Assembly: GCA_030390025.1 (NCBI GenBank)
Contig: JASTWF010000335.1
Location: forward strand, 248,001-312,000
Direction: 5' to 3'
Length of the DNA stretch: 64,000 bases
From: Squalus acanthias
Lineage: Eukaryota
The notes beneath the pieces were generated by a model, which saw nothing but the letters and a program-made list of their open reading frames with translations, was not told the origin of the DNA and made no database searches. The position numbers and the translations under genes were made by a program. This document shows positions 1-64,000 of the stretch, one piece after another. Every line of letters starts with the position of its first letter. The first letter of the stretch is position 1.

Positions 1-241
1 GAAAGTAGTACTAGAGGCGGAAGTAGTACCATATTAGATAGGAGCAGACTAAGAAAGACTACAAAAAATTCAAAAATGGGTTTAGAATGCATGTACGTAA
101 ACGCACAAAGTGTGGTGAATAAGGTTGGTGAGCTACAAGCACAATTATCCGTGTGGCAATATGATGTTGTGGCAATAACGGAAACGTGGCTTCAAAACAG
201 TGGGGACTGGGCACTTAATATTCAAGGGTACAAGGTGTTCA

Positions 242-538
242 CAGAATCACCACAGTGCAGATAGAGGCCATTTCGGCCCATCGAGCCTGCACCGACACAT
301 ATCCCACCCTATCCCCGTAACCCCACGTATTTAATCCCCCTAACACTAAGGGTCAATTTATCATAGCCAAATCAACCTAACCCGCACATCTTTGGACTGT
401 GGGAGGAAACCGGAGCACCCGGAGGAAACCCACGCAGACACGGGGAGAATGTGCAAACTCCACACAGACAGTCACCCGAGGCCGGATTCGAACCCGGGTC
501 CCTGGCGCTGTGAGGCAACAGTGCTAACCACTATGCCC
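242..538 (-). mobile_element. tRNA-derived V-SINE (HE1-like) inserted in the CR1 endonuclease region
   Basis: On the minus strand: A box (GGCATAGTGG), B box (GGTTCGAATCC), V-domain-type core (gtgtctgcgtgggtttcctccgggtgctccggtttcctcccaca) and a CR1-like 3' end. GTGTTCA is duplicated at 235-241 and 539-545 (TSD). Confidence 0.88.
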
Positions 539-2475
539 GTGTTCAGAAAAGATAGGGAAGAAAAAAGGGAGGTGGGGTGGCAGTGCTGATTAAGGAAGAC
601 ATTGTAGTGTTGGAAAGGGAGGATGTTCTTGAGGGGACAAGGACAGAATCCATTTGGTTAGAGTTGAGGTATTCTATAGGCCTCCAAATAGTGAGAGGGA
701 GGTAGAGGAGCAAATCTGCAGGGAAATCGCAGAGATATGCAAGAGCAATAGAGTGGTGATATTGGGGGACTATAATTACCCAAATATCGATTGAGATAAT
801 GCTCGGGTAAAGGGAAAGAAGGGGGAGGAATTCTGAAATGTGTTCAGGAGAATTTCCTTGACCAGTTTGTTCTTGGCCCAACTCGGAAGGAGGCATTGCT
901 GGATCTGGTGCTGGAGAATGAGGTGGGCCAGGTCGACCAAGTGTCTGTGGGAGAACACTTGGGTACGAGTGATCATCGTATCATAAGATTTAGATTAGCG
1001 ATGGAGAGGAGCAAGGAACAATCTTGAGTGGAACTTCTAAACTGGAATAGGGCTAACTTCAATGGGATGCAAAAGGATCTAGCCAGGGTAAAATGGAACC
1101 AAAGACTGACTTTAAAAACTGTAACGGAACAATGGGTGACCTTTGAGGAGGAGATGTTCCAAGTACAGGCTAGGTACATTCCAACAACAGGGAAGGTTAA
1201 GGGAACCAAAGCAAGGGCTCCATGGATGACGAGGGAGATAGAGAAGATGATGAAACAAAAAAAAGAGGGTGTATGATGCAGGTCAGGTGAATTCTTCAAG
1301 GGAGAACCCGACCAAATACAGTAAGTTGAGAGGGGAAGTGAAGATGAAAATAAGATTGGCAAAGAGAGAATATGAGAGTAGAATGGCGGCTAACATAAAA
1401 GGGAACCCAAAAATCTTCTACTGGCATGTAAACAGTAAGCGGGTAGTAAGAGGCAGGGTGGGGCCGATTAGGGACAAAGAAGGTGATATATGCTTAGAGG
1501 CGCAGGGCAAGGCTAGAATACTCAATGAGTACTTTGTATCGGTGTTTACTAAGGAGGTGGATGCTGACAAAATATCGGTCGAAATGGAAAAGGTAGAAGC
1601 AATGGAAGGGGTGAAAATTGATAGACAGGATGTACTACAAAGGCTGGGTATGCTTAGAGTGGATAAGTCACCTGATCCAGATGGCTTGCATCCCAGGTTG
1701 CAAAGGGAATTGGGGGAGGAGATAGCGGAAGGGCTTGCCATAATTTTCCAATCTTCCCTAGATGCGGGGGAGGTGCCCGAGGATTGGAAAGTGGCAAATG
1801 TGACACCATTGTTCAAGAAAGGGTGTAAGGACATTCCTAGTAATTACAGTTTAACATCAGTGGTGGGTAAAGTTTTAGAGACAATAATCAAGAAAAAAAT
1901 GAACAGGACTTGGAGAGGTTTAAGGTAATTAAGGATAGTCAGCACGGATTTGTAAAAGGCAGATCGTGTTTGACTAATCTAATTGAATTTTTTGATGAAG
2001 TAACAGGGAGGATTGATGAAGGGAATGTAATGGATGTTGTCTGCATGGATTTTAATAAGGCGTTTGACAAAGTACCACATAGAAGGCTGGTTAACAAAAT
2101 TGAGGCTCATGGAATAGGTGGGTCAGTGGTAGGTTGGATAAGGAATTGGCTTAAGGACAGAAAACAGCGAGTTGTGATAAATGGCTGTTTTACAGACTGG
2201 AGGATGGTAGACAGTGGTGTTCCCCAAGAGTCAGTGCTGGGGACACTGCTTTTTTTGATATATATAAATGATCTCGATATTGGAATACAGAGTAGAATTT
2301 CTAAATTTGCCGATGACACCAAACTTGGGGGTGTGGCAAACAGTGAGGATGATACCAATCGACTGCAACAGGACATAGAAAGGCTAGCAGAATGGGCAGA
2401 CAAATGGCAGATGGAATTTAATACAGAGAAGTGTGAGGTGATGCATTTTGGCAGAAGGAACAGGGAGAGGCAATA

Positions 2476-3040
2476 TAGAAACATAGAAAATAGGTACAGG
2501 AGTAGACCATTCGGTCCTTCGAGCCTGCACCGCCATTCAATGCATTCATGGCTGAACATGCTACCTCAGTACCCCATTCCTGCTTTCTCGCCATACCCCT
2601 TGATCCCCCTAGTTGTGAGTGTTATATCTAACTCCCTTTTGAATATATTTAGCGAACTGGCCTCAACAACCTTCTGTGGAAGAGAATTCCATAGATTCAC
2701 CACTCTCTGGGTGAAGAAGTTCCTCCTCAGCTCAGTCCTAAATGGCTTCCCCTTAATCCTTAGACTGTGACCCCTGGATCTAGTTTTCCCTACCATTGGG
2801 AACATTCTGCCCGCATCTAATTTGTCTAAACCAGTCAGGATTTTAAATGTCTCTATAAGATCCCCCCTCATTCTTCTGAACTCCAGAGGATACAAGTTCA
2901 GTTGACCCAATCTTTCTTGATATGTCAGTCCGGCCATCCCAGGAATCAATCTAGTGAACCTTCGCTGCACTCCCTCAATAGCAAGAATGTCCTTCCTTAA
3001 GTTAGGAGACCAAAACTGCGCACAATACTCCAGGTGTGGA
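2476..3040 (-). mobile_element. 5'-truncated CR1 3' fragment nested antisense in the host CR1
   Basis: ORF 2566..2970(-) QRRFTRLIPGM...GIKGYG plus 3'UTR and tttctatg tail. The host frame RNRERQY resumes as LNGTVLKSVQ after about 3040. Confidence 0.88.
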
Positions 3041-3789
3041 GTACACTTAATGGCACAGTTTTAAAGAGTGTGCAGGGAAAGAGGGACCTGGGAGTTAATG
3101 TGCATCGGTCCCTGAAGGTGGCAGGACAAATTGAGAGAGTGGTTAGCAAAGCATATGGGATCTTGGGCTTCATAAATAGAGGTATTGAGTACAAAGGTAG
3201 AGAAGTTATGCTGAACCTTTATAAAGCGCTGGTTAGGCCACAACTTGAGTATTGCGTCCAGTTCTGGTCACCACACTTTAGGAAGGATATGAAGGCCCTT
3301 GAGAGGGTGCAGAGCAGATTTACCAGAATTGTTCCGGGGATGGGGGATCTTAACTCCAAGGACAGATTGGAGAAGCTGGATTTGTTTTCATTAGAGCAAA
3401 GGAGGTTGAGGGGTGATTTGATAGAGGTGTGCAAGATTATGACGGGTTTGGATAGGCTAGACGGGGAAAGGCTGTTCCCACTAGTTGATGGTACAAGGAC
3501 TAGGGGACACAGATTGAAGGTTTTGGGCAAGAGATACAGGGGGGGATGTGAGCAAAATCTTTTTTATGCAGCGAGTGGTGAGGACCTGGAACTCGCTGCC
3601 GACGGAAGTGGTGGAAGCGGAGACACGCAATGTTTTCAAGGGGAGACTGGATAGGCACTTGAGGGAAATAAGCTTGCAGGGCTACGGGGATAGAAAGAGG
3701 AATGGGGCTGACTGGATTGCTCTACAGAGAGCCGGCACGGACTCGATGGGCTGAATGGCCTCCTTTTGTGCCGTTATGACTCTATGACT

Positions 3790-5585
3790 ACTGCCCCCTC
3801 TGACTGTACAGCGCTCCCTCAGTACTGCCCCTCCGACAGTGCAGCGCTCCCTCAGTATTGCCGCTCCGACAGTGCGGCATTCCCTCAGTACGGCCCCTCC
3901 GACAGTGCAGCGCTCCCTCAGTACTGCCCCTCCGACAGTGAAGCGCTCCCTCAGTACTGCCCTCCGACAGTGCGGCGCTCCCTCAGTACTGCCCTCCGAC
4001 AGTGCAGCATTCCCTCAGTACTGCCCCTCCGACAGTGCAGCATTCCCTCAGTACTGCCCCTCCGACAGTGCAGCGCTCCCCCTCCGACAGTGCAGCGCTC
4101 CCTCAGTACTGCCCCGCCGACAGTGCGGCGCTCCCTCAGTACTGCCCCTCCGACAGTGCAGCGTTCCCTCAGTACTGGCCCTCCGACAGTGCAGCGCTCC
4201 CTCAGTACTGCCCCTCCAACAGTGTTGCGCTCCCTCAGTACTGCCCCACCGACAGTGCAGCTTTCCCTCAGTATTGCCCCTCCGACAGTGCAGTGCTCCC
4301 TCAGTACTGCCGCTCCGACAGTGCGGCATTCCCTCAGTACTGCCCCTCCAAAAGTGCAGCGCTCCCTCAGTACGGCCCCTCCGACAGTGCAGCGCTCCCT
4401 CAGTACTGCCCCTCCAACAGTGCAGCATTCCCTCAGTACTGCCCCTCCGACAGTGCAGCGCTCCCCCTCCGACAGTGCAGCGCTCCCTCAGTACTGCCCC
4501 GCCGACAGTGCGGCGCTCCCTCAGTACTGCCCCTCCGACAGTGCAGCGTTCCCTCAGTACTGGCCCTCCGACAGTGCAGCGCTCCCTCAGTACTGCCCCT
4601 CCAACAGTGTTGCGCTCCCTAAGTACTGCCCCACCGACAGTGCAGCTTTCCCTCAGTATTGCCCCTCCGACAGTGCAGTGCTCCCTCAGTACTGCCGCTC
4701 CGACAGTGCGGCATTCCCTCAGTACTGCCCCTCCAAAAGTGCAGCGCTCCCTCAGTACGGCCCCTCCGACAGTGCAGCGCTCCCTCAGTACTGCCCCTCC
4801 AACAGTGCAGCGATCCCTCAGTACTGCACCTCCGACAGTGCAGCGCTCCCTCAGTACTGCCCTCCGACAGTGCGGCGCTCCCTCAGTACTGACCCTCCGA
4901 CAGTGCAGCATTCCCTCAGTACTGCCCCTCCAACAGTGCAGCGCTCCCTCAGTACTGCCCCTCCGACAGTGCAGCGCTCCCCCTCCGACAGTGCAGCGCT
5001 CCCTCAGTACTGCCCCTCCGACAGTGCGGTGCTCCCTCAGTACTGCCCCTCCGACAGTGCGGCGCTCCCTCAGTACTGCCTCTCCGACAGTGCAGCGCTC
5101 CCTCAGTACTGCCCCTCCGACAGTGCAGCGCACCCTCAATACTGTCCCTCCGACAGTGCAGCGCTCCCTCAGTACTGCCCCTCCGACAGTGCGGCGCTCC
5201 CTCAGTACTGACCCTCCGACAGTGCGGCGCTCCCTCAGTACTGCCCCTCCGACAGTGCAGCGCTCCCTCAGTACTGCCCCTCCGACAGTGCAGCACTCCC
5301 TTAGTACTGCCCCTCCGACAGTGCGGCGCTCCCTCAGTACTGCCCCTCCGACAGTGCAGCGCTCCCTCAGTACTGCCCCTCCGACAGTGCAGCGCTCCCT
5401 CAATACTGTCCCTCCGACAGTGCAGCGCACCCTCAATACTGTCCCTCTGACAGTGCAGCGCTCCCTCAGTACTGCACTGGAGTGTCCGCCTGATTTTTGT
5501 GTTCAAGTGCCTGGAGTGGGACTATGAACCCACAACCTTCTGACTCAGAGGCGAGGGTGCTTTCCACTGAGTCACAGCTGACAAA
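3790..5585 (-). repeat. 33-bp minisatellite (about 50 units) attached to a tRNA-like SINE head
   Basis: Unit actgcccctccgacagtgcagcgctccctcagt runs 3790-5475. The minus-strand SINE head (gactcagtgg...tctgagtcagaaggttgtgggttc) lies at 5480-5585. Confidence 0.92.
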
Positions 5586-5589
5586 GATG

Positions 5590-6682
5590 CTCGGTCAGGC
5601 TGTTGGGAAAGCACACGGAAGCCTCAGGCTTTATAAACAGCAAGGATGTTATCGTTAAACCCTTTATCAATCTGCAGTTAGGCCCCAGCTGGAGTAACAC
5701 GGTGGCATAGTGGTTAGCACTGGTGCCTCACAGCGCCAGGGACCCGGGTTCGAATCTGACCTCGGGTGACTGTCTGTGTGGAGTTTGCACATTCTCCCCG
5801 TGTCTGCGTGGGTTTCCTCCGGGTGCTCCGGTTTCCTCCCACAGTCCAAAAATGTGCGGGTTAGGTTGATTTGGCTATGATAAATTGACCCTTAGTGTTA
5901 GGAGGGGATTAAATATGTGGGGTTACGGGGATAGGATAGGAAGGGATATGTTAGGGGGAATTAAATACGTGGGGTTACGGGGATAGGGTGGGATATGTGT
6001 CGGTGCAGGCTCGATGGGGATTCTGTGTGAGAAAGCAGGGACAGGGTACTGGATTTGGATGATCAGCCATGATCGTATTGAATGGTGGAGCAGGCTCGAC
6101 GGGCCAAATGGCCTACTCCTGCTCCTAGTTTCTATGTTTCTATTGTGTCCAAGCCTGGGCACCACACTTCAGGAAGGATGTCAAGGTCTTCGAGGGGGCG
6201 CAGAGGAGATTGACCAGAATGGTACCAGGGGGATGAGGGTCTTCAGTTACGTGGAGAGACTGGAGAAGCTGGGGTTGTTCTCCTTAGAGCAGAGAAGGTT
6301 AAGGGGAGATTTAATAGATGTGTTCAAAATCATGAGGAATTTTGATAGAGCAAATGTGGAGAAACTGTTCCCAGTGGTAGGAGGCTCGGTAACCAGAGGA
6401 CACAGATTTAAGATGTTTGGCAGAAGAACCAGAGGGAGAGATGAGGAGAATTTATTTTACACAGCGATTTGTTGTGATCTGGAATGCGCTGCCTGAAAGG
6501 GCGGTGGAAGCAGATTGAACAGTAACTTTCAAAATTGGATAAATACTTAAAAAGGAGAAATTTGCAGGGCTATGGGAGAAAGAGCACGGGGTGGGGGGGC
6601 GGGAGTGTGGGACTAAATGGGACAACACCTTCAAAGACAGGCACGACGGGCCGAATGGCCTCCTTCTGTGCTGTGAGATTCT
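5590..6682 (+). mobile_element. Degenerate CR1 3' fragment
   Basis: YVERLEKLGLFSLEQRRLRGDLIDVFKIM...TRGHRFK followed by a CR1 3'UTR (gggccgaatggcctcctt). Confidence 0.8.
5697..6140 (+). mobile_element. V-SINE (HE1-like) with CR1-type tail, inside a CR1 fragment
   Basis: ggtggcatagtggttagcac...gggttcgaatc head, the same V core as 242-538, and a tttctatgtttcta tail. It splits a CR1 fragment between LE and YCVQ. Confidence 0.85.
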
Positions 6683-6763
6683 ACCCAACCCACGTTAAAC
6701 CTGCCTTGCGTGAACAGTGCTGTGGAAGACGGCGATCCCTCAGAGTTCAGTAAAATCCCTTAC

Positions 6764-6848
6764 CGATCACGTCAACAGAAGCAAAGCAGAAGTTCAGGTC
6801 AGAGAGCGAGCGGGGCCTCAGTCACTGGGTGACAGCTGCAAACCATTC
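6764..6848 (-). other. Candidate non-coding (5'UTR) exon 2 of an unidentified minus-strand gene, containing a 15-codon uORF
   Basis: Unique sequence between repeats. Acceptor tttctgtgcttgtgtttcag|, donor cg|gtaagg. All three frames contain stops. The ATG at 6846 gives MVCSCHPVTEAPLAL*. Confidence 0.6.
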
Positions 6849-7023
6849 CTGAAACACAAGCACAGAAACCCGGCAAAATCAGTGGGCTGTTTTCTGTAGC
6901 TTCTCTCGGAACACGAGCAGGATTAGGCCGTACGGCCCGTCGAGCCTGCTCCGCCATTCAATGATTAATGGAGTCGAGGGGGGAATCGAGGGAATATGGG
7001 GATTGGGCGGGAAGGTGGAGTTG

Positions 7024-10000
7024 AGGTCGATGATCAGCCGTGAACCCCCTCACTCCTGTCCTGCCCCGCCCCCTCACTCCTGCCCCGCCCTCACTCCTGC
7101 CCCGCCCCCTCACTCCTGCCCCGCCCCCTCACTCCTGTCCTACCCCTCACTCCTGCCCCGCCCCCTCACTCCTGTCCTACCCCTCACTCCTGCCCCGCCC
7201 CCTCACTCATGCCCCGCCCCCTCACTCCTGCCCCGCCCCCTCACTACAGCCCCGCCCTCACTCCTGCCCCGCACTCTCACTCCTGCCCCGTCCCCTCACT
7301 CCTGCCCCGCCCTCACTCCTGCCCCGCGCCCTCACTCCTGCCCCGCCCCCTCACTCCTGCCCCGCCCCCTCACTCCTGCCCCACCCCCTCACTCCTGCCC
7401 CGCCCTCTCATTACTGCCCCGCCCCCTCACTCCCGTCCCGCCCTCACTCCTGCCCCGCCCCCGCACTCCTGCCCCGCCCCCTCACTCCTGCCCCACCCCC
7501 TCACTCCTGCCCCGCCCCATCAATCCTGCCCCGCCCCCTCACTCCTGCCCCGCCCCCTCACTCCTGCCCCGCCCCCTCACTCCTATCCTACCCCCCTCAC
7601 TACTGCCCCGCCCCCTCACTCCTGCCCCACCCCCTCACTCCTGCCTCGCCCCCTCACTCCGGCCCCGCCCCCTCACTCCGCCCCGCCCCCTCACTCCGGT
7701 CCTACCCCCCTCACTCCTGCCCCGCCCCCTCACTCCTGCCCCGCCCCCTCACTCCGGCCCCGCCCCCTCACTCCTGTCCCGCCCTCACTCCTGCCCAGCC
7801 CTCTCTCTCCTTCCCCGACCCCTCACTCCTGCCCCGCCCCCACTCCTGTCCCACCCCCTCACTCCTGCCCCGCCCTCTCACTCCTGTCCCGCCCTCTCAC
7901 TCCTGCCCCGCCCCCTCACTCCTGCCCCGCCCCTTCACTCCTGCCCCGCCCCCTCACTCCTGCCCCGCCACCTCACTCCTGCCCCGCCCCCTCACTCCTG
8001 CCCCGCCCCCTCACTCCTGCCCCGCCCTCACTCCTGTCCCACCCCCTCACTCCTGCCCCGCCCTCTCACTCCTGCCCCACCCCCTCACTCCTGCCCCGCC
8101 CCCCCCTCACTCCTGCCCCGCCCCCTCACTCCTGCCCCGCCCCCTCACTCCTGCCCCGCCCCCTCACTCCTGTCCTACCCCCATTCCTGCCCCGCCCCCT
8201 CACTCCTGTCCTACCCCCTCACTCCTGCCCTGCCCCCTCACTCCTGTCCTACCCCCTCACTCCTGCCCCGCCACCTCACTCCTGCCCCGCCCCCTCACTC
8301 CTGCCCCGCCCTCACTCCTGCCCCGCCCCCTCACTCCTGCCCCACCCTCTCACTCCTGCCCCACCCCCTCACTCCTGCCCCGCCCCCCCCTCACTCCTGC
8401 CCCGCCCCCTCACTCCTGCCCCGCCCCCTCACTCCTGCCCCGCCCCCTCACTCCTGTCCTACCCCCATTCCTGCCCCGCCCCCTCACTCCTGTCCTACCC
8501 CCTCACTCCTGCCCTGCCCCCTCACTACTGCCCCGCCCCCTCACTACTGCCCCGCCCCCTCACTCTTGCCCCGCCCTCTCACTCCTGACCCTTGCCTCCT
8601 CACTCCTGACCCACCCCTCCCCTTGCCCCGCCCCCTCACTCCTGACCCGCCCCTCCCCTTGCCCCGCCCACTCACTCCTGTCCCCCCTTGCCCCGCCCCC
8701 TCAGTCCTGCCCCCTTGCCCCGCCCCCTCACTCCTGACCCTTGCCTCCTCACTCCTGACCCGCCCCTCCCTTTGCCCCGCCCCCTCACTCTTGCCCCCAC
8801 CCTCCTGCCACGCCCCCACACTGTTGCCCCGCCCCCACTCTAGCCCCACACCCCACCAAACCCCCTCACCCTTGCCCCGCCCCTCCCTCAACCTTGCCAT
8901 GCTCCGTCCCTCCTGCCGCGCACCTCAGCTTTGTCCCGCCCCCTCCCCACCTGCCCCGTCTCTCTCGCTCCTGCCCCGCCTCACCCTCTTACCCCGCCCC
9001 TCACTCTTCCCCATCCGCAACCTCTTGCCCCACCCACTGCCATGCCCCTTGCACCTTTGTCCAGTCCCACCCTCTTGGCCAGCTCCCTCACCCTTGCCCC
9101 GCCCTCACACTCCTTCCCCGCCCCTCCAGCATGCCCCAATCCCTGCGTCACCTCTCTGTCCTGTGGCGCCCCTCACTCTTTCCCCCACCACTCCCCCTTG
9201 CTCCGCCCCCACCCGCTTTCCCACCCCCATTCCTTTCCCGCCGCGACCTCCTGCCCTGTCCTTCACCCTTGCCCCTCCCCCTTCCCACCTTACATTGCCC
9301 TTCAGTCCTGCCCCGCCCCCCACCCCTCCCTCTGGCCACACCGCCTCATCTTTGCCCCTCACCATTGTCCTCCCTCCTGCCCCACCCCTACCCCTCACCT
9401 ACCCTTCACGTCTCACTTTTGCTCCTCTCTCCTGCCCCACCACTCCCTCCCTCCCTCTCACCCTTCCCCGCTCACCCTTGCCCATCCTTTCTGCCCAGTC
9501 CCCTACCATTGCCCTTCTCGCCAGCCCCGTCCCTACCTCCTGCCCTGCCCCTTCACTCATGCCCCACCCCCTCACCATTGCACCTCCCTCCAACCCCGCC
9601 CCCTCACCTTGCCTCTCACTCCTGCCCCACCCATCACTCCTGCCCCGCCCTTTCCCATTGCCCCACCCCTCTCCCCTTGCCCCACTCCTCACGCCTGCCC
9701 CTCCCCCCACTCCTACCCCGACCTTGCCTCGCCCCCTCACTCCTGCCCCCCCTTGCGCCACCCCTCACTCCTGACCCGCTCCTCCCCTTGCCCTGCCCCC
9801 CCACTCCTGACCCGCCCCTCCCCTTCCCCCGCCCCCTCACGCCTGCCCCTCCCCCCACTCCTACCCCACCCCTTGCCCCGCCCCCTCACTCCTGCCCCCC
9901 CTTGCGCCACCCCTCACTCCTGACCCGCTCCTCCCCTTGCCCTGCCCCCTCACTCCTGACCCTTGCCTCCTCACTCCTGACCCGCCCCTCCCCTTGCCCC

Positions 10001-12705
10001 GCCGCCTCACTCCTGACCCTTGGCCCGCCCACATCTGCCCTCCTTGCCCCGCCCCCTCACTCCTGACTCGCCCTTGCGCCGCCCCCTCACTCCTGACCCT
10101 TGCCCCGCCCCCTCACTCCTGACCCGCCCCTCCCTTTGCCTCGCCCCCTCACACTTGCCCCCAGCCTCCTGCCATGCCCCCACACTCTTGCCCCGTCCCC
10201 ACTCTTGCCCCACACCCCGCCAAACCCCCTCACCCTTGCCCCGCCCCTCCCTCAACCTTGCCATGCTCCCTCCCTCCTGCCCGCACCTCAGCTTTGTCCC
10301 GCCCCCTCCCCACCTGCCCCGTCTCTCTCGCTCCTGCCCCGCCTCACCCTCTTACCCCGCCCCTCACTCTTCCCCATCCGCAACCTCTTGCCCCACCCAC
10401 TGCCATGCCCTTGCACCTTTGTCCAGTCCCACCCTCTTGGCCAGCCCCCTCACCCTTGCCCCGCCCTCACACTCCTTCCCCGCCCCTCCAGCATGCCCCA
10501 ATCCCTGCGTCACCTCTCTGTCCTGTGGCGCCCCTCACTCTTTCCCCACCACTACCCCTTGCTCCGACCCCACCCGCTTTCCCACCCCATTCCTTCCCCG
10601 CCGCGACCTCCTGCCCTGTCCTTCACCCTTGCCCCTCCCCCTTCCCACCTTACATTGCCCTTCAGTCCTGCCCTGCCCCCCACCCCTCCCTCTGGCCACA
10701 CCGCCTCATCTTTGCCCCTCACCATTGTCCTCCCTCCTGCCCCACCCCTACCCCTCACCTACCCTTCACGTCTCACTTTTGCTCCTCTCTCCTGCCCCAC
10801 CACTCCCTCCCTCTCACCCTTCCCCGCTCACCCTTGCCCATCCTTTCTGCCCAGTCCCCTACCATTGCCCTTCTCGCCAGCCCCGTCCCTCCCTCCTGCC
10901 CTGCCCCTTCACTCATGCCCCACCCCCTCACCATTGCACCTCCCTCCAACCCGCCCCCTCACCTTGCCTCTCACTCCTGCCCCGCCCCTTGCCCCACCCA
11001 TCACTCCTGCCCCGCCCTTTCCCATTGCACCGCCCCTCTCCCCTTGCCCCACTCCTCACGCCTGCCCCTCCCCCCACTCCTACCCCACCCCTTGCCCCGC
11101 CCCCTCACTCCTGCCCCCCCTTGCGCCACCCCTCACTCCTGACCCGCTCCTCCCCTTGCCCTGCCCCCCCACTCCTGACCCGCCCCTCCCCTTGCCCCGC
11201 CCACTCACTCCTGCCCCCTCACTCCTGCCCCCCTTGCCCCGCCCCCTCACTCCTGACCCTTGCCTCCTCACACCTGACCCGCCCCTCCCCTTGCCCCGCC
11301 CCCTCACTCCTGACCCGCCCCTCCCCTTGCCCCGCCCACTCACTCCTGCCCCCTCACTCCTGCCCCCCTTGCCCCGCCCCCTCACTCCTGACCCTTGCCT
11401 CCTCACTCCTGACCCGCCCCTCCCCTTGCCCCACCCCCTCACTCCTGACCCTTGCCCCGCCCACCCACTTCTGCCCCCCTTGCCCCGCCCCCTCACTCCT
11501 GACCCGCCCTTGCGCCACCCCCTCACTCCTGCCCCCTTGCTCCACAACCTCACTCCTGACCCTTGCCCCGCCCCCTCACTCCTGACCCGCCCCTCCCTTT
11601 GCCCCGCCCCCTCACACCTGACCCGCCCTTGCGCCGCCCCCTCACTCCTGCCCCCCTTGCTCCACAACCTCACTCCTGACCCGCCCCTCCCCTTGCCCCG
11701 CCCGCTCACTCCTGACCCCCATGCCCCGCCCCCTCACTCCTGACCCTTGCCCCACCCTCACTCCTGACCCGCCCCTCCCTTTGCCTCGCCCCCTCACTCC
11801 TGACCCGCCCCTCCCCTTGCCCCACCCCCTCACTCCTCCCCTCCCCCTCACTCTTGCCCCGCCCCCTCACTCCTGACCCGCCTCCTCACTCCTGACCCTT
11901 GCCCCGCCCCCTCACTTCTGACCCGCCCTTGCGCCGCCCCCTCACTCCTGCCCCCCTTGCTCCACAACCTCACTGCTGACCCTTGCCCCGCCCACTCACT
12001 TCTGCCCCCCTTGCCCCGCCCCCTCACTCCTGACCCGCCCTTGCGCCGCCCTCTCACTCCTGCCCCCCTTGCTCCACAACCTCACTCCTGACCCGCCCCT
12101 CCCCTTGCCCCGCCCCCTCACTCCTGAGCCTCCCTTGCCCCGCCCCCTCACTCCTGACCCCCTTGCCCCACCCCCTCACTCCTGAGCCTCCCTTGCCCCG
12201 CCCCCTCACTCCTGACCCCCTTGCCCCACCCCCTCACTCCTGACCCCCCTTGCCCCACCCTCTCACTCCTGCCCCCCTTGCTCCACAACCTCACTCCTGA
12301 CCCGCCCCTCCCCTTGCCCCGCCCCCTCACTCCTGAGCCTCCCTTGCCCCGCCCCCTCACTCCTGACCCCCTTGCCCCACCCCCTCACTCCTGAGCCTCC
12401 CTTGCCCCGCCCCCTCACTCCTGACCCCCTTGCCCCACCCCCTCACTCCTGAGCCTCCCTTGCCCCGCCCCCTCACTCCTGACCCCCTTGCCCCGCCCCC
12501 TCACTCCTGACCCCCTTGCCCCACCCCTCACTCCTGACCCCCTTGCCCCACCCCCTCACTCCTGACCCCCTTGCCCCTCCCCCTCACTCCTGACACGCCC
12601 CCTCACTCCTGACACTTGCCCCGCCCCCTGAATCCTGACCCTTGCCCCGCCCCCTCACTCCTGACCCTTGCCCCGCCCCCTCACTCCTGACCCTTTCCCC
12701 ACCCT
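7024..12705. repeat. C-rich satellite (about 19-bp unit ccccgccccctcactcctg and derivatives), about 5.7 kb
   Basis: Directly visible tandem units with extreme C/G strand skew. It contains an internal duplication of more than 1 kb (about 8735-9900 repeated at about 10100-11200, offset about 1.36 kb). Confidence 0.95.
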
Positions 12706-12782
12706 GAGAGTCAGTACCCGCTGATCCCCGGGCCCCCTCTTTCTCTCTCTTTCTCTCTCCCTCTCGGCCGGCCTCACCTCAC

Positions 12783-12900
12783 CTTCCCGCTTCCACCGCC
12801 GCTCGGCCCACCTCGCTTTCAAACCGGCGGCTCGCGCCTCGCGCTCCCGGCCAACCGCCCGCGAGCCTTCGGCCGCCCTGGTCCAGAGCGACGCGCCGAT
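12783..12900 (-). other. Candidate exon 1 of an unidentified minus-strand gene (start approximate)
   Basis: CpG-dense unique sequence ending in tandem donors AAG|GTGAGG (exon end 12783) and GAG|GTGAGG (exon end 12778). Confidence 0.55.
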
Positions 12901-12950
12901 GTCGTTTCTCCTTACGTCATTGGAACGCCCGCGCGGACGTCGCCCACGCC

Positions 12951-13350
12951 GTGGCCCACGTGGTGCGCTGCGGCGTTACACTCCCGCGCCCTGGCCCACG
13001 TGGTGCGCTGCGGCGTTCCACTCCCGCGCCCTGGCCCACGTGGTGCGCTGCGGCGTTACACTCCCGCGCCCTCGTCCACGTGGTGCGCTGCGGCGTTACA
13101 CTCCCGCGCCCTGGCCCACGTGGTGCGCTGCGGCGTTACACTCCCGCGCCCTGGCCCACGTGGTGCGCTGCGGCGTTCCACTCCCGCGCCCTCGTCCACG
13201 TGGTGCGCTGCGGCGTTCCACTCCCGCGCCCTGGCCCACGTGGTGCGCTGCGGCGTTCCACTCCCGCGCCCTCGTCCACGTGGTGCGCTGCGGCGTTACA
13301 CTCCCGCGCCCTGGCCCACGTGGTGCGCTGCGGCGTTCCACTGCCGCGCG
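12951..13350. repeat. 40-bp minisatellite, 10 units, one CCACGTGG per unit
   Basis: Unit tggtgcgctgcggcgtt(a/c)cactcccgcgccct(gg/cg)(c/t)ccacg. Confidence 0.95.
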
Positions 13351-13374
13351 CAGGCGCGGTGGGCGGGGCTCTTT

Positions 13375-13952
13375 GGTCTCCCCCAGCCCCCTTGATCTTT
13401 CCCCCATGGCCCTCCAAATTTCTCCCTTTTTAAGTATTTATCCAATTTTGAAAGCTCCTGTTGAATCTGCTTCCTTTCAGGCAGCGCATTCCAGAAAGCA
13501 ACAACTCGCTGCGTGGAAACATTTCTCCCCATCTCCCCCTCTGGTTCTTTTGCCAGTGACCTTTAAATCTGTGTCCTCTTTGTTTCCGACCCTCCCCCCC
13601 AGAGGAAACAATTTCTCCACATTTACTCTATCAAAACCCTTCATCATTTTGAACACCACCATTAAATCTCCCCTTAACCTTCTCTGCTCGAAGGAGAACA
13701 ATCCCAGCTTCTCCAGTCTCTCCACATAACTGAAGTCCCTCATCCCTGGTACCATTCTGGTCAATCTCCCCTTAACCTTCTCTGCTCCAAGGAGAACAAT
13801 CCCAGCTTCTCCAGTCTCTCCACATAACTGAAGTCCCTCATCCCTGGTACCATTCTGGTCAATCTCCCCTTAACCTTCTCTGCTCTAAGGAGAACAATCC
13901 CAGCTTTGCTAAGTCGCTCCACAGAACTGAAGTCCCTCATCCCTGGTACCTT
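13375..13952 (-). mobile_element. CR1 3' fragment with an internal triplication of about 98 bp
   Basis: TRMVPGMRDFSYVERLEKLGLFS.EQRRLRGD is encoded three times in tandem (units start near 13665, 13763 and 13861). Confidence 0.85.
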
Positions 13953-13984
13953 CTTTCCTAAGAGTACTTCCTGCAGTGAGCAGG

Positions 13985-16130
13985 TTTTTAAAAATTCGTT
14001 AATGGGACGTGGGCGTCGCTGGCAAGGCCAGCATTTATTGCCCATCCCTAATTGCCCTTGAGAAGGTGGTGGTGAGCCGCCTTCTTGAACCGCTGCAGTC
14101 CGTGTGGTGAAGGTACTCCCACTGTGCTGTTAGGGAGGGAGTTCCAGGATTTTGACCCAGCGACGATGAAGGATCGGCCGATATACTAAGTCAGGATGGT
14201 GTGTGACTTGGAGGGGAACTTGGAGGTGGTGGTGTTCCCATGCGCCTGCTGCCCTTGTCCTTCTAGGTGGAAGAGGTCGCGGGTTTGGGAGGTGCTGCCG
14301 AAGAAGCCTTGGCGAGTTGCTACAGTGCATCTTGCAGATGGTACACACTGCAGCCACGGTACGCCGGTGGTGGAGGGAGTGAATGTTTAAGGTGGTAGAT
14401 GGGGTGCCAATCAAGCGGGCTGCTTTGTCCTGGATGGTGTCGAGCTTCTTGAGTGTTGTTGGAGCTGCACTCATCCAGGCAAGTGGAGAGTATTCCATCA
14501 CACTCCTTACTTGTGCCTTATAGATGGTAGAAAGGCTTTGGGGAGTCAGGAAGTGAGACACTCGCCACAGAATACCCAGCCTCTGAGCTGCTCTTGTTGC
14601 CACAGTATTTATGTGGCTGGTCCAGTTAAGTTTCTGGTCAATGGTAACCCCCCCAGGATGTTGATGGTGGGGGATTCGGCGATGGTAATGGCATTGAATG
14701 TCAAGGAGCAGTGGTTAGACTCTCACTTGTTGGAGATAGTCATTGCCTGGCACTTCTGTGGCGCGAATGTTACCTGCCACTTATCAGCCCAAGCCTGAAC
14801 GTCGTCCAGGTCTTGTTGAATGCGGGCATGGACTGCTTCATTATCTGAGGAGTTGTGAATGGCGCTGACACTGTGCAGTCATCAGCGAACATCCCCATTT
14901 CTTACCTTATGTTGGAGGGAAGGTCATTGATGAAGTAGCTGAAGATGGTTGGGCCGAGGACACTGCCCTGAGGAACTCCTGCCGCGATGTCCTGGGGCTG
15001 TGATGATTGACCTTCAACCACCACAACCATCTTCCTTTGTGCTTGGCTATGACTCCAGCCACTGGAGAGTTCCCCCCCCCACCCGATTCCCATGTTTGGA
15101 CCAAGGCTGTAATGAGGTCGGGAGCCGAGTGGTCTTGGCAGAACCCAAACTGGGCATCAGTGAGCAGGTGCCGCTTGATAGCGCTGTCGATGACACCTTC
15201 CATCACTTTGCTGATGATTGAGAGTAGACTGATGGGGATTGGATTTGTCCTGCTTTTTGTGGACAGGACATACCTGGGCAGTTTTCCACATTGTCGGATA
15301 GATGCCAGTATTGTAGCTGTACTGGAACAGCCTGACTAGAGGCGCGGCTAATTCTGGAGCACAAGTCTTCAGCACGATAGCCGGGATCCATAGCCTTTGC
15401 TGTATCCAGTGCGCTCAGCCGTTTCTTGATGTCATGTGGAGTGAATCGAACTGGCTGAAGACTGGCTTCTGTGATGGTGGGGACCTCAGGAGTAGGCCGA
15501 TATGGATCATCCACTCAGCACTTCTGGCTGAAGATGGTTGCAAACACTTCAGCCTTGTCTTTTGCACTCACGTGCTGGGCGCCACCATCATTGAGGATGG
15601 GGATATTCTTGGAGCCTCCTCCTTTCGTTAGTTGTCCACCACCATTCACGACTGGATGTGGCAGGACTGCAGAGCTTTGATCTGATCCGTTGATTGTGGG
15701 ATCGCTTAGCCCTGTCTATAGCATGCTGCTCCCGCTTTTTAGCATGCATGTAGTCCTGTGTTGCAGCTTCCCCAGGTTGGCACCTCATTTTTAGGTACGC
15801 CTGGTGCTGCTCCTGGCATGCTCTTTCTTGAACCAGGGTTGGTCCCTTGGCTTGATGGTAATGGTAGAGTGAGGGATCTGCCGGGCCATGAAATTACAGA
15901 TTGTGTTGGAAGAATTTGGGACATTGGCTGAAAGGTATGATTCTGTGAGTATGACGATGTCAGGCTGTTGCTTTGACTAGTCTGTGGAACAGCTCTCCCA
16001 ATTTTGGCACAAGTCCCCAGATGTTGGTGAGGAGGACTTTGTTTGATTGGGCTGGGTGTACCGTTGCCATGTCTGTAGCCGGTGCTGAGGTCGATGCCGG
16101 GCGGTCTGTCTGGTTTCATTCTTAGTGTTT
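13985..16130 (-). mobile_element. Degenerate non-LTR retrotransposon of a second family (CR1/L2-group RT), with 3' end
   Basis: [47 protein letters not shown] and IYKAQVRSVMEYSPLAW...SLHHRRTVAA. The 3' UTR gggcaattagggatgggcaataaatgc recurs at about 19082 and 33928. Confidence 0.85.
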
Positions 16131-16159
16131 CGTCGTGGTTTTTTTACAACTGAGTGACT

Positions 16160-16435
16160 TGCTAAGCCATTTCAGAGGGCAGGTAAGCATGGATCTGGAG
16201 TCACATATAGAGGCCAGACCAAGTAAGGACAGCAGATTTCATCCCTAAAGGACATTAGTAAATCCGATAGTTTTGTGGTGACCATTACTGATACTAGCTT
16301 TTTATTCCAGATTTATTTAATTAACTGAATTGAAATACCCCAGCTGCCGTGGTGGGATTTGAACTCACATCTTTGGATCATTGGTCCAGGCTTCTGGATT
16401 ACTAGCCCCGTGACATTACCACTATGCTACCATTC
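16160..16435 (-). mobile_element. tRNA-related SINE fragment
   Basis: Minus-strand head tagcatagtggtaatgtcacggggctagtaatccaga...gagttcaaatcccacc, similar to the plus-strand copy at about 33015-33110. Confidence 0.6.
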
Positions 16436-16660
16436 CCACCGTTGCCCAAAAGTTAAATTTTCAGCCTTAAAATCATTCCCTTCTCTGCTGCACTTCCCAA
16501 CAGATCTCTTCTCTGGCCCGTCCAGCCAGATCTTTTGCCCAGGAACACCCAGTTTCTTCTCGACAGGTTGTCTGTTGACAGTGGAAGATGGCTATACTTG
16601 CCCTGTGCGAGTCTGCCATGAATCAAACTTACGGCATTGAGCGGAAGCAGTTTATTCAAT

Positions 16661-17281
16661 GGGCTGGATTTTCATTGACCCGTGGAGGCGGGTTTGGAGG
16701 CGTATGGGGGGTTAAAATTGCGAAAACTGGCGGGCGGGCACAAGTCCGCCTCCATCCCGCCTCCACGCAATTTTCCTGAAATCGTGTCTCCTGGTCCCGA
16801 CTCCATCCCGCCTCTAAGAGGCGGGATAGGCTGTTAAGGCCCTTAACAAGCACTAAATTGGCTCTATAATGCCATTTTGAAAGGCCTTTGTGATTTTAAC
16901 CCTTGTTCTACGTGAAGCACACCTGTTCTGAAGCACGATTGTGAAACCTGGCGGGAGCACATTTGGCTGACTGGGAGACATATCTGGATGGATGGATGAG
17001 GAGTCTCTCTCTCTCTCTGTGGTGGTGTAAAAATATCTGCTTATTTTGCATCCAGGTCCTCTCACAGCAAAGGCCAGGCAGTCTCTGAAGACCTTCAATG
17101 CAGCAGCAATGATGACATCATCAGAGGCGACTTTCAGACTGAAACCACTAATTGGTTCATGGGTTCCCACATGCTGGAACTCAATTGCCCAATTAGGTGA
17201 AAATTGCATCAATCTCCCACATCCAATTGCAGTCGGGTGGATAACACGACCCCAACCCGCCCCAGTATCAAAATCCAGCCC
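16661..17281. mobile_element. Non-autonomous DNA transposon (PIF/Harbinger-type MITE), copy 1
   Basis: 12-bp TIRs GGGCTGGATTTT...AAAATCCAGCCC and a 3-bp TSD AAT. It is near-identical to 35591-36207. Confidence 0.85.
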
Positions 17282-17493
17282 AATGGTGTTCCCATTATCG
17301 TGCAGGAATAGTCCTGCACAACTGTGAAAGGGAGCCTTGGAAATATTACGGAAAGCACATGTTTGGAGAAGAATTCAAAAATAGCTAATTGGTTCAAAGT
17401 ACTCCTCCATTATATATTATTAAAAAAATGTTTATGAAGATATTTTTGATGGTGGGAACAACACCACCTGCACGTTCTCCTCCAAGTCACACA

Positions 17494-18939
17494 CATAGAA
17501 CATAGAACAGTACAGCACAGTACAGGCCCTTCGGCCCTCGATGTTGTGCCGAGCATTGTCCGAGACCAAGATCAAGCTATCACACTCCCTATCACTCTGG
17601 TGTGCTCCATGTGCTTATCCAATAACCGCTTGAAAGTTCCTAAAGTGTCCGACTCCACTATCACAGCAGGCAGTCCATTCCACACCCCAACCACTCTCTG
17701 AGTAAAGAATCTACCTCGGACATCCCTTCTATATCTCCCCCCATGCACCTTATAGTTATGCCCCCTTGTAACAGCTGCCTCTACCCGAGGAAATAGTCTC
17801 TGAACATCCACTCTATCTATCCCCCTCATCATCTTATAAACCTCTATTAAGTCGCCTCTCATCCTCCTCCGCTCTAAAGAGAAAAGCCCCAACTCCCTCA
17901 ATCTTTCCTCATAAGACCTCCCCCCCAAACCAGGCAGCATCCTGGTAAATCTCCTTTGCACTCTTTCCAATGCTTCCACGTCCTTCCTATAGTGAGGTGA
18001 CCAGAACTGCACACAATATTCCAAATGTGGTCTCACCAAGGTCCTGTACAGTTGCAGCATAACCTCACGGTTCTTAAACTCAAACCCTCTGTTAATAAAC
18101 GCCAACACACCATAGGCCTTCTTTACTGCTCTATCCACTTGAGTGGCAACCTTCAGAGATCTGTGGATATGAACCCCCAGATCCCTCTGCTCCTCCACGT
18201 TCCTCAGAACCCTGCCGTTGACCCTGTAATCCTTATTCAAATTTGCCCTACCAAAATGAATCACCTCGCACTTATCAGGGTTAAATTCCATCTGCCATTT
18301 TTCGGCCCAGCTCTGCATCCTATCAATGTCTCTTTGCAGCCTACAACTGCCCTCCACCTCATCCACTACTCCACCAATCTTGGTGTCATCAGCAAATTTA
18401 CTGATCCACCCTTCAGTCCCCTCCTCCAAGTCATTGATAAAAATCACAAACAGCAGAGGACCCAGCGCCGACCCCTGTGGCACACCGCTGGTAACTGGTC
18501 TCCAGTCCGAAAATGTTCCATCCACCACCACCCTCTGCCTTCTATGAGATAGCCAGTTACTTATCCAATCGGCCAAATTTCCCTCTATCCCACAACTCCT
18601 TACTTTCTTCATGAGACGACCATGGGGAACCTTATCAAACGCCTTACTAAAATCCATGTATACGACATCAACTGCTCTACCTTCATCTACACACTTAGTT
18701 ACCTCCTCAAAGAATTCAATCAAATTTGTTACGCAAGACTTACCCTTCACGAATCCGTGTTGACTATCCCTGATTAAGTTGCCCCTTTCCAAATGGTCAT
18801 AAATCCTATCCCTCAGGACCTTTTCCATTATCTTACCAACCACCGAAGTAAGACTAACCGGCCTATAATTACCAGGGTCATTCCTATTTCCTTTCTTGAA
18901 GAGAGGAACAACATTCGCCACTCTCCAGTCCTCTGGCAT
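17494..18939 (-). mobile_element. Young 5'-truncated CR1 with an uninterrupted RT ORF, inserted into the 3' end of another LINE
   Basis: Open frame PEDWRVANV...FADDTK...stop at 17572, with a catagaa repeat tail. CAT appears at both junctions. The host element (17450-17493 plus 18940-19152) rejoins across it. Confidence 0.92.
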
Positions 18940-19179
18940 CCTGACTCGGAAATATATCGGCCGTTCCTTCATCGTCGCTGGGTCAAAATCCTGGAACTCG
19001 CTCCCTAACAGCACTGTGGGAGTACCTTCACCACACGGACTGCAGCGGTCGAAGAAGGCGGCTCACCACCACCTTCTCCAGGGGCAATTAGGAATGGGCA
19101 ATAAATGCTGGCCTTGCCTTCAATGCCCACATCCCGTGAATGAATAAAAAAATATACATCTATGATCTGGACATGGGTA

Positions 19180-20145
19180 TACAGGGCTTAATTTTAAAGT
19201 TCCGAAACTCGGAAATGTAGTAAACAATGAGGATAGTAACAGACTTCGGGACATACAGAGACTGGTGAAATGGGCAGACACATGGCAGATGAAAATTAAC
19301 ACAGAGAAGTGTGAAGTGATACATTTTGGTGGGAAGAATGAGGAAAGGCAATTTTAAAGGGGGTGCAGGAACAGAGAGACCTGGGGGTGTACGTACACAA
19401 GTCTTTGAGGGTGGCAGGACAAGTTGAGAAGGCTGTTCAGAAAGCATAAAGGATCCTTGACTTTATTAATAGAGGAATAGAGTACAAAAGCAAGGAAGTT
19501 ATGCTGAACCTTTATAAAACACTGGTTCGGCCCCAGGCTGGAGTAGTATTACCAATTCTGAGCACGTTAGGAAGGATGTTAAGGCCTTAGAGAGGGTGCA
19601 GAAGAGATTTACTAGAATGGTACCAGGGATGAGGGAGTTCAGTTAGGTGGAGAGACTGGAGAAGCTGGGATTGTTCTCCTTAGAGCAGAGAAGGTTAAGG
19701 GGAGATTGACCAGAATGGTACCAGGGATGAGGGACTTCCGTTATGTGGAGAGACTGAGAGCAGAGAAGGTTAAGAGGAGATTTGATCGAGGTGTTTAAAA
19801 TCATGAGCGGTTCAGATAGAGTAAATAAGGAGAAACTAGTTCCAGTGGCAGGAGGGTCAGTAACCAAAGTATACAGATGGGTGATTGGCAAAAGAACCAG
19901 AGGCCACAACACAGCGAGTCGTTGTGATCTGGAATGCGCTGCCTGAAATGGGCGGTGGAAGCAGATTTAATATTAACTTTCAAAAGGGGAATTGGATAAA
20001 TTCTTGAGGGGGAAAAATTTACAGGGCTATGGGGCAGGAGCGCGGCGGTGGGGAGTGGGACTAATTGGATAAGTCTTTCAAAGAGTCGGCACTGGCGCGA
20101 TGAGCCGAATGGCCTCCTTCTGTGTTGTATCATTGTAAGATCTTC
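19180..20145 (+). mobile_element. Degenerate CR1 3' fragment with an internal duplication
   Basis: W.D.WQM..N.EKCEV.HFG and LEKLGLFSLEQRRLRGD. The segment agaatggtaccagggatgagg...ggagatt occurs twice (about 19613 and 19711). Confidence 0.8.
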
Positions 20146-20511
20146 ATAAGATTACCACCCTCATTATCTTTCATCCACAAACGCCCAACAAAATGGCTCT
20201 CCTGGCTGTCGGCCATTTTGATAACGACACCAACAGGGAGCCTTCTTGGAAGGAACTCCATTGAACGCCAGGAAGGTGCGACTTCAGGCTGGCTTGAGCT
20301 GCTGAGGAGCCACTCGACCACGGCCCCACCCCAGGTTCGGGTGGTTCTGGATCGTCTGAGGAGCCTCTCAATAGAGCTTCACCTGCAAGCACAAGGCTGT
20401 TCCTCTCCCCGTTGATCTCACCCCGAGCCCCAGCCGAGCCGTCTCCCACGAGGGGGCCAGGGGCCCCCGATCTGTCGCATCTCTGTGAAGGCGGGATATG
20501 CGACTTTCTTT

Positions 20512-21645
20512 TGTGCACAGTTCTGGTCTCCATATCACACTTGGAGTTACTGTGCACAGTTCTGGTCTCCATATCACACTTGGAGTTACTGTGCACAGTT
20601 CTGGTCTCCATATCACACTTGGAGTTACTGTGCACAGTTCTGGTCTCCATATCACACTTGGAGTTACTGTGCACAGTTCTGGTCTCCATATCACACTTGG
20701 AGTTACTGTGCACAGTTCTGGTCTCCATCTCACACTTGGAGTACTGTGCACAGTTCTGGTCTCCATATCACACTAGGTGTTACTGTGCACAGTTCTGGTC
20801 TCCATCTCACACTTGGAGTACTGTGCACAGTTCTGGTCTCCATATCACACTGGGAGTACTGTGCACAGTTCTGGTCTCCATATCACACTGGGAGTACTGT
20901 GCACAGTTCTGGTCTCCACATCACACTTGGAGTTACTGTGCACAGTTCTGGTCTCCACATCACACTGGGAGTACTGTGCACAGTTCTGGTCTCCACATCA
21001 CACTTGGAGTTACTGTGCACAGTTCTGGTCTCCACATCACACTGGGAGTTACTGTGCACAGTTCTGGTCTCCATATCACACTTGGAGTTACTGTGCACAG
21101 TTCTGGTCTCCATATCACACTGGGAGTTACTGTGCACAGTTCTGGTCTCCATATCACACTGGGAGTTACTGTGCACAGTTCTGGTCTCCATATCACACTT
21201 GGAGTTACTGTGCACAGTTCTGGTCTCCATATCACACTGGGAGTACTGTGCACAGTTCTGGTCTCCATATCACACTTGGAGTTACTGTGCACAGTTCTGG
21301 TCTCCATATCACACTGGGAGTACTGTGCACAGTTCTGGTCTCCATCTCACACTTGGAGTACTGTGCACAGTTCTGGTCTCCATCTCACACTTGGAGTACT
21401 GTGCACAGTTCTGGTCTCCATATCACACTGGGAGTACTGTGCACAGTTCTGGTCTCCATATCACACTGGGAGTACTGTGCACAGTTCTGGTCTCCATCTC
21501 ACACTTGGAGTGTTGTGCACAGTTCTGGTCTCCATCTCACACTTGGAGTACTGTGCACAGTTCTGGTCTCCATATCACACTGGGAGTACTGTGCACAGTT
21601 CTGGTCTCCATATCACACTGGGAGTACTGTGCACAGTTCTGGTCT
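20512..21645 (+). repeat. 38/39-bp minisatellite (about 30 units) derived from the CR1 'LEYCAQFWSPY' coding motif
   Basis: Unit tgtgcacagttctggtctccatatcacact(t/g)ggag(t)tac. The last unit runs directly into CR1 sequence (YKNNVEAMEKV...LGLFSLEKRRLRG). Confidence 0.93.
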
Positions 21646-22150
21646 CATTACAAAAATAATGTAGAGGCAATGGAGAAGGTGCATGAAATATTTACAAGTA
21701 TGATACCAGAACTGAGAGGTAAGAACCATCAGGAAAGTTTGAACAGGCTGGGGCTCTTTTCTCTAGAAAAGAGAAGGCTGAGAGGTAACCAGATAGAAGT
21801 CTTCAAAATTATGAAGGGGGTTCGATAGGGTAGACGTAAAGAAGATGTTTCCACTTGTGGGTAAGACCAGAACTAGGGGGCCATCAATATAAGATAGTCA
21901 CTAATAAATGCAATCGGGAATTCAGGAGAAACTTCCTTACCCAGAGAGTGGCGAGAATGTGGAACTCGCTACCACAGAGAGTGGGTGAGGCGAATAGAAT
22001 AGCTGCATTTAAGGGGAAGCTGGATAAACACATGAGGGAGAAAGGAATAGAAGGATTTGCTGATGGGGTTGGATGAAGTGAAGAGGGTGGGAGGAGGCTC
22101 GTGTGGAGCAGAAACCCCAGAATGCACTGTTTCTATGTAATTGTCTGTAA
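21620..22150 (+). mobile_element. CR1 3' fragment
   Basis: EYCAQFWSHYK...RRNFLTQRVARMWNSLPQ. Confidence 0.85.
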
Positions 22151-22274
22151 ATTTCATCAGACCAAGATCTTTAGTCCAGAAGAGTGCTTTCAGTTGCTTA
22201 ACGATGTCAATAATTTTATCCCAGTAATTCTCCTCTTCATTAAACAGTTGCCAAGCAGACAAAGCACGTCACGA

Positions 22275-22563
22275 TATCTCCGTACATGTAACTTTAATAT
22301 TTAAATATATACAGAGCGCCTCTTCTCTCAGCAGGGGTATAAACACTCGAAGCATTTTCGCATCGATGGACATTTTCTGTTAAACCTGCTATTGCTGCGT
22401 TAAAGGCAAACGTTTCATTTCCCCACAGCGAGGCTCACGGGGTTTTTACCGTCCGTCTCCCGCCACCTGAGTAAAGCAACAGTGCATGTGTGTTTTTTTT
22501 CTTTCTTTCTAGGGCCTGGCATCGAAACTCCTGGGCGTCGCATCGTCTCAGGCCTCTTCATTA
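22275..22563 (-). other. ms4a: Putative terminal exon of the MS4A-like gene: TAA stop (22563-22561) and 3'UTR
   Basis: Acceptor cttgtcctttttaaacag|TAA. Unique sequence with an ATTAAA poly(A) signal variant at 22298-22293 on the minus strand. The 3' end is approximate. Confidence 0.62.
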
Positions 22564-22879
22564 CTGTTTAAAAAGGACAAGCCATGAATTAGCACGATCT
22601 ACAACGGAGAGAGCGCGTTGATTGTTAAAACAGGCGTGGGAGTCACATCGGGAAGGGTCCAGTGGCCCCATCAGGCTTCCTGCACCTACTGGAGTGCTCT
22701 TGCACAGTCCATGGGGGGTGTGGTGGAGGGAAACACACACACACACACACACACACACGTACAAAAACAGGCGGTTTCGCATCGGTTGCCTGTTATACAC
22801 TCCATCCCGTCAGTTCCGTTGACGACAGTAGAGCCGAACATCGGGCATGTCCTGTAACAATCAGCCAATGTGATTCCGC

Positions 22880-23945
22880 CTGTCGTACCATGGAGCACTC
22901 CCCTCCTCTTCTTTCAATAGCAGCCGTGGGATCTTTTAACTCCATCTGAGAGGGCAGACGGGGCCACGGTTTAACCGAAAGACGGCACCTCCGACAGTGC
23001 ACCACTTCCTCAGTACTGCCCTGTCGGTGGGGCAATACTGAGGAAGAGCTGCACTGTCGGAGGGGCAGTACTGAGGAAGAGCTGCACTGTCGGAGGGGCA
23101 GTACTGAGGGAGTGCTGCACTGTCGGAGGGGCAGTACTGAGGAAGAGCTGCACTGTCGGAGGGGCAGTACTGAGGAAGAGCTGCACTGTCGGAGGGGCAG
23201 TACTGAGGAAGAGCTGCACTGTCGGAGGGGCAGTACTGAGGGAGTGCTGCACTGTCAGAGGGGCAGTACTGAGGGAGCGCTGCACTGTTGGAGGGGCAGT
23301 ACTGAGGGTGTGCTGCACTGTTGGAGGGCCAGTACTGAGGGAGCGCTGCACTGTCGGAGGGGCAGTACTGAGGGAGCGCTGCACTGTCGGAGGGGCAGTA
23401 CTGAGGGAGCGTCGCACTGTCGGAGGGGCAGTACTGAGGGAGCGCTGCACTGTCGGAGGGCCAGTACTGAGGGAGCGCCGCACTGTCGGAGGGGCAGTAC
23501 TGAGGGAGCGCCGCACTGTCGGAGGGCCAGTACTGAGGGAGCGCTGCACTGTCGGAGGGGCAGTACTGAGGGAGCGCTGCGCTATCGGAGGGGCAGTACT
23601 GAGGGAGCATTGTACTGTCGGAGGTGCCGTCTTTCGGATGAGACGTTAAACCGAGGTTCCCCTTCTGCCCTCTCGGATGGACGTTAAAGATATCACGGCC
23701 ACTACTGGAAGAAGAGCAGGGCAGTTCTCCCCTGTGTCCTGGGGTAATATTTATCACTCAACCAAAATCACTAAAGCAGATGGTCTGGTCATTTATCACA
23801 TTGCTGTTTGTGGGAGCTTGCTGTGTGCAAATCGTCTGCTGCATTTCCTACATTACAACAGCGACTGCCCTTCAAAAGTACTTCATTGGCTACTAAAGCA
23901 CCTCGGGACATCCTGAGGTTGTGAAAGGCGCTATGTAAATGGGAG
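22880..23945. mobile_element. Two divergent Deu-domain SINE halves joined by a 33-bp minisatellite array
   Basis: Minus-strand Deu segment at about 22900-23020, plus-strand 33-bp array at 23025-23620, then plus-strand Deu core ggaggtgccgtctttcggatgagacgttaaaccgagg through the 3' end gtgaaaggcgctat (about 23935). Confidence 0.8.
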
Positions 23946-24255
23946 ATCTTCCTCGCCTGACCCTAATATCTCAATCTTTGTTCCTCTCCCGATCACCTCC
24001 ACTAATTGCAGGCGTGGCAGTAAAATCCCCAGCCTGGTGACAAAACGGTTCACGACGCTCTCTGTTTACATGTGGAAAGACCCGGACACAGGAACAGGAG
24101 GAGGCCATTCAGCCCCTCGGGCCGGATCAGCCGTTCGGTGAGATCACGGCTGATCTGCGACCTAACTCCTCGCAGCCGCCTTTTCCCCTCATCCCTTAAC
24201 ACCTTTGTGAGAAGTCGCACAACACCAGGTTATAGTCCAACAGCTTTATTTGAAA

Positions 24256-24292
24256 TCACAAGCTTTCGGAGCGCTGCTCCTTCGTCAGGTGA
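24256..24292 (-). ncRNA. Minimal type I hammerhead ribozyme motif
   Basis: Exact reverse complement of 24514-24550. Confidence 0.8.
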
Positions 24293-24513
24293 AGTGAAGA
24301 GATGCATATAGGCACAGCATATATAGTCAGAGAACACTGCCAGGTGACTACAGTTAATCTTTCTAACTGCCCTTTATCACACCTCGGCAGACCTGTGATT
24401 GCCGTGATTATCTCTCTGCCGAGGTGCGATAAAGGGCAGTTAGAAAGATTAACTGTAGTCACCTGGCAGTGTTCTCTGACTATATATGCTGTGCCTATAT
24501 GCATCTCTTCACT

Positions 24514-24550
24514 TCACCTGACGAAGGAGCAGCGCTCCGAAAGCTTGTGA
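24514..24550 (+). ncRNA. Minimal type I hammerhead ribozyme motif
   Basis: UCAC-CUGACGA-a-GGAGC agc GCUCC-GAAA-GCUU-GUGA: both conserved core boxes, a 5-bp stem II, a 4-bp stem I and a palindromic AGCU in place of stem III. Confidence 0.8.
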
Positions 24551-24892
24551 TTTCAAATAAAGCTGTTGGACTATAACCTGGTGTTGTGCGACTTCTCACA
24601 TTTGTCCACCCCAGTCCAACACCGGCATCTCCACATCATCATCTTTAACACCTTTGGTTGACAAAAATCTATTAATCTCTGATTTGAAATGAACAATTGA
24701 CCCAGCATCAACTCCTGTTTGTGTGTCGAAGTGTTTCTTAACTTCACTCCTGAAATGCCTGGCTCTAATTTTTCGGTAATCATTCTGGTAAATCTACACT
24801 GCACTCCCTCCAAGGCCAGTATATCCTTCCGATTTTCCACACCGCCTCTCTCCCGTCTACCCTCCAGTGGCCGCGACCCAGCATCGACTTAC

Positions 24893-24985
24893 GTGCTTGC
24901 AGATGATGATGGCAACCAGAAGGGCGATGAAAATCTCCACCACAGAGTATAGAAAAAGCAAGGCCAATATAAACATCGGTGCTCG
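24893..24985 (-). CDS. ms4a: MS4A/CD20-family protein, coding exon 5 (TM4): RAPMFILALLFLYSVVEIFIALLVAIIICKH
   Basis: ttttattctttcccgcccccacag| ... CAC|gtaagt; 93 nt, phase 0/0. Hydrophobic helix with the MS4A-type L..S.LE..IA...C pattern. Confidence 0.85.
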
Positions 24986-25433
24986 CTGTGGGGGCGGGAA
25001 AGAATAAAATAGCATTGGTCAATCGAGTGCTGCTGGTGAAAGCAATCTATTTTTCGTTTCGGCCAATAGCGTACAAGTGAAATTCGACTGAACGGAAAAT
25101 GCAAACGGAACAGTTTTACCCCCCTGACCCTCTGACACCTGTCGAGCCTGGCAATGCTGTGGGGCTTGTGGGGAACATAGGAACGGGAGGAGGCCATTCA
25201 GCTCCTTCGAGCCTGTTCCGCCATTCAATGAGATCACGGCTGATCTGTATCCTCACTCCATCCACCCGCCTTGGCTCCATATCTCTTTATACCCTGGGCT
25301 AGCAAAAAAATCTATCGATCTCGATTTAAAGTGATTAATTGAGCTCGTGCATCTACTGCTTTTTGTGGGAGAGAGTTCCACACTTCTACCACCCTATGCG
25401 TGTAGAAGTGTTTCCTAACTTCTCTCCTGAATG

Positions 25434-25682
25434 TAATGTTTTCCTGACTGACCTGTTTGGACACCATCCACACCTTTGATTGCCGTGATTATCTCTCTGC
25501 CGAGCTGTGATAAAGGGCAGTTAGAAAGATTAACTGTAGTCACCTGGCAGTGTTCTCTGACTATATATGCTGTGCCTATATGCATCTCTTCACTTCACCT
25601 GACGAAGGAGCAGCCGCTCCGAAAGCTTGTGATTTCAAATAAAGCTGTTGGACTATAACCTGGTGTTGTGCGACTTCTCACA
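25434..25682 (+). mobile_element. Solo Penelope-like pseudo-LTR with a hammerhead motif (25595-25632)
   Basis: Same sequence as the arms at 24.2-24.6 kb. 13-bp TSD TCTCTCCTGAATG at 25421-25433 and 25683-25695. The hammerhead has a 1-nt longer loop II. Confidence 0.85.
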
Positions 25683-26157
25683 TCTCTCCTGAATGGCCTG
25701 GCTCTGATTTTAAGGTTATGTCCCCCTTGTCCTAGACTGCCCCCGCCCCCCCCCCCCACAACAGCGGGAAAAAGTTTCTCTCTGTCTAACTCCATCAATT
25801 CCTTTCAAAATCCTAAAAAAACCTCAATCACATCGCCCCCTTAACCTTCTATATTCCAGGGAATACAAGCCTAGTTTGTGTAATCTCTGCTCGTAATCTG
25901 ACCCTTGGAGCCCTGGTAACAGTCTGGTGAATCTGCGCGGCACTCCCTTTTCCAAGGCCAATATGTCCTTTCTAAGGTGCGGTGCCCAGAACTGTACACA
26001 GTCCACCGGGTGTGGTCTAACCAGGGCTTTGTATAGCTGTGGCAAAACTTCCTCCCCTTTATATTCTAGCCCTCCAGTGATAAAGGCTAACATTCCATCA
26101 GCCTTTTTTTGATTATTTTTTGCACCTGACCCACTACATTTTAATGATTTGTGTACA

Positions 26158-26930
26158 GGAAGGCAGATTATTATCTGAATGGCAATAGATTGGGAGACGG
26201 GGAAGTGCAACGAGACCTGGGTGTCCTTGTGCACCAGTCGCTGAAGGTAAGCATGCAGGTGCAGCAGGTGGTGAAGAAGGCAAATGGTATGTTGGCCTTC
26301 ATAGCGAGAGGGTTTGAGTATAGGAACAGGGATGTCCTGCTGCAGTTGTACAGGGCCTTGGTGAGACCACACCTTGAGTACTGTGTGCAGTTTTGGTCGC
26401 CTTATCTGAAGAAGGAGGATCTTGCCATGGAGGGAGTGCAGCGAAGATTCACCAGGCTGATACCTGGGATGGCAGGAATGACGTATGAGGAGAGATTGGG
26501 GCGATTGGGCATATACTCGCTGGAGTTTAGAAGAATGAGAGGCGATTTCATCGAAACTTATAAAATTCTGAAAGGACTGGACAGACTAGATGCAGGAAGG
26601 ATGTTCCCGATGGTCGGGGAGTCCAGAACCAGGGGTCACAGTCTAAGGATAAGGGGTAAGCCATTTAGGACAGAAATGAGGAGGAATTTCTTCACCCAGA
26701 GAGTGGTGAACCTGTGGAATTCTCCACCACAGAAGGCAGTTGAGGCCAAGTCAGTAAATATATTCAAGAATGAGTTAGATATATTTCTTAAAGCTAAAGC
26801 TATCAAGGGATATGGGGAGAAGGCAGGTACAGGGTACTGAGTTTGGATGATCAGCCATGATCTCATCGAATGGCGGAGCAGGCTCGAGGGGCCGAATGGC
26901 CTACTGCTATGTTCTATGTTTCTATGTTTC
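26158..26930 (+). mobile_element. 5'-truncated CR1 (intact C-terminal ORF and tail)
   Basis: ORF 26151..26840 and a ctatgtt tail. TACA is repeated at both junctions. Confidence 0.9.
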
Positions 26931-27499
26931 TACATGGACCCCGAGATTTCTTTGGATCGGCACTGTTCCTAGCTTTTCACCATTTATCCTTTTCTCTCTC
27001 TCTACCCCTATCAATTCTGTTCAAAGGCAGTGCTTGATCCACCTGGGATGTTTCTGTTCCTGGGCCCACTGTGTGAGCGTGGCGGCCCCTTCCCGCAGTT
27101 TGGAGCCTGGGAGAATTCCGCCCTTGCGTTGGGTGCGGCGACGGCTGCGAATGCGATGGCAGTGAATAGGCAGTAAGGTGGCGGGTACTGATAGCAGGTT
27201 TGGTGCGTGTCCTGGCCAGAATGACGGGGACCAATTTGGCCCCGCCCAGTAGCTGCCACTCCACCCGCCGCCCCCCCCCCCCCAGCCAGTACCGAATTCC
27301 AGGTTGGCTTATTTACAGGGAGCGGGCGGGCGGGATCTGGCATGAGTGGCAATCCCGTCAGATGATGCCAGCCCCCACGTTTGCCTGGCCGCGCCCCCCC
27401 CCCAGACCACTGAATATTCAGGCTGCCCCCCACACAGCAATGTCCCAAGATGCACAAGAAACAGTGGTTCTTTCGGCACACTATGGCTGCCGTGGCAAC

Positions 27500-27895
27500 A
27501 GAGACCAGGGATGGAGCCTGGGCCTCTCCTGCTCTGTGTGTGTGTGGGGGGCTCAGTAACACACCAGGTGTGAGATCAGCTCACTCAGCACTAGGCCGAG
27601 AATGGAGCCTGGGGCTCTCCTGCTCTGTGTGTGTGTGGGGGGCTCAGTAACACACCAGGTGTGAGATCAGCTCACTCAGCACTAGGCCGAGAATGGAGCC
27701 TGGGCCTCTCCTGCTCTGTGTGTGTGTGTGTGGGGCTCAGTACCACACCGGGTGTGAGATCAGTTCACTCAGCACAGGCCGGGGATGGAGCCTGGGCCTT
27801 TCCTGCTCTGTGTGTGGGGGGCTCAGTACCACACCGGGTGGGAGATCAGCTCACTCAGCACTAGGCCGGGGATGGAGCCTGGGCCTCTCCTCTCC
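27500..27895 (-). repeat. About 90-bp tandem repeat (4-5 units) of a tRNA-like SINE head
   Basis: Reverse complement of the unit at 60500-61048; it contains a variable (tg)n tract. Confidence 0.8.
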
Positions 27896-28091
27896 CGTGC
27901 AGCTTGGCTCTAACAAGTTCCCCAGAACAGAGGCCTCAGGCAATCAGCAGTACGATCGCTAAAGGAAGAAGGGTCAAGCAACACTGCTCCGCGGGAAAGC
28001 ACTTCTTAGAACACATGCCGCGCAAGGGCGCTGAGTAAACTGCTGCGGCGCAGGATACGAAACGACAGCAGCGAGCGAGGGCGGTACTTAC

Positions 28092-28205
28092 TGCGACGTA
28101 AATGGCAGTGCCCGATCTAGACAGCAAGGTTGAGATGATGAACACCACAGCTCCGAGGGCCGCCGCGATCGCACTGACGAAATTAAAGATCATTGTCAAC
28201 TTTCT
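28092..28205 (-). CDS. ms4a: MS4A/CD20-family protein, coding exon 4 (TM3): RKLTMIFNFVSAIAAALGAVVFIISTLLSRSGTAIYVA
   Basis: ccctctgcgttgttttcag| ... GCA|gtaagt; 114 nt, phase 0/0. Matches the MS4A TM3 motif N..SA..A..G. Confidence 0.88.
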
Positions 28206-28304
28206 CTGAAAACAACGCAGAGGGACAGGTGAAGAACTGAAATACTGCCACTCAGAAACAGATTCTAAATCAGCAGGTACAGCGATGAACATCCCCTCAC
28301 CTAC

Positions 28305-28646
28305 AACCTGCATTTATACGACGCCTGGAACGCTGTAAAAACTACAACAACGTGCATTGATACAGCACCTTTAACGTAGTAAAACGGCCCAAGGCGCTTC
28401 ACAGGAGCGATTACCAAACACAATTTGACACCGAGCCGCATAAGAAGATATTAGGACAGGTGACCAAAAGCTTCGTCAAAGAGGTAGGTTTTAAGGAGGG
28501 TCTTAAACGAGAAGATGGGGGCGGAGAGGTTTCGGGAAGGAATTCCAGAGCTTAGGGCCTCGGCAGCTGAAGGCACGGCCGCCAATGGTGGAGCGATTAC
28601 ATTCGGGGGATGCGCAAGAGGCCAGAGTTGGAGGAGCGCCGAGATC
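28305..28646 (-). mobile_element. L2-type LINE 3' fragment
   Basis: Minus strand reads ...FKTLLKTYLFD.AF, with an end ttactacgttaaaggtgctgtat. It continues after the CR1 insert at about 29217. Confidence 0.7.
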
Positions 28647-29216
28647 ATAGAATCACAGTAGAAAGTTACAGCACGGAAGGAGGCCATTTCGGCCCATCGT
28701 GTCCGCGCCGGCCAACAAAGAGCTATCCAGCCTAATCCCACTTCCCAGCGCTTGGTCCGTAGCCCTGCAGGTTAGAGCATCCCAAGTGTACATCCAAGTA
28801 CTTTTTAAATGTGGTGAGGGTTCCTGCCTCTACCACCCTTTCAGGCAGCGAGTTCCAGACCCCCACAACCCTCTGGGTGAAGAAATTTCCCCTCAAATCC
28901 CCTCTAAACCTTCCACCAATTACTTTAAATCTGTGCCCCCTGGTTTTTGACCTCTCTGCTAAGGGAAATAGGTCCTTTCTATCCACTTTATCTATGCCCC
29001 TCATAATTTTATACGCCTCAATAAGGTCTCCCCTCAGCCTCCTCTGTTCCAAGGAAAACAGACCCAGCCTATCCAGTCTTTCCTCATAGCTAAGATTCTC
29101 TACTCCCGGCAACATCCTTGTAAATCTCCTCTGTACCCTCTCTAGTGCAATCACATCTTTCCTGTAATGTGGTGACCAGAAACTGCACGCAGTACTCTAG
29201 CTGAGGCCTAACTAGT
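28647..29216 (-). mobile_element. CR1 3' fragment inserted in the L2 fragment
   Basis: ORF 28732..29154(-). GATC is duplicated at 28643-28646 and 29217-29220. Confidence 0.88.
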
Positions 29217-29220
29217 GATC

Positions 29221-29472
29221 TCGGAGGGTTGTAGGGATGAACAGACTCGGAGGGTTGTAGGAATGAACAGACTCGGAGGGTTGTAGGGATGAACAGACTC
29301 GGAGGGTTGTAGGGATGAACAGACTCGGAGGGTTGTAGGGATGAACAGACTCGGAGGGTTGTAGGGATGAACAGACTCGGAGGGTTGTAGGGATGAACAG
29401 ACTCGGAGGGTTGTAGGGATGAACAGACTCGGAGGGTTGTAGGGATGAACAGACTCGGAGGGTTGTAGGAAT
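29221..29472. repeat. 26-bp minisatellite (about 9.5 units) seeded at an L2 motif
   Basis: Unit tcggagggttgtagggatgaacagac. Confidence 0.93.
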
Positions 29473-29929
29473 GTCAGGTGTGTGTCAGTGACGGCTGCCC
29501 AGCCCGTGGCTAGTTTCAAGTAGATGGCCATCCTTTCATCTCTGGGACAGTGTAGAGGGAGGGGCTCCCACATCCCAATACAATGTGGGGGGGCGGGGGG
29601 AGGGGAGACATCCACACCCCCCACACGGGAGTATCTCTCTGGCAGTCAACCCCGAATTCAGAGTCTGCGCTCGCAGGGATTGTCTGGGACCGGGTTCGAA
29701 TCCTGCACCTTCCGAATCGGAGAATCGCTCCGCGCCAAGACTGAAAATGGGGCTGCAGCGCCGGAGCATGGACTGCTGTTCAGAACGGGAGGGGAACAGA
29801 ACTTGGTGTTTTTTCCCCCCCCCACACGGGTCGAACAGTTTGCAAAGCTATCGGAATCTGCCAAAACTCCCAACTTCAGAAGCACTGGATTGGCTGTGAA
29901 TCGATTTGGAGCAGCCCGAGGCTGTGAAA

Positions 29930-31362
29930 GGCGCGAGAGACATGCAAGTCTCTCTTTCCAGTCTCAAAGCGCATCACAACAATCAAGCACTTGTTTTTGT
30001 GAAGTGTAGTCACTGTTGAAATGTAGGAAAAACGGCAGCCAATTTGCACACAGCAAGCTCCCACAAACAGCAATGAGTTAAATGACCAGATCATCTGTTT
30101 TAGTGATTTTGGTTGAGTGATAAATATTACCCCGGGACACAGGGGAGAACACCACTGCTCTTCTTCCAGTAGTGGCCGTGATATCTTTTACTTCCATCCG
30201 AGAGGGCAGAAGGGGAACCTCGGTTTAACTTCTCATCCGAAAGACGGCATCTCCGACAGTACAATGCTGCTTCAGTACTTCCCCTCCGACAGTGCAGCGC
30301 TCCCTCAGTACTGACCCTCCGACAGTGCAGCGCTCCCTCAGTACTGACCCTCCGACAGTGCAGCGCTCCCTCAGTACTGACCCTCCGACAGTGCAGCGCT
30401 CCCTCAGTACTGACCCTCCGACAGTGCAGCGCTCCCTCAGTACTGACCCTCCGACAGTGCGGCGCTCCCTCAGTACGGCCCCTCCGACAGTGCAGCGCTC
30501 CCTCAGTACTGCCCCTCCGACAGTGCGGCGCTCCCTCAGTACTGCCCCTCCGACAGTGCAGCGCTCCCTCAGTACTGACCCTCCGACAGTGCAGCGCTCC
30601 CTCAGTACTGACCCTCCGACAGTGCGGCACTCCCTCAGTACTGACCCTCCGACAGTGCAGCGCTCCCTCAGTACTGCAGCTCCAACAGTGCAGTACTCCC
30701 TCAGTACTGACCCTCCGACAGTGCAGCGCTCCCTCAGTACTGACCCTCCGACAGTGCAGCGCTCCCTCAGTACGGCCCCTCCGACAGTGCAGCGCTGCCT
30801 CAGTACTGACCCTCCGACAGTGCAGCGCTCCCTCAGTACTGCCTCTCCGACAGTGCAGCGCTCCCTCAGTACTGCAGCTCCAACAGTGCAGTACTCCCTC
30901 AGTACTGCCCCTCCGACAGTGCAGCGCTCCCTCAGTACTGACCCTCCGACAGTGCAGCGCTCCCTCAGTACGGCCCCTCCGACAGTGCAGCGCTGCCTCA
31001 GTACTGACCCTCCGACAGTGCAGCGCTCCCTCAGTACTGACCCTCCGACAGTGCAGCGCTCCCTCAGTACTGACCCTCCGACAGTGCGGCGCTCCCTCAG
31101 TACTGTCCCCTCCCACAGTGCAGCGCTCCCTCAGTACTGACCCTCCGACAGTGCAGCGCTCCCTCAGTACTGACCCTCCGACAGTGCGGCGCTCCCTCAG
31201 TACTGTCCCCTCCGACAGTGCGGCTCTCCCTCAGTACTGACCCTCCGACAGTGCAGAGCTCCCTCAGTATTGGCACCGCGGAGTGATAGCCTGGATTATG
31301 GCGCTTGAGTCGGGTTTGAACCCACGCTCTGAGCCAGAGTGCTACCCACTGAGCCACGGCTG
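29930..31362 (-). mobile_element. Deu-domain SINE with an internal 33-bp array of about 30 units
   Basis: tRNA-like head at 31362-31275 (gtggctcagtgg...gggttcaaaccc), array at 31270-30255, Deu core and tail at 30255-29930. Confidence 0.88.
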
Positions 31363-31498
31363 CCTGGGCACAAGGAGTCTGCCAACCAATGGCCATTTAC
31401 AAAGGTCTCCACGACAGCAAGTTGGCAGACGCTTTTCGGTTCGTACCCCCTCTCCCCTCATTCGGTGCTCAGTGCTGGTTTATCGCTGCTGTACTTAC

Positions 31499-31555
31499 CA
31501 CACGCTGCTCTGGTTGGTCGACATTTAGCATCGTCAGTGCTCCTGAAATCACAAA
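31499..31555 (-). CDS. ms4a: MS4A/CD20-family protein, coding exon 3 (end of TM2): FVISGALTMLNVDQPEQRV
   Basis: ttttgttgctttgtccctgttgcag| ... GTG|gtaagt; 57 nt, phase 0/0. FVISGAL corresponds to the MS4A F/Y-IISGSL motif. Confidence 0.9.
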
Positions 31556-31657
31556 CTGCAACAGGGACAAAGCAACAAAAGAGTGTAAGATGGCTGCCCG
31601 CCGGTGCTGAAGCACAACAGAGCGGGATGGAAATTCCGCTCCCTCCAATATCATGTA

Positions 31658-32970
31658 TGTGAGAAGTCGCACAACACCAGGTTATAGTCCAACAGCTTTA
31701 TTTGAAATCACAAGCTTTCGGAGCGCTGCTCCTTCGTCAGGTGAAGTGAAGAGATGCATATGGGCACAGCATATATAGTCAGAGAACACTGCCAGATGAC
31801 TACAGTTAATCTTTCCGACTGCCCTTTATCACAGCTCGGCAGAGAGATAATCACGGCAATCAGAGGTGTGGATGGTGTCCAAACAGGTCAGTCAGGAAAA
31901 CATTACATCAAAGACAATGAGGTGGGGTCACAAGGGGGTCAATGTGGCAGATGCTGGGGTCTGTATGGAAAACAAAAAACTGTTTTTGCTGGAAATCACA
32001 GCAGGTCCGGCCGCATCTGTGTAGAGAGAACAAGCCAACGACGACTCGAGTCTGGATGACTCTACGTCAGGTGGGGTTACATGTAGCGTGACATGAACCC
32101 AAGATCCCGGTTGAGGCCGTCCTCATGGGTGCGTAACTTGGCTATCAGTTTCTGCTCGACGATTTTGCGTTGTCGTGTGTCTCGAAGGCCGCCTTGGAGA
32201 ACGCTTACCCGAAGATCGGAGGCTGAATGTCCTGGACTGCTGAAGTGTTCCCCGACTGGGAGGGAACACTCCTGCCTGGCGATTGTTGCGCGGTGTCCGT
32301 TCATACGTTGTCGCAGTGTCTGCATGGTCTTGCCGATGTACCATGCTCCGGGGCATCCTTTCCTGCAACGTATGAGGTAGACAACGTTGGCCGAGTCACA
32401 TGAGTATGTACCATGTACCTGGTGGGTGGTGTCCTCACGTGTGATGATGGTATCTGTGTTGATGATCTGGCATGTCTTGCAGAGGTTGCCGTGACAGGGT
32501 TGTGTGGTGTCGTGGTCGCTGTTCTCCTGAAAGCTGGGTAATTTGCTGCAAACGATGGTACTTTTGAGGTTAGGCGGCTGTTTGAAGGCGAGTAGTGGGG
32601 GCGTGGGGATGGCCTTAGCGAGGTGTTCGTCGTCATCGATGACATGTTGAAGACTGCGAAGAACATGGCGTAGTTTCTCCGCTCCAGGAAAATATGACAC
32701 CAAAGTCAATGAGGTGGGGTCACAAGGGGTCAAATGTGGCAGATGCTGGGGTCTGTATGGAAACAAAAAACTGTTTTTGCTGGAAATCACCTGGCAGTGT
32801 TCTCTGACTATATATGCTGTGCCTATATGCATCTCTTCACTTCACCTGACGAAGGAGCAGCGCTCCGAAAGCTTGTGATTTCAAATAAAGCTGTTGGACT
32901 ATAACCTGGTGTTGTGCGACTTCTCACATTTGTCCACCCCAGTCCAACAACCGGCATCTACACATCACGG
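31658..32970 (-). mobile_element. 5'-truncated Penelope-like element with GIY-YIG endonuclease and inverted pseudo-LTRs
   Basis: ORF 32077..32832(-): PLLAFKQPPNLK, C..C..C, NVVYLIRC...WYIGKT..TLRQRMNGHR, PVGEHF, GLNRD. 13-bp TSD CCAATATCATGTA at 31645-31657 and 32971-32983. Hammerhead motifs at 31708-31744(-) and 32842-32878(+). Confidence 0.92.
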
Positions 32971-33009
32971 CCAATATCATGTAGAAACGCATCAAAATCA
33001 AAGCGCCAC

Positions 33010-33995
33010 TTGCGGAGTGGCATCGTGGTTATGTTACTGGACTAGGCAATCCAGAGAGGGCCTGGACTAATAATCCGGGACACGTGAGTTCACATCCCAC
33101 CATGGCAGATTGTGAATTTAAATTCAGTGAATGTAATAAATCTGGACTAAAAAGCTAGGAGCAGTAATGGTGACCGCGAAACCACAATGAAACCTGTCGG
33201 AAAAAACCCAACTGGTTCTCTGATGTCCTTTCGGGAAGGAAACCTGCCGTCCTTACCTGGTCTGGGCCTACATGACTTATGAGGAAAGGTTGAGTAGGTT
33301 GGGCCTCTACTCATTGGAATTCAGAAGAATGAGAGGCGATCTTATCGAAACATATAAGATTGTGAGAGGGCTTGATCGGGTGGAGGCGGGGAGGATGTTT
33401 CCACTGATGGGTGAGACTAGAACTAGGGGGCATAATCTTAGAATAAGGGGCTGCCGTTTCAAAACTGAGATGAGGAGAAACTTCTTCACTCAGAGGGTAG
33501 TAGGTCTGTGGAATTTGCTACCTCAGAGAGCTGTGGAAGCTGCGACATTAAATACATTTAAAACGGAGATAGACAGTTTCCTAGCTGATAAGGGAATTAA
33601 GGGTTATGGGGAGCGGGCAGGGAAGTGGACGAGAGTCTAGGTTCGGATCAGCCATGATCCTATTGAATGGCGGAGCAGGCCCGATGGGTCGTATGGCCCA
33701 CTCCTGCTTCTACTACTTATGTTCTTATGTACATGTGACTCCAGACCCACAGCAATGTGGTTGACTCTTAAGCCCCTTTGAAATGCCCTTCGCGAACCGC
33801 TTCAAAAAAAAAGGTACGAGAAGAATAAACGGGACGGATCGACCCAAGCAGAAAAGCACCGTGGGACCATCTTCACCACACGGGACTGCAGCGGTTCAAG
33901 AAGGCGGCCCGCCACCAGCTTCTCGAGGGGCAATTAGGGGACGGGCAATCAACGCCAACCATGCCAGCGAGGACCCACATCCTGTGAATAAAAAC
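33010..33995 (+). mobile_element. tRNA-related SINE with a LINE-derived tail, interrupted by a young CR1 3' fragment (about 33272-33730)
   Basis: Head similar to 16160-16435 and a tail shared with the 13985-16130 LINE. TACATG is duplicated around the CR1 insert, which is nearly identical to 54535-54995. Confidence 0.75.
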
Positions 33996-34294
33996 ATTAC
34001 GAAACAAATGGAATAGGAGCGGGTTAAACCCATCCACGATTGCAATTTCCACTCCAGCAACTGCAGGATTGTGCGTGACTGGGATACTGATTTCTCGTCA
34101 GTTCGAATCACTGGGCGGAAAAGCACAGGCTCGTGGCGTATCGTTTCAGACGAGAAGCAGGAAATCTCCGCCCCCTGTCTCTGCTCCTTCTCTCTCTCTA
34201 ACTGCTCTGAATGAAGCAGATGGAATAAATCGCATCTCACCAGCTACAGTTTCAACCCAGCGCTTCTGGGTGAGGTTCAAAAGAAAAGAAAGGG

Positions 34295-35392
34295 CTCCGC
34301 ATTCCGACAGCGCCTTTCACAACCTCAGGACGTCCCAAAGCGCTTGACAGCCAATGACGTACTTTTGGAGTGTGGTCACTGTTGTAATTTGGGCAAGGCG
34401 GCAGCCAATTTGCGCACAGCAGGCTCCCACAAACATCAATGCGCTAATTATCAGATAATCTGTGTTTTTTTGAGTGATATTGATTGAGGGATAAATATTG
34501 GCCAGGACACTCATAAGAACATAAGAACTTAAGAACATAAGAAATAGGAGCAGGAGTAGGCCAATTGGCCCCTCGAGCCTGCTCCGCCATTCAATAAGAT
34601 CATGGCTGATCTGATCCTAACCACCAATCTACTATCACAGAACCATCTCCTGAACCTAACAGAATTGGACACACGAAATAGGAGCAGGATCAGGCTACAC
34701 AGTCCCTGGGCCCGCTCCACTACCCACAGGGCCATGACCGATCCGAACCTAGACTCATGTCCAAATTCCTGCCCGCTCCCCGTAACCCTTAATTCCCTTT
34801 ACTTCTAGGAAACTGTCTATTTCTGTTTTAAATTTATCTAATGATGTAGCTTCTACAGCTCTTTGGGGCAGCATATTCCATGGACCTACCACCCTCTGAG
34901 TGAAGTAGTTTCTCCTCATCTCAGTTTTGAAAGAGCAGCCCCTTATTCTAAGATTATGCCCCCTAGTTCTAGTCTCACCCATCATCGGGAACATCCTCCC
35001 CGCATCCACCCGATCAAGCCCCTTCACAATCTTATATGTTTCAATAAGATCGCCTCTCACTCTTCTGAACTCCAATGAGTAGAGTCCCAATCTACCCAAC
35101 CTCTCCTCATATGTCCACCCCCTCATCCCCGGGATTAACCGAGTGAACCGTGATAACTGCCCCGCTCCTCTCTGAAATGGTGCCATGGGATCTTCTACGT
35201 CCACCTCGGAGAGCAGACGGGGCCTCGGTTTAACGTCTCATCCGAAATAGGGCCCCTCCGACCGTGCAGTGCTCCCTCAGTACAGCGCTGGGAGTGTCAG
35301 CCTCGATTTTTGTTCTCAGGACTCTGGAGTGGGACCCCACAACCTTCGGACTCGGAGGCGAGAGTGCGACCCACTGGGCCACGCCTGACAGC
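34295..35392 (-). mobile_element. Deu-domain SINE without array expansion, interrupted by a CR1 3' fragment (about 34512-35150)
   Basis: Head at 35392-35300, a single 33-bp unit at about 35252-35290 and the Deu core. The CR1 ORF is at 34755..35150(-) with an ataagaac-repeat tail. Confidence 0.85.
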
Positions 35393-35590
35393 TGGTTAAA
35401 GTAAAGAGGAATTTCACTCAAAAAAATCGCACCGCAGAGTATCAACCCCCAGCGTTGCCTCGTTTACCAGCGACTGTTTCATGGATCGCTGCAACTATCA
35501 CATGGGTTTTTTTTTATACACGGAAAGAGCTGCATTATGCTAGTCGGGTACATGCAGTCCCTTTGCAAGGACGTAGCGTGCAAAATCTTA

Positions 35591-36207
35591 GGGCTGGATT
35601 TTCATTGACCCGTGGAGGCGGGTTTGGAGGCGTGTGGGGGGTTAAAATTGCGAAAACTGGCGGGCGGGCACAAGTCCGCCTCCATCCCGCCTCCACGCAA
35701 TTTTCATTAAATCGTGTCTGCTGGTCCCGACTCCGTCCCGCCTTTAAGAGGCGGGATAGGCTGTTAAGGCCCTTAACAAGCACTAAATTGGCTCTGTAAT
35801 GCCATTTTGAAAGGCCTTTGTGATTTTAACCCTTGATCTACGTGAAGCACGCCTGTTCTGAACCACGATTGTGAAACCTGGCGGTAACATATTTGTCTGG
35901 CTGGATCTCTCTCTCTGTCTCGCTCTGTGTAAAAATATCTGGGAGCAGACCTAGGGCCGCTGCTGCTCATTGTGCATTCAGGTCCTCTCACAGCAAAGGC
36001 CAGGCAGTCTCTGAAGACCTTCAATGCAGCAGCAATGATGACATCATCAGAGGCGACTTTCAGACTGAAACCACTAATTGGGTCATGGGTTCCCACATGC
36101 TGGAACTCAATTGCCCAATTAGGTGAGAATCGCATCAATCTCCCACATCCAATTGCAGTCGGGTGGATAACACGACCCCAACCCGCCCCAGTATCAAAAT
36201 CCAGCCC
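35591..36207. mobile_element. PIF/Harbinger-type MITE, copy 2
   Basis: TIRs GGGCTGGATTTT and AAAATCCAGCCC, with TSD TTA on both sides. Confidence 0.88.
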
Positions 36208-36334
36208 TTAGTCTGCAAAGGTCAGTCCTGATCTAAGAGCTGCTCCTGAGTGTTCAAGGAGGAAGCGGAATGGAATGGAAGGAAAAATGCATTCAGCAAG
36301 TTACCGTGCCGATTAGAGAAGAGATTTGACAAAC

Positions 36335-36448
36335 CAGTATTCCTGACCACCATGGGACCCACAATCGAATGGCAACTACATACGGCGCCGAGAAATACAA
36401 TGGGACACCAAATGTCAAGTGAATCAGTCCCAGCATGATCTGCACAAC
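36335..36448 (-). CDS. ms4a: MS4A/CD20-family protein, coding exon 2 (TM1 to TM2): VVQIMLGLIHLTFGVPLYFSAPYVVAIRLWVPWWSGIL
   Basis: ctctgtgtcactctgttgtag| ... CTG|gtttgt; 114 nt, phase 0/0. LG|VVQIMLGL and PWWSG match the MS4A motifs LG..QI..GL and P.WGG. Confidence 0.9.
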
Positions 36449-36569
36449 CTACAACAGAGTGACACAGAGACGATTAGAGCAGAGTTCATTGCATCCTAAA
36501 TAATCTGGACAGTCAAAGATTTTTTTTAAAAAGCCTCAGAGATATATGTGCAAGTGAATGTGGAAGAAC

Positions 36570-38085
36570 AAAAGCTTTCCATTTATATACCACCTATCAC
36601 CTGAGGGAAAGGAATTTACACGGAGCCTTTCCCGACAGCAGGACACACACCAAAGCATTTTACAGGCAAGTGTAGTCAATGCTATAATGTAGGGAAATAC
36701 GGCAGCCAATCTGCGCACAGCAAGGTCCCAAAAATAGCAATGAGATAATAACCACATCATCTGTTTTTTTTAAGTGACGTTGGTTGAGGGATAAATATTA
36801 CGCACAGGACACCAGGGAGAATTACCGGCTCTTTTTCCAATAGTGGCCGTGGGATCTTTTACAGTCACCTGAGAGGGCAGACGCGGCCTCGGTTTAACGT
36901 CTCATCCGAAAAACGGCATCTCCGACAGTGCAGCGCTCCCTCAGTACTGCCCCTCCGACAGTGCAGCGCTCCCTCAGTACTGACCCTCCGACAGTGCAGC
37001 GCTCCCTCAGTACTGCCTCTCCGACAGTGCAGCGCTCCCTCAGTACTGCCTCTCCGGCAGTGCAGCGGAGCTCCCTCAGTACTGCCCCTCCGACAGTGCG
37101 GCGCTCCCTCAGTACTGCCTCTCCGACAGTGCGGCGCTCCCTCAGTACTGCCTCTCCGACAGTGCGGCGCTCCCTCAGTACTGCCTCTCCGACAGTGCGG
37201 CGCTCCCTCAGTACTGCCTCTCCGACAGTGCGGCGCTCCCTCAGTACTGTCCCTCCGACAGTGCAGCGCTCCCTCAGTACTGTCCCTCTGACAGTGCAGC
37301 GCTCCCTCAGTACTGATCCTCCGATAGTGCAGCACTCCCACAGTACTGATCCTCCGACAGTGCAGCGCTCCCTCAGTACTGATCCTCTGACAGTGCAGCG
37401 CTCCCTCAGTACTGCCCCTCCCACAGTGCAGCTCTCCCTCAGTACTGCCCCTCCGACAGTGCAGCGCTCCCTCAGTACTGCCCCTCCGACAGTGCAGCTC
37501 TCCCTCAGTACTGCCCCTCCGACAGTGCAGCGCTCCCTCAGTACTGCCCCTCCGACAGTGCAGCGCTCCCTCAGTACTGACCCTCCGACAGTGCAGCTCT
37601 CCCTCAGTACTGCCCCTCCGACAGTGCAGCGCTCCCTCAGTACTGACCCTCCGACAGTGCAGCGCTCCCTCAGTACTGCCCCTCCGACAGTGCAGCGCTC
37701 CCTCAGTACTGCCCCTCCGACAGTGCAGCGCTCCCACAGTACTGATCCTCCGATAGTGCAGCGCTCCCTCAGTACTGCCCCTCCGACAGTGCGGCGCTCC
37801 CTCAGTACTGCCCCTCCGATAGTGCAGCGCTCCCTCAGTACTGCCCCTCTGACAGTGCGGCGCTCCCTCAGTACTGCCCCTCCGACAGTGTAGCGCTCCC
37901 TCAGTACTGATCCTCCGACACTGCAGCGCTCCCTCAGCACTGCCTCTCCCATAGTGTAGTGCTCCCTTAGCACTGGCACCAGGCAGTGTCGGCCTGGATT
38001 CTGGGGCTCGAGTCGCTAGAGTGGGGCTCGAACGCACGACCTTCTGGCTGAGAATCGAGAGCAACACCACTGAGCCACGGCTGAC
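36570..38085 (-). mobile_element. Deu-domain SINE with an internal 33-bp array of about 32 units
   Basis: Head at 38085-37980 (gtggctcagtgg...gttcgagccc), array at 37975-36920, Deu core and tail to about 36570. Confidence 0.88.
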
Positions 38086-38148
38086 CCCTCGCTCCTTCCC
38101 GAAGCGCTGCGAGTATGTGAAACACAAACACAGATTGTATCATCTTAC

Positions 38149-38223
38149 GCCAAGATGTCTCATGCGTCGTGGTTCTTCACGCAGTAGATTTGCAGGAGAG
38201 CAGGCATCAAAGACAGATGACAT
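38149..38223 (-). CDS. ms4a: MS4A/CD20-family protein, coding exon 1: MSSVFDACSPANLLREEPRRMRHLG (exon 38226-38149)
   Basis: cttcctttccaaacag|GAGATG ... GGC|gtaaga. Only this frame is open. LLREEP...LG resembles the MS4A L+GEP+.LG pre-TM1 motif. Confidence 0.82.
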
Positions 38224-38277
38224 CTCCTGTTTGGAAAGGAAGTCTATATTAGTATACGCCAAGATAAACTAGCGCGC

Positions 38278-38522
38278 TATGGTCCTCGCCCCCTCCCTCT
38301 CTCTGTAACCCCCTCCAGCCCCGACAACCCTCCAAGATCTCTGCGCTCCTCCAATTTTGGCCTCTTGCTCATTCCCCGATTTCCGTCGCCCCACATGTGC
38401 GGCCGTGCCTTTCAGCTGCCGAGGCTCCTCAGCTCTGGAATTCCCTCCCTAAACCTCTCCACCTCTCTTTCCTCTTTGAAGACGCTCCTTAAAACCTGCC
38501 TCTTTGACCAAGCTTTTGCCAC
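38278..38522 (+). mobile_element. L2-type LINE 3' fragment
   Basis: GLAP..L.N.LQP.NPPRSLRSS...LWNSLP...LKTLLKT.LFDQAF-like decayed frame. Confidence 0.7.
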
Positions 38523-38894
38523 GTGCAATTTGCCCCGCTGTTAAAGCGTGGACGCATGTCTTCAAGCGAGAGGTTGTTGCAAGGGAGTTACAGCAGGTCA
38601 GCCCCACCTCAGGCTTTTCTGATGTGTTCATCTGGCGCTCCGAAAGTGCAAATTCTGGCCTCTTGCCTGATCAGGAAATCAGCCCCAACACCCTTCTACA
38701 GTGCCGAGAACTTGGGCCACGTATGCACTGCCCTGCTGAGAAACATTGCTTGCTTGCACGGAGACCCAATCCGAGGATGATGTGCAGACATTGACTGAAA
38801 GGTGTCAGGCCACACCGGAAGTGACAGTACGGGAAGTACTGGCCTTCAGATTCTCCCGAAACAAAGGACCGTGTATATTGGCATCCCAGCCCCT

Positions 38895-39548
38895 TGCCTG
38901 CTTCTTCTCAACACCTTCCCTCCCCTTCTTTCCGCAGCCCTCCCTCTCCTCACTCACTTCCCTCTCAAATTTCCAAACCTTCACCCAGCCTCTATCCCCT
39001 CTGTCTTCCTTCCCTCCCCCTTCCCTCCCCTCCTCTAACATCCTCTTCTCGCTCTGCTTTTGTCTCTTCCTTCTTCTGCCCTTCCCCTCCCTACTTCTCT
39101 GCAATTACCTTCCCCTCCACCACACACCCCATCCCTCCTTCCCTCTCCCTAATCCACTCCTCTCCCTCTTTCTGCCCTCCAATTCCCCCTCCTGGTCCCT
39201 TTCCTCCTCCCCTTGTCCACACTCCCTTCCTCCTCCCCTCTCCCTTCCTTCCCCTTCGCACCTCGTCTCCTCTCTGCACCAGCCTCCTCCCTCACTTTAC
39301 TCTCCTCCCTCCTCTCCCCTTTCCTATTCCCTACCCACACCCCATCACTCCACCCCTCTTCTCCTCGCCCTCCCTTTTCCACTTCTCTTCTCCCCACTTC
39401 GACTGTCCCCTACCTCTTCACTAACTCTCTCTTTCTTCACCCTCCTGTCTTCCCTTCTCTGATTGCCGCCTTTTCCATCCCCTCTCTTCTCCTCCCCTTC
39501 TCTCTCTTCTATTGCCCCTACCTAACGCCTTCTCCTTCCTTCCCCTGC
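38895..39548. repeat. Polypyrimidine/polypurine low-complexity tract
   Basis: About 650 bp that is almost entirely C/T on the plus strand. Confidence 0.85.
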
Positions 39549-39884
39549 CGTATTATTCCAAGACCTGCCTTGTGACAACGGCAATGTTCTGATGAATGGT
39601 CATCGACGAACTCTGTTTCTCTCTCCACAGATGTTGCCTGACCAGCTCTGTATTTCCACTTTTTATTGCCGCTTTCCAGATTACAAAGTTTTGTAGCAAT
39701 GCTAAGAGCATTTTGTAAACCTAACAACGAACCCCAACATCCGAATCACGAACCAAAAACACCCGAACCACTAACTCCAGCAACCTAACCACGAAACCTA
39801 ACACTGCCCTTAATCCCAACACCCGAACCACTGCCCTTAATCCCAACACCCGAACCACGACCCTGAACCATGAATATCCCGAAC

Positions 39885-42800
39885 CAAATCCCGACACCCT
39901 GTCCCTCACCCAGACTCCCCGTCCCTCGCCCCGACTCCCCGTCCCTCGCCCCGACTCCCCGTCCCTCGGCCCGACACCCCGTCCCTCGCCCCGACTCCCC
40001 GTCCCTCGCCCCGACTCCCCGTCCCTCGCCCCGACACCCCGTCCCACGCCCCGACTCCCCGTCCCACGCCCCGACTCCCCGTCCCACGCCCCGACTCCCC
40101 GTCCCACGCCCCGACTCCCCGTCCCACGCCCCGACTCCCCGTCCCACGCCCCGACTCCCCGTCCCACGCCCCGACTCCCCGTCCCTCGCCCCGACTCCTC
40201 CTCCCTCGCCCCGACTCCCCGTCCCTCGCCCCGACTCCCAGTCCCTCGCCCCGACTCCCCGTCCCTCGCACCGACTCCCCGTCCCTCGCCCCGACTCCCC
40301 GTCCCACGATCCGACTCCCCGTCCCTCGCCCCGACTCCCCTGTCCCTCGCCCCGACTCCCTGTCCCTCGCCCCGACTCCCTGTCGCTCGCCCCGACACCC
40401 TGTCCCTCGCCCCGACTCCCTGTCCCACGCCCCGACTCCCTGTCCCTCGCCCCGACTCCGTCCCTCGCCCCGACTCCCTGTCCCACGCCCCGACATCCTG
40501 TCCCTCGCCCCGACTCCCTGTCCCTCGCCCCGACTCCCTGTCCCACGCTCCGACTCCCTGTCCCACGCCCCGACTCCCTGTCCCTCGCCCCGACATCCTG
40601 TCCCTCGCCCCGACACCCTGTCCCTCGCCCCGACTCCCTGTCCCTCGCCCCGACTCCCTGTCCCTCGCCCCGACACCCTGTCCCTCGCCCCGACACCCTG
40701 TCCCTCGCCCCGACTCCCGGTCCCACGCCCCGACTCCCTGTCCCTCGCCCCGACTCCGTCCCTCGCCCCGACTCCGTCCCACGCCCCGACTCCCTGTCCC
40801 TCGCCCCGACACCCTGTCCCTCACCCCGAAACCCTGTCCCTCGCCCCGACACCCTGTCCCTCGCACCGACACCCCGTCCCTCGCCCCGACTCCCCGTCCC
40901 TCGCCCCGACTCCCCGTCCCACGCCCCGGCTCCCCGTCCCTCGCCCCGACTCCGTCCCTCGCCCCGACTCCGTCCCTCGCCCCGACTCCGTCCCTCGCCC
41001 CGACTCCCTGTCCCTCGCCCCGACACCCTGTCCCTCACTTCGACTCCCTGTCCCTCACCCCGACTCCCTGTCCCTCACCCCGACTCCCTGTCCCTACCCT
41101 GTCCCTCGCCCCGACTCCCTGTCCCACGCCCCGACACCCTGTCTCTCAGCCCGACACCCTGTCCCTCGCCCCGACACCCTGTCCCTCGCCCCGACACCCT
41201 GTCCCTCGCTCCGACTCCCTGTCCCCCGCCCCGACTCCCTGTCCCCCGCCCCGACTCCCTGTCCCCCGCCCCGACTCCCTGTCCCCCGCCCCGACTCCCC
41301 GTCCCCCGCCCCGACTCCCCGTCCCTCGCCCCGACTCCCTGTCCCTCGCCCCGACTCCCTGTCCCTCGCCCCGACTCCCTGTCCCTCGCCCCGACTCCCT
41401 GTCCCTATCCTGTCCCTCGCCCCGACTCCCTGTCCCACGCCCCGACTCCCTGTCCCTCGACCCGACTCCGTCCCACGCCCCGACTCCCGGTCCCTCGCCC
41501 CGAAACCCCGTCCCTCGCCCCGACACCCCGTCCCTCGCACCGACTCCCCGTCCCTCGCCCCGACTCCCCGTCCCTCGCCCCGACTCCCCGTCCCTCGCAC
41601 AGACACCCCGTCCCTCGCCCCGACTCCCCGTCCCACGCCCCGACTCCGTCCCACGTCCCGACTCCCTGTCCCACGCCCCGACTCCCTGTCCCTCGCCCCG
41701 ACTCCCTGTCCCTCGCCCCGACTCCCTGTCCCTCGCCCCGACTCCCTGTCCCTCGCCCCGACTCCCTGTCCCTCGCCCCGACTCCCTGTCCCTCGCCCCG
41801 ACTCCCTGTCCCTCGCCCCGACTCCCTGTCCCTCGTTCCGACTCCCTGTCCCTCGCCCCGACTCCCTGTCCCTCGCCCCGACTCCCTGTCCCTCGCCCCG
41901 ACTCCCTGTCCCTCGCCCCGACTCCCTGTCCCACGAACCGACTCCCTGTCCCTCACCCGACTCCGTCTCACACGCCCCGACTCCCTGTCCCTCGCCCCGA
42001 CTCCCTGTCCCACAAACCGACTCCCTGTCCCTCACCCCGACTCCCTGTCCCGCACCCCGACTCACTGTCTCTCACCCCGACTCCCTGTCCCTCACCCCGA
42101 CACCCTATCCCTGACCTCGACACCCTATCCCTGACCCCGCCACCCTATCCCTGACCCCGCCACCCTATCCCTGACCCCGGCACCCTATCCCTGATCCCGG
42201 CACCCTATCCCTGACTCCGACACCCTATCCCTGACTCTAACCCTATCCCTAACACCGACACCCTATCCCTGACCCCGATACCCTATCCCTGACCTCGACA
42301 CCCTATCCCTGACCCCGACACCCTATCCCTGACTCTGAGACCCTTTCCCTAACACCGACACCCTATCCCTGACCCCGACACCCTAATCCTGACCCCGACA
42401 CCCTATCCCTGACCCCGACACCCTATCCCTGACCCCGACACCCTATCCCTGACCCCGACACCCTATCCCTGACCCCGACACCCAACCCTGACCCCGACAC
42501 CCTATCGCTGACTCTGAGACCCTATCCCTGACCCCGACACCCTATCCCTGACTCCGACACCCTATCCCTGACCCCGACACCCTATCCCTGACTCCGACAC
42601 CCTATCCCTGACTCCGACACTCTATCCCTGACCTCGACACCCTATCCCTGACCCCGACACCCTATCCCTGACCCCGACAGCCTATCCCTGACCTCGACAC
42701 CCTATCCCTGACCCCGACACCCTATCCCTGACCCCGACACTCTATCCCTGACGTCGACACTCGAACTCTGACACCAAACACTCGAAGCCTGACCCCCAAC

Positions 42801-45800
42801 ACTCGAACCCTGACCCCGACAATCGGACCCTGACCCCGACATCTTATCCCTGACCCCAACACCCTATGCCTGACCTCGACACCCTATCCCTGACCCCGAC
42901 ACACTATCCCTGACCCCGACACCCTATCCCTGACCTCGACACCCTATCCCTGACCCCGACACCCTATCCCTTACATCGACACCCTATCCCTGACCCCGAC
43001 ACCCTATCCCTGACCTCGACACCCTATCCCTGACCCCGACACCCTATCCCTTACATCGACACCCTATCCCTGACCCCGACACCCTATGCCTGACCTCGAC
43101 ACCCTATCCCTGACCCCGACACCCTATCCCTGACCCCGACACCCTATCCCTGACCCCGACACCCTATCCCTGACCCCGACACCCTATCCCTGACCCCGAC
43201 ACCCTATCCCTGACCCCGACACCCTATCCCTGACTCTGAGACCCTATCCCTGACCCCGACACCCTATCCCTGACCCCGACACACTATCCCTGACTCCGAC
43301 ACCCTATCCCTGACCTCGACATCCTATCCCCGACCCCGACACCCTATCCCTGACCTCGACACCCTATCCCTGACCCCGACACCCTATCCCTGACCCCGAC
43401 ACCCTATCCCTGACTCTGAGACCCTATCCCTGACCCCGACACCCTATCCCTGACCCCGACACCCTATCCCTGACTCTGAGACCCTTTCCCTAACACCGAC
43501 ACCCTATCCCTGACCCCGATACCCTATCCATGACCCCGACACCCTATCCCTGACCCCGACACCCTATCCCTGACTCTGAGACCCTTTCCCTAACACCGAC
43601 ACCCTATCCCTGACCACGACACCCTATCCCTGACCCCGACACCCTATCCCTGACCCCGACACCCTATCCCTGACTCTGAGACCCTATCCATGACCCCGAC
43701 ACCCTATCCCTGACTCTGAGACCCTATCCCTGACCCCGACACCCTATCCCTGACTCTGAGACCCTATCCATGACCCCGACACCCTATCCCTGACCCCGAC
43801 ACCCTATCCCTGACCCCGACACCCTATCCCTGACTCTGAGACCCTATCCCTAACACCGACACCCTATCCCTGACCCCGACACCCTATCCCTGACTCCGAC
43901 ACCCTATCCCTAACACCGACACCCTATCCCTGACTCTGAGACCCTTTCCCTAACACCGACACCCTATCCCTGACCCCGACATCCTATCCATGACCCCGAC
44001 ACCCTATCCCTGACCCCGACACCCTATCCCTGACCCCGACACCCTATCCCTGACTCTGAGACCCTATGCCTAACACCGACACCCTATCCCTGACCCCGAC
44101 ACCCTATCCCTGACCCCGACACCCTATCCCTGACCCCGACACCCTATCCCTGACCCCGAGACCCTATCCCTCACACCGACACCCTATCCCTGACTCCGAC
44201 ACCCTATCCCTGACTCCGACACTCTGTCCCTGACCTCGACACTCTGTCCCTGACCTCGACACTCGAACTCTGACCCCAAACACTCGAAGCCTGACCCCCA
44301 ACACTCGAACCCTGACCCCGACAATCGGACCCTGACCCCGACACCCTATCCCTGACCCCGACACCCTATCCCTTACATCGACACCCTATCCCTGACCCCG
44401 ACACCCTATCTCTTACACCGACACCCTATCCCTGACCCCGGCACCCTATGCCTGACCTCGACACCCTATCCCTGACCCCAACACCCTATCCTTGAACTCG
44501 ACACTCGAACCCTGACCCCCCAACACTCAAACCCTGACCCTCAACACTCGAACTCTGACCCCTCACCCTATCCCTGACCCCGACACTTGAACCCTGACCC
44601 CGACACGCTATCCCTCTCCCCGACACCCTATCCTGACCCCGACACCCTATCCCTGACCCCGACACCCTATCCATCTCTCTGACACCCTATCTCTCTCCCC
44701 GACACCCTATCCATCTCTCCGACACCCTATCCCTGACCCCGACACCCTATCTCTCCCCCCGACACCCTGTCCATCTCCCCGACACCCTATCAGCGAATCA
44801 GCGAATCAGCGAATAGTACAGCACAGAAGGAGGCCATTCGGCCCATCGAGTATGTGCCGGCTCTTTCGAAGAGCAACCCAGTTAGTCCCACTCCCCTGCT
44901 CATTCCCCAAACCCCTGCAATGTTTTCTCCTTCCAGTATTTATCCAATTCCCTTTTGAAGGCTGCTATTGAATCTGTATCCACCAGCCTATCAGGCAGTG
45001 TATTCCAAACCACTCGTTACATAAACAGGTTTTTCCTCTATCAATCTCAGTTTCTCACACACACAGAATCCCCACAGTACAGATAGAGGCCATCTCGGCC
45101 CATCGAGCCTGCACCGACACATATCCCACCCTATCCCCGTGTATTTAATTCCCCCTAACATATCCCAACCTATCCCCGTAACCCCACATATTTAATCCCC
45201 CCCGAACACTATCCCTTCCCCAGACACCCTATCAATCTCCCCGACACCCTATCAATCTTCCCGACAGCCTATCCCTGACCCCGACACTTGAACCCAGACC
45301 ACCACACCCTATCCATCTCCCCGACACCCTATCCCTCCCCCCGACACCCTATCCCTCCCCCGACACCCTATCCCTCCCCCGACACCCTATCCCTCCCCCG
45401 ACACCCTATCCCTCCCCCGACACCCTGTCCATCTCCCCAACACCATAACCCTCCCTGCAACACCCTATCAATCTCCCCGACACCCTATCGCTCCCTATCC
45501 CTCCCCCGACACCCTGTCCATCTCCCCGACACCCTATCCCTCTCCCCGACACCCTATCCATCTGCCCGACACCCTATCCCTCCCCCCGAGACCCTATCCA
45601 TCTGCCCGACACCCTATCCCTCTCCCCGACACCCTATCCCTCCCCCCCGACACCCTATCCCTCCCCCCGACACCCTATCCCTCCGGATCCCTTCCCCCGA
45701 CACCCTATCCCTCTCCCCGACACCCTATCCCTCCCCCCGACACCCTATCCCTCCGGATCCCTTCCCCCGACACCCTATCCCTCTCCCCGACACCCTATCC

Positions 45801-46670
45801 ATCTGCCCGACACCCTATCCCTCCCCCCGAGACCCTATCCATCTGCCCGACACCCTATCCCTCTCCCCGACACCCTATCCCTCCCCCCCGACACCCTATC
45901 CCTCCAGATCCCTTCCCCCGACACCCTATCCCTCTCCCCGACACCCTATCCCTCCCCCCGACACCCTATCCCTCCGGATCCCTTCCCCCGACACCCTATC
46001 CATCTCCCCGACACCCTATCCCTCCCCCCGACACCCTATCCCTCCGGATCCCTCCCCCCCGAGACCCTATCCATCTGCCCGACACCCTATCCCTCTCCCC
46101 GACACCCTATCCCTCCTCCCGACACCCTATCCCTCCCCTCGACACCCTATCTCTCTCCGCGACACCCTATCCCTCCGGATCCCTTCCCCCGACACCCTAT
46201 CCATCTCCCCGACACCCTATCCCTCCCCCCGACACCCTATCCCTCCGGATCCCTTCCCCCGACACCCTATCCATCTGCCCAACACCCTATCCCTCCCCCC
46301 GACAATCTCCCCAACACCCTTTCCCTGGCCCCGACACCCTATCCCTGACCCCGACACCCTATCACTGACCTCAACACTCTAACCCAGAACCCGGACCCAG
46401 ACCCCGATACCCGGCACCCCGACCCTCGAACCCTGACCCTATACCCGACAATGCAACACTGGATTCCTGACCCCAACAATGCAACACTGGATTCTTTACC
46501 CCGACAATGCAACACTGGATTCCTGACCCCAACATTGGAACGCTGAACCAACACTCGAATCCTGACCCCTATACCTGGCCCCAGACCCCAGCACCCGAAC
46601 CCCCGACACTCGAACCCCGACCCTCGAAACCTGACCCCAACACTCGAACCCTGACCCCAGCACACTCTCC
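39885..46670. repeat. C-rich 20-bp satellite domain of about 6.8 kb in three successive variants
   Basis: ccgactccc(c/t)gtccctcgcc (39.9-42.1 kb), ccgacaccctatccctgacc (42.1-44.7 kb) and ccgacaccctatccctcccc (45.2-46.35 kb). It is interrupted at 44790-45210 by CR1-tail and V-SINE fragments. Confidence 0.95.
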
Positions 46671-47038
46671 CTAAACCACGTGGGCCCCACCGGCGATTGT
46701 GACGGCGCCAACAATTGTGACGCCACCGGTCGCGGCGACCTCACTGGCTATTGTGACGTCACCTGCCATTGTGACGCCACCGGCCGTTGGCACGTCACCG
46801 GCTATTGTGACGTCACCTGCCATTGTGACGCCGCCGGCGCGGGCGGGCCGGTTTGCGGCTCTGATGAAAGGCGGACCGGCAAGGACCATGTCTCGACGCC
46901 CCTTTCCTCTCCACGGCCTCTCGACGCCCCATCACCTCTCTCTTTCTCCCTTTTTTTTGGTTCTCACCCAATCCTCCCCCCCCCCCGACATCCCATCACC
47001 GTTTCCCGTCCCCATGGCCCCCGGCCGCCACCTCTCAC

Positions 47039-47150
47039 CTCCCAGCTGTCGCTCCGCCGGAGCCTCCCTCGCACCTGCGCAAATCAAGCGGCAGCCCCCA
47101 CGTGGTTAACATTTGAAGGCGCGCCGCGCGCTCTAAACCGCCGCCGGTCA
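47039..47150 (-). other. Candidate non-coding exon 1 (start approximate)
   Basis: Donor GGGAG|GTGAGA inside the CpG island. The nearest downstream coding acceptor is 38226. Confidence 0.55.
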
Positions 47151-47178
47151 CGTCAGGAGGGAAGGGGCGGGGCCAAGC

Positions 47179-47540
47179 GTTAACGCCTGCGCACAACGTG
47201 CCGCGGGTGCGGGGGGAGGGAGGGGGGCGGGGCAAGGTGTTAACGCCTGCGCACAACGTGCCGCGGCACTTAACGCCTGCGCACAACGTGCCGCGGGTGC
47301 GGGGGGAGGGAGGGGGGCGGGGCAAGGTGTTAACGCCTGCGCACAACGTGCCGCGGCAGCGGGGGGAGGGAGGGAGGCGGGGCAAGGTGTTAACGCCTGC
47401 GCACAACGTGCCGCGGTAGCAGGGCAAGGTGTTAACGCCTGCGCACAACGTGCCGCGGTAGCAGGGCAAGGTGTTAACGCCTGCGCACAACGTGCCGCGG
47501 TAGCAGGGCAAGGTGTTAACGCCTGCGCACAACGTGCCGC
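47179..47540. repeat. Promoter VNTR: 8 copies of ttaacgcctgcgcacaacgtgccgc in 30/42/60-bp units
   Basis: Cores at about 47181, 47241, 47271, 47331, 47391, 47433, 47475 and 47517. Confidence 0.92.
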
Positions 47541-47714
47541 TGGAGCCACCTGACGCATGCGCAGCAGCACGTGGCCGGCTTCCCCCATCCCCCCAGCCCT
47601 GAGTTGCCATCAATGGGCAGCAAAGGAGGTTGTAATGTTGGATTGCTGCATGGGCGATTTGCAACCAGACACTTTTCCCATTGCAACTGCCCGTACTTTA
47701 TGCCGATGCCCTTT

Positions 47715-48450
47715 CAACATACGAACATACTGAACATACGAATTAGGAGCAGGAATAGGCCACTCGGCCCCTCGAGCCTGTTCCGCCATTCAACAAGATC
47801 ATGGCTGGTCTGATTGCTCCACATTCCCGCCTACCCCCGATAACCTTTCACCCCCTTGCTTATCAAGAATCTCTCTACCCCTGCCTTAAAAATATTCACA
47901 GACTCTGCTTCCAACGCCCTTTGAGGAAGAGAGTTCCAAAGACTCACGACCCTCTGTGAGAAAAACATTTCTCCTCATCTCTGTCTTAAATGGGCGACCC
48001 CTTATTTTTAAACAGTGACCCCTAGGTCTAGATTCTCCCACAAGAGGAAACATCCTCTCCACATCCACCCTGTCCAGACCCCTCAGGATCTTATACGTTT
48101 CAATCAAGCCACCTCTTACTCTTCTAAACTCCAGCGGATACAAGCCTAGCCTGTCCAACCTTTTCTCATAAGACAACCCGCCCATTCCAGATATTAGTCT
48201 AGTAAACCTTCTGTGAACTGTTTCCAATGCATTTACATCCTTCCGTAAATAAGGAGGCCAATACTGTACACAGTACTCCAGATGTGGTCTCACCAATGCC
48301 CTGTGTAACTGAAGCATAACCTCCCTACTTTTGTATTCAATTCCCCTCGCAATAAACGATAACATTGTATTAGCTTTCCTAATTACTTGCTGTACCTGCA
48401 TACTAACCTTTTGCGATTCATGCACTCGGACACCCAGATCCCTCTGCATT
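47715..48450 (-). mobile_element. CR1 3' fragment
   Basis: ORF 47886..48449(-) plus 3'UTR and tail. Confidence 0.88.
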
Positions 48451-48771
48451 TCACCATCCCATTAAGTTGCAAAAGAATATATATCATAGAATCATAGAAT
48501 GATACAGTGCAGAAAGAGGCCATTCGGCCCGTCCAACCTGTGCCGGCTCTTTGGTAGAGCTTTCCAATTAGTCCCACTCCCCACCGCTTTCTCTCCATAG
48601 CCAGTATCGATCCAATTCCTCAGCTGGAGTATTGTGTCCAATTCTTGGGCACCACACTTTCGGAAGGATGAGGAGATTTAAGAGGAGATTTACCAGAATG
48701 GTACCAGGGATGAGGGTCTTCAGTTATGGAGAGATTTAGAGAAGCTGGGATTATAGCAGAGAAGATTAAGG

Positions 48772-51455
48772 AGGATCTAAATATTCAAGGATACTTAACT
48801 TTAGAAGAGATAGGCAAAATGGAAAAGGCGGACGGGTAGCCCTGATAATAAAGGATGGGATAAAGACAGTAGAGAGAAAGAATCTTAGCTCCAAAAATCA
48901 AGAAGTAGAATCAGTTTGGGTGGAGCTAAGAAACAGCAAGGGGCAGAAAACATTGGTGGGAGTTGTTTATCGGCCCCCAACATGTAGTTGTAATGTAGGG
49001 CAGAGTATAAGCCAGGAAATTGGAGGCACATGTAACAAGGGTAATACAGTAATCATGGGGGACTTTAATCTACATATAGACTGGGCAAACCAAATTTGCA
49101 GTAATAGTGTGGAGGACGAATTCATGGAATGTCTACAAGATAGTTTTCTAGATCAGTAAGTTGAGGAACCAACTAGGGAACAGGCTATTTTAGATCTAGT
49201 GTTGTGCAATGAGAAAGGGTTAATTAATAACCTTGTAGTAAAGGTGCCTTTAGGGAAGAGTGACCATAATATGATAGAATTTTATATTGAGTTTGAAAGT
49301 GATTTAGTTAAATCTCAAACTAGGGTCTTAAATCTAAACAAAGCAAACTACGTCGGTATGAGGGGCGAGTTGGCTGAGGTAGATTGGGAAACTACATCAA
49401 AAGGTATGATGATAGACAAGCAATGGCTAGCATTTGAAGAATTAATACATAATTTACAACAAATATACATTCCTTTAAGGCACAAAAACCCCACAGGAAA
49501 AGTGGTCCAACCTGGGAATTGGAAAGATTTTAGAATTCAGCAAAGGAGGACCAAGAAATTCATAAAGAAAGGGAAAACAGAATATGAGAGTAAGCTAGCG
49601 AGAGACATAAAAACAGACTGTAAAATCTTCTATAGGTATGTAAAAAGGAAAAGTTAAGCGAAAGTAAATGTGGGTCCCTTACAGGCTGAGACAGGAGAAA
49701 TTGTAATGGGGAATAAGGAAATGGCAGTGAAATTAAACAAATACTTTGTGTCTGTCTTCACGGAAGAAGATGCAAAAAACTTCCCGGAAATAGTGGAGAA
49801 CCAAGGGTCTAGTGAAAATGAGGAACTGATAGAAATTAGTATTAGTAAAAAAATAGTACTGGAGAAATTAATGGGACTGAAAGCCGATAAATCCCTTGGA
49901 CCATACGCCTACATCCTAGGGTTTTGAAAGAAGTGACTATAGAGATAGTGGATGCATTGGTTGTCACTTTCCAACATTCCATAGATTCTAGAACGGTTCC
50001 CGTGGATTGGAAGGTTCAAATGTAACCCCACTAATTAAGAAAGGAGGGAGAGAGAAAACGGGGAACTACAGACCAGTTAGCCTGGCATCAGCAGCAGGAA
50101 AAATGCTAGAATCTATTATTAACAACGTGGTAACAGGGCACTTAGAAAATAATAAAAGGATTGGGCAGAGTCAACACAGATTTATGAAAGGGAAATCGTG
50201 TTTGACAAAACTGTTAGAAGTTTTTGAGGTTGTAACTCGCAGAATAGATAAGGGGGAACCAGTGGATGTGGTGTATTTGGATTTTCATAAGGCGATAAGG
50301 TGCCACACAAGAGGTTATTAAACAAAATTAGGGCTCATGGGATTGGGGGTAATATACTAGCATGGATTGAGGATTGGTTAACGGACAGAAAACAGAGAGC
50401 AGGAAAAAATGGATCATTTTCGGGTTGGCAGGCTGTAACGAGTGGGGTATCGCAAGGATCAGTGCTTGGGCCTCAGCTATTCACAATCTACATCAATGAT
50501 TTGGATGAGGGGACCAAATGTAATATATCCAAGTTTGCTGATGATACAAAGCTAGGTGGGAATGTAAGTTGTGAGGAGGATGCAAGGAGGCTTCAAGGGG
50601 ATATAGACAGGCTAAGTGAGTGGGCAAGAACATGGCAAATGGAATATAATGTGGAGAAATGTGAAGTTATCCACTTTGGTAGGAAAAATAGAGAAGCAGA
50701 GTATTTTTTAAATGGTGAGAGATTGGGAAATGTTGGTGTTCAGAGGGACCTGGGTGTCCTTGTACACAAATCACTGAAAGTTAGCATGTAGGTACAGCAA
50801 GCAATTAGGAAAGCAAATGGTATGTTGGCCTTTATTACAAGAGGATTTGAGTATAAGAGTAAAGACGTCTTACTGCAATTATATAGGGCCCTGGTGAGAC
50901 CACACCTGGAGTATTGTGTACAGTTTTGGTCTCCTTACCTAAGGAAGGATATACTTGCCATAGAGGGAGTGCAACGAAGATTTACCAGACTGATTCCTGG
51001 AATGGAGGGATTGTCCTATGAGGAGAGATTGAGTAGACTAGGCCTATATTCTCTAGAGTTTAGAAGAATGAGAGGTGATCTCATTGAAACATACAAAATT
51101 CTTACAGGGCTAGACAGGTTAGATGCAGGGAGGATGTTTCCCCTGATTGGGGAGTCTAGAACCAGGGGTCACAGTCTCAGAATAAGGGGTCGGTCATTTA
51201 GGACTGAGATGAAGAGAAATTTCTTCACTCAGAGGGTGGTGAATCTTTGGAAATCTCTACCCCAGAGGGCTGTGGAGGCTCAGTCGTTGAGCATATTCAA
51301 GACAGAGATCAATTAATATTAAGGGAATCAAGGGATATGGGGATAGTGCAGGAAAGTGGAGTTGAGGTAGAAGATCAGCCATGATCTTATCGAATGGCGG
51401 AGCAGGCTCGAAGGGCCAAAGGGCCTACTCCTGCTCTATTTCTTATGTTCTTATG
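48772..51455 (+). mobile_element. CR1 LINE ORF2 remnant (endonuclease to 3' tail), nested in an older CR1 3' fragment
   Basis: VGVVYRPP, IMGDFNL, LGKSDHN, NYRPVSL, KFADDTKL and LEYCVQFWSP across ORFs 48920-51316. Flanking CR1 pieces at 48620-48770 and 51457-51760 continue each other. Confidence 0.92.
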
Positions 51456-51924
51456 TAGGGTCGGTAACCAGAGGTCACAGATTTAAGATGATCTGTAAAA
51501 GAACGAGAGGGGAAATGAGGAGAAATTTCCTCACACAGAGGGTTGTGAAGATCTGGATCGCAGTACCTGAAAGGATGGTGGAATCTGATTCCAGAGGAAC
51601 TTTCAAAAGGCAATTGGACATGTACTTGAAGAGGACTCATTTGCAGACTTATTGGGGGGGCGGGGGGGGGGGGGAAAGCTAAATTGGACAGCTATTTCAA
51701 ACAGCCGGCATAGGCACATCCACGACAGGCCGAATGGCCTCCCTCTGTGCTGTAATATTCGAAGGGCATGCACCCGAAACATGGACTATCAGTGCTGCCC
51801 GGGGATGCTGCATATTTTCAGTTGTCTCTGTGTTTAGTTTGGGGTGACACGCATCAAAATAATGTTAGCCATGGATCAGTGAGTAGCACTCTTGCCTCTG
51901 GGTCAGAAGTTTGTGGGTTCGAAC

Positions 51925-54900
51925 TAAACTAATTAGTGGGGGGGAGGTTTCAAGAGAGCAAAAAATAAAAATGTCAGCGGAGAAGGCAATAGAGCAAAGT
52001 AGCAGTGGGGTAATTAAAAATCACAGTGTGTCAGGAAGGGACAGAATATATAAAGATAAAGGTAAAGTAGTAAAGGGGGTAAAAGCAGGAATAAATTGTC
52101 ACAAAACATATTTAAAAGTTCTTTATCTGAATACATGCAGCATTCGTAACAAAATAGACGAGTTGACGGTACAAATAACTACACATGGGTATGATCTGGT
52201 GGCCATTACAGAAACATGGCTGCAAGGTGACCATGACTGGGAACTAAACGTCCAGGGGTATTTGACTATTAGGAAGGACAGACTGGAAGGAAAGGGAGGT
52301 GGGGTGGCTTTGTTAATAAAGGATGGAATCACTGCAATAGTGAGAAATGGTATTGGGTCAAAGGACCAGGATAGTGAAACAGTTTGGGTGGAGATAGGAA
52401 TAATAAGGGGAAAAAGTCACTAGTGGGCATAGTCTATAGGCCTCCTAACAGTTGCAACTCAATTGGTCGGAGTATTAATCAGGAAATAGTTGGGGCTTGT
52501 AATAAGGGAACAGCTATAATCATGGGAGATTTTAACTTTCATATTGACTGGACAAATCAAATTGGGCAGGGCAGCCTTGAGGAAGAGTTCATAGAGTGCA
52601 TTAGGGACGGGTTCCTTGAGCAGTATGTTACTGAACCAACCAGGGGGCAGGCAATCTTAGATCTGGTCCTGTGTAATGAGACAGGATTAATAAAAAAATG
52701 TCCTAGTAAAGGATCCCCTTGGAATGAGTGACCATAACATGGTTGAATTCCAAATTCAGTTGGAGGGTGAGAGAGTTGGTTCTCAAACCAGCGTACTAAG
52801 CCTAAATAAAGAAGACTATGAAGGTATGAGAGCAGAGTTGACTAAAGTGGACTGGGAAAATAAATTAAGGTGTAAGACGGTACAGGAGCAGTGGTGTACA
52901 TTCAAGGAGGTATTTCACAACTTTCAAGAAAAATATATTCCACTGAGGAAAAAGGGGCGTAAAAGAAAAGACAGCCATCCATGGCTTAGTAAAGTAATAA
53001 AGGATAGTATCCAACTAAAAACAAGGGCTTATAAAGTAGCCGGAAGCATTTAAAAACCAGCAAAGAATAACTAAAAGAGTAATTAAGAAAGGGAAGATAG
53101 ATTATGAAAGTAAACTAGCAAAAAATATGAAAACAGATAGCAAGAGTTTCTACAGTTATATAAAAAGAAAAAGGGTGGCTAAAGTGAATGTTGGTCCCTT
53201 AGAGGACGAGACTGGGAAATTAGCAGTGGGGAACATGGAGATGGCAAATACGCTGAACAAATATTTTGTATCAGTCTTTACAGTAGAGGACACTAAAAAT
53301 ATCCCAACACTGGACAAACAAGGGGCTATAGGGGGGGAGGAGCTAAACACGATTAAAATCACTAAGGAGATGGTACTCGGTAAGATAATGGGACTTAAGG
53401 CGGATAAATCCCCTGGACCTGATGGCTTACATCCTAGGGTCTTGAGAGAAGTTGCGGTAGGGATTGCGGATGCATTGGTGGTAATTTTCCAAAACTCCCT
53501 GGATTCAGGAAAGGTCCCAGCAGATTGGAAAACTGCTAATGTAACACCCTTATTTAAAAAGAGAGGTAGACAAAAGGCTGGAAACTATAGACCAGTTAGC
53601 CTAACATCTGTGGTTGGTAAAATGTTGGAGTCCATTATTAAGGAAGCAGTAACAGGACATTTGGATAAGCATAACTTAATCGGACAGAGTCAGCATGGTT
53701 TTATGAAGGGGAAATCATGCTTGACAAATTTGCTCGAATTCTTTGAGGATGTAACAAACAAGGTGGATAAAGGGGAATCAGTGGATGTGGTGTATTTGGA
53801 CTTCCAAAAGGCATTTGACAAGGTACCACTCGAAAGATTACTGCACAAGATAAAAAATCACGGGATTGGGGGTAATATACTGGCATGGGTGGAAGATTGG
53901 CTATCTAACAGAAAACAGAGAGTTGGGATAAATGGTTCATTCTCGGGTTGGCAATCAGTAACTAGTGGTGTTCCGCAGGGGTCAGTGCTGGGACCCCAAC
54001 TCTTTACAATCTATATTAACGATTTGGAGGAGGGGACCAAGTGCAACGTATCCAAGTTGCAGATGATACAAAGATGGGAGGGAAAGCAGTGAGTGAGGAG
54101 GACATAAAAAACCTGCAAAAGGACATAGACAGGCTAAGTGAGTGGGCAGAAATTTGGCAGATGGAATATAATGTTGGAAAGTGTGAGGTTATGCACTTTG
54201 GCAGAAAAAATCAAAGAGCAAGTTATTATCTAAATGGAAAGAAACTGCAAAGTGCTACAGTACAAAGGGATCTGGGGGTCCTGGTGCATGAAACACAGAA
54301 GGTTAGTATGCAGGTACAGCAGGTGATCAGGAAGGCCAATGGAATCTTGGCTTTTATTGCAAGGGGGATGGAGTATAAAAGCAGGGAAGTCTTGCTCCAG
54401 CTATACAGGGTACTGGTGAGGCCACACCTGGAGTACTGCGTACAGTTTTGGTTTCCATATTTAAGAAAAGATATACTTGCTCTCGAGGCAGTTCAGAGAA
54501 GGTTCACTCGGTTGATTCCGGAGATGAGGGGGTTGACTTATGAGGAAAGGTTGAGTAGGTTGGGCCTCTACTCATTGGAATACAGAAGAATGAGAGGCGA
54601 TCTTATCGAAACATATAAGATTGTGAGGGGGCTTGATCGGGTGGAGGCGGGGAGGATGTTTCCACTGATGGGTGAGACTAGAACTAGGGGGCATAATCTT
54701 AGAATAAGGGGCTGTCGTTTCAAAACTGAGCTGAGGGGAAACTTCTTCACTCAGAGGGTAGTAAATCTATGGAATTTGCTACCTCAGAGAGCTGTGGAAG
54801 CTGCGACATTAAATAAATTTAAAACGGAGAGAGACAGTTTCCTAGCTGATAAGGGAATTAAGGGTTATGGGGAGCGGGCAGGGAAGTGGACGTGAGTCTA

Positions 54901-54997
54901 GGTTCGGATCAGCCATGATCCTATTGAATGGCGGAGCAGGCCCGAAGGGTCGTATGGCCGACTCCTGCTCCTACTACTTATGTTCTTATGTTCTTAT
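51925..54997 (+). mobile_element. CR1 LINE ORF2 remnant, near full length
   Basis: LYLN..SIRNK, ITETWL, GDFN, SDHN and the RT motifs, with several frameshifts and a ttatgttc tail. Confidence 0.93.
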
Positions 54998-55975
54998 GTC
55001 CAGAGCCTCGAGCTCAATTACCCCAGATGAACATTCCCTGGTTTTAGTACTGAGGGAGCGCTGCACTGTCGGCGGGGCAGTACTGAGGTAGCACTGCACT
55101 GTCAGAGGGGCTGTACTGAGGGAGCGCCGCACTGTCGGCGGGGCAGTACTGAGGGAGCGCTGCACTGTCGGAGTGGCAGTACTGAGGTAGCACTGCACTG
55201 TCAGAGGGGCTGTACTGAGGGAGCGCTGCACTGTCGGAGGGGCAGTACTGAGGGAGCGCTGCACTGTCGGAGGGGCAGTACTGAGGGAGCGCCTGCACTG
55301 TCGGAGGGTCAGTACTGAGGGAGCACTGCACTGTCGGAGGGGCAGTACTGAGGGAGTGCTGCACTGTCGGAGGGGCAGTTCTGAAGGAGCTCTGCACTGT
55401 CGGCGGGGCAGTACTGAGGTAGCGCTGCACTGTCGGAGTGGCAGTACTGAGGGAACGCTGCACTGTCAGAGGGGCAGTACTGAGGTAGCGCTGCACTGTC
55501 GGAGGGGCAGTACTGAGGGAGTGCTGCACTGCCGGAGGGGCAGTACTGAGGGAGCACTGCACAGTCGGAGGGGCAGTACTGAGGGAGTGCTGCACTGTCA
55601 GAGGGGCAGTACTGAGGGAGCTCCGCTGCACTGTCGGAGGGGCAGTACTGAGGGAGCCCTGCACTGTCGGAGGGGCTGATTTCGGAATGAGATGTTAAAC
55701 CGAGGCCTCGACTGCCCTTTCAGGTGGATGTAAACGTTCCGATACGCACTATTGGAAGATAAGCGGGTGATTTCTCACTGGTATCCAGGCCAATGTCTGT
55801 TCCTCAACCAACACCTAAACCATTGTCTGCAAGTTTAACTCATTGATGTTTTGTGGGCGCTTACTGTGCACAAATTGGCTGCTGCATTTCCTACATTACA
55901 ACAGTGACTACAGTTCAAAAAGTACTTCATTGGTTGTAAAGCACTTCGGGGTGTCCTGAGGTCGTGAAAGGTGCT
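54998..55975 (+). mobile_element. Deu-domain SINE with an internal 33-bp array of about 19 units
   Basis: Array at 55046-55675, then tttcggaatgagatgttaaaccgagg through gtcgtgaaaggtgct. Confidence 0.85.
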
Positions 55976-57040
55976 GGAGGAGGTTACAGAGATAGGGAGG
56001 TTGTAGGGCTGGAGGAGGTTACAGAAATAGGGAGGGATGTAGGGCCTGGAGGAGGTTACAGAGATAGGGAGGGTTGTAGGGCTGGAGGAGGTTACAGAGA
56101 TAGGGAGGGTTGTGGGGGCTGGAGGAGGTTACAGAGATAGGGAGGGTTGTAGGGGCTGGAGGAGATTACAGAGATAGGGAGGGTTGTAGGGCTGGAGGAG
56201 GTTACAGAGATAGGGAGGGTTGTAGGGCTGGAGGAGGTTACAGAGATAGGGAGGGTTGTAGGGGCTGGAGGAGGTTACAGTGATAGGGAGGGTTGTAGGG
56301 GCTGGAGGAGGTTACAGTGATAGGGAGGGTTGTAGGAGGTTAGAGATAGGGAGGGTTGTAGGGCTGGAGGAGGTTACAGAGATAGGGGAGGGTTGTAGGG
56401 GCTGGAGGAGGTTACAGAGATAGGGAGGGTTGTAGGGCTGGAGGAGGTTACAGAGATAGGGAGGGTTGTCGGGGCTGGAGGAAGTTACAGAGATAGGGAG
56501 GGTTGTAGGGCTGGAGGAGGTTACAGAGATAGGGAGGGTTGTAGGAGGTTACAGAGATAGGGAGGGTTGTAGGGCTGGAGGAGGTTACAGAGATAGGGAC
56601 GGTTGTAGGGCTGGAGGAGGTTACACAGATAAGGAGGGTTGTAGGAGCTGGAGGAGGTTAAAGAGATAGGGAGGGTTGCAGGGGCTGGAGGAGGTTACAG
56701 AGATAGGGAGGGTTGTAGGGGCTGGAGGAGGTTACAGAGATAGGGAGGGTTGTAGGGGCTGCAGGAGGTTACAGAGATAGGGAGGGTTGTAGGGGCTGCA
56801 GGAGGTTACAGAGATAGGGAGGGTTGTAGGGCTGGAGGAGGTTACAGAGATAGGGTGGGTTGTAGGGGCTGGAGGAGGTTACAGAGATAGGGAGGGTTGT
56901 AGGGCTGGAGGAGGTTACAGAGCTAGGGGGGGTTGTCGGGGCTGGGGGAGGTTACAGAGATAGGGAGGGTTGTAGGGCTGGAGGAGGTTACAGAGATAGG
57001 GAGGGTTCTAGGGGCTGGAGGAGGTTACAGAGATAGGGAG
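55973..57040. repeat. 36/37-bp minisatellite (about 29 units) derived from an L2 3' coding segment
   Basis: Unit ggagggttgtagg(g)gctggaggaggttacagagatag matches the reverse complement of 38295-38333. L2-like sequence continues at 57070-57220. Confidence 0.9.
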
Positions 57041-57507
57041 GCGGTGTGGTGGGGGGCGGGTGGGGGGTGTGAGGCCATGGAGGTATTAAAATCGAGGTGC
57101 TTCCAAACCGGGAGCCAATGTCGGTCAGTGAGCACAGTGGGGGTGATGGGGGAGCGAGGCTTGGTGCGAGTTCAAATACAGAGCAGCAGAGTTTCGGATG
57201 AGCTCCAGTTTACGGAGGATGGTTTGGTGTCCTTGGCCGTAAAGAGTTGTTGAATAGAAATAACGATTTCCACATTCTCCCTCTTCATGCAACTTTTAAT
57301 ATTTAAGCATATACAGGTTTTTAGCCCTTGTCACCGGGGCTCTGTTACAAACACTAAAAGACCATTTACACCAATAGACATTCCTGTTTAGATTCGGTAT
57401 TAAATACTGGACAGCTCAATTTGTTCAAGGTGAGCTCAAACATAAAACAGGTCAAGTCTTGCTCATCGCTCCTTGTTCACTGCCCCTGTTGAATGGGAAA
57501 CTATCAC

Positions 57508-57558
57508 CTTTCTCCTTGCTGCTGGTGCCAGTCCCACGAATACATACTGTCATTGCGG
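57508..57558 (-). other. Candidate orphan 51-nt exon
   Basis: Branch point CTAAC, then tatttttgatgcttttccag| acceptor and AAAG|gtgata donor, in the only sizeable unique island between 48 and 60 kb. Confidence 0.35.
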
Positions 57559-57604
57559 CTGGAAAAGCATCAAAAATAGTTAGTTCATCTGATTTTGTAG
57601 GGAA

Positions 57605-60432
57605 GAATCATAGAATCATAGAAGATAGGAGCAGGAGGAGGCCATTCGGCCCCTCGAGCCTGCTCCGCCATTTAATGAGATCATGGCTGATCATCCAAAC
57701 TCAGTACCCTGTCCCTGCCTTCTCCCATATCCCTTGATACCTTTAGCCTTAAGAAATATATCCAACTCCTTCTTGAATCTATTTAATGAATTGGCATCTA
57801 CTGCCTTCTGTGGTAGAGAATTCCACAGGTTCACCACTCTCTGGGTGAAGAAATTCCTCCTCATTTCTGTCCTAAATGGCTTACCCCTTATCCTTAGACT
57901 GTGACCCCTGGTTCTGGACTCCCCCGCCATCGGGAACATCCTTCCTGCATCTAGTTTGTCCTCTCCTGTCAGAATTTTATAAGTTTCAATGAGATCCCCT
58001 CTCATTCTTCTAAACTCCAGCGAGTATAAGCCCAATTGACCCAATCTCTCTTCATACGTCATTCCTGCCATCCCAGGTATCAGTCTGGTGAATCTTCGCT
58101 GAACTCCTTCCATGGCAAGAACATCCTTCCTCAGATAAGGCGACCAAAACTGCACACAGTACTCAAGGTGTGGTCTCACCAAGGCCCTGTGCAACTGCAG
58201 CAAGACATCCTTGTTCCTGTACTCAAACCCTTTCGCTATGAAGGCCAACATACCATTTACCTTCTAACCGCATGCTGCACCTGCATGCTTACCTTCAGCG
58301 ACTGGTGCACAAGGACACCCAGGTCTCGTTGCACTTCCCCTTCTCCCAATCTATTGCCATTCAGATAATAATCTGCCTTTCTGTTTTTGACACCAAAGTG
58401 GATAACCTCGCATTTATCCACGTTATATTGCATCTGCCACGCTTCTGCCCAATCACCCAACTTGTCCAAATCATCCTGGAGTTTCTCGGCATCCTCCTCG
58501 CAGCACATACGCCCACTCAGTTTTGTGTCGTCTGCAAACTTGGAGATATTACATGTAGTTCCCTTGTATAGATCATTGATATATATTGTGAATAGCTGGG
58601 GTCCAAGGACCGATCCCTGCGGTACCCCACTAGTCACTGCCTGCCACTCGGACTCAGACCCGTTTATTCCAACTCTTTGCTTTCTTTCTGCCAACCAGTT
58701 CTCTATCCAAGTCAATACCTTGCCCCCAATCCCATGTGCCTTAACTCTACACGCTAATCTCTTATGCGGGACCTTATCAAAAGCCTTTTGGAAGTCCAAA
58801 TACACCACATCCATTGGTTTTCCCTTATCTATTTTACCAGTTACATCCTCAAAAAATTCCAGTAGATTAGTCAAGCATGATTTACCTTTTGTAAATCCAT
58901 GTTGACTTTGTCCGATCCTGTCACTGTTTTCCAAGTGCTCAGCTATTACATCCTTTATAATGGACTCTAGCATTTTCCCCACTACCGATGTCAGGCTTAC
59001 CAGTCTGGTAATTCCCCGTTTTCTCTCTGCCACCCTTTTTGAATAGTGGGGTAACATTAGCTACCCTCCAATCCATGGGTACAGTTCCAGATTCCATCGA
59101 ATGTTGGAAGATGATCAGCAATGCATCTACTATTTCTAGGGCCACTTCCTTAAGTACCCTAGGATGTAGATTATCAGGCCCTGGGGATTTATCGGCCTTC
59201 AATCCCTTCAATTTCCCTAACACCATTTCCCTACAAATACTGATTTCTTGCAGTTCCTCCCTTTCATCAGACCCTATGTTCCCCAACATCTCTGGGAGGT
59301 TATTTGTGTCCTCATTTATGAAGACAGAACCAAAATATGTATTTAATTGGTCTGCCATTTCTTTGTTCCCCATTATAAGTTCCCCTGATTCTGACTGCAA
59401 GGGACCTATGCTTGATTTCACTAATCTTTTTCTCTTCACATATCTATAAAAGCTTTTACAGTCAGTTTTTATGTTCCCTGCAAGCTTACTCTTGTATTCT
59501 ATTTTCCCCTTCTTAATGAATCCCTTTGTCCTCCTTTGTTGAATCTTAAACTGCTCCCAATCCTCAGGGTTACTGCTTTTTCTTGCCAATTTATATGCCC
59601 TCTCCTTGGATCTTATGCTATCCCTAATTTCCCTTGTTAGCCATGGTTGAGTCACCCTTTTTGTTTTATTCTTATGCCAAACTGGGATGAACAAATTCTG
59701 TAGTTCGTCCATGCGGTCTTTGAATGTTTGCCATTGCCTATCCACCGTCAACCCTTTGAGTGACATTCCCCAATCAATCCTACCCAACTCGCACCTCATA
59801 CCATCGTAGTTTCCTTTATTTAAATTCAGGACCCTAGTCTCTGAGTCAACTACTTCACTCTCCATCCTAATGAAGAATTCTATCATATTATGATCGCTCC
59901 GACCCAAGGGGCCTCGCACAACAAGATTGCTAATTAATCCTTTCTCATTGCATAATACCCAGTCTAAGATGGCCTGATCTCTGGTTGGTTCCTCAACATA
60001 TTGGTCCAGGAAACCATCCCGTAAACACTCCAGGAATTCCTCCTCCATAGTATTGTTACTAATTTGGTTAGCCCAATCTATATGTAGATTAAAGTCACCC
60101 ATGATGACTGCTGTGCCCTTATTGCACGCATCTCTAATTTTCTGTTTAATGCCATCCCCAACCTCTGCATTACTGTTTGGAGGTCTATATATCACTCCCA
60201 CTAACGTTTTCTGCCCCTTGTTATTTCTCAGTTCAACCCATACAGATTCCACATCATCAGAGCTAATATCCTTCCTTTCAATTGTGTTAATCCCCTCTTT
60301 AACCAGCAATGCTACCCCACCTCCCATTCCTTTTTGCCTATCTTTCCTGAATATTGAGTACCCCTGGATATTAAGTTCCCAGCCTTGGCCACCCTGGAGC
60401 CATGTTTCGGTAATCCCAATCAAATCATATTT
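57605..60432 (-). mobile_element. CR1 LINE ORF2 remnant (endonuclease + RT + 3' tail)
   Basis: ORFs 58939..60522, 58257..59057 and 57691..58251 on the minus strand tile one ORF2 with frameshifts. Confidence 0.93.
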
Positions 60433-60499
60433 GTTGATAAACATCGAGCACGGCATAATTATTTGTGAAGCAAAAGTGTTCTTGACCACTTCCCCCAAA

Positions 60500-61048
60500 T
60501 TGCTCAGTTGGTTAAGGCACACAGAGCAGGAAAGGCCCAGGCTCCATCCCCGGCCCGTGCTGAGTTAGCCTGATCTCACACCCGGTGTGGTACTGAGCCC
60601 CCACACACACAAGAGCAGGAAAGGCCCAGGCTCCATCCCCGGCCTGTGCTGAGTGAGCTGATCTCACACCCGGTGTGGTACTGAGCCCCCCACACACACA
60701 CAGAGCAGGAAAGGCCCAGGCTCCATCCCCGGCCTGTGCTGAGTGAGCTGATCTCACACCCGGTGTGGTACTGAGCCCCCCACACACACAAAGAGCAGGA
60801 AAGGCCCAGGCTCCATCCCCGGCCTGTGCTGCGTTAGCCTGATCTCACACCCGGTGTGGTACTGAGCCCCACACACACACACAGAGCAGGAAAGGCCCAG
60901 GCTCCATCCCCAGCCTGTGCTGAGTTAGCCTGATCTCACACCCAGTGTAGTACTGAGCCCCACACACACACACAGTGCAGGAAAGGCCCAGGCTCCATCC
61001 CCAGCCTGTGCTGAGTTAGCCTGATCTCACACCCAGTGTGGTACTGAG
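60500..61048 (+). repeat. About 90-bp tandem repeat (6 units) of a tRNA-like SINE head
   Basis: A-box-like tgctcagttgg precedes units cagagcaggaaaggcccaggctccatccccggcctgtgctgag...gtactgagcccc(ca)n. GGCTCCATCC resembles a decayed B box. Confidence 0.82.
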
Positions 61049-64000
61049 TTTTACATCTTGACCTAACATTCATTAGTCAAGGAGACAGGATGTCTTTTTA
61101 CTATTTATTAAAACACTGTAATAGGACATTACATTAAGAACTGTAACAGACAGCCAAACTTCTCTCCATGAGGTAGTGGGTCCAACTCCCTGAACTTGCC
61201 TGAACTTGCCCCTCAGGCTCCAGCCCCTCCCTCTCTGTATGGCCGGGGGACTGGGTCAAAAGCAATCTCAAAACACAACACTCCTTTCCCCCAGATAAAA
61301 CCCCTTAGTCCTCCAGACGACTGGGACGGAATTTAACTCGACTTGAGCGCCGCGGGACAGGCATATTCGGGGTGTCACTGTTAGCCGCAGGAAAACCTTC
61401 CTCCATGGTTGATGACTCTATGACACCCTCTGTGGACGTGGCTTCCGTCGTTGTTGCAGGAAGCAGGCCGTCACTGCTTGGCAGAGGTGGCGGAGACAAT
61501 GGTCTAGCCTTTGATGTCTCAGTTACTCTCGCTGGAGTACGACCCCGTAGCTGGTCTACGTGGCGTCTGTGTAGCTGGCCATCAGGTGTACGGACGCTGT
61601 ACGACAGGGGACCCGTGGCCTGCTCCACCACGGCAGGCATCCATTTGTCTCCTCCTGTATAGCAACGGGCAAACACAGTCTCTGACGGCTCGAACTGCCT
61701 GGCGGTGCCCTGGTGCTTCTTAGCCAGCACCTCTTGTTTTGTGTGCATCTCGTCCTTGTAGTCCGGGTGTAGCCGGTCCAGTGCAGTCGCCAGCCGGCGA
61801 CCCATCAGCATCTCAGCAGGACTCTTCCCCGTTGCTGAGTTTGGTGTGGTATGCTGTGATAACAGGAACCTGGCCAATCTGGTTTGCCAGTCCCCCACCG
61901 ATATCCTCACCAGTGCCTCTTTTGTGGTTTGCACCATCCTCTCTGCCTGCCCATTAGAGGAGGGGTGATAGGGCGCTGTGGTCACGTGGCGGATCCCGTT
62001 TCTGCTTGCAAAAGCCTTGAACTCCGCTGACGTGAAGGCTGCTCCATTGTCTGAAACCAGCACGTCGGGGACCCCATGTGTGGCAAACAGCAAATGCAAC
62101 GTGTTGATCACTGCCCTGGATGTCATGGAGTTCATAATAGCCACCTCCAGCCATTTCGAATGCGAATCAACCACTATTAAAAAGACCTTCCCCTGAAAAG
62201 GCCCTGCAAAGTCAACGTGGAGTCTTGACCATTTACGAGTGGTCCACTCCCAGGGGTGAAGGGGAGCCTTGGGTGGGCTATGGCAGGTCAGCTGACATGT
62301 CTCACAGCTCTTTACCACCTCCTCCACGTCTTGGTCCAACCCCGGCCACCAGACGTAGCTTCTCGCCAACGCCTTCATGTGCACAATCCCAGGGTGTGAG
62401 TCATGCAGCATTTTCAGCACCTCCTCTCTTGCGGCGGCAGGAACCACCACATGGCTTCCCCAGAGCACACAGTTCCTGTGTGCAGACATTTCATGGCACC
62501 TCTGAACGAAGGGCTTGAAACGCTCCTCCTGGACCTCGGAGGGCCAGCCGTGCAGCAGCCAGCGTAGCACCCGTGATAAGACTGGATCCTTCTGTGTGAG
62601 GCTGCCAATCCGCTGGGCATGGAGTGGGGCCTCCGGGACCTGCTCCAGTAGCAGCACCTCCAGGGGTGGTGGCGTCTCAGCCATCGGCCGGTTCAAAGGC
62701 AAGCGACTCAGAGCATCAGCATTAGCCAGCATCTTCCCAGGCCTGTAGCAAAGTTCATAACTGTAGGCCCCCAACATCAGACTCCACCGAAGCATACGCG
62801 GTGATATGATCAGGGGCATGGGCTTGGAGTGATGCAGGAGCCCCAAGAGTGGCTTGTGGTCCGTGTAGATGACGAACTGTCTCCCTAACAGGTACTGGCT
62901 GAACTTCTTTACCCCAAATATGATGGCTAAGGCCTCCTTGTCAATCTGGGCGTAGTTACGTTCTGTTGTTGAGAGTGTTCTTGAGGCAAAACTGATAGGC
63001 GCCTCCCGGCCATCTGGCTCTATGTGACCCAATAGAGCTCCCAGCCCGTATGGTGAGGCATCACACACCAACACCAATGGTTTGTTTTCATCATAGTGTG
63101 CCAGAACCTTATCTGCTTGTAGCAGTTCCTTTGCCTGTCTGTAGGCTGTTTCATGATCTGAGGTCCAGTTCCACACTGTTGCTTGGTCTAACAGCCTGTG
63201 CAGTGGCTCTAAGATTGTGGCTTTGCCCTTGAGAAAACAACTGTAGAAGTTTAACAGTCCGAGGAATGCCTTCAGTTCGGTCTTGTTCTTGGGGTTGGGA
63301 GCGCTCCTGATAGCCTCCACCTTATCCGTAGTCGGATGCACACCGTCTTTGTCCACTCGGAATCCCAAGAACTCCACCCCATTGGCAGCGAACACACATT
63401 TCTCCTTCTGAAGGCGTAGTCCTACCTCAGCCAGCCGGCGTAGTACTTCCTGCAGCCGCTCATCATGGGCTTCCTGTGTCTTGCCTGTAATTAGTATGTC
63501 ATCCAGGTAAGGCTGAATCCCGGAACACCAGCCAACAGGGTGTCCATGAACCTCTGAAAGATTGCCACAGCCGTCGACACCCCAAACTGCAGCCTTGCGG
63601 CTCGGAAAAGTCCTCTGTGGGTGTTGATTGTCAATAGCTCGGCTGACTTTTCATCCAGGACCAGTTGCTGGTATGCTTGCTTGAGATCCAGCTTGGTGAA
63701 CAGGGTGCCTCCAGCCAGTGTTGAGAACAGCTCTGTAACTGTTGGTAAGGGATACACATCTGGTAGCACAGCAGTATTAACCGTACATCTGTAATCTCCA
63801 CAGATTCGCAGGCCCCCATCCTTCTTTGCAATGGGCACGATAGGGGTGGCCCAACGGGAGTTCTTCACTGGTATAAGAACCCCTTGGTTCACCAGCTTAT
63901 CCAGGGTCTCATCCACCTTCTTGCGCAACGCAAAAGGAACTGGTCGCGCCTTGAAGAACTTAGGCGCTACCCCTGGGTCCACTTCGATTGAGACTGGCGG
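61045..64000 (-). mobile_element. Ty3/Gypsy LTR retrotransposon: pol (RT, RNase H, integrase), PPT and 3' LTR; runs off the window
   Basis: RICGDY, LDLKQAYQQ, YLDD (frameshifted at about 63515), CDASPYGLG, H..HPG..MK..C..C, RLHVDFAGP, SDNG and SNGQAER. PPT GGGGGAAAGGAG at 61292-61281, LTR starting TG at 61280, AATAAA at 61109-61104. Confidence 0.95.

What the first reader, a model, noticed from the sequence alone, without database searches (positions are those of the whole stretch)
7024..47585. Two neighbouring genes share a 'TF-site VNTR, CpG exon 1, multi-kb G-skewed satellite' layout
Seen: at both 12.7-13.4 kb and 46.7-47.6 kb a CpG island has a site-multiplying tandem array upstream on the minus strand. 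A short exon 1 follows, then almost at once a 5.7-kb or 6.8-kb satellite whose G-rich strand is the non-template strand. The two satellites have different units but the same polarity and position. Established: G-skew downstream of CpG promoters favours R-loops and G-quadruplexes, as in Ig switch regions. Inference: transcription-coupled or promoter-focused recombination may drive expansion at these sites, or the arrays may be kept as regulatory elements.
Basis: partly seen in the sequence, partly recalled or inferred. Interest (0 to 1): 0.7.

Follow-up and report, generated by a model that had tools for sequence, protein, structure and literature searches.

The report
Satellites born at shark promoter edges
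Two related membrane-protein genes in a shark each carry a 6-7 kb guanine-rich repeat found nowhere else in the genome just behind their likely promoter; repeat blocks also crowd the edges of many other promoter-like sites sampled, so these two likely grew as passengers from the G-rich start of the first intron and are probably not a special shared device.

Summary
The layout is real in sequence: two CpG islands, upstream motif-multiplying VNTRs, minus-strand-only splice donors, and 5.7-kb and 6.95-kb satellites G-rich on the minus strand. The genes are tandem MS4A/CD20-like paralogs on the minus strand (30% identical) whose first coding exons need an upstream exon. Start sites and exon-1 splicing remain inferred; no RNA covered them. 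Both satellites are locus-private. In 77 independent promoter-like loci of this genome, 21 have a non-dispersed array starting within 1 kb (null 9.0; replication set 8 of 34 vs 4.1). The exact G-rich-downstream layout occurs at 5 of 77, C-rich at 2: not significant by my pre-set rule, and 0 of 34 in replication. First-intron starts are already G-rich on the sense strand (15 vs 3 of 51), so arrays probably inherit polarity from their seeds. A third paralog has its G-rich array on the other side. Verdict: a known kind of thing (G-rich intron-1 elements plus avian-type 'sequence stuttering') focused on promoter edges in a shark; R-loop drive or regulatory function unshown. The scan noted the same pattern in another shark genome.

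The parts
6764..6848 (-). Predicted non-coding exon 2 of MS4A-like gene B (85 nt, AG...GT); its coding exons lie left of the window (L011:7427-7526 and beyond)
   Evidence: Sequence; unique DNA; no RNA support
7024..12700 (-). Satellite B, 5.7 kb, 19/28-bp G-rich units each with a GC box; homogeneous distal block, degenerate middle
   Evidence: exact dimer found 5 of 5 times inside this array genome-wide
12781..12940 (-). Predicted exon 1 of gene B in a CpG island; 5' end approximate; donor at 12780
   Evidence: start site inferred
12943..13349 (-). VNTR B, 40 bp x 10.2, one CACGTG per unit
22548..22598 (-). Gene A last coding exon (predicted)
24893..24985 (-). Gene A coding exon (93 nt)
   Evidence: matching segment in P0002 by eye
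28092..28205 (-). Gene A coding exon (114 nt)
31499..31555 (-). Gene A coding exon (57 nt)
36335..36448 (-). Gene A coding exon (114 nt), CD20-like
   Evidence: Pfam PF04103 E 3.7e-6, 27.5 bits vs cut-off 27.9; 66% to P0002
38149..38226 (-). Gene A first coding exon, ATG at 38223, preceded by a splice acceptor
   Evidence: 21/25 identical to the N-terminus of P0002, named MS4A4D-like in Pristiophorus japonicus
39720..46670 (-). Satellite A, 6.95 kb, 20-bp G-rich units in several sub-blocks, with CR1 and SINE 3' ends inserted near 44.8-45.2 kb
   Evidence: exact dimer found 19 of 19 times inside this array genome-wide
46688..46842 (-). Degenerate 18-bp array (8.4 copies) with CRE-like TGACGTCA, between donor and satellite A
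47037..47150 (-). Predicted exon 1 of gene A in a CpG island; 5' end approximate; donor at 47036
   Evidence: start site inferred; no RNA cover
47180..47540 (-). VNTR A, 30/42/60/90-bp units, 8 copies of an E-box-like/NRF1-like core

Best explanation
The two satellites are locus-private tandem arrays lying in the predicted first introns of two tandem MS4A-like paralogs, and they likely grew independently by local slippage or unequal repair from the G-rich sequence that normally follows a CpG-island exon-1 donor, inheriting its strand polarity and persisting as largely neutral passengers. Shown: gene identity and strand, local uniqueness of the units, enrichment of array edges near promoter-like sites, G-rich sense strand after predicted donors. 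Inferred: the islands are the start sites; island edges are break- or slippage-prone in this repeat-rich genome; the upstream VNTRs arise the same way and multiply transcription-factor motifs only because that is what promoter DNA contains; the G-sense orientation is also the tolerated one because the reverse would add polypyrimidine-AG acceptor mimics.
For: Units occur only at their own locus (19 of 19 and 5 of 5 exact dimers) and share one 12-mer with each other. Layered sub-blocks and a CR1/SINE insertion show stepwise local growth. Non-dispersed arrays of 500 bp or more start within 1 kb of the motif at 21 of 77 promoter-like loci vs pseudo-centre null 9.0 (p=0.0005); discovery 13 of 43 vs 4.9, replication 8 of 34 vs 4.1 (p=0.009); transposon-motif control 1 of 26 vs 0.8. 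Both sides are used (15 down, 9 up). First 100 nt after a predicted donor: 4 or more G-runs at 15 of 51 loci vs 4 or more C-runs at 3 of 51 (Wilcoxon p=0.008), control 0 vs 2 of 19; genes A and B have 7 G-runs each. Unrelated genes show the same donor-then-G-array layout (L106, L111, L113, L133). Acceptor-like sites: 0 and 0 on the sense strand vs 7 and 18 on the antisense. Motif VNTRs at 11 of 77 promoters, 6 not explained by the YY1 sampling.
Against: No RNA shows a start at either island. The coverage version of the enrichment test did not replicate (p=0.0002 discovery, 0.57 replication); the edge version excludes YY1-containing and 84-bp zinc-finger arrays, a choice made after seeing the data. 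Post hoc tests do show outward-pointing G strands (16 vs 7 arrays, p=0.047; 15 vs 6 loci, p=0.039), which an active transcription-coupled process also predicts. 'Non-dispersed' was verified genome-wide only for the two window satellites. Neutrality was not tested.
Confidence: 0.55

Rival explanations
1. Transcription-coupled R-loop/G4 formation, or promoter-directed meiotic breaks, actively drive expansion, so arrays grow preferentially with the G strand pointing away from the island.
For: 146 and 46 G4 motifs on the sense strand, none on the other. Post hoc outward bias: 10 vs 1 at |skew|>=0.5 with a relaxed core filter (p=0.006). GC skew links to R-loops at human island promoters (PMC3787257, abstract). 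Species without functional PRDM9 recombine at promoters and islands, and elephant-shark PRDM9 is partial and slowly evolving (PMC5519329, passages).
Against: Pre-set test not significant (7 outward vs 3 inward, p=0.17) and no G-rich downstream case in 34 replication loci; one relaxed-filter case (L121) sits at an internal coding exon; C-rich and unskewed arrays also start at promoter edges (L055, L120, L056, L123). PRDM9 status of this genome not tested.
Confidence: 0.22
2. The arrays are kept by selection as regulatory elements: VNTRs tune promoter strength by multiplying E-box/NRF1-like sites and the satellites act as intronic enhancers, pause sites or methylation barriers.
For: Every VNTR B unit keeps CACGTG and all 8 VNTR A cores keep their motif; satellite B units carry a GC box; human TERRA promoters use 29-bp repeats with NRF1 sites (PMC6600276, passages).
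Against: High unit identity follows from recent expansion alone; unrelated units at each locus; most sampled promoters have no such array; paralog C differs; no conservation data.
Confidence: 0.1
3. The shared layout was inherited from one ancestral promoter module copied in the MS4A tandem duplications.
For: Genes are paralogs with identical exon sizes. VNTR A (+) and VNTR B (-) share a ~25-nt core (unit-shuffle p=0.017). Island A shares a 38-nt, 82% match with island C in inverted orientation (score 40 vs best 29 of 101 promoter-like loci), including a 14-mer seen 8 times genome-wide, 3 of them here.
Against: Proteins only 38/126 identical; islands A and B do not align in gene orientation (p=0.36); the VNTR score (25) is not above real-promoter background (top 28); whole-island A vs C scores are not above background (2 of 77 as high).
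Confidence: 0.07
4. The islands are not the start sites of these genes (CpG-rich repeats or orphan islands), or array lengths are assembly artefacts, so the layout is a coincidence in repeat-rich DNA.
For: No RNA evidence at exon 1; 35% of the surrounding 264 kb is tandem repeat; island C lacks a strong minus-strand donor.
Against: Both first coding exons begin with an acceptor; donors only on the gene strand at A and B; no N gap in the window; structured sub-blocks are unlike collapse artefacts.
Confidence: 0.06

Closest known systems
GrIn1, G-rich intron-1 elements (Eddy and Maizels 2008, PMC2275096; abstract and section 19 read)
   Same: [quoted passage not shown]
   Different: GrIn1 spans about 100 nt; here it runs into multi-kb tandem arrays. 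The paper finds zebrafish first introns not G-rich and dates the element near the fish-frog split; this shark sample has it.
'Sequence stuttering' on avian dot chromosomes (Hron et al. 2026, PMC12954441; abstract, section 7 part 1, section 9, term passages read) and G4-rich repeat introns of GC-rich avian genes (PMC6792250, passages)
   Same: Imperfect, locally born tandem arrays of tens of bases confined to introns of intact genes in GC- and repeat-rich DNA; G4 or meiotic mechanisms proposed.
   Different: Reported for birds (and gerbils), said not found in other vertebrates; main text has 0 hits for 'promoter' and 'shark'. Here arrays concentrate at promoter edges, introns are also full of LINEs/SINEs, and length polymorphism is untested.
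Human TERRA 61-29-37 promoters (PMC6600276, passages)
   Same: CpG-rich tandem repeats with NRF1-type sites upstream of a G-rich transcribed repeat.
   Different: Here the repeat is intronic in a coding gene and not TTAGGG (9 and 0 copies); not at a chromosome end.
Immunoglobulin switch regions (recalled)
   Same: Several kb of G-rich non-template repeat after a short non-coding exon.
   Different: Consensus units lack AGCT/WGCW motifs; downstream genes are MS4A-like, not Ig constant regions.

Membership tests
GrIn1 | [quoted passage not shown] | tested here: met
   7 G-runs vs 0-1 C-runs at both predicted donors
GrIn1 | The intron is the first intron of a real transcript | tested here: inconclusive
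   Donors only on the gene strand and first coding exons need an upstream exon; no RNA cover
GrIn1 | Forms G-quadruplex in DNA or RNA | not testable with these tools
   Motif counts only
Sequence stuttering | Local origin of the repeat | tested here: met
   19 of 19 and 5 of 5 exact dimers lie in their own arrays
Sequence stuttering | Imperfect tandems confined to introns, exons intact | tested here: met
   (intron assignment predicted)
Sequence stuttering | Length variation among individuals | not testable with these tools
   One assembly only
Sequence stuttering | Location on dot-type microchromosomes | tested here: inconclusive
   Unplaced 533-kb contig, 35% tandem repeat over 264 kb; similar arrays also on C1, C2, C10
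Sequence stuttering | Occasional copying of exon edges | not tested
   No formal exon-vs-intron screen run
TERRA-type subtelomeric promoter | Canonical TTAGGG tract downstream at a chromosome end | tested here: not met
   9 TTAGGG (103 TCAGGG) in satellite A, 0 in B; coding exons follow
Ig switch region | Dense AGCT/WGCW motifs and downstream Ig constant exons (definition recalled) | tested here: not met
   Consensus units lack them; genes are CD20-like
MS4A/CD20 genes | CD20 domain and family exon pattern | tested here: met
   PF04103 E 3.7e-6 on one exon, 0.4 bit under the cut-off; two other exons gave no family; ortholog named MS4A4D-like; shared 114/57/114/93 exons

The most novel reading that the evidence does not exclude
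In sharks the edges of CpG-island promoters are genome-wide birthplaces of locus-private satellites, driven by transcription-linked G4/R-loop breakage or promoter-directed recombination so that G strands point away from the island. 'Sequence stuttering' and G-rich intron-1 elements would then be old jawed-vertebrate traits, not bird or tetrapod novelties.
Probability: 0.3. Interest if true: 0.65.

Novelty: new variant of a known kind. Interest (0 to 1): 0.4.

Why it matters
The pair itself is ordinary, but it exposes a measurable trend: about a quarter of sampled shark promoter-like sites have a non-dispersed array starting within 1 kb. That gives hundreds of natural replicates for asking where minisatellites are born and whether transcription or recombination at promoters drives them. 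It extends phenomena described for birds and tetrapods to cartilaginous fish, and warns that 5' ends of shark genes will be hard to assemble and annotate. Searches (open-licence PMC and bioRxiv only; supplements not read) listed no paper describing this in sharks.

Tried and rejected
RNA: no RNA holder on record was listed; contigs of four guessed-RNA runs gave no cover over exon 1 of gene A; neither is evidence. Exon 1 or 2 of gene B was not examined with reads. Word-based homolog search with one exon found nothing. The open frame through the 18-bp array was rejected as an N-terminal exon because the ortholog starts at the 38223 ATG. Transposon origin of the satellites rejected. A telomere origin is not supported for satellite B (variant hexamers 143 vs shuffle mean 25.6 but all one variant, 0 TTAGGG) and is only suggestive for A. 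Homology of islands A and B, and whole-island homology of A and C, not above background. A sense-strand bias of SINE/LINE-derived arrays inside the MS4A genes (9 vs 2, p=0.065) did not repeat in the promoter sample (2 vs 4). The count had merging errors (half of satellite B scored as outside, one array lost) and was replaced. Two motif variants were poor markers: one had a high control count, one was dominated by a multicopy family. The first clustering (61 loci) merged unrelated families and was replaced.
Full report
Setting. The window lies on an unplaced 533-kb contig of a 3.7-Gb genome. Its repeats and orthologs indicate a shark. Tandem repeats cover 35% of the 264 kb examined.

Observation. 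TRF and composition confirm both satellites (7024-12700 and 39720-46670), their G-rich minus strand (skew +0.72 and +0.64; 46 and 146 G4 motifs vs 0 and 0), and both VNTRs (12943-13349; 47180-47540). The unique DNA between VNTR and satellite is CpG-rich (o/e 1.3 and 0.96), and consensus-like donors occur only on the minus strand. The satellite follows the donor by about 85 bp at B but about 370 bp at A, where an 18-bp CRE-like array intervenes. Satellite A contains CR1 and SINE 3' ends (element names recalled).

The genes. Both are MS4A/CD20-like and lie on the minus strand. Gene A has exons at 38226-38149, 36448-36335, 31555-31499, 28205-28092, 24985-24893 and 22598-22548. One exon hits Pfam CD20 at E 3.7e-6, just under the cut-off; two others gave no family. 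A Pristiophorus protein named MS4A4D-like matches the first coding exon at 21 of 25 residues. Gene B's coding exons lie left of the window with the same sizes and are 38 of 126 identical to A. Both first coding exons start with a splice acceptor, so an upstream exon is required and the islands are the natural candidates; this step is inferred, since no RNA covered it. The cluster holds at least two more paralogs. Paralog C has an island about 10 kb upstream of its first coding exon, but its G-rich array lies on the far side and is C-rich on the gene strand, with an unskewed 155-bp array on the near side. Its orientation is less certain because it lacks a strong minus-strand donor.

Origin of the arrays. 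Exact dimers of each unit occur only within their own array genome-wide (19 of 19; 5 of 5). The two satellites share one 12-mer and show layered sub-blocks. They are therefore locally born and independently grown. Islands A and B do not align in gene orientation. A shared VNTR core in opposite orientation scores p=0.017 against shuffles but not above real promoters. A 38-nt inverted match between islands A and C exceeds all 101 background loci and includes a 14-mer with 3 of its 8 genome copies here, yet whole-island alignment is not above background. I leave it unexplained.

Genome sample. I used a YY1-type motif (recalled) as an oriented promoter marker: 708 hits vs 44 for the reversed control. 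I fetched 180 loci. I set aside 26 transposon-family cores, dropped 45 that failed a CpG filter and collapsed 32 paralogs, leaving 77: 43 discovery and 34 replication, the latter chosen only by place. The scoring rule was written after seeing the discovery loci and before the replication loci. By that rule, downstream G-rich 5, downstream C-rich 2, upstream G 1, upstream C 2 (p=0.23; outward vs inward p=0.17); replication alone 0, 0, 0, 1. Relaxed post hoc filters give 8 vs 2 of 100 (p=0.055) and up to 10 vs 1 outward (p=0.006), but one of those loci is an internal coding exon, so the marker is imperfect. Counting all non-dispersed skewed arrays within 4 kb gives 16 outward vs 7 inward (p=0.047), also post hoc. 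Placement is the firmer result: 24 of 36 array edges lie within 1 kb (expected 29%), and 21 of 77 loci have one vs 9.0 for pseudo-centres, 8 of 34 vs 4.1 in replication, 1 of 26 vs 0.8 in transposon controls. This excludes YY1-containing and zinc-finger arrays; the cruder coverage measure did not replicate (p=0.57). Motif-multiplying VNTRs occur at 11 of 77 loci, 5 of them YY1-type and favoured by the sampling; one locus (L106) shows the full layout.

Mechanism. After predicted donors, 15 of 51 loci have four or more G-runs in 100 nt vs 3 with C-runs (p=0.008; 26 of 77 had no donor by my rule), and both window genes have 7. Seeds are thus already polarised about as strongly as the arrays. The simplest model is local expansion at unstable island edges with polarity inherited from the seed, helped by a splicing filter: the reverse orientation would carry 7 and 18 acceptor-like sites vs none. 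Transcription-coupled G4/R-loop or promoter-directed recombination may supply the instability (PMC3787257 abstract; PMC5519329 passages) but neither is shown. Selection for function has no direct support.

Comparison. Closest are GrIn1 elements (PMC2275096, abstract and section 19; first met through passages of PMC2761265) and avian sequence stuttering (PMC12954441, abstract, section 7 part 1, section 9; PMC6792250 passages). TERRA promoters (PMC6600276 passages) and Ig switch regions (recalled) resemble the layout but fail membership. Repeats at human promoters are known (PMC3566118, search listing only). No supplements were read.

Verdict. A real layout and a local instance of a promoter-edge expansion tendency. 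The special pairing and the functional reading are not supported. New variant of a known kind; interest 0.4.

Noticed in passing
G000:C2617, about 225-402 kb (L009-L021 and window): Tandem cluster of at least four MS4A/CD20-like paralogs, all on the minus strand, plus a partial fifth exon further left. A, B and C have very short N-termini and upstream CpG islands; D has a long Pro/Gln-rich N-terminus and no clear island.
   Followed up: partly
window 46660-46851 and 39716-39916 vs L016:7228-8412: The 18-bp motif and the far end of satellite A resemble, in inverted orientation, the edge of island C and its GGGTTA-like array (38 nt at 82%; rare 14-mer). Possible old inverted duplication of a promoter edge; whole-island test negative.
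   Followed up: partly
window 47180-47540 and 12943-13349: The two VNTR units share a ~25-nt E-box-like/NRF1-like core in opposite orientation; absent from 160 other loci but not above promoter background in score.
   Followed up: yes
L016:7293-8412: 1.1-kb telomere-like array (65 TTAGGG, 13/26-bp period) abutting island C.
   Followed up: partly
51 sampled promoter loci (L052-L238): First-intron starts are G-rich on the sense strand in this shark (15 vs 3), although GrIn1 was reported absent from zebrafish and dated near the fish-frog split. Donors are predicted.
   Followed up: partly
L010:299-1865: A second GC-rich, G-on-sense 32-bp array in an internal intron of gene B, ending close to the next acceptor; polarity is not confined to intron 1.
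   Followed up: no
window 3789-5475, 23016-23624, 30251-31269, 36920-37975, 55046-57041 and flanks: Dispersed 33- and 37-bp minisatellites are G-on-sense in 9 of 11 cases inside the MS4A genes vs 3 of 10 outside (Fisher p=0.03); not repeated in the promoter sample.
   Followed up: yes
window about 44790-45240: CR1 and SINE 3' ends sit inside satellite A with short matching ends, suggesting insertion into an existing array.
   Followed up: no
window 61305-63650 (-): Open 781-aa RT-RNaseH-integrase frame of an LTR retrotransposon.
   Followed up: no
window 36334 and paralogous positions: The donor after the first 114-nt exon is weak in three paralogs (GTTTGT, GTTGGT, GTTTGT).
   Followed up: no
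G000 C29 and many unplaced contigs: A multicopy family carrying a YY1-type motif accounts for most of 351 hits of one pattern.
   Followed up: no
L002-L004 (contig 148001-169431): A 38-bp AT-rich array of at least 21 kb begins about 80 kb left of the window.
   Followed up: no

Follow-up and report, generated by a model that had tools for sequence, protein, structure and literature searches.

An open frame dispersed over several exons on the minus strand of a 64-kb stretch of spiny dogfish (Squalus acanthias) DNA, hereafter the window, raises the question of whether a shark possesses an MS4A protein reduced to its four transmembrane (TM) helices, where such a protein ends, and what it might do without a tail.

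Results

Five phase-0 exons form an intact gene

The first-pass annotation of the window had joined five exons through GT-AG, phase-0 introns into one open frame, and all five were found, at the sizes it gave, on the minus strand (Table 1). These coding exons (75, 114, 57, 114 and 93 nt) are each preceded by AG and followed by GT, are in phase 0 and are separated by introns of 1700, 4779, 3293 and 3106 nt. Joined by script, they yield 453 nt, or 151 codons without a stop, and the same peptide as in that annotation. When seven shark orthologues were compared with the window by tblastn, each query recovered all five exons in order at E ≤ 0.001, and matches elsewhere in the window had E ≥ 0.17; because the five exons are recovered in order, the set is not a product of chance. 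The position of the start Met is common to all seven full-length orthologues. Of the acceptors before coding exon 1, the one at 38226, which lies 3 nt before the ATG, scored better (15.8 versus 6.5 on a crude scale), and an untranslated exon therefore probably lies further upstream.

Table 1. Features of the dogfish MS4A gene, in window positions
Feature	Position	Strand	Content
Coding exon 1, 25 codons	38149..38226	-	Coding part 38223-38149 (75 nt); ATG 38223; acceptor likely 38226; predicted cytoplasmic N-terminus with Cys8 and Arg-rich patch, then start of TM1
Coding exon 2, 38 codons	36335..36448	-	TM1, short outer loop, start of TM2; Pfam CD20 match
Coding exon 3, 19 codons	31499..31555	-	Remainder of TM2 and inner loop; tblastn with orthologues
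Coding exon 4, 38 codons	28092..28205	-	TM3 and most of short outer loop 2; tblastn with orthologues
Coding exon 5, 31 codons	24893..24985	-	TM4 and final Cys-Lys-His; then GTAAGT donor
Likely terminal exon (inferred)	22293..22563	-	Acceptor 22563; first codon TAA (22563-22561), then 3′ UTR
Candidate ATTAAA signal	22298-22293	-	Within likely terminal exon
Rival acceptor, same terminal exon	22548..22598	-	+16 residues; stop at 22550-22548

The gene belongs to the MS4A/CD20 family

Assignment to the MS4A/CD20 family had been proposed with the Pfam CD20 family and TM prediction as checks, and was borne out by domain, motif and fold comparisons. Pfam CD20 (PF04103) matched exon 2 on its own at E 3.7e-6 with 27.5 bits, slightly below the whole-protein cut-off of 27.9, the remaining four of the five exons gave no Pfam match when scanned singly, and the sawshark orthologue P0001 matched the same entry with E 5.4e-12 (46.5 bits). 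Hydropathy peaks near residues 34, 58, 97 and 139 mark four predicted helices, and a structure model of P0001, the orthologue rather than the dogfish protein, contains four long helices (pLDDT 69). With this model, the top nine Foldseek rows were all FceRI-beta or CD20 (best E 2.6e-3). A wide structural search also retrieved FceRI-beta (Z 12.7, rmsd 3.0, 140 aligned), but two chains of the dystrophin-glycoprotein complex tied with or exceeded it (Z 13.7 vs 12.7); the resemblance therefore reflects a common four-helix fold and is no pointer to function.

All four MS4A motifs (motif source PMC11663944) are present in the dogfish protein: LGxxQI in TM1, PxWxG and a FIISGSL-like motif in TM2, and Sx3Ax2G in TM3. 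GExKxLG before TM1, carried by five of five canonical sequences, and SLx2N before TM3, carried by two of five, occur in none of eight clade members and none of nine paralogues, with the Asn of SLx2N itself kept. These two motifs are common but not universal, and their absence marks out a divergent branch but does not exclude it from the Pfam family. Both termini would lie in the cytoplasm as in other MS4As, an orientation with which basic residues at 15-22, 81-84 and 150 are consistent. Judged from its sequence, the locus represents a spliced and intact shark member of the MS4A/CD20 gene family. No second MS4A was found within the 64-kb window by tblastn, and the 103 long frames scanned gave, above cut-off, retroelement domains only. 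A word-based search with exon 2 and its flank found no match among longer proteins, and two of the four matches in one homologue search (P0003, P0004) were unrelated repetitive proteins and were dropped.

One orthology group spans squalomorph and galeomorph sharks

Over its full length the dogfish protein is 66-75% identical to seven shark gene models of 147-152 aa: Chiloscyllium plagiosum XP_043541963.1 (MS4A12-like X1, 147 aa), C. punctatum XP_072420652.1, Heptranchias perlo XP_067834444.1 (152 aa), Stegostoma tigrinum XP_059498744.1, Scyliorhinus torazame XP_072356739.1, S. canicula XP_038656922.1 (CD20-like X1, 151 aa) and Pristiophorus japonicus UniRef100_UPI00398EC47F (MS4A4D-like, 151 aa). 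Start, length and end are as in dogfish, as are the exon boundaries in Scyliorhinus, and the models differ from it by ordinary divergence only; 55 positions are invariant among the eight sequences. The tree unites them in one clade (support 100/99) on a stem of 1.86 changes per site, with dogfish grouping with sawshark and sevengill at 98/99. These records are computed gene models rather than proteins observed in tissue, and the five differing names under which they are filed (CD20-like or MS4A4D/12/15/18-like) are automatic best-hit labels, not statements of orthology. Orthologues in seven sharks are thus already predicted in public databases, and the dogfish gene, whose own protein was absent among the database matches returned, adds one species; the useful point is that they make up a single orthology group across squalomorph and galeomorph sharks.

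The first-pass view that no orthologue could be assigned gives way at the level of sharks, where the clade is clear; by none of the tests made is the gene an orthologue of CD20, FceRI-beta or MS4A4A. Mammalian CD20 (MS4A1) and FceRI-beta (MS4A2) share with the dogfish protein the Pfam CD20 domain, TM motifs and fold, and its post-TM4 Cys resembles CD20 Cys220. Unlike them, it lacks long tails, an ITAM and a large disulfide loop, and identity in structural alignments is 19-24%. Orthology to CD20 was rejected because the large outer loop with its Cys pair and the long tails are missing, and to FceRI-beta because the C-terminal ITAM is missing and there is no tail; orthology to MS4A4A was unsupported by any test made. 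PMC2826416 found orthologues of the human MS4A genes in mammals only. Spiny dogfish MS4Ax1-3, described in the same paper, are also shark MS4A genes and are reported to be expressed in places other than blood cells. Identity of the present gene with them was not supported: the N-terminus of MS4Ax1 is 49 residues long and carries a GEPKALG motif, and none of six published primers matches the exons (best, 7 mismatches).

A last exon that opens with a stop probably removes the tail

Coding exon 5 contains no stop and ends in a donor, so that the terminal stop needs a sixth exon. The first-pass annotation omitted this exon from its text and placed the stop after exon 5, but its start coordinate, 22561, implies the TAA that opens the likely terminal exon. 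Two acceptors compete there with nearly equal scores on a crude scale, 22563 (16.4) and 22598 (15.5), the latter 35 nt upstream. A CTAAT branch-like site lies at -29 of the acceptor at 22563, as for exons 1 and 2, and 22598 has a good pyrimidine tract and its own TTAAC branch-like site at -30. Joining exon 5 to 22598 would lengthen the MS4A to 167 aa and furnish it with a short tail of ordinary type, alone or alongside the shorter form; the first of the added residues form a hydrophobic stretch resembling those at the start of several mammalian MS4A tails (Fig. S1, PMC2826416, by eye). This stretch, however, could be explained by its overlap with the branch site and pyrimidine tract that serve the 22563 acceptor, and none of the 13 clade records, which come from 7 species, has such a tail, in searches that spanned proteins of 80-328 residues. 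All ten clade records containing TM4 terminate 2-3 residues past the post-TM4 Cys position.

Two catshark isoforms without TM4 (P0009, P0014) consist of the first 120 residues of their long forms and end precisely where exon 4 ends, which points to a stop-first last exon; read-through of a GT intron could not yield these ends. Catshark isoform X3 lacks exactly residues 83-120. Retention of intron 5 (+11 residues) was ruled out by the consensus donor and the orthologue ends, and a missed loop exon in intron 4 was rejected, there being no open phase-0 candidate above threshold and orthologue loops being identical in extent. Most likely, the 22563 acceptor is used and the 151-aa protein ends right after its last helix; we regard use of 22598 as unlikely, and if it were used the claim of a minimal protein would fail in Squalus acanthias. 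The near-absence of a tail noted at first pass is backed by all seven orthologues; loss of the tail is conserved and would stem from a last exon whose first codon is a stop. Over 24660-25300, three presumed-RNA runs chosen by species label covered only interspersed-repeat pieces, left exon 5 bare and are uninformative on expression.

The lost tail and an invariant Cys8 distinguish the clade

Outer loop 2 of the dogfish protein has 18 residues and no Cys, and the tail has two residues. The short, Cys-free TM3-TM4 loop and the Cys after TM4 had both been listed as unusual, and both proved ordinary. The loop is 17-18 residues long and Cys-free in nine of nine tailed shark paralogues, and the post-TM4 Cys is present in 21 of 22 aligned proteins; the sevengill orthologue has Trp, so the Cys is dispensable there. 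For MS4As generally, a review (PMC11663944) gives a loop of 10-46 residues (printed '1046') and apparent exceptions to the loop Cys pair in MS4A8B and MS4A12. Cys8, overlooked at first pass, is invariant in all eight clade members, and the lost tail and this residue are the only distinctive features. An ITAM/ITIM-type tyrosine motif was not found outside the membrane, the single YxxL/I/V being Y133 inside TM4, and ER-retrieval dilysine and CaaX endings occur in 0 of 22 proteins.

The tailed shark paralogues (e.g. S. torazame XP_072356752.1, 187 aa, and Rhincodon, Stegostoma, Carcharodon and Narcine models) share the short Cys-free outer loop 2 and the post-TM4 Cys, but have tails of 20-28 residues and longer N-termini, at 23-29% identity. 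The tail-less clade is 23-30% identical to both tailed shark groups. Short mammalian MS4As also show reduced cytoplasmic ends: MS4A13 is truncated at the N-terminus, MS4A6E is truncated, and MS4A5 ends ~11 residues past the post-TM4 Cys (Fig. S1, PMC2826416; row label inferred from order). None of the three was seen with four helices and only two residues after the Cys (Fig. S1 labels inferred).

Discussion

By analogy with the family, we lean slightly towards a reading in which this shark-wide MS4A, with its stop-first last exon, is a bare four-helix bundle and works not in the manner of a signalling chain but as an accessory or scaffold subunit. CD20 signals by way of its long tails (PMC13226681). 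Most likely ending right after its last helix, the dogfish protein would act as a partner embedded in the membrane that has no signalling tail itself. Splicing of the TM4 exon onto the stop-first last exon (22563) would leave a four-helix core with both ends facing the cytoplasm, as in other MS4As. Putatively S-acylated, Cys8 and Cys149 could act together with the Arg patch (residues 15-22) to hold this core in ordered membrane domains, and helix contacts with itself, tailed paralogues or a receptor may then tune assembly, traffic or clustering. CD20 is palmitoylated at Cys111 and/or post-TM4 Cys220 (PMC3355122), and MS4A oligomerisation is discussed in PMC2826416; a lipid-anchored scaffold subunit is what we infer, wholly by family analogy. 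For P0007, the bamboo-shark orthologue, prediction of a homodimer with no alignment supplied scored 0.04 and carries no weight either way.

A role in cation flux or in modulating channels, of the kind reported for CD20, MS4A12 and TMEM176B, would not require a tail, and calcium roles of MS4As are reviewed in PMC11663944. Conservation extends to buried polar residues (Glu137 in 22 of 22 proteins, Gln28 and Asn90 in all eight clade members), but they are family-wide and therefore not specific evidence for a channel. To our knowledge, solved CD20 dimers have no pore, and we think such a role improbable. The protein might alternatively be a dedicated decoy, forming hetero-oligomers with the tailed MS4As of sharks and dampening their action. 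Judged by equal scaffold length, tailed paralogues putatively lie on the same scaffold as the tail-less gene in three species (S. torazame, S. canicula and Stegostoma), and other shark MS4As (P0030, P0031) do carry two YxxL motifs, 10 residues apart. No YxxL was found, however, in the 20-28 residue tails of the two neighbour paralogues checked, and the long separation from both tailed groups, in identity and stem length, is unlike that of a recent truncated copy; a decoy thus seems very unlikely.

A further proposal concerns placement rather than mechanism, namely that the nearest kin of the gene are in the fish TMEM176-like branch, or in a group of short bony-fish MS4As, and not in MS4A proper; the searches returned no TMEM176 sequence, and the tree included none. 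The absence of GExKxLG from a clade whose canonical relatives all carry it favours this, as do the nearest Atlas clusters by features (0.90-0.91), a 161-aa chordate 'MS4A4D-like' family and si:ch211-269k10.4, in which CD20 is found on 45-50% of members. The TM1-TM3 motifs nevertheless fit the MS4A consensus, and among Atlas structures P0007 is matched best by an MS4A12-like cluster (TM 0.88); we hold this placement to be possible but rather unlikely. No literature on si:ch211-269k10.4 was found, and the accessible text of 10.1101/2024.06.28.601189 gives no synteny for tmem176l. It is likewise doubtful that the clade is an ancient, undescribed shark MS4A subfamily, pared down to its membrane core through a stop-first last exon and anchored via an acylated Cys near the N-terminus, whose role is to regulate MS4A partners with tails or ITAMs. 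Such a subfamily would be a natural minimal MS4A and would reveal what the four helices do in the absence of tails.

The significance is modest: besides the orthology group and its conserved tail loss, such a protein would provide a natural control in asking whether MS4As work through their membrane core or through their tails.

Gene structure and genomic setting

A six-frame search of the window placed the peptides of the first-pass annotation on the minus strand, and cutting exons at the lengths it had stated recovered all five. Joined, they form 151 stop-free codons, which bears out the proposed GT-AG, phase-0 gene without internal stops; the locus is a real, intact gene. The first coding exon probably begins at an acceptor at 38226, implying a further 5´ exon upstream. 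About 600 nt above the ATG lies the word ACTTCCGG (window ~38820, minus strand), ETS-like, which may mark a promoter or upstream exon of the gene.

Outside the gene, the window consists of minisatellite and retroelement DNA, and the gene's introns contain three of the five 33-nt arrays. Of 198 long frames listed, 103 were scanned after repeat-derived and overlapping ones had been set aside; none pointed to a neighbouring host gene, although short exons would escape such a scan.

Features of the MS4A-like locus and surrounding repeats
Feature	Position	Strand	Remarks
Coding exon 1	38223-38149	-	AG before, GT after, phase 0
Coding exon 2	36448-36335	-	AG before, GT after, phase 0
Coding exon 3	31555-31499	-	AG before, GT after, phase 0
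Coding exon 4	28205-28092	-	AG before, GT after, phase 0
Coding exon 5	24985-24893	-	AG before, GT after, phase 0
Candidate terminal acceptor	22563	-	TAA first codon; CTAAT branch-like word at -29
Rival acceptor	22598	-	Adds 16 residues
LTR-retroelement pol frames	61305-64000	-	Reverse transcriptase, RNase H, integrase domains; one frame open 781 codons
LINE-type reverse transcriptase/endonuclease pieces	1871-2770, 17572-19062, 48770-54092, 58257-60564
Long C-rich minisatellites	7059-12693, 39890-46363		Either side of gene
33-nt arrays	3789-5475, 23016-23624, 30251-31269, 36920-37975, 55046-55676

Family membership and shark orthologues

Scanned singly, exon 2 alone of the five exons matched Pfam CD20 (E 3.7e-6), in agreement with the family proposed for this gene. 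Searching 1.84 billion representatives with exon 2 found four proteins, two of them real: a 151-aa sawshark (Pristiophorus japonicus) 'MS4A4D-like' model and a catshark fragment. Homologues came from a search with the sawshark protein, which retrieved 9 of 135 candidates, and from a profile built on six sequences, which retrieved 28 among 8000 scored. Seven full-length orthologues (147–152 aa, seven shark species) are 66–75% identical across the whole window protein, and their tblastn matches recover all five exons. The gene adds to a known family, with orthologues already predicted in sharks.

Three groups emerged from the tree of 22 proteins: a tail-less clade of 8 (100/99), a clade of 9 tailed shark paralogues (100/99) and a set of 5 canonical MS4As (95/93); partial or exon-skipped records (P0002, P0009-11, P0014-15, P0026-29), a near-duplicate (P0019) and unrelated proteins (P0003-4) were excluded. 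The window protein clusters with sawshark and sevengill (98/99), a position that points to a squalomorph shark. The orthologue, initially judged not assignable, is thus placed within sharks; deeper placement of the two shark clades is tentative, as they are joined by long branches in a midpoint-rooted tree containing neither mammalian MS4A nor TMEM176.

We found no description of the tail-less clade in the literature searched, whose coverage omits most subscription journals. Three dogfish MS4A genes are expressed outside blood cells (PMC2826416). Identity of the window gene with these finds no support: MS4Ax1 is a canonical MS4A, and the primers given in that paper do not match the window gene. 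Two other shark MS4As, P0030 (Pristiophorus, 261 aa; Y245/Y255) and P0031 (Heptranchias, 227 aa; Y211/Y221), carry C-terminal tails with two YxxL motifs 10 residues apart, an ITAM-like spacing. Their partner would be of interest because sharks are reported to lack the FcR-gamma chain and classical Fc receptors (PMC4016189).

Distinctive features and the probable lack of a tail

Two features first taken as unusual proved ordinary. A TM3-TM4 loop of 14–18 residues without a Cys pair occurs in all nine tailed paralogues and falls inside the family range described in PMC11663944, and the post-TM4 Cys is kept in 21 of 22 aligned proteins, the sevengill orthologue being the exception; Cys220 of CD20 is a demonstrated palmitoylation site (PMC3355122). 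What distinguishes the window protein is a two-residue tail (versus 20–51 in the other 14 proteins), a 24-residue N-terminus with an Arg patch and Cys8, invariant in 8/8 tail-less members, and the clade-wide loss of the GExKxLG motif. Short mammalian MS4As provide precedent for reduced length; among those in the available text of PMC2826416, no four-helix member trimmed as far was found.

Exon 5 runs without a stop up to a GTAAGT donor, and therefore a further exon must supply the stop. Of 52 acceptor sites between 24850 and 19000, identified with a crude score, four open with a stop, 22563 among them. The region of the 22563 acceptor is nearly free of window repeats, with ATTAAA ~265 nt downstream. 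Among 13 clade records, all computed gene models, the ten containing the TM4 exon all end 2–3 residues past the post-TM4 Cys position, upholding the claimed near-absence of a tail. Two catshark isoforms, each from a different species, are identical to residues 1–120 of their long forms and so end precisely where exon 4 of the window gene does; a third catshark isoform is missing residues 83-120 and no others. Such precise ends at two different exon boundaries are what a last exon opening with a stop codon would produce; read-through into a GT intron would add at least one Val. The 151-aa form is thus the probable product in Squalus acanthias on sequence grounds, and use of the rival acceptor at 22598, giving a 167-aa form, appears unlikely. 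A stop codon in the last exon would also escape nonsense-mediated decay.

Catshark models P0009 and P0014 (120 aa) skip the TM4 exon and P0011 (113 aa) the TM3 exon, both in frame; as all exons are phase 0, three-helix isoforms are allowed. An inverted repeat sits in the last intron at 24206-24600, its two 186-nt arms separated by 23 nt and 99% complementary; the transcript could fold there into a long hairpin, located between exon 5 and the last exon.

Predicted structure and function

For the sawshark orthologue, AlphaFold predicts four long helices (pLDDT 69, pTM 0.59). Foldseek ranks 1–9 were FceRI-beta and CD20 chains, none at E ≤ 0.001, and in a wide structural search FceRI-beta tied with two dystrophin-complex chains; the four-helix fold is therefore generic. 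FceRI-beta signals via an ITAM and CD20 via phosphorylated tails (PMC11663944, PMC13226681). The window protein has neither a cytoplasmic tyrosine motif nor a tail, and hence could not signal in either manner. Inferring every functional step, we lean slightly towards a lipid-anchored accessory subunit that would work through helix contacts. Modulation of ion flux seems improbable, and a dedicated decoy for the tailed paralogues more doubtful still. The mildly interesting conserved trait of this gene is its absent tail.

What the first reader, a model, noticed from the sequence alone, without database searches (positions are those of the whole stretch)
24206..32970. Family of Penelope-like elements carrying five minimal hammerhead ribozymes, all inside MS4A introns
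Seen: the motif UCAC-CUGACGA-a-GGAGC.agc.GCUCC-GAAA-GCUU-GUGA occurs at 24256-24292(-), 24514-24550(+), 25595-25632(+), 31708-31744(-) and 32842-32878(+). These sit in three insertions with clean TSDs of 10-13 bp, and one insertion still encodes a GIY-YIG endonuclease. Established: Penelope pseudo-LTRs carry minimal type I hammerheads whose stem III shrinks to a palindrome (here AGCU, predicted cleavage after CUU) and that are thought to act as dimers. Inference: this is a recently active family caught in three architectures (solo pLTR, fold-back, ORF-bearing). Two motifs are sense to the MS4A pre-mRNA.
Basis: partly seen in the sequence, partly recalled or inferred. Interest (0 to 1): 0.8.

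Follow-up and report, generated by a model that had tools for sequence, protein, structure and literature searches.

The report
Shark Penelope retroelement hammerhead copies
The five motifs are minimal hammerhead-ribozyme sequences carried by three young, truncated copies of a very abundant Penelope-like jumping gene, a known kind of element, and they likely do nothing to the MS4A gene they landed in, because the two that face the gene's direction are predicted to be locked in hairpins with their own mirror copies.

Summary
Observation confirmed: five motifs, three insertions (TSDs 12, 13, 13 bp), a GIY-YIG fragment, and an MS4A gene on the minus strand (two insertions surely intronic, one likely). 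They belong to a Penelope-like family, probably Neptune, with over 65,000 arms in this shark-type genome and near-full-length RT+EN copies elsewhere. Across subfamilies the core is fixed and stem I covaries, so the hammerhead fold is selected in the element. This is a known kind; the scan noted it before in other genomes. Corrections: the three 'architectures' are truncation products of one process, the endonuclease piece has no RT, and both gene-sense motifs are predicted fully paired with their antisense arm. Added here: 95 of 98 two-armed insertions carry exactly one 40-nt tail; arm 5' ends peak at an initiator-like A seven bases before the core, 30 nt after a TATA box; at most about 1.5% of arms start at the cut site. 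Most copies therefore likely come from uncut RNA copied back to its 5' end. A decayed sixth hammerhead from another family follows the ORF. Cleavage itself was not tested.

The parts
24206..24644 (.). Insertion 1: two-armed (fold-back) insertion; left arm 24206-24391 reads on minus without tail, right arm 24388-24640 reads on plus with the 40-nt tail
   Evidence: TSD 24196-24207 / 24645-24656
24256..24292 (-). Minimal hammerhead 1, sense to MS4A; predicted duplexed with the right arm
24481..24517 (+). TATA-like box (24481) and initiator-like TCACTTC; its A (24511) is the predicted transcription start, 7 nt before the CUGA core
   Evidence: spacing 30 nt; modal 5' end of genomic arms; promoter function inferred
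24514..24550 (+). Minimal hammerhead 2, antisense to MS4A
24601..24640 (+). 40-nt tail; in a full-length copy it runs into the ORF's ATG
25434..25682 (+). Insertion 2: single 5'-truncated arm without tail, inside another repeat
   Evidence: TSD 25421-25433 / 25683-25695; contigs joining 25402 to 25683
25595..25632 (+). Minimal hammerhead 3 (4-nt loop II AGCC, a recurrent variant, 7 of 93 arms), antisense to MS4A
31658..32970 (.). Insertion 3: minus-strand arm (ORF end + 3' UTR + pLTR, 31657-32694), a 106-nt duplicated UTR piece at the junction (32685-32790), and an inverted plus-strand arm with tail (32787-32970)
   Evidence: TSD 31645-31657 / 32971-32983
31708..31744 (-). Minimal hammerhead 4, sense to MS4A; predicted duplexed with the inverted arm
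32034..32074 (-). Decayed hammerhead relic of another Penelope family right after the stop codon; core broken at A9, A14, A15.1
32077..32694 (-). 5'-truncated ORF end: CX4CX2C linker, GIY-YIG domain with CCHH residues; no RT
   Evidence: (587 of 618 bases identical to full copy L070)
32842..32878 (+). Minimal hammerhead 5, antisense to MS4A
36335..36448 (-). MS4A-like host exon (CD20 domain start)
31509..31565 (-). MS4A-like host exon (includes acceptor flank)
   Evidence: AG/GT ends, weak matches to three paralogues
28092..28205 (-). MS4A-like host exon
24894..24985 (-). MS4A-like host exon, ends in a GTAAGT donor
22548..22598 (-). Candidate last coding exon (in frame, ends in stop); inferred only
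   Evidence: acceptor-like site; no paralogue match, no RNA support

Best explanation
These are three young, truncated insertions of an abundant Penelope-like retrotransposon whose terminal repeat carries a minimal hammerhead motif, likely made by copying uncut element RNA onto both strands of a target site, and predicted to be inert passengers in the MS4A gene. Shown: full-length copies are partial tandems in which the order is TATA-like box, initiator-like site, hammerhead, 40-nt tail, ATG, one RT+GIY-YIG ORF, 3' UTR, and the same repeat again. Inferred: transcription starts at the A seven bases before the core, so the ribozyme is the first thing in the RNA. The protein nicks both strands 12-13 bp apart and primes one cDNA on each, one from the start site before the tail and one from the end of the tail (two internal start sites were shown in vitro for the anole element). 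When it uses the repeat at the RNA's 5' end the cDNAs run out after about 90-130 nt, at or just short of the start site, and are joined head to head: the common mini fold-back. When it uses the downstream repeat it gives longer arms like insertion 3. The ribozyme is kept by selection on the element and would cut after CUU only as a dimer or with protein help; cut RNA is rarely the template.
For: Copy number: 65,258 exact 34-mers of the 3' end, 21,574 core-pattern matches against 7 for the reversed control. Full copy L070: 921-codon frame, ATG 120 nt after the core, two same-strand motifs 3,120 nt apart, RVT_1 E 1.3e-8. In 93 of 162 arms not chosen by the ribozyme (the rest truncated in it or lacking a shared upstream flank) fixed core positions vary 1.3% against 22% in the 20 nt upstream; N7, H17 and loop II vary freely; stem I pair 3 is C-G 62, U-A 21, U-G 7, unpaired 3. 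Pair count on 56 distinct rows: 94.4% paired, 21 double changes, 0 of 500 shuffles. A second family in the genome has other stems and the palindrome ACGU. Tail rule 95 of 98 one tail, 0 two, 3 none; TSD 12-13 bp in 62 of 98. 5' ends: 46 of 98 anchor-picked arms end between -12 and +25 of the core, 1 near the cut site; mode at -7 (19) and -6 (14) among 93 ends within 20 nt. Gene-sense motifs fully paired to the far arm. Literature: PMC4209133, PMC11167929, PMC8557442, PMC3846280.
Against: No cleavage, start site or transcript strand was measured. The -7/-6 peak is partly explained by 1-4 nt microhomology with the opposite arm, and some -6, -12, -18 calls are subfamily variants. Reverse-transcriptase stalling at the fold would give a similar pile-up. 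The outermost stem I pair is unpaired in 13 of 56 rows, U4 is C in 7 of 93 arms, and stem II has almost no double change inside the family; related sequences can beat the shuffle control. Rfam finds no hammerhead. The window and its gene cluster are richer in arms than average (5 against 1.1 expected; 15 against 3.4 in 195 kb; the local count allowed mismatches, the expectation did not). Arms starting at the cut site are about twice as common as at neighbouring positions.
Confidence: 0.8

Rival explanations
1. The short fold-backs are a separate non-autonomous family (a MITE- or retrozyme-like unit) that is copied as a whole, so the three architectures are three kinds of element.
For: 76 of 98 two-armed insertions span 300 bp or less; a few junctions recur.
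Against: Junctions differ from copy to copy and arms track whichever subfamily they come from, both arms usually the same; lengths form a continuum up to kilobases; no same-strand tandem units as in retrozymes in the window.
Confidence: 0.1
2. The motif is selected as a protein-binding or reverse-transcriptase stop structure at the RNA's 5' end and no longer cleaves in vivo.
For: At most about 1.5% of arms start at the cut site; in the anole element core mutants did not impair insertion in vitro and no reads ended at the site (PMC11167929); in vitro rates of minimal motifs are low (PMC4209133).
Against: The positions held fixed are exactly the catalytic ones, while N7, loop II and H17 (U or C, never G in 93 arms) vary; the anole motif does cleave when its protein is present.
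Confidence: 0.2
3. The two gene-sense motifs, 7.4 kb apart in different introns, pair and cut the MS4A pre-mRNA and so tune the gene.
For: Both have intact cores and are sense to the gene; the cluster is rich in arms; conserved intronic hammerheads exist in amniotes (PMC6155905).
Against: Each is transcribed after its own antisense arm and predicted fully duplexed; the insertions are very young; a tandem model dimer fold scored worse than two monomers (-17.5 against -21.1 kcal/mol); intronic copies are expected for a family this abundant.
Confidence: 0.04

Closest known systems
Minimal hammerheads in pLTRs of metazoan Penelope-like elements (Cervera and de la Pena 2014, PMC4209133; abstract, results and discussion read)
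   Same: Type I, 4-bp helix I, extra A before helix II, G10.1-C11.1, palindrome in place of helix III, thousands of mostly single truncated copies, opposite-strand pairs 100-700 bp apart, found in Xena, Poseidon and Neptune of fishes.
   Different: Helix II is 5 bp here; sharks are not named in the parts read (its supplements were not opened); copy number (over 21,000 cores) exceeds the 4,000-9,000 given for coelacanth and Xenopus.
EN+ Penelope-like elements of the Neptune/Nematis type (Craig et al. 2021, PMC8557442, passages; Arkhipova et al. 2013, PMC3846280, passages)
   Same: One ORF with RT then GIY-YIG, CCHH motif, CX2-5CxxC linker, partial tandems, inverted 5'-truncated copy, 30-40 bp tail at one end, TSD; a TATA box and TCACT initiator-like site were noted in a rotifer pLTR.
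   Different: Here the tail ends at the ATG itself, one-tail insertion is close to a rule (95 of 98), and the 3' UTR holds a dead hammerhead of another family. Neptune versus Nematis was not settled by a tree.
PAc, Poseidon element of the green anole (Frangieh et al. 2024, PMC11167929; abstract and main text read)
   Same: Two internal reverse-transcription start sites flanking the tail, both strands nicked and extended, uncut RNA as main template, AT-rich targets.
   Different: Other clade; in PAc the ORF starts inside the ribozyme and the start sites lie 111-118 nt into the ORF, here the ribozyme is wholly in the 5' UTR, 120 nt before the ATG.
Non-LTR retrozymes (bioRxiv 10.64898/2026.07.22.740005; introduction, methods and passages read)
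   Same: pLTR-related sequence with a type I hammerhead, non-coding short copies, reported in one cartilaginous fish.
   Different: Retrozymes are head-to-tail tandems with a motif in each unit; these copies are single or head-to-head.

Membership tests
EN+ Penelope-like element | Single ORF with RT followed by C-terminal GIY-YIG endonuclease | tested here: met
   L070 frame of 921 codons, RVT_1 E 1.3e-8; C-terminus aligns to a PF01541-bearing homologue. The window copy holds only the ORF end.
EN+ Penelope-like element | [quoted passage not shown] | tested here: met
   VVYLIRCRKGCPGAWYIG ... NGHR ... GEHF in the translation
EN+ Penelope-like element | Partial tandem forming direct pseudo-LTRs | tested here: met
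   L070: two same-strand repeats 3,120 nt apart; not present in the window itself
EN+ Penelope-like element | Inverted 5'-truncated copy, 30-40 bp tail at one end, TSD | tested here: met
Neptune/Nematis type | CX2-5CxxC linker between RT and EN | tested here: met
   CHGNLCKTC in the translation; definition from PMC8557442
Neptune clade | RT phylogeny groups with Neptune references | not tested
   No labelled reference set in hand; Neptune is preferred because vertebrate PLEs were reported as Neptune or Poseidon and Poseidon lacks the linker
Minimal type I hammerhead | Core boxes CUGANGA and GAAA, UH, extra base before helix II, G10.1-C11.1 | tested here: met
Minimal type I hammerhead | Helices I and II kept by compensatory change; palindrome at helix III | tested here: met
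   AGCU here and ACGU in a second family. Strong for one stem I pair, weak for stem II within the family.
Minimal type I hammerhead | Self-cleavage as dimer or with protein | not testable with these tools
   Needs a bench assay; genomic 5' ends give at most a weak hint
Rfam hammerhead families | Covariance-model match | tested here: not met
   No hammerhead family at E <= 1
Non-LTR retrozyme | Head-to-tail tandem units each with a hammerhead | tested here: not met
   Window copies are single or head-to-head
Domesticated intronic hammerhead (RECK type) | Canonical motif free to fold in the host pre-mRNA | tested here: not met
   No helix III; both sense motifs predicted fully duplexed
Domesticated intronic hammerhead (RECK type) | Conserved at the orthologous site across species | not testable with these tools
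   No related genome is held; near-identity of the arms points to recent insertion

The most novel reading that the evidence does not exclude
This family's tens of thousands of mini fold-backs are a fossil record of the Penelope insertion reaction: a TATA/initiator promoter puts the hammerhead at the very first bases of the RNA, an asymmetric protein dimer primes one strand from each of two fixed start sites (hence exactly one tail per insertion), both copies run to the capped end, and the small excess of arms beginning exactly at the cut site is a genomic trace of cleavage in vivo.
Probability: 0.35. Interest if true: 0.55.

Novelty: new member of a known kind. Interest (0 to 1): 0.27.

Why it matters
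As found, it is one more shark example of a described element, and its place in MS4A is probably incidental. Its use is as material: how Penelope elements form inverted insertions and what their ribozyme does are still open, and a young family with over 65,000 arms lets both be tested by counting breakpoints and with a near-intact ORF in vitro.

Tried and rejected
Rfam: no hammerhead match. Pfam and PDB sequence search of the window's endonuclease piece: nothing. Idea that two same-strand motifs 3.1 kb apart in L031 mark a full element: wrong, it is a duplicated locus. Idea that copies pile up at the cut site: 0 of 97 aligned arms at it in the first sample; genome counts of transversion-type letters at -3, -2, -1, +1, +2 are 252, 270, 594, 449, 373 against 62,294 arms; samples of 20, 20, 30, 20, 20 give about 151, 162, 436, 247, 186 truncations, and 8 of the 22 at the cut site are stem I junctions with the opposite arm: a weak bump, not proof. 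Cap-derived G before the -7 end: 13 of 19 have G, but most of these can come from the opposite arm, so not claimed. Intact form of the relic motif: 0 of the 100 listed among 2,597 matches. Searches were one column out of register and were replaced by 82 and 88; one search timed out; the palindrome-duplex line used the wrong slice and is ignored. Local folding z-scores of the motif are not significant (-0.3 to -1.0). RNA: no RNA holder was listed for the candidate last exon; three runs only guessed to be RNA gave no cover or joints on the MS4A exons and short contigs in all 30 bins of the full element, which shows neither strand, start nor level. Lunse et al. on dimer cleavage was not held; I saw it only as cited in PMC6765202. 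Searches for a shark-specific description listed none; supplements and Repbase were not seen, and the family may be catalogued there.
Full report
Observation. They sit in three insertions with TSDs of 12, 13 and 13 bp. Insertion 1 is two arms head to head, insertion 2 one arm, insertion 3 a long minus-strand arm, a 106-nt duplicated piece of its own UTR and a short inverted arm. The arms differ at 0-2 of 142 bases. Rfam does not recognise the motif.

Host gene. A CD20-like exon lies at 36335-36448 on the minus strand (E 1.3e-6), one of four such exons on this contig. Three more exons with AG/GT ends match the neighbouring paralogues weakly. Insertions 2 and 3 lie between these exons. Insertion 1 lies beyond the last sure donor; an in-frame candidate exon at 22548-22598 would make it intronic, but it has no paralogue match and no RNA support.

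The family. The exact 38-mer occurs 11,588 times in the 3.7-Gb genome, the core pattern 21,574 times against 7 for the control, the 3' anchor 65,258 times. A protein search found open frames up to 921 codons. Locus L070 is a partial tandem: repeat, ATG at the end of the tail, RT and GIY-YIG ORF, repeat; the two motifs are 3,120 nt apart. The window's ORF piece is 587 of 618 bases identical to its end. The closest named homologues are from sharks, 80-94% identical. The CX4CX2C linker and CCHH residues fit Neptune/Nematis as defined in PMC8557442; no tree was built.

Is the fold selected? Among 162 arms picked by protein, 3' anchor or ORF-end motif, 93 keep the whole motif with a shared upstream flank. 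Their fixed core positions vary 1.3%, the 20 upstream bases 22%; N7, H17 and loop II vary; stem I pair 3 switches C-G to U-A through U-G (the parser favours a match to the motif, which can lower core variation). On 56 distinct rows, two of them from a second family with other stems and the palindrome ACGU, 94.4% of cells pair and 21 change on both sides, 0 of 500 shuffles. Against: the outer stem I pair fails in 13 rows, stem II shows almost no double change within the family, and rows are related. This matches the consensus features in PMC4209133.

How the copies form. Of 98 two-armed insertions, drawn from several pattern searches mostly on the first two contigs and including a few duplicated loci, 95 have exactly one tail, none two, three none; 62 have TSDs of 12-13 bp. 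A tail at one end is described, and two internal start sites flanking the tail, used on both strands, were shown for the anole element. Of 98 anchor-picked arms, 38 run 60 or more bases upstream of the core, 12 end at -59 to -13, 25 at -12 to 0, 21 inside the motif, 1 near the cut site and 1 beyond. Among 169 arms with an intact motif (34 of other subfamilies left out), 93 end within 20 nt upstream, 19 at -7 and 14 at -6. Position -7 is the A of TCACTTC, 30 nt after TATATATG, which fits a textbook TATA/initiator promoter (consensus recalled); a similar pair was noted in a rotifer element, while the Drosophila promoter is TATA-less. RNA starting at -7 is predicted to form stem I (P about 0.5), RNA starting at -60 not (0.02). 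I infer that most mini insertions are cDNAs run to the RNA's 5' end; microhomology and stalling at the fold also contribute and cannot be separated here.

Is cut RNA used? Letters incompatible with the element directly before the cut site occur in 594 of 62,294 arms, against 252, 270, 449 and 373 at neighbouring positions. After sampling, about 436 versus 151-247 are truncations, and a third of the sampled ones at the site join through stem I complementarity. Doubling for undetected letters gives at most about 1.5% of arms. Uncut RNA is thus the main template, as in vitro.

Effect on MS4A. On the gene's strand each sense motif is preceded by its antisense arm; folding gives 100% pairing to that arm and none of the ribozyme stems. 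The region is richer in arms than average, but the window was picked for that and repeat density is uneven. I judge them passengers.

Sixth motif. Right after the stop lies a hammerhead-like sequence with a broken core, fixed in the family: 2,597 matches, none intact among the 100 listed, further eroded in other subfamilies. The sequence behind it matches the second family's repeat, so the 3' UTR is likely a capture of an older element end.

Verdict. A real, well-supported, known kind of element; earlier scan notes on other genomes say the same. The one-tail count and the start-site peak are modest additions that make the insertion mechanism testable.

Noticed in passing
window 39580-39665 (+): Worn piece of the second Penelope-like family (ACGU-palindrome type) with a deleted hammerhead core; 81-86% match to L021/L073.
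   Followed up: partly
L021:2262-2317 (+), L073:5685-5740 (-): A second hammerhead family in this genome with other stems and palindrome ACGU; copy number not counted.
   Followed up: partly
G000:C2617:228000-393000: Tandem cluster of at least four MS4A-like genes on the minus strand, with 15 arms of this family in 195 kb.
   Followed up: partly
window 32077-32841 (-): The junction of insertion 3 makes a chimeric open frame of 254 codons, with an ATG in the inverted arm in frame with the endonuclease end, on the MS4A strand; no sign of use.
   Followed up: no
window 24080-24860 and 25170-26160: Insertions 1 and 2 both landed inside other repeats, with similar sequence near their sites; contigs show the empty form of site 2.
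   Followed up: partly
window 22950-23650, 30250-31270, 36930-37970, 3670-5200: Long arrays of a 33-bp unit inside a common repeat, and 20-bp arrays at about 39800-44700.
   Followed up: no
window 17572-19062 (-): A 496-codon open frame that looks like a CR1/L2-type reverse transcriptase (label recalled, not searched).
   Followed up: no
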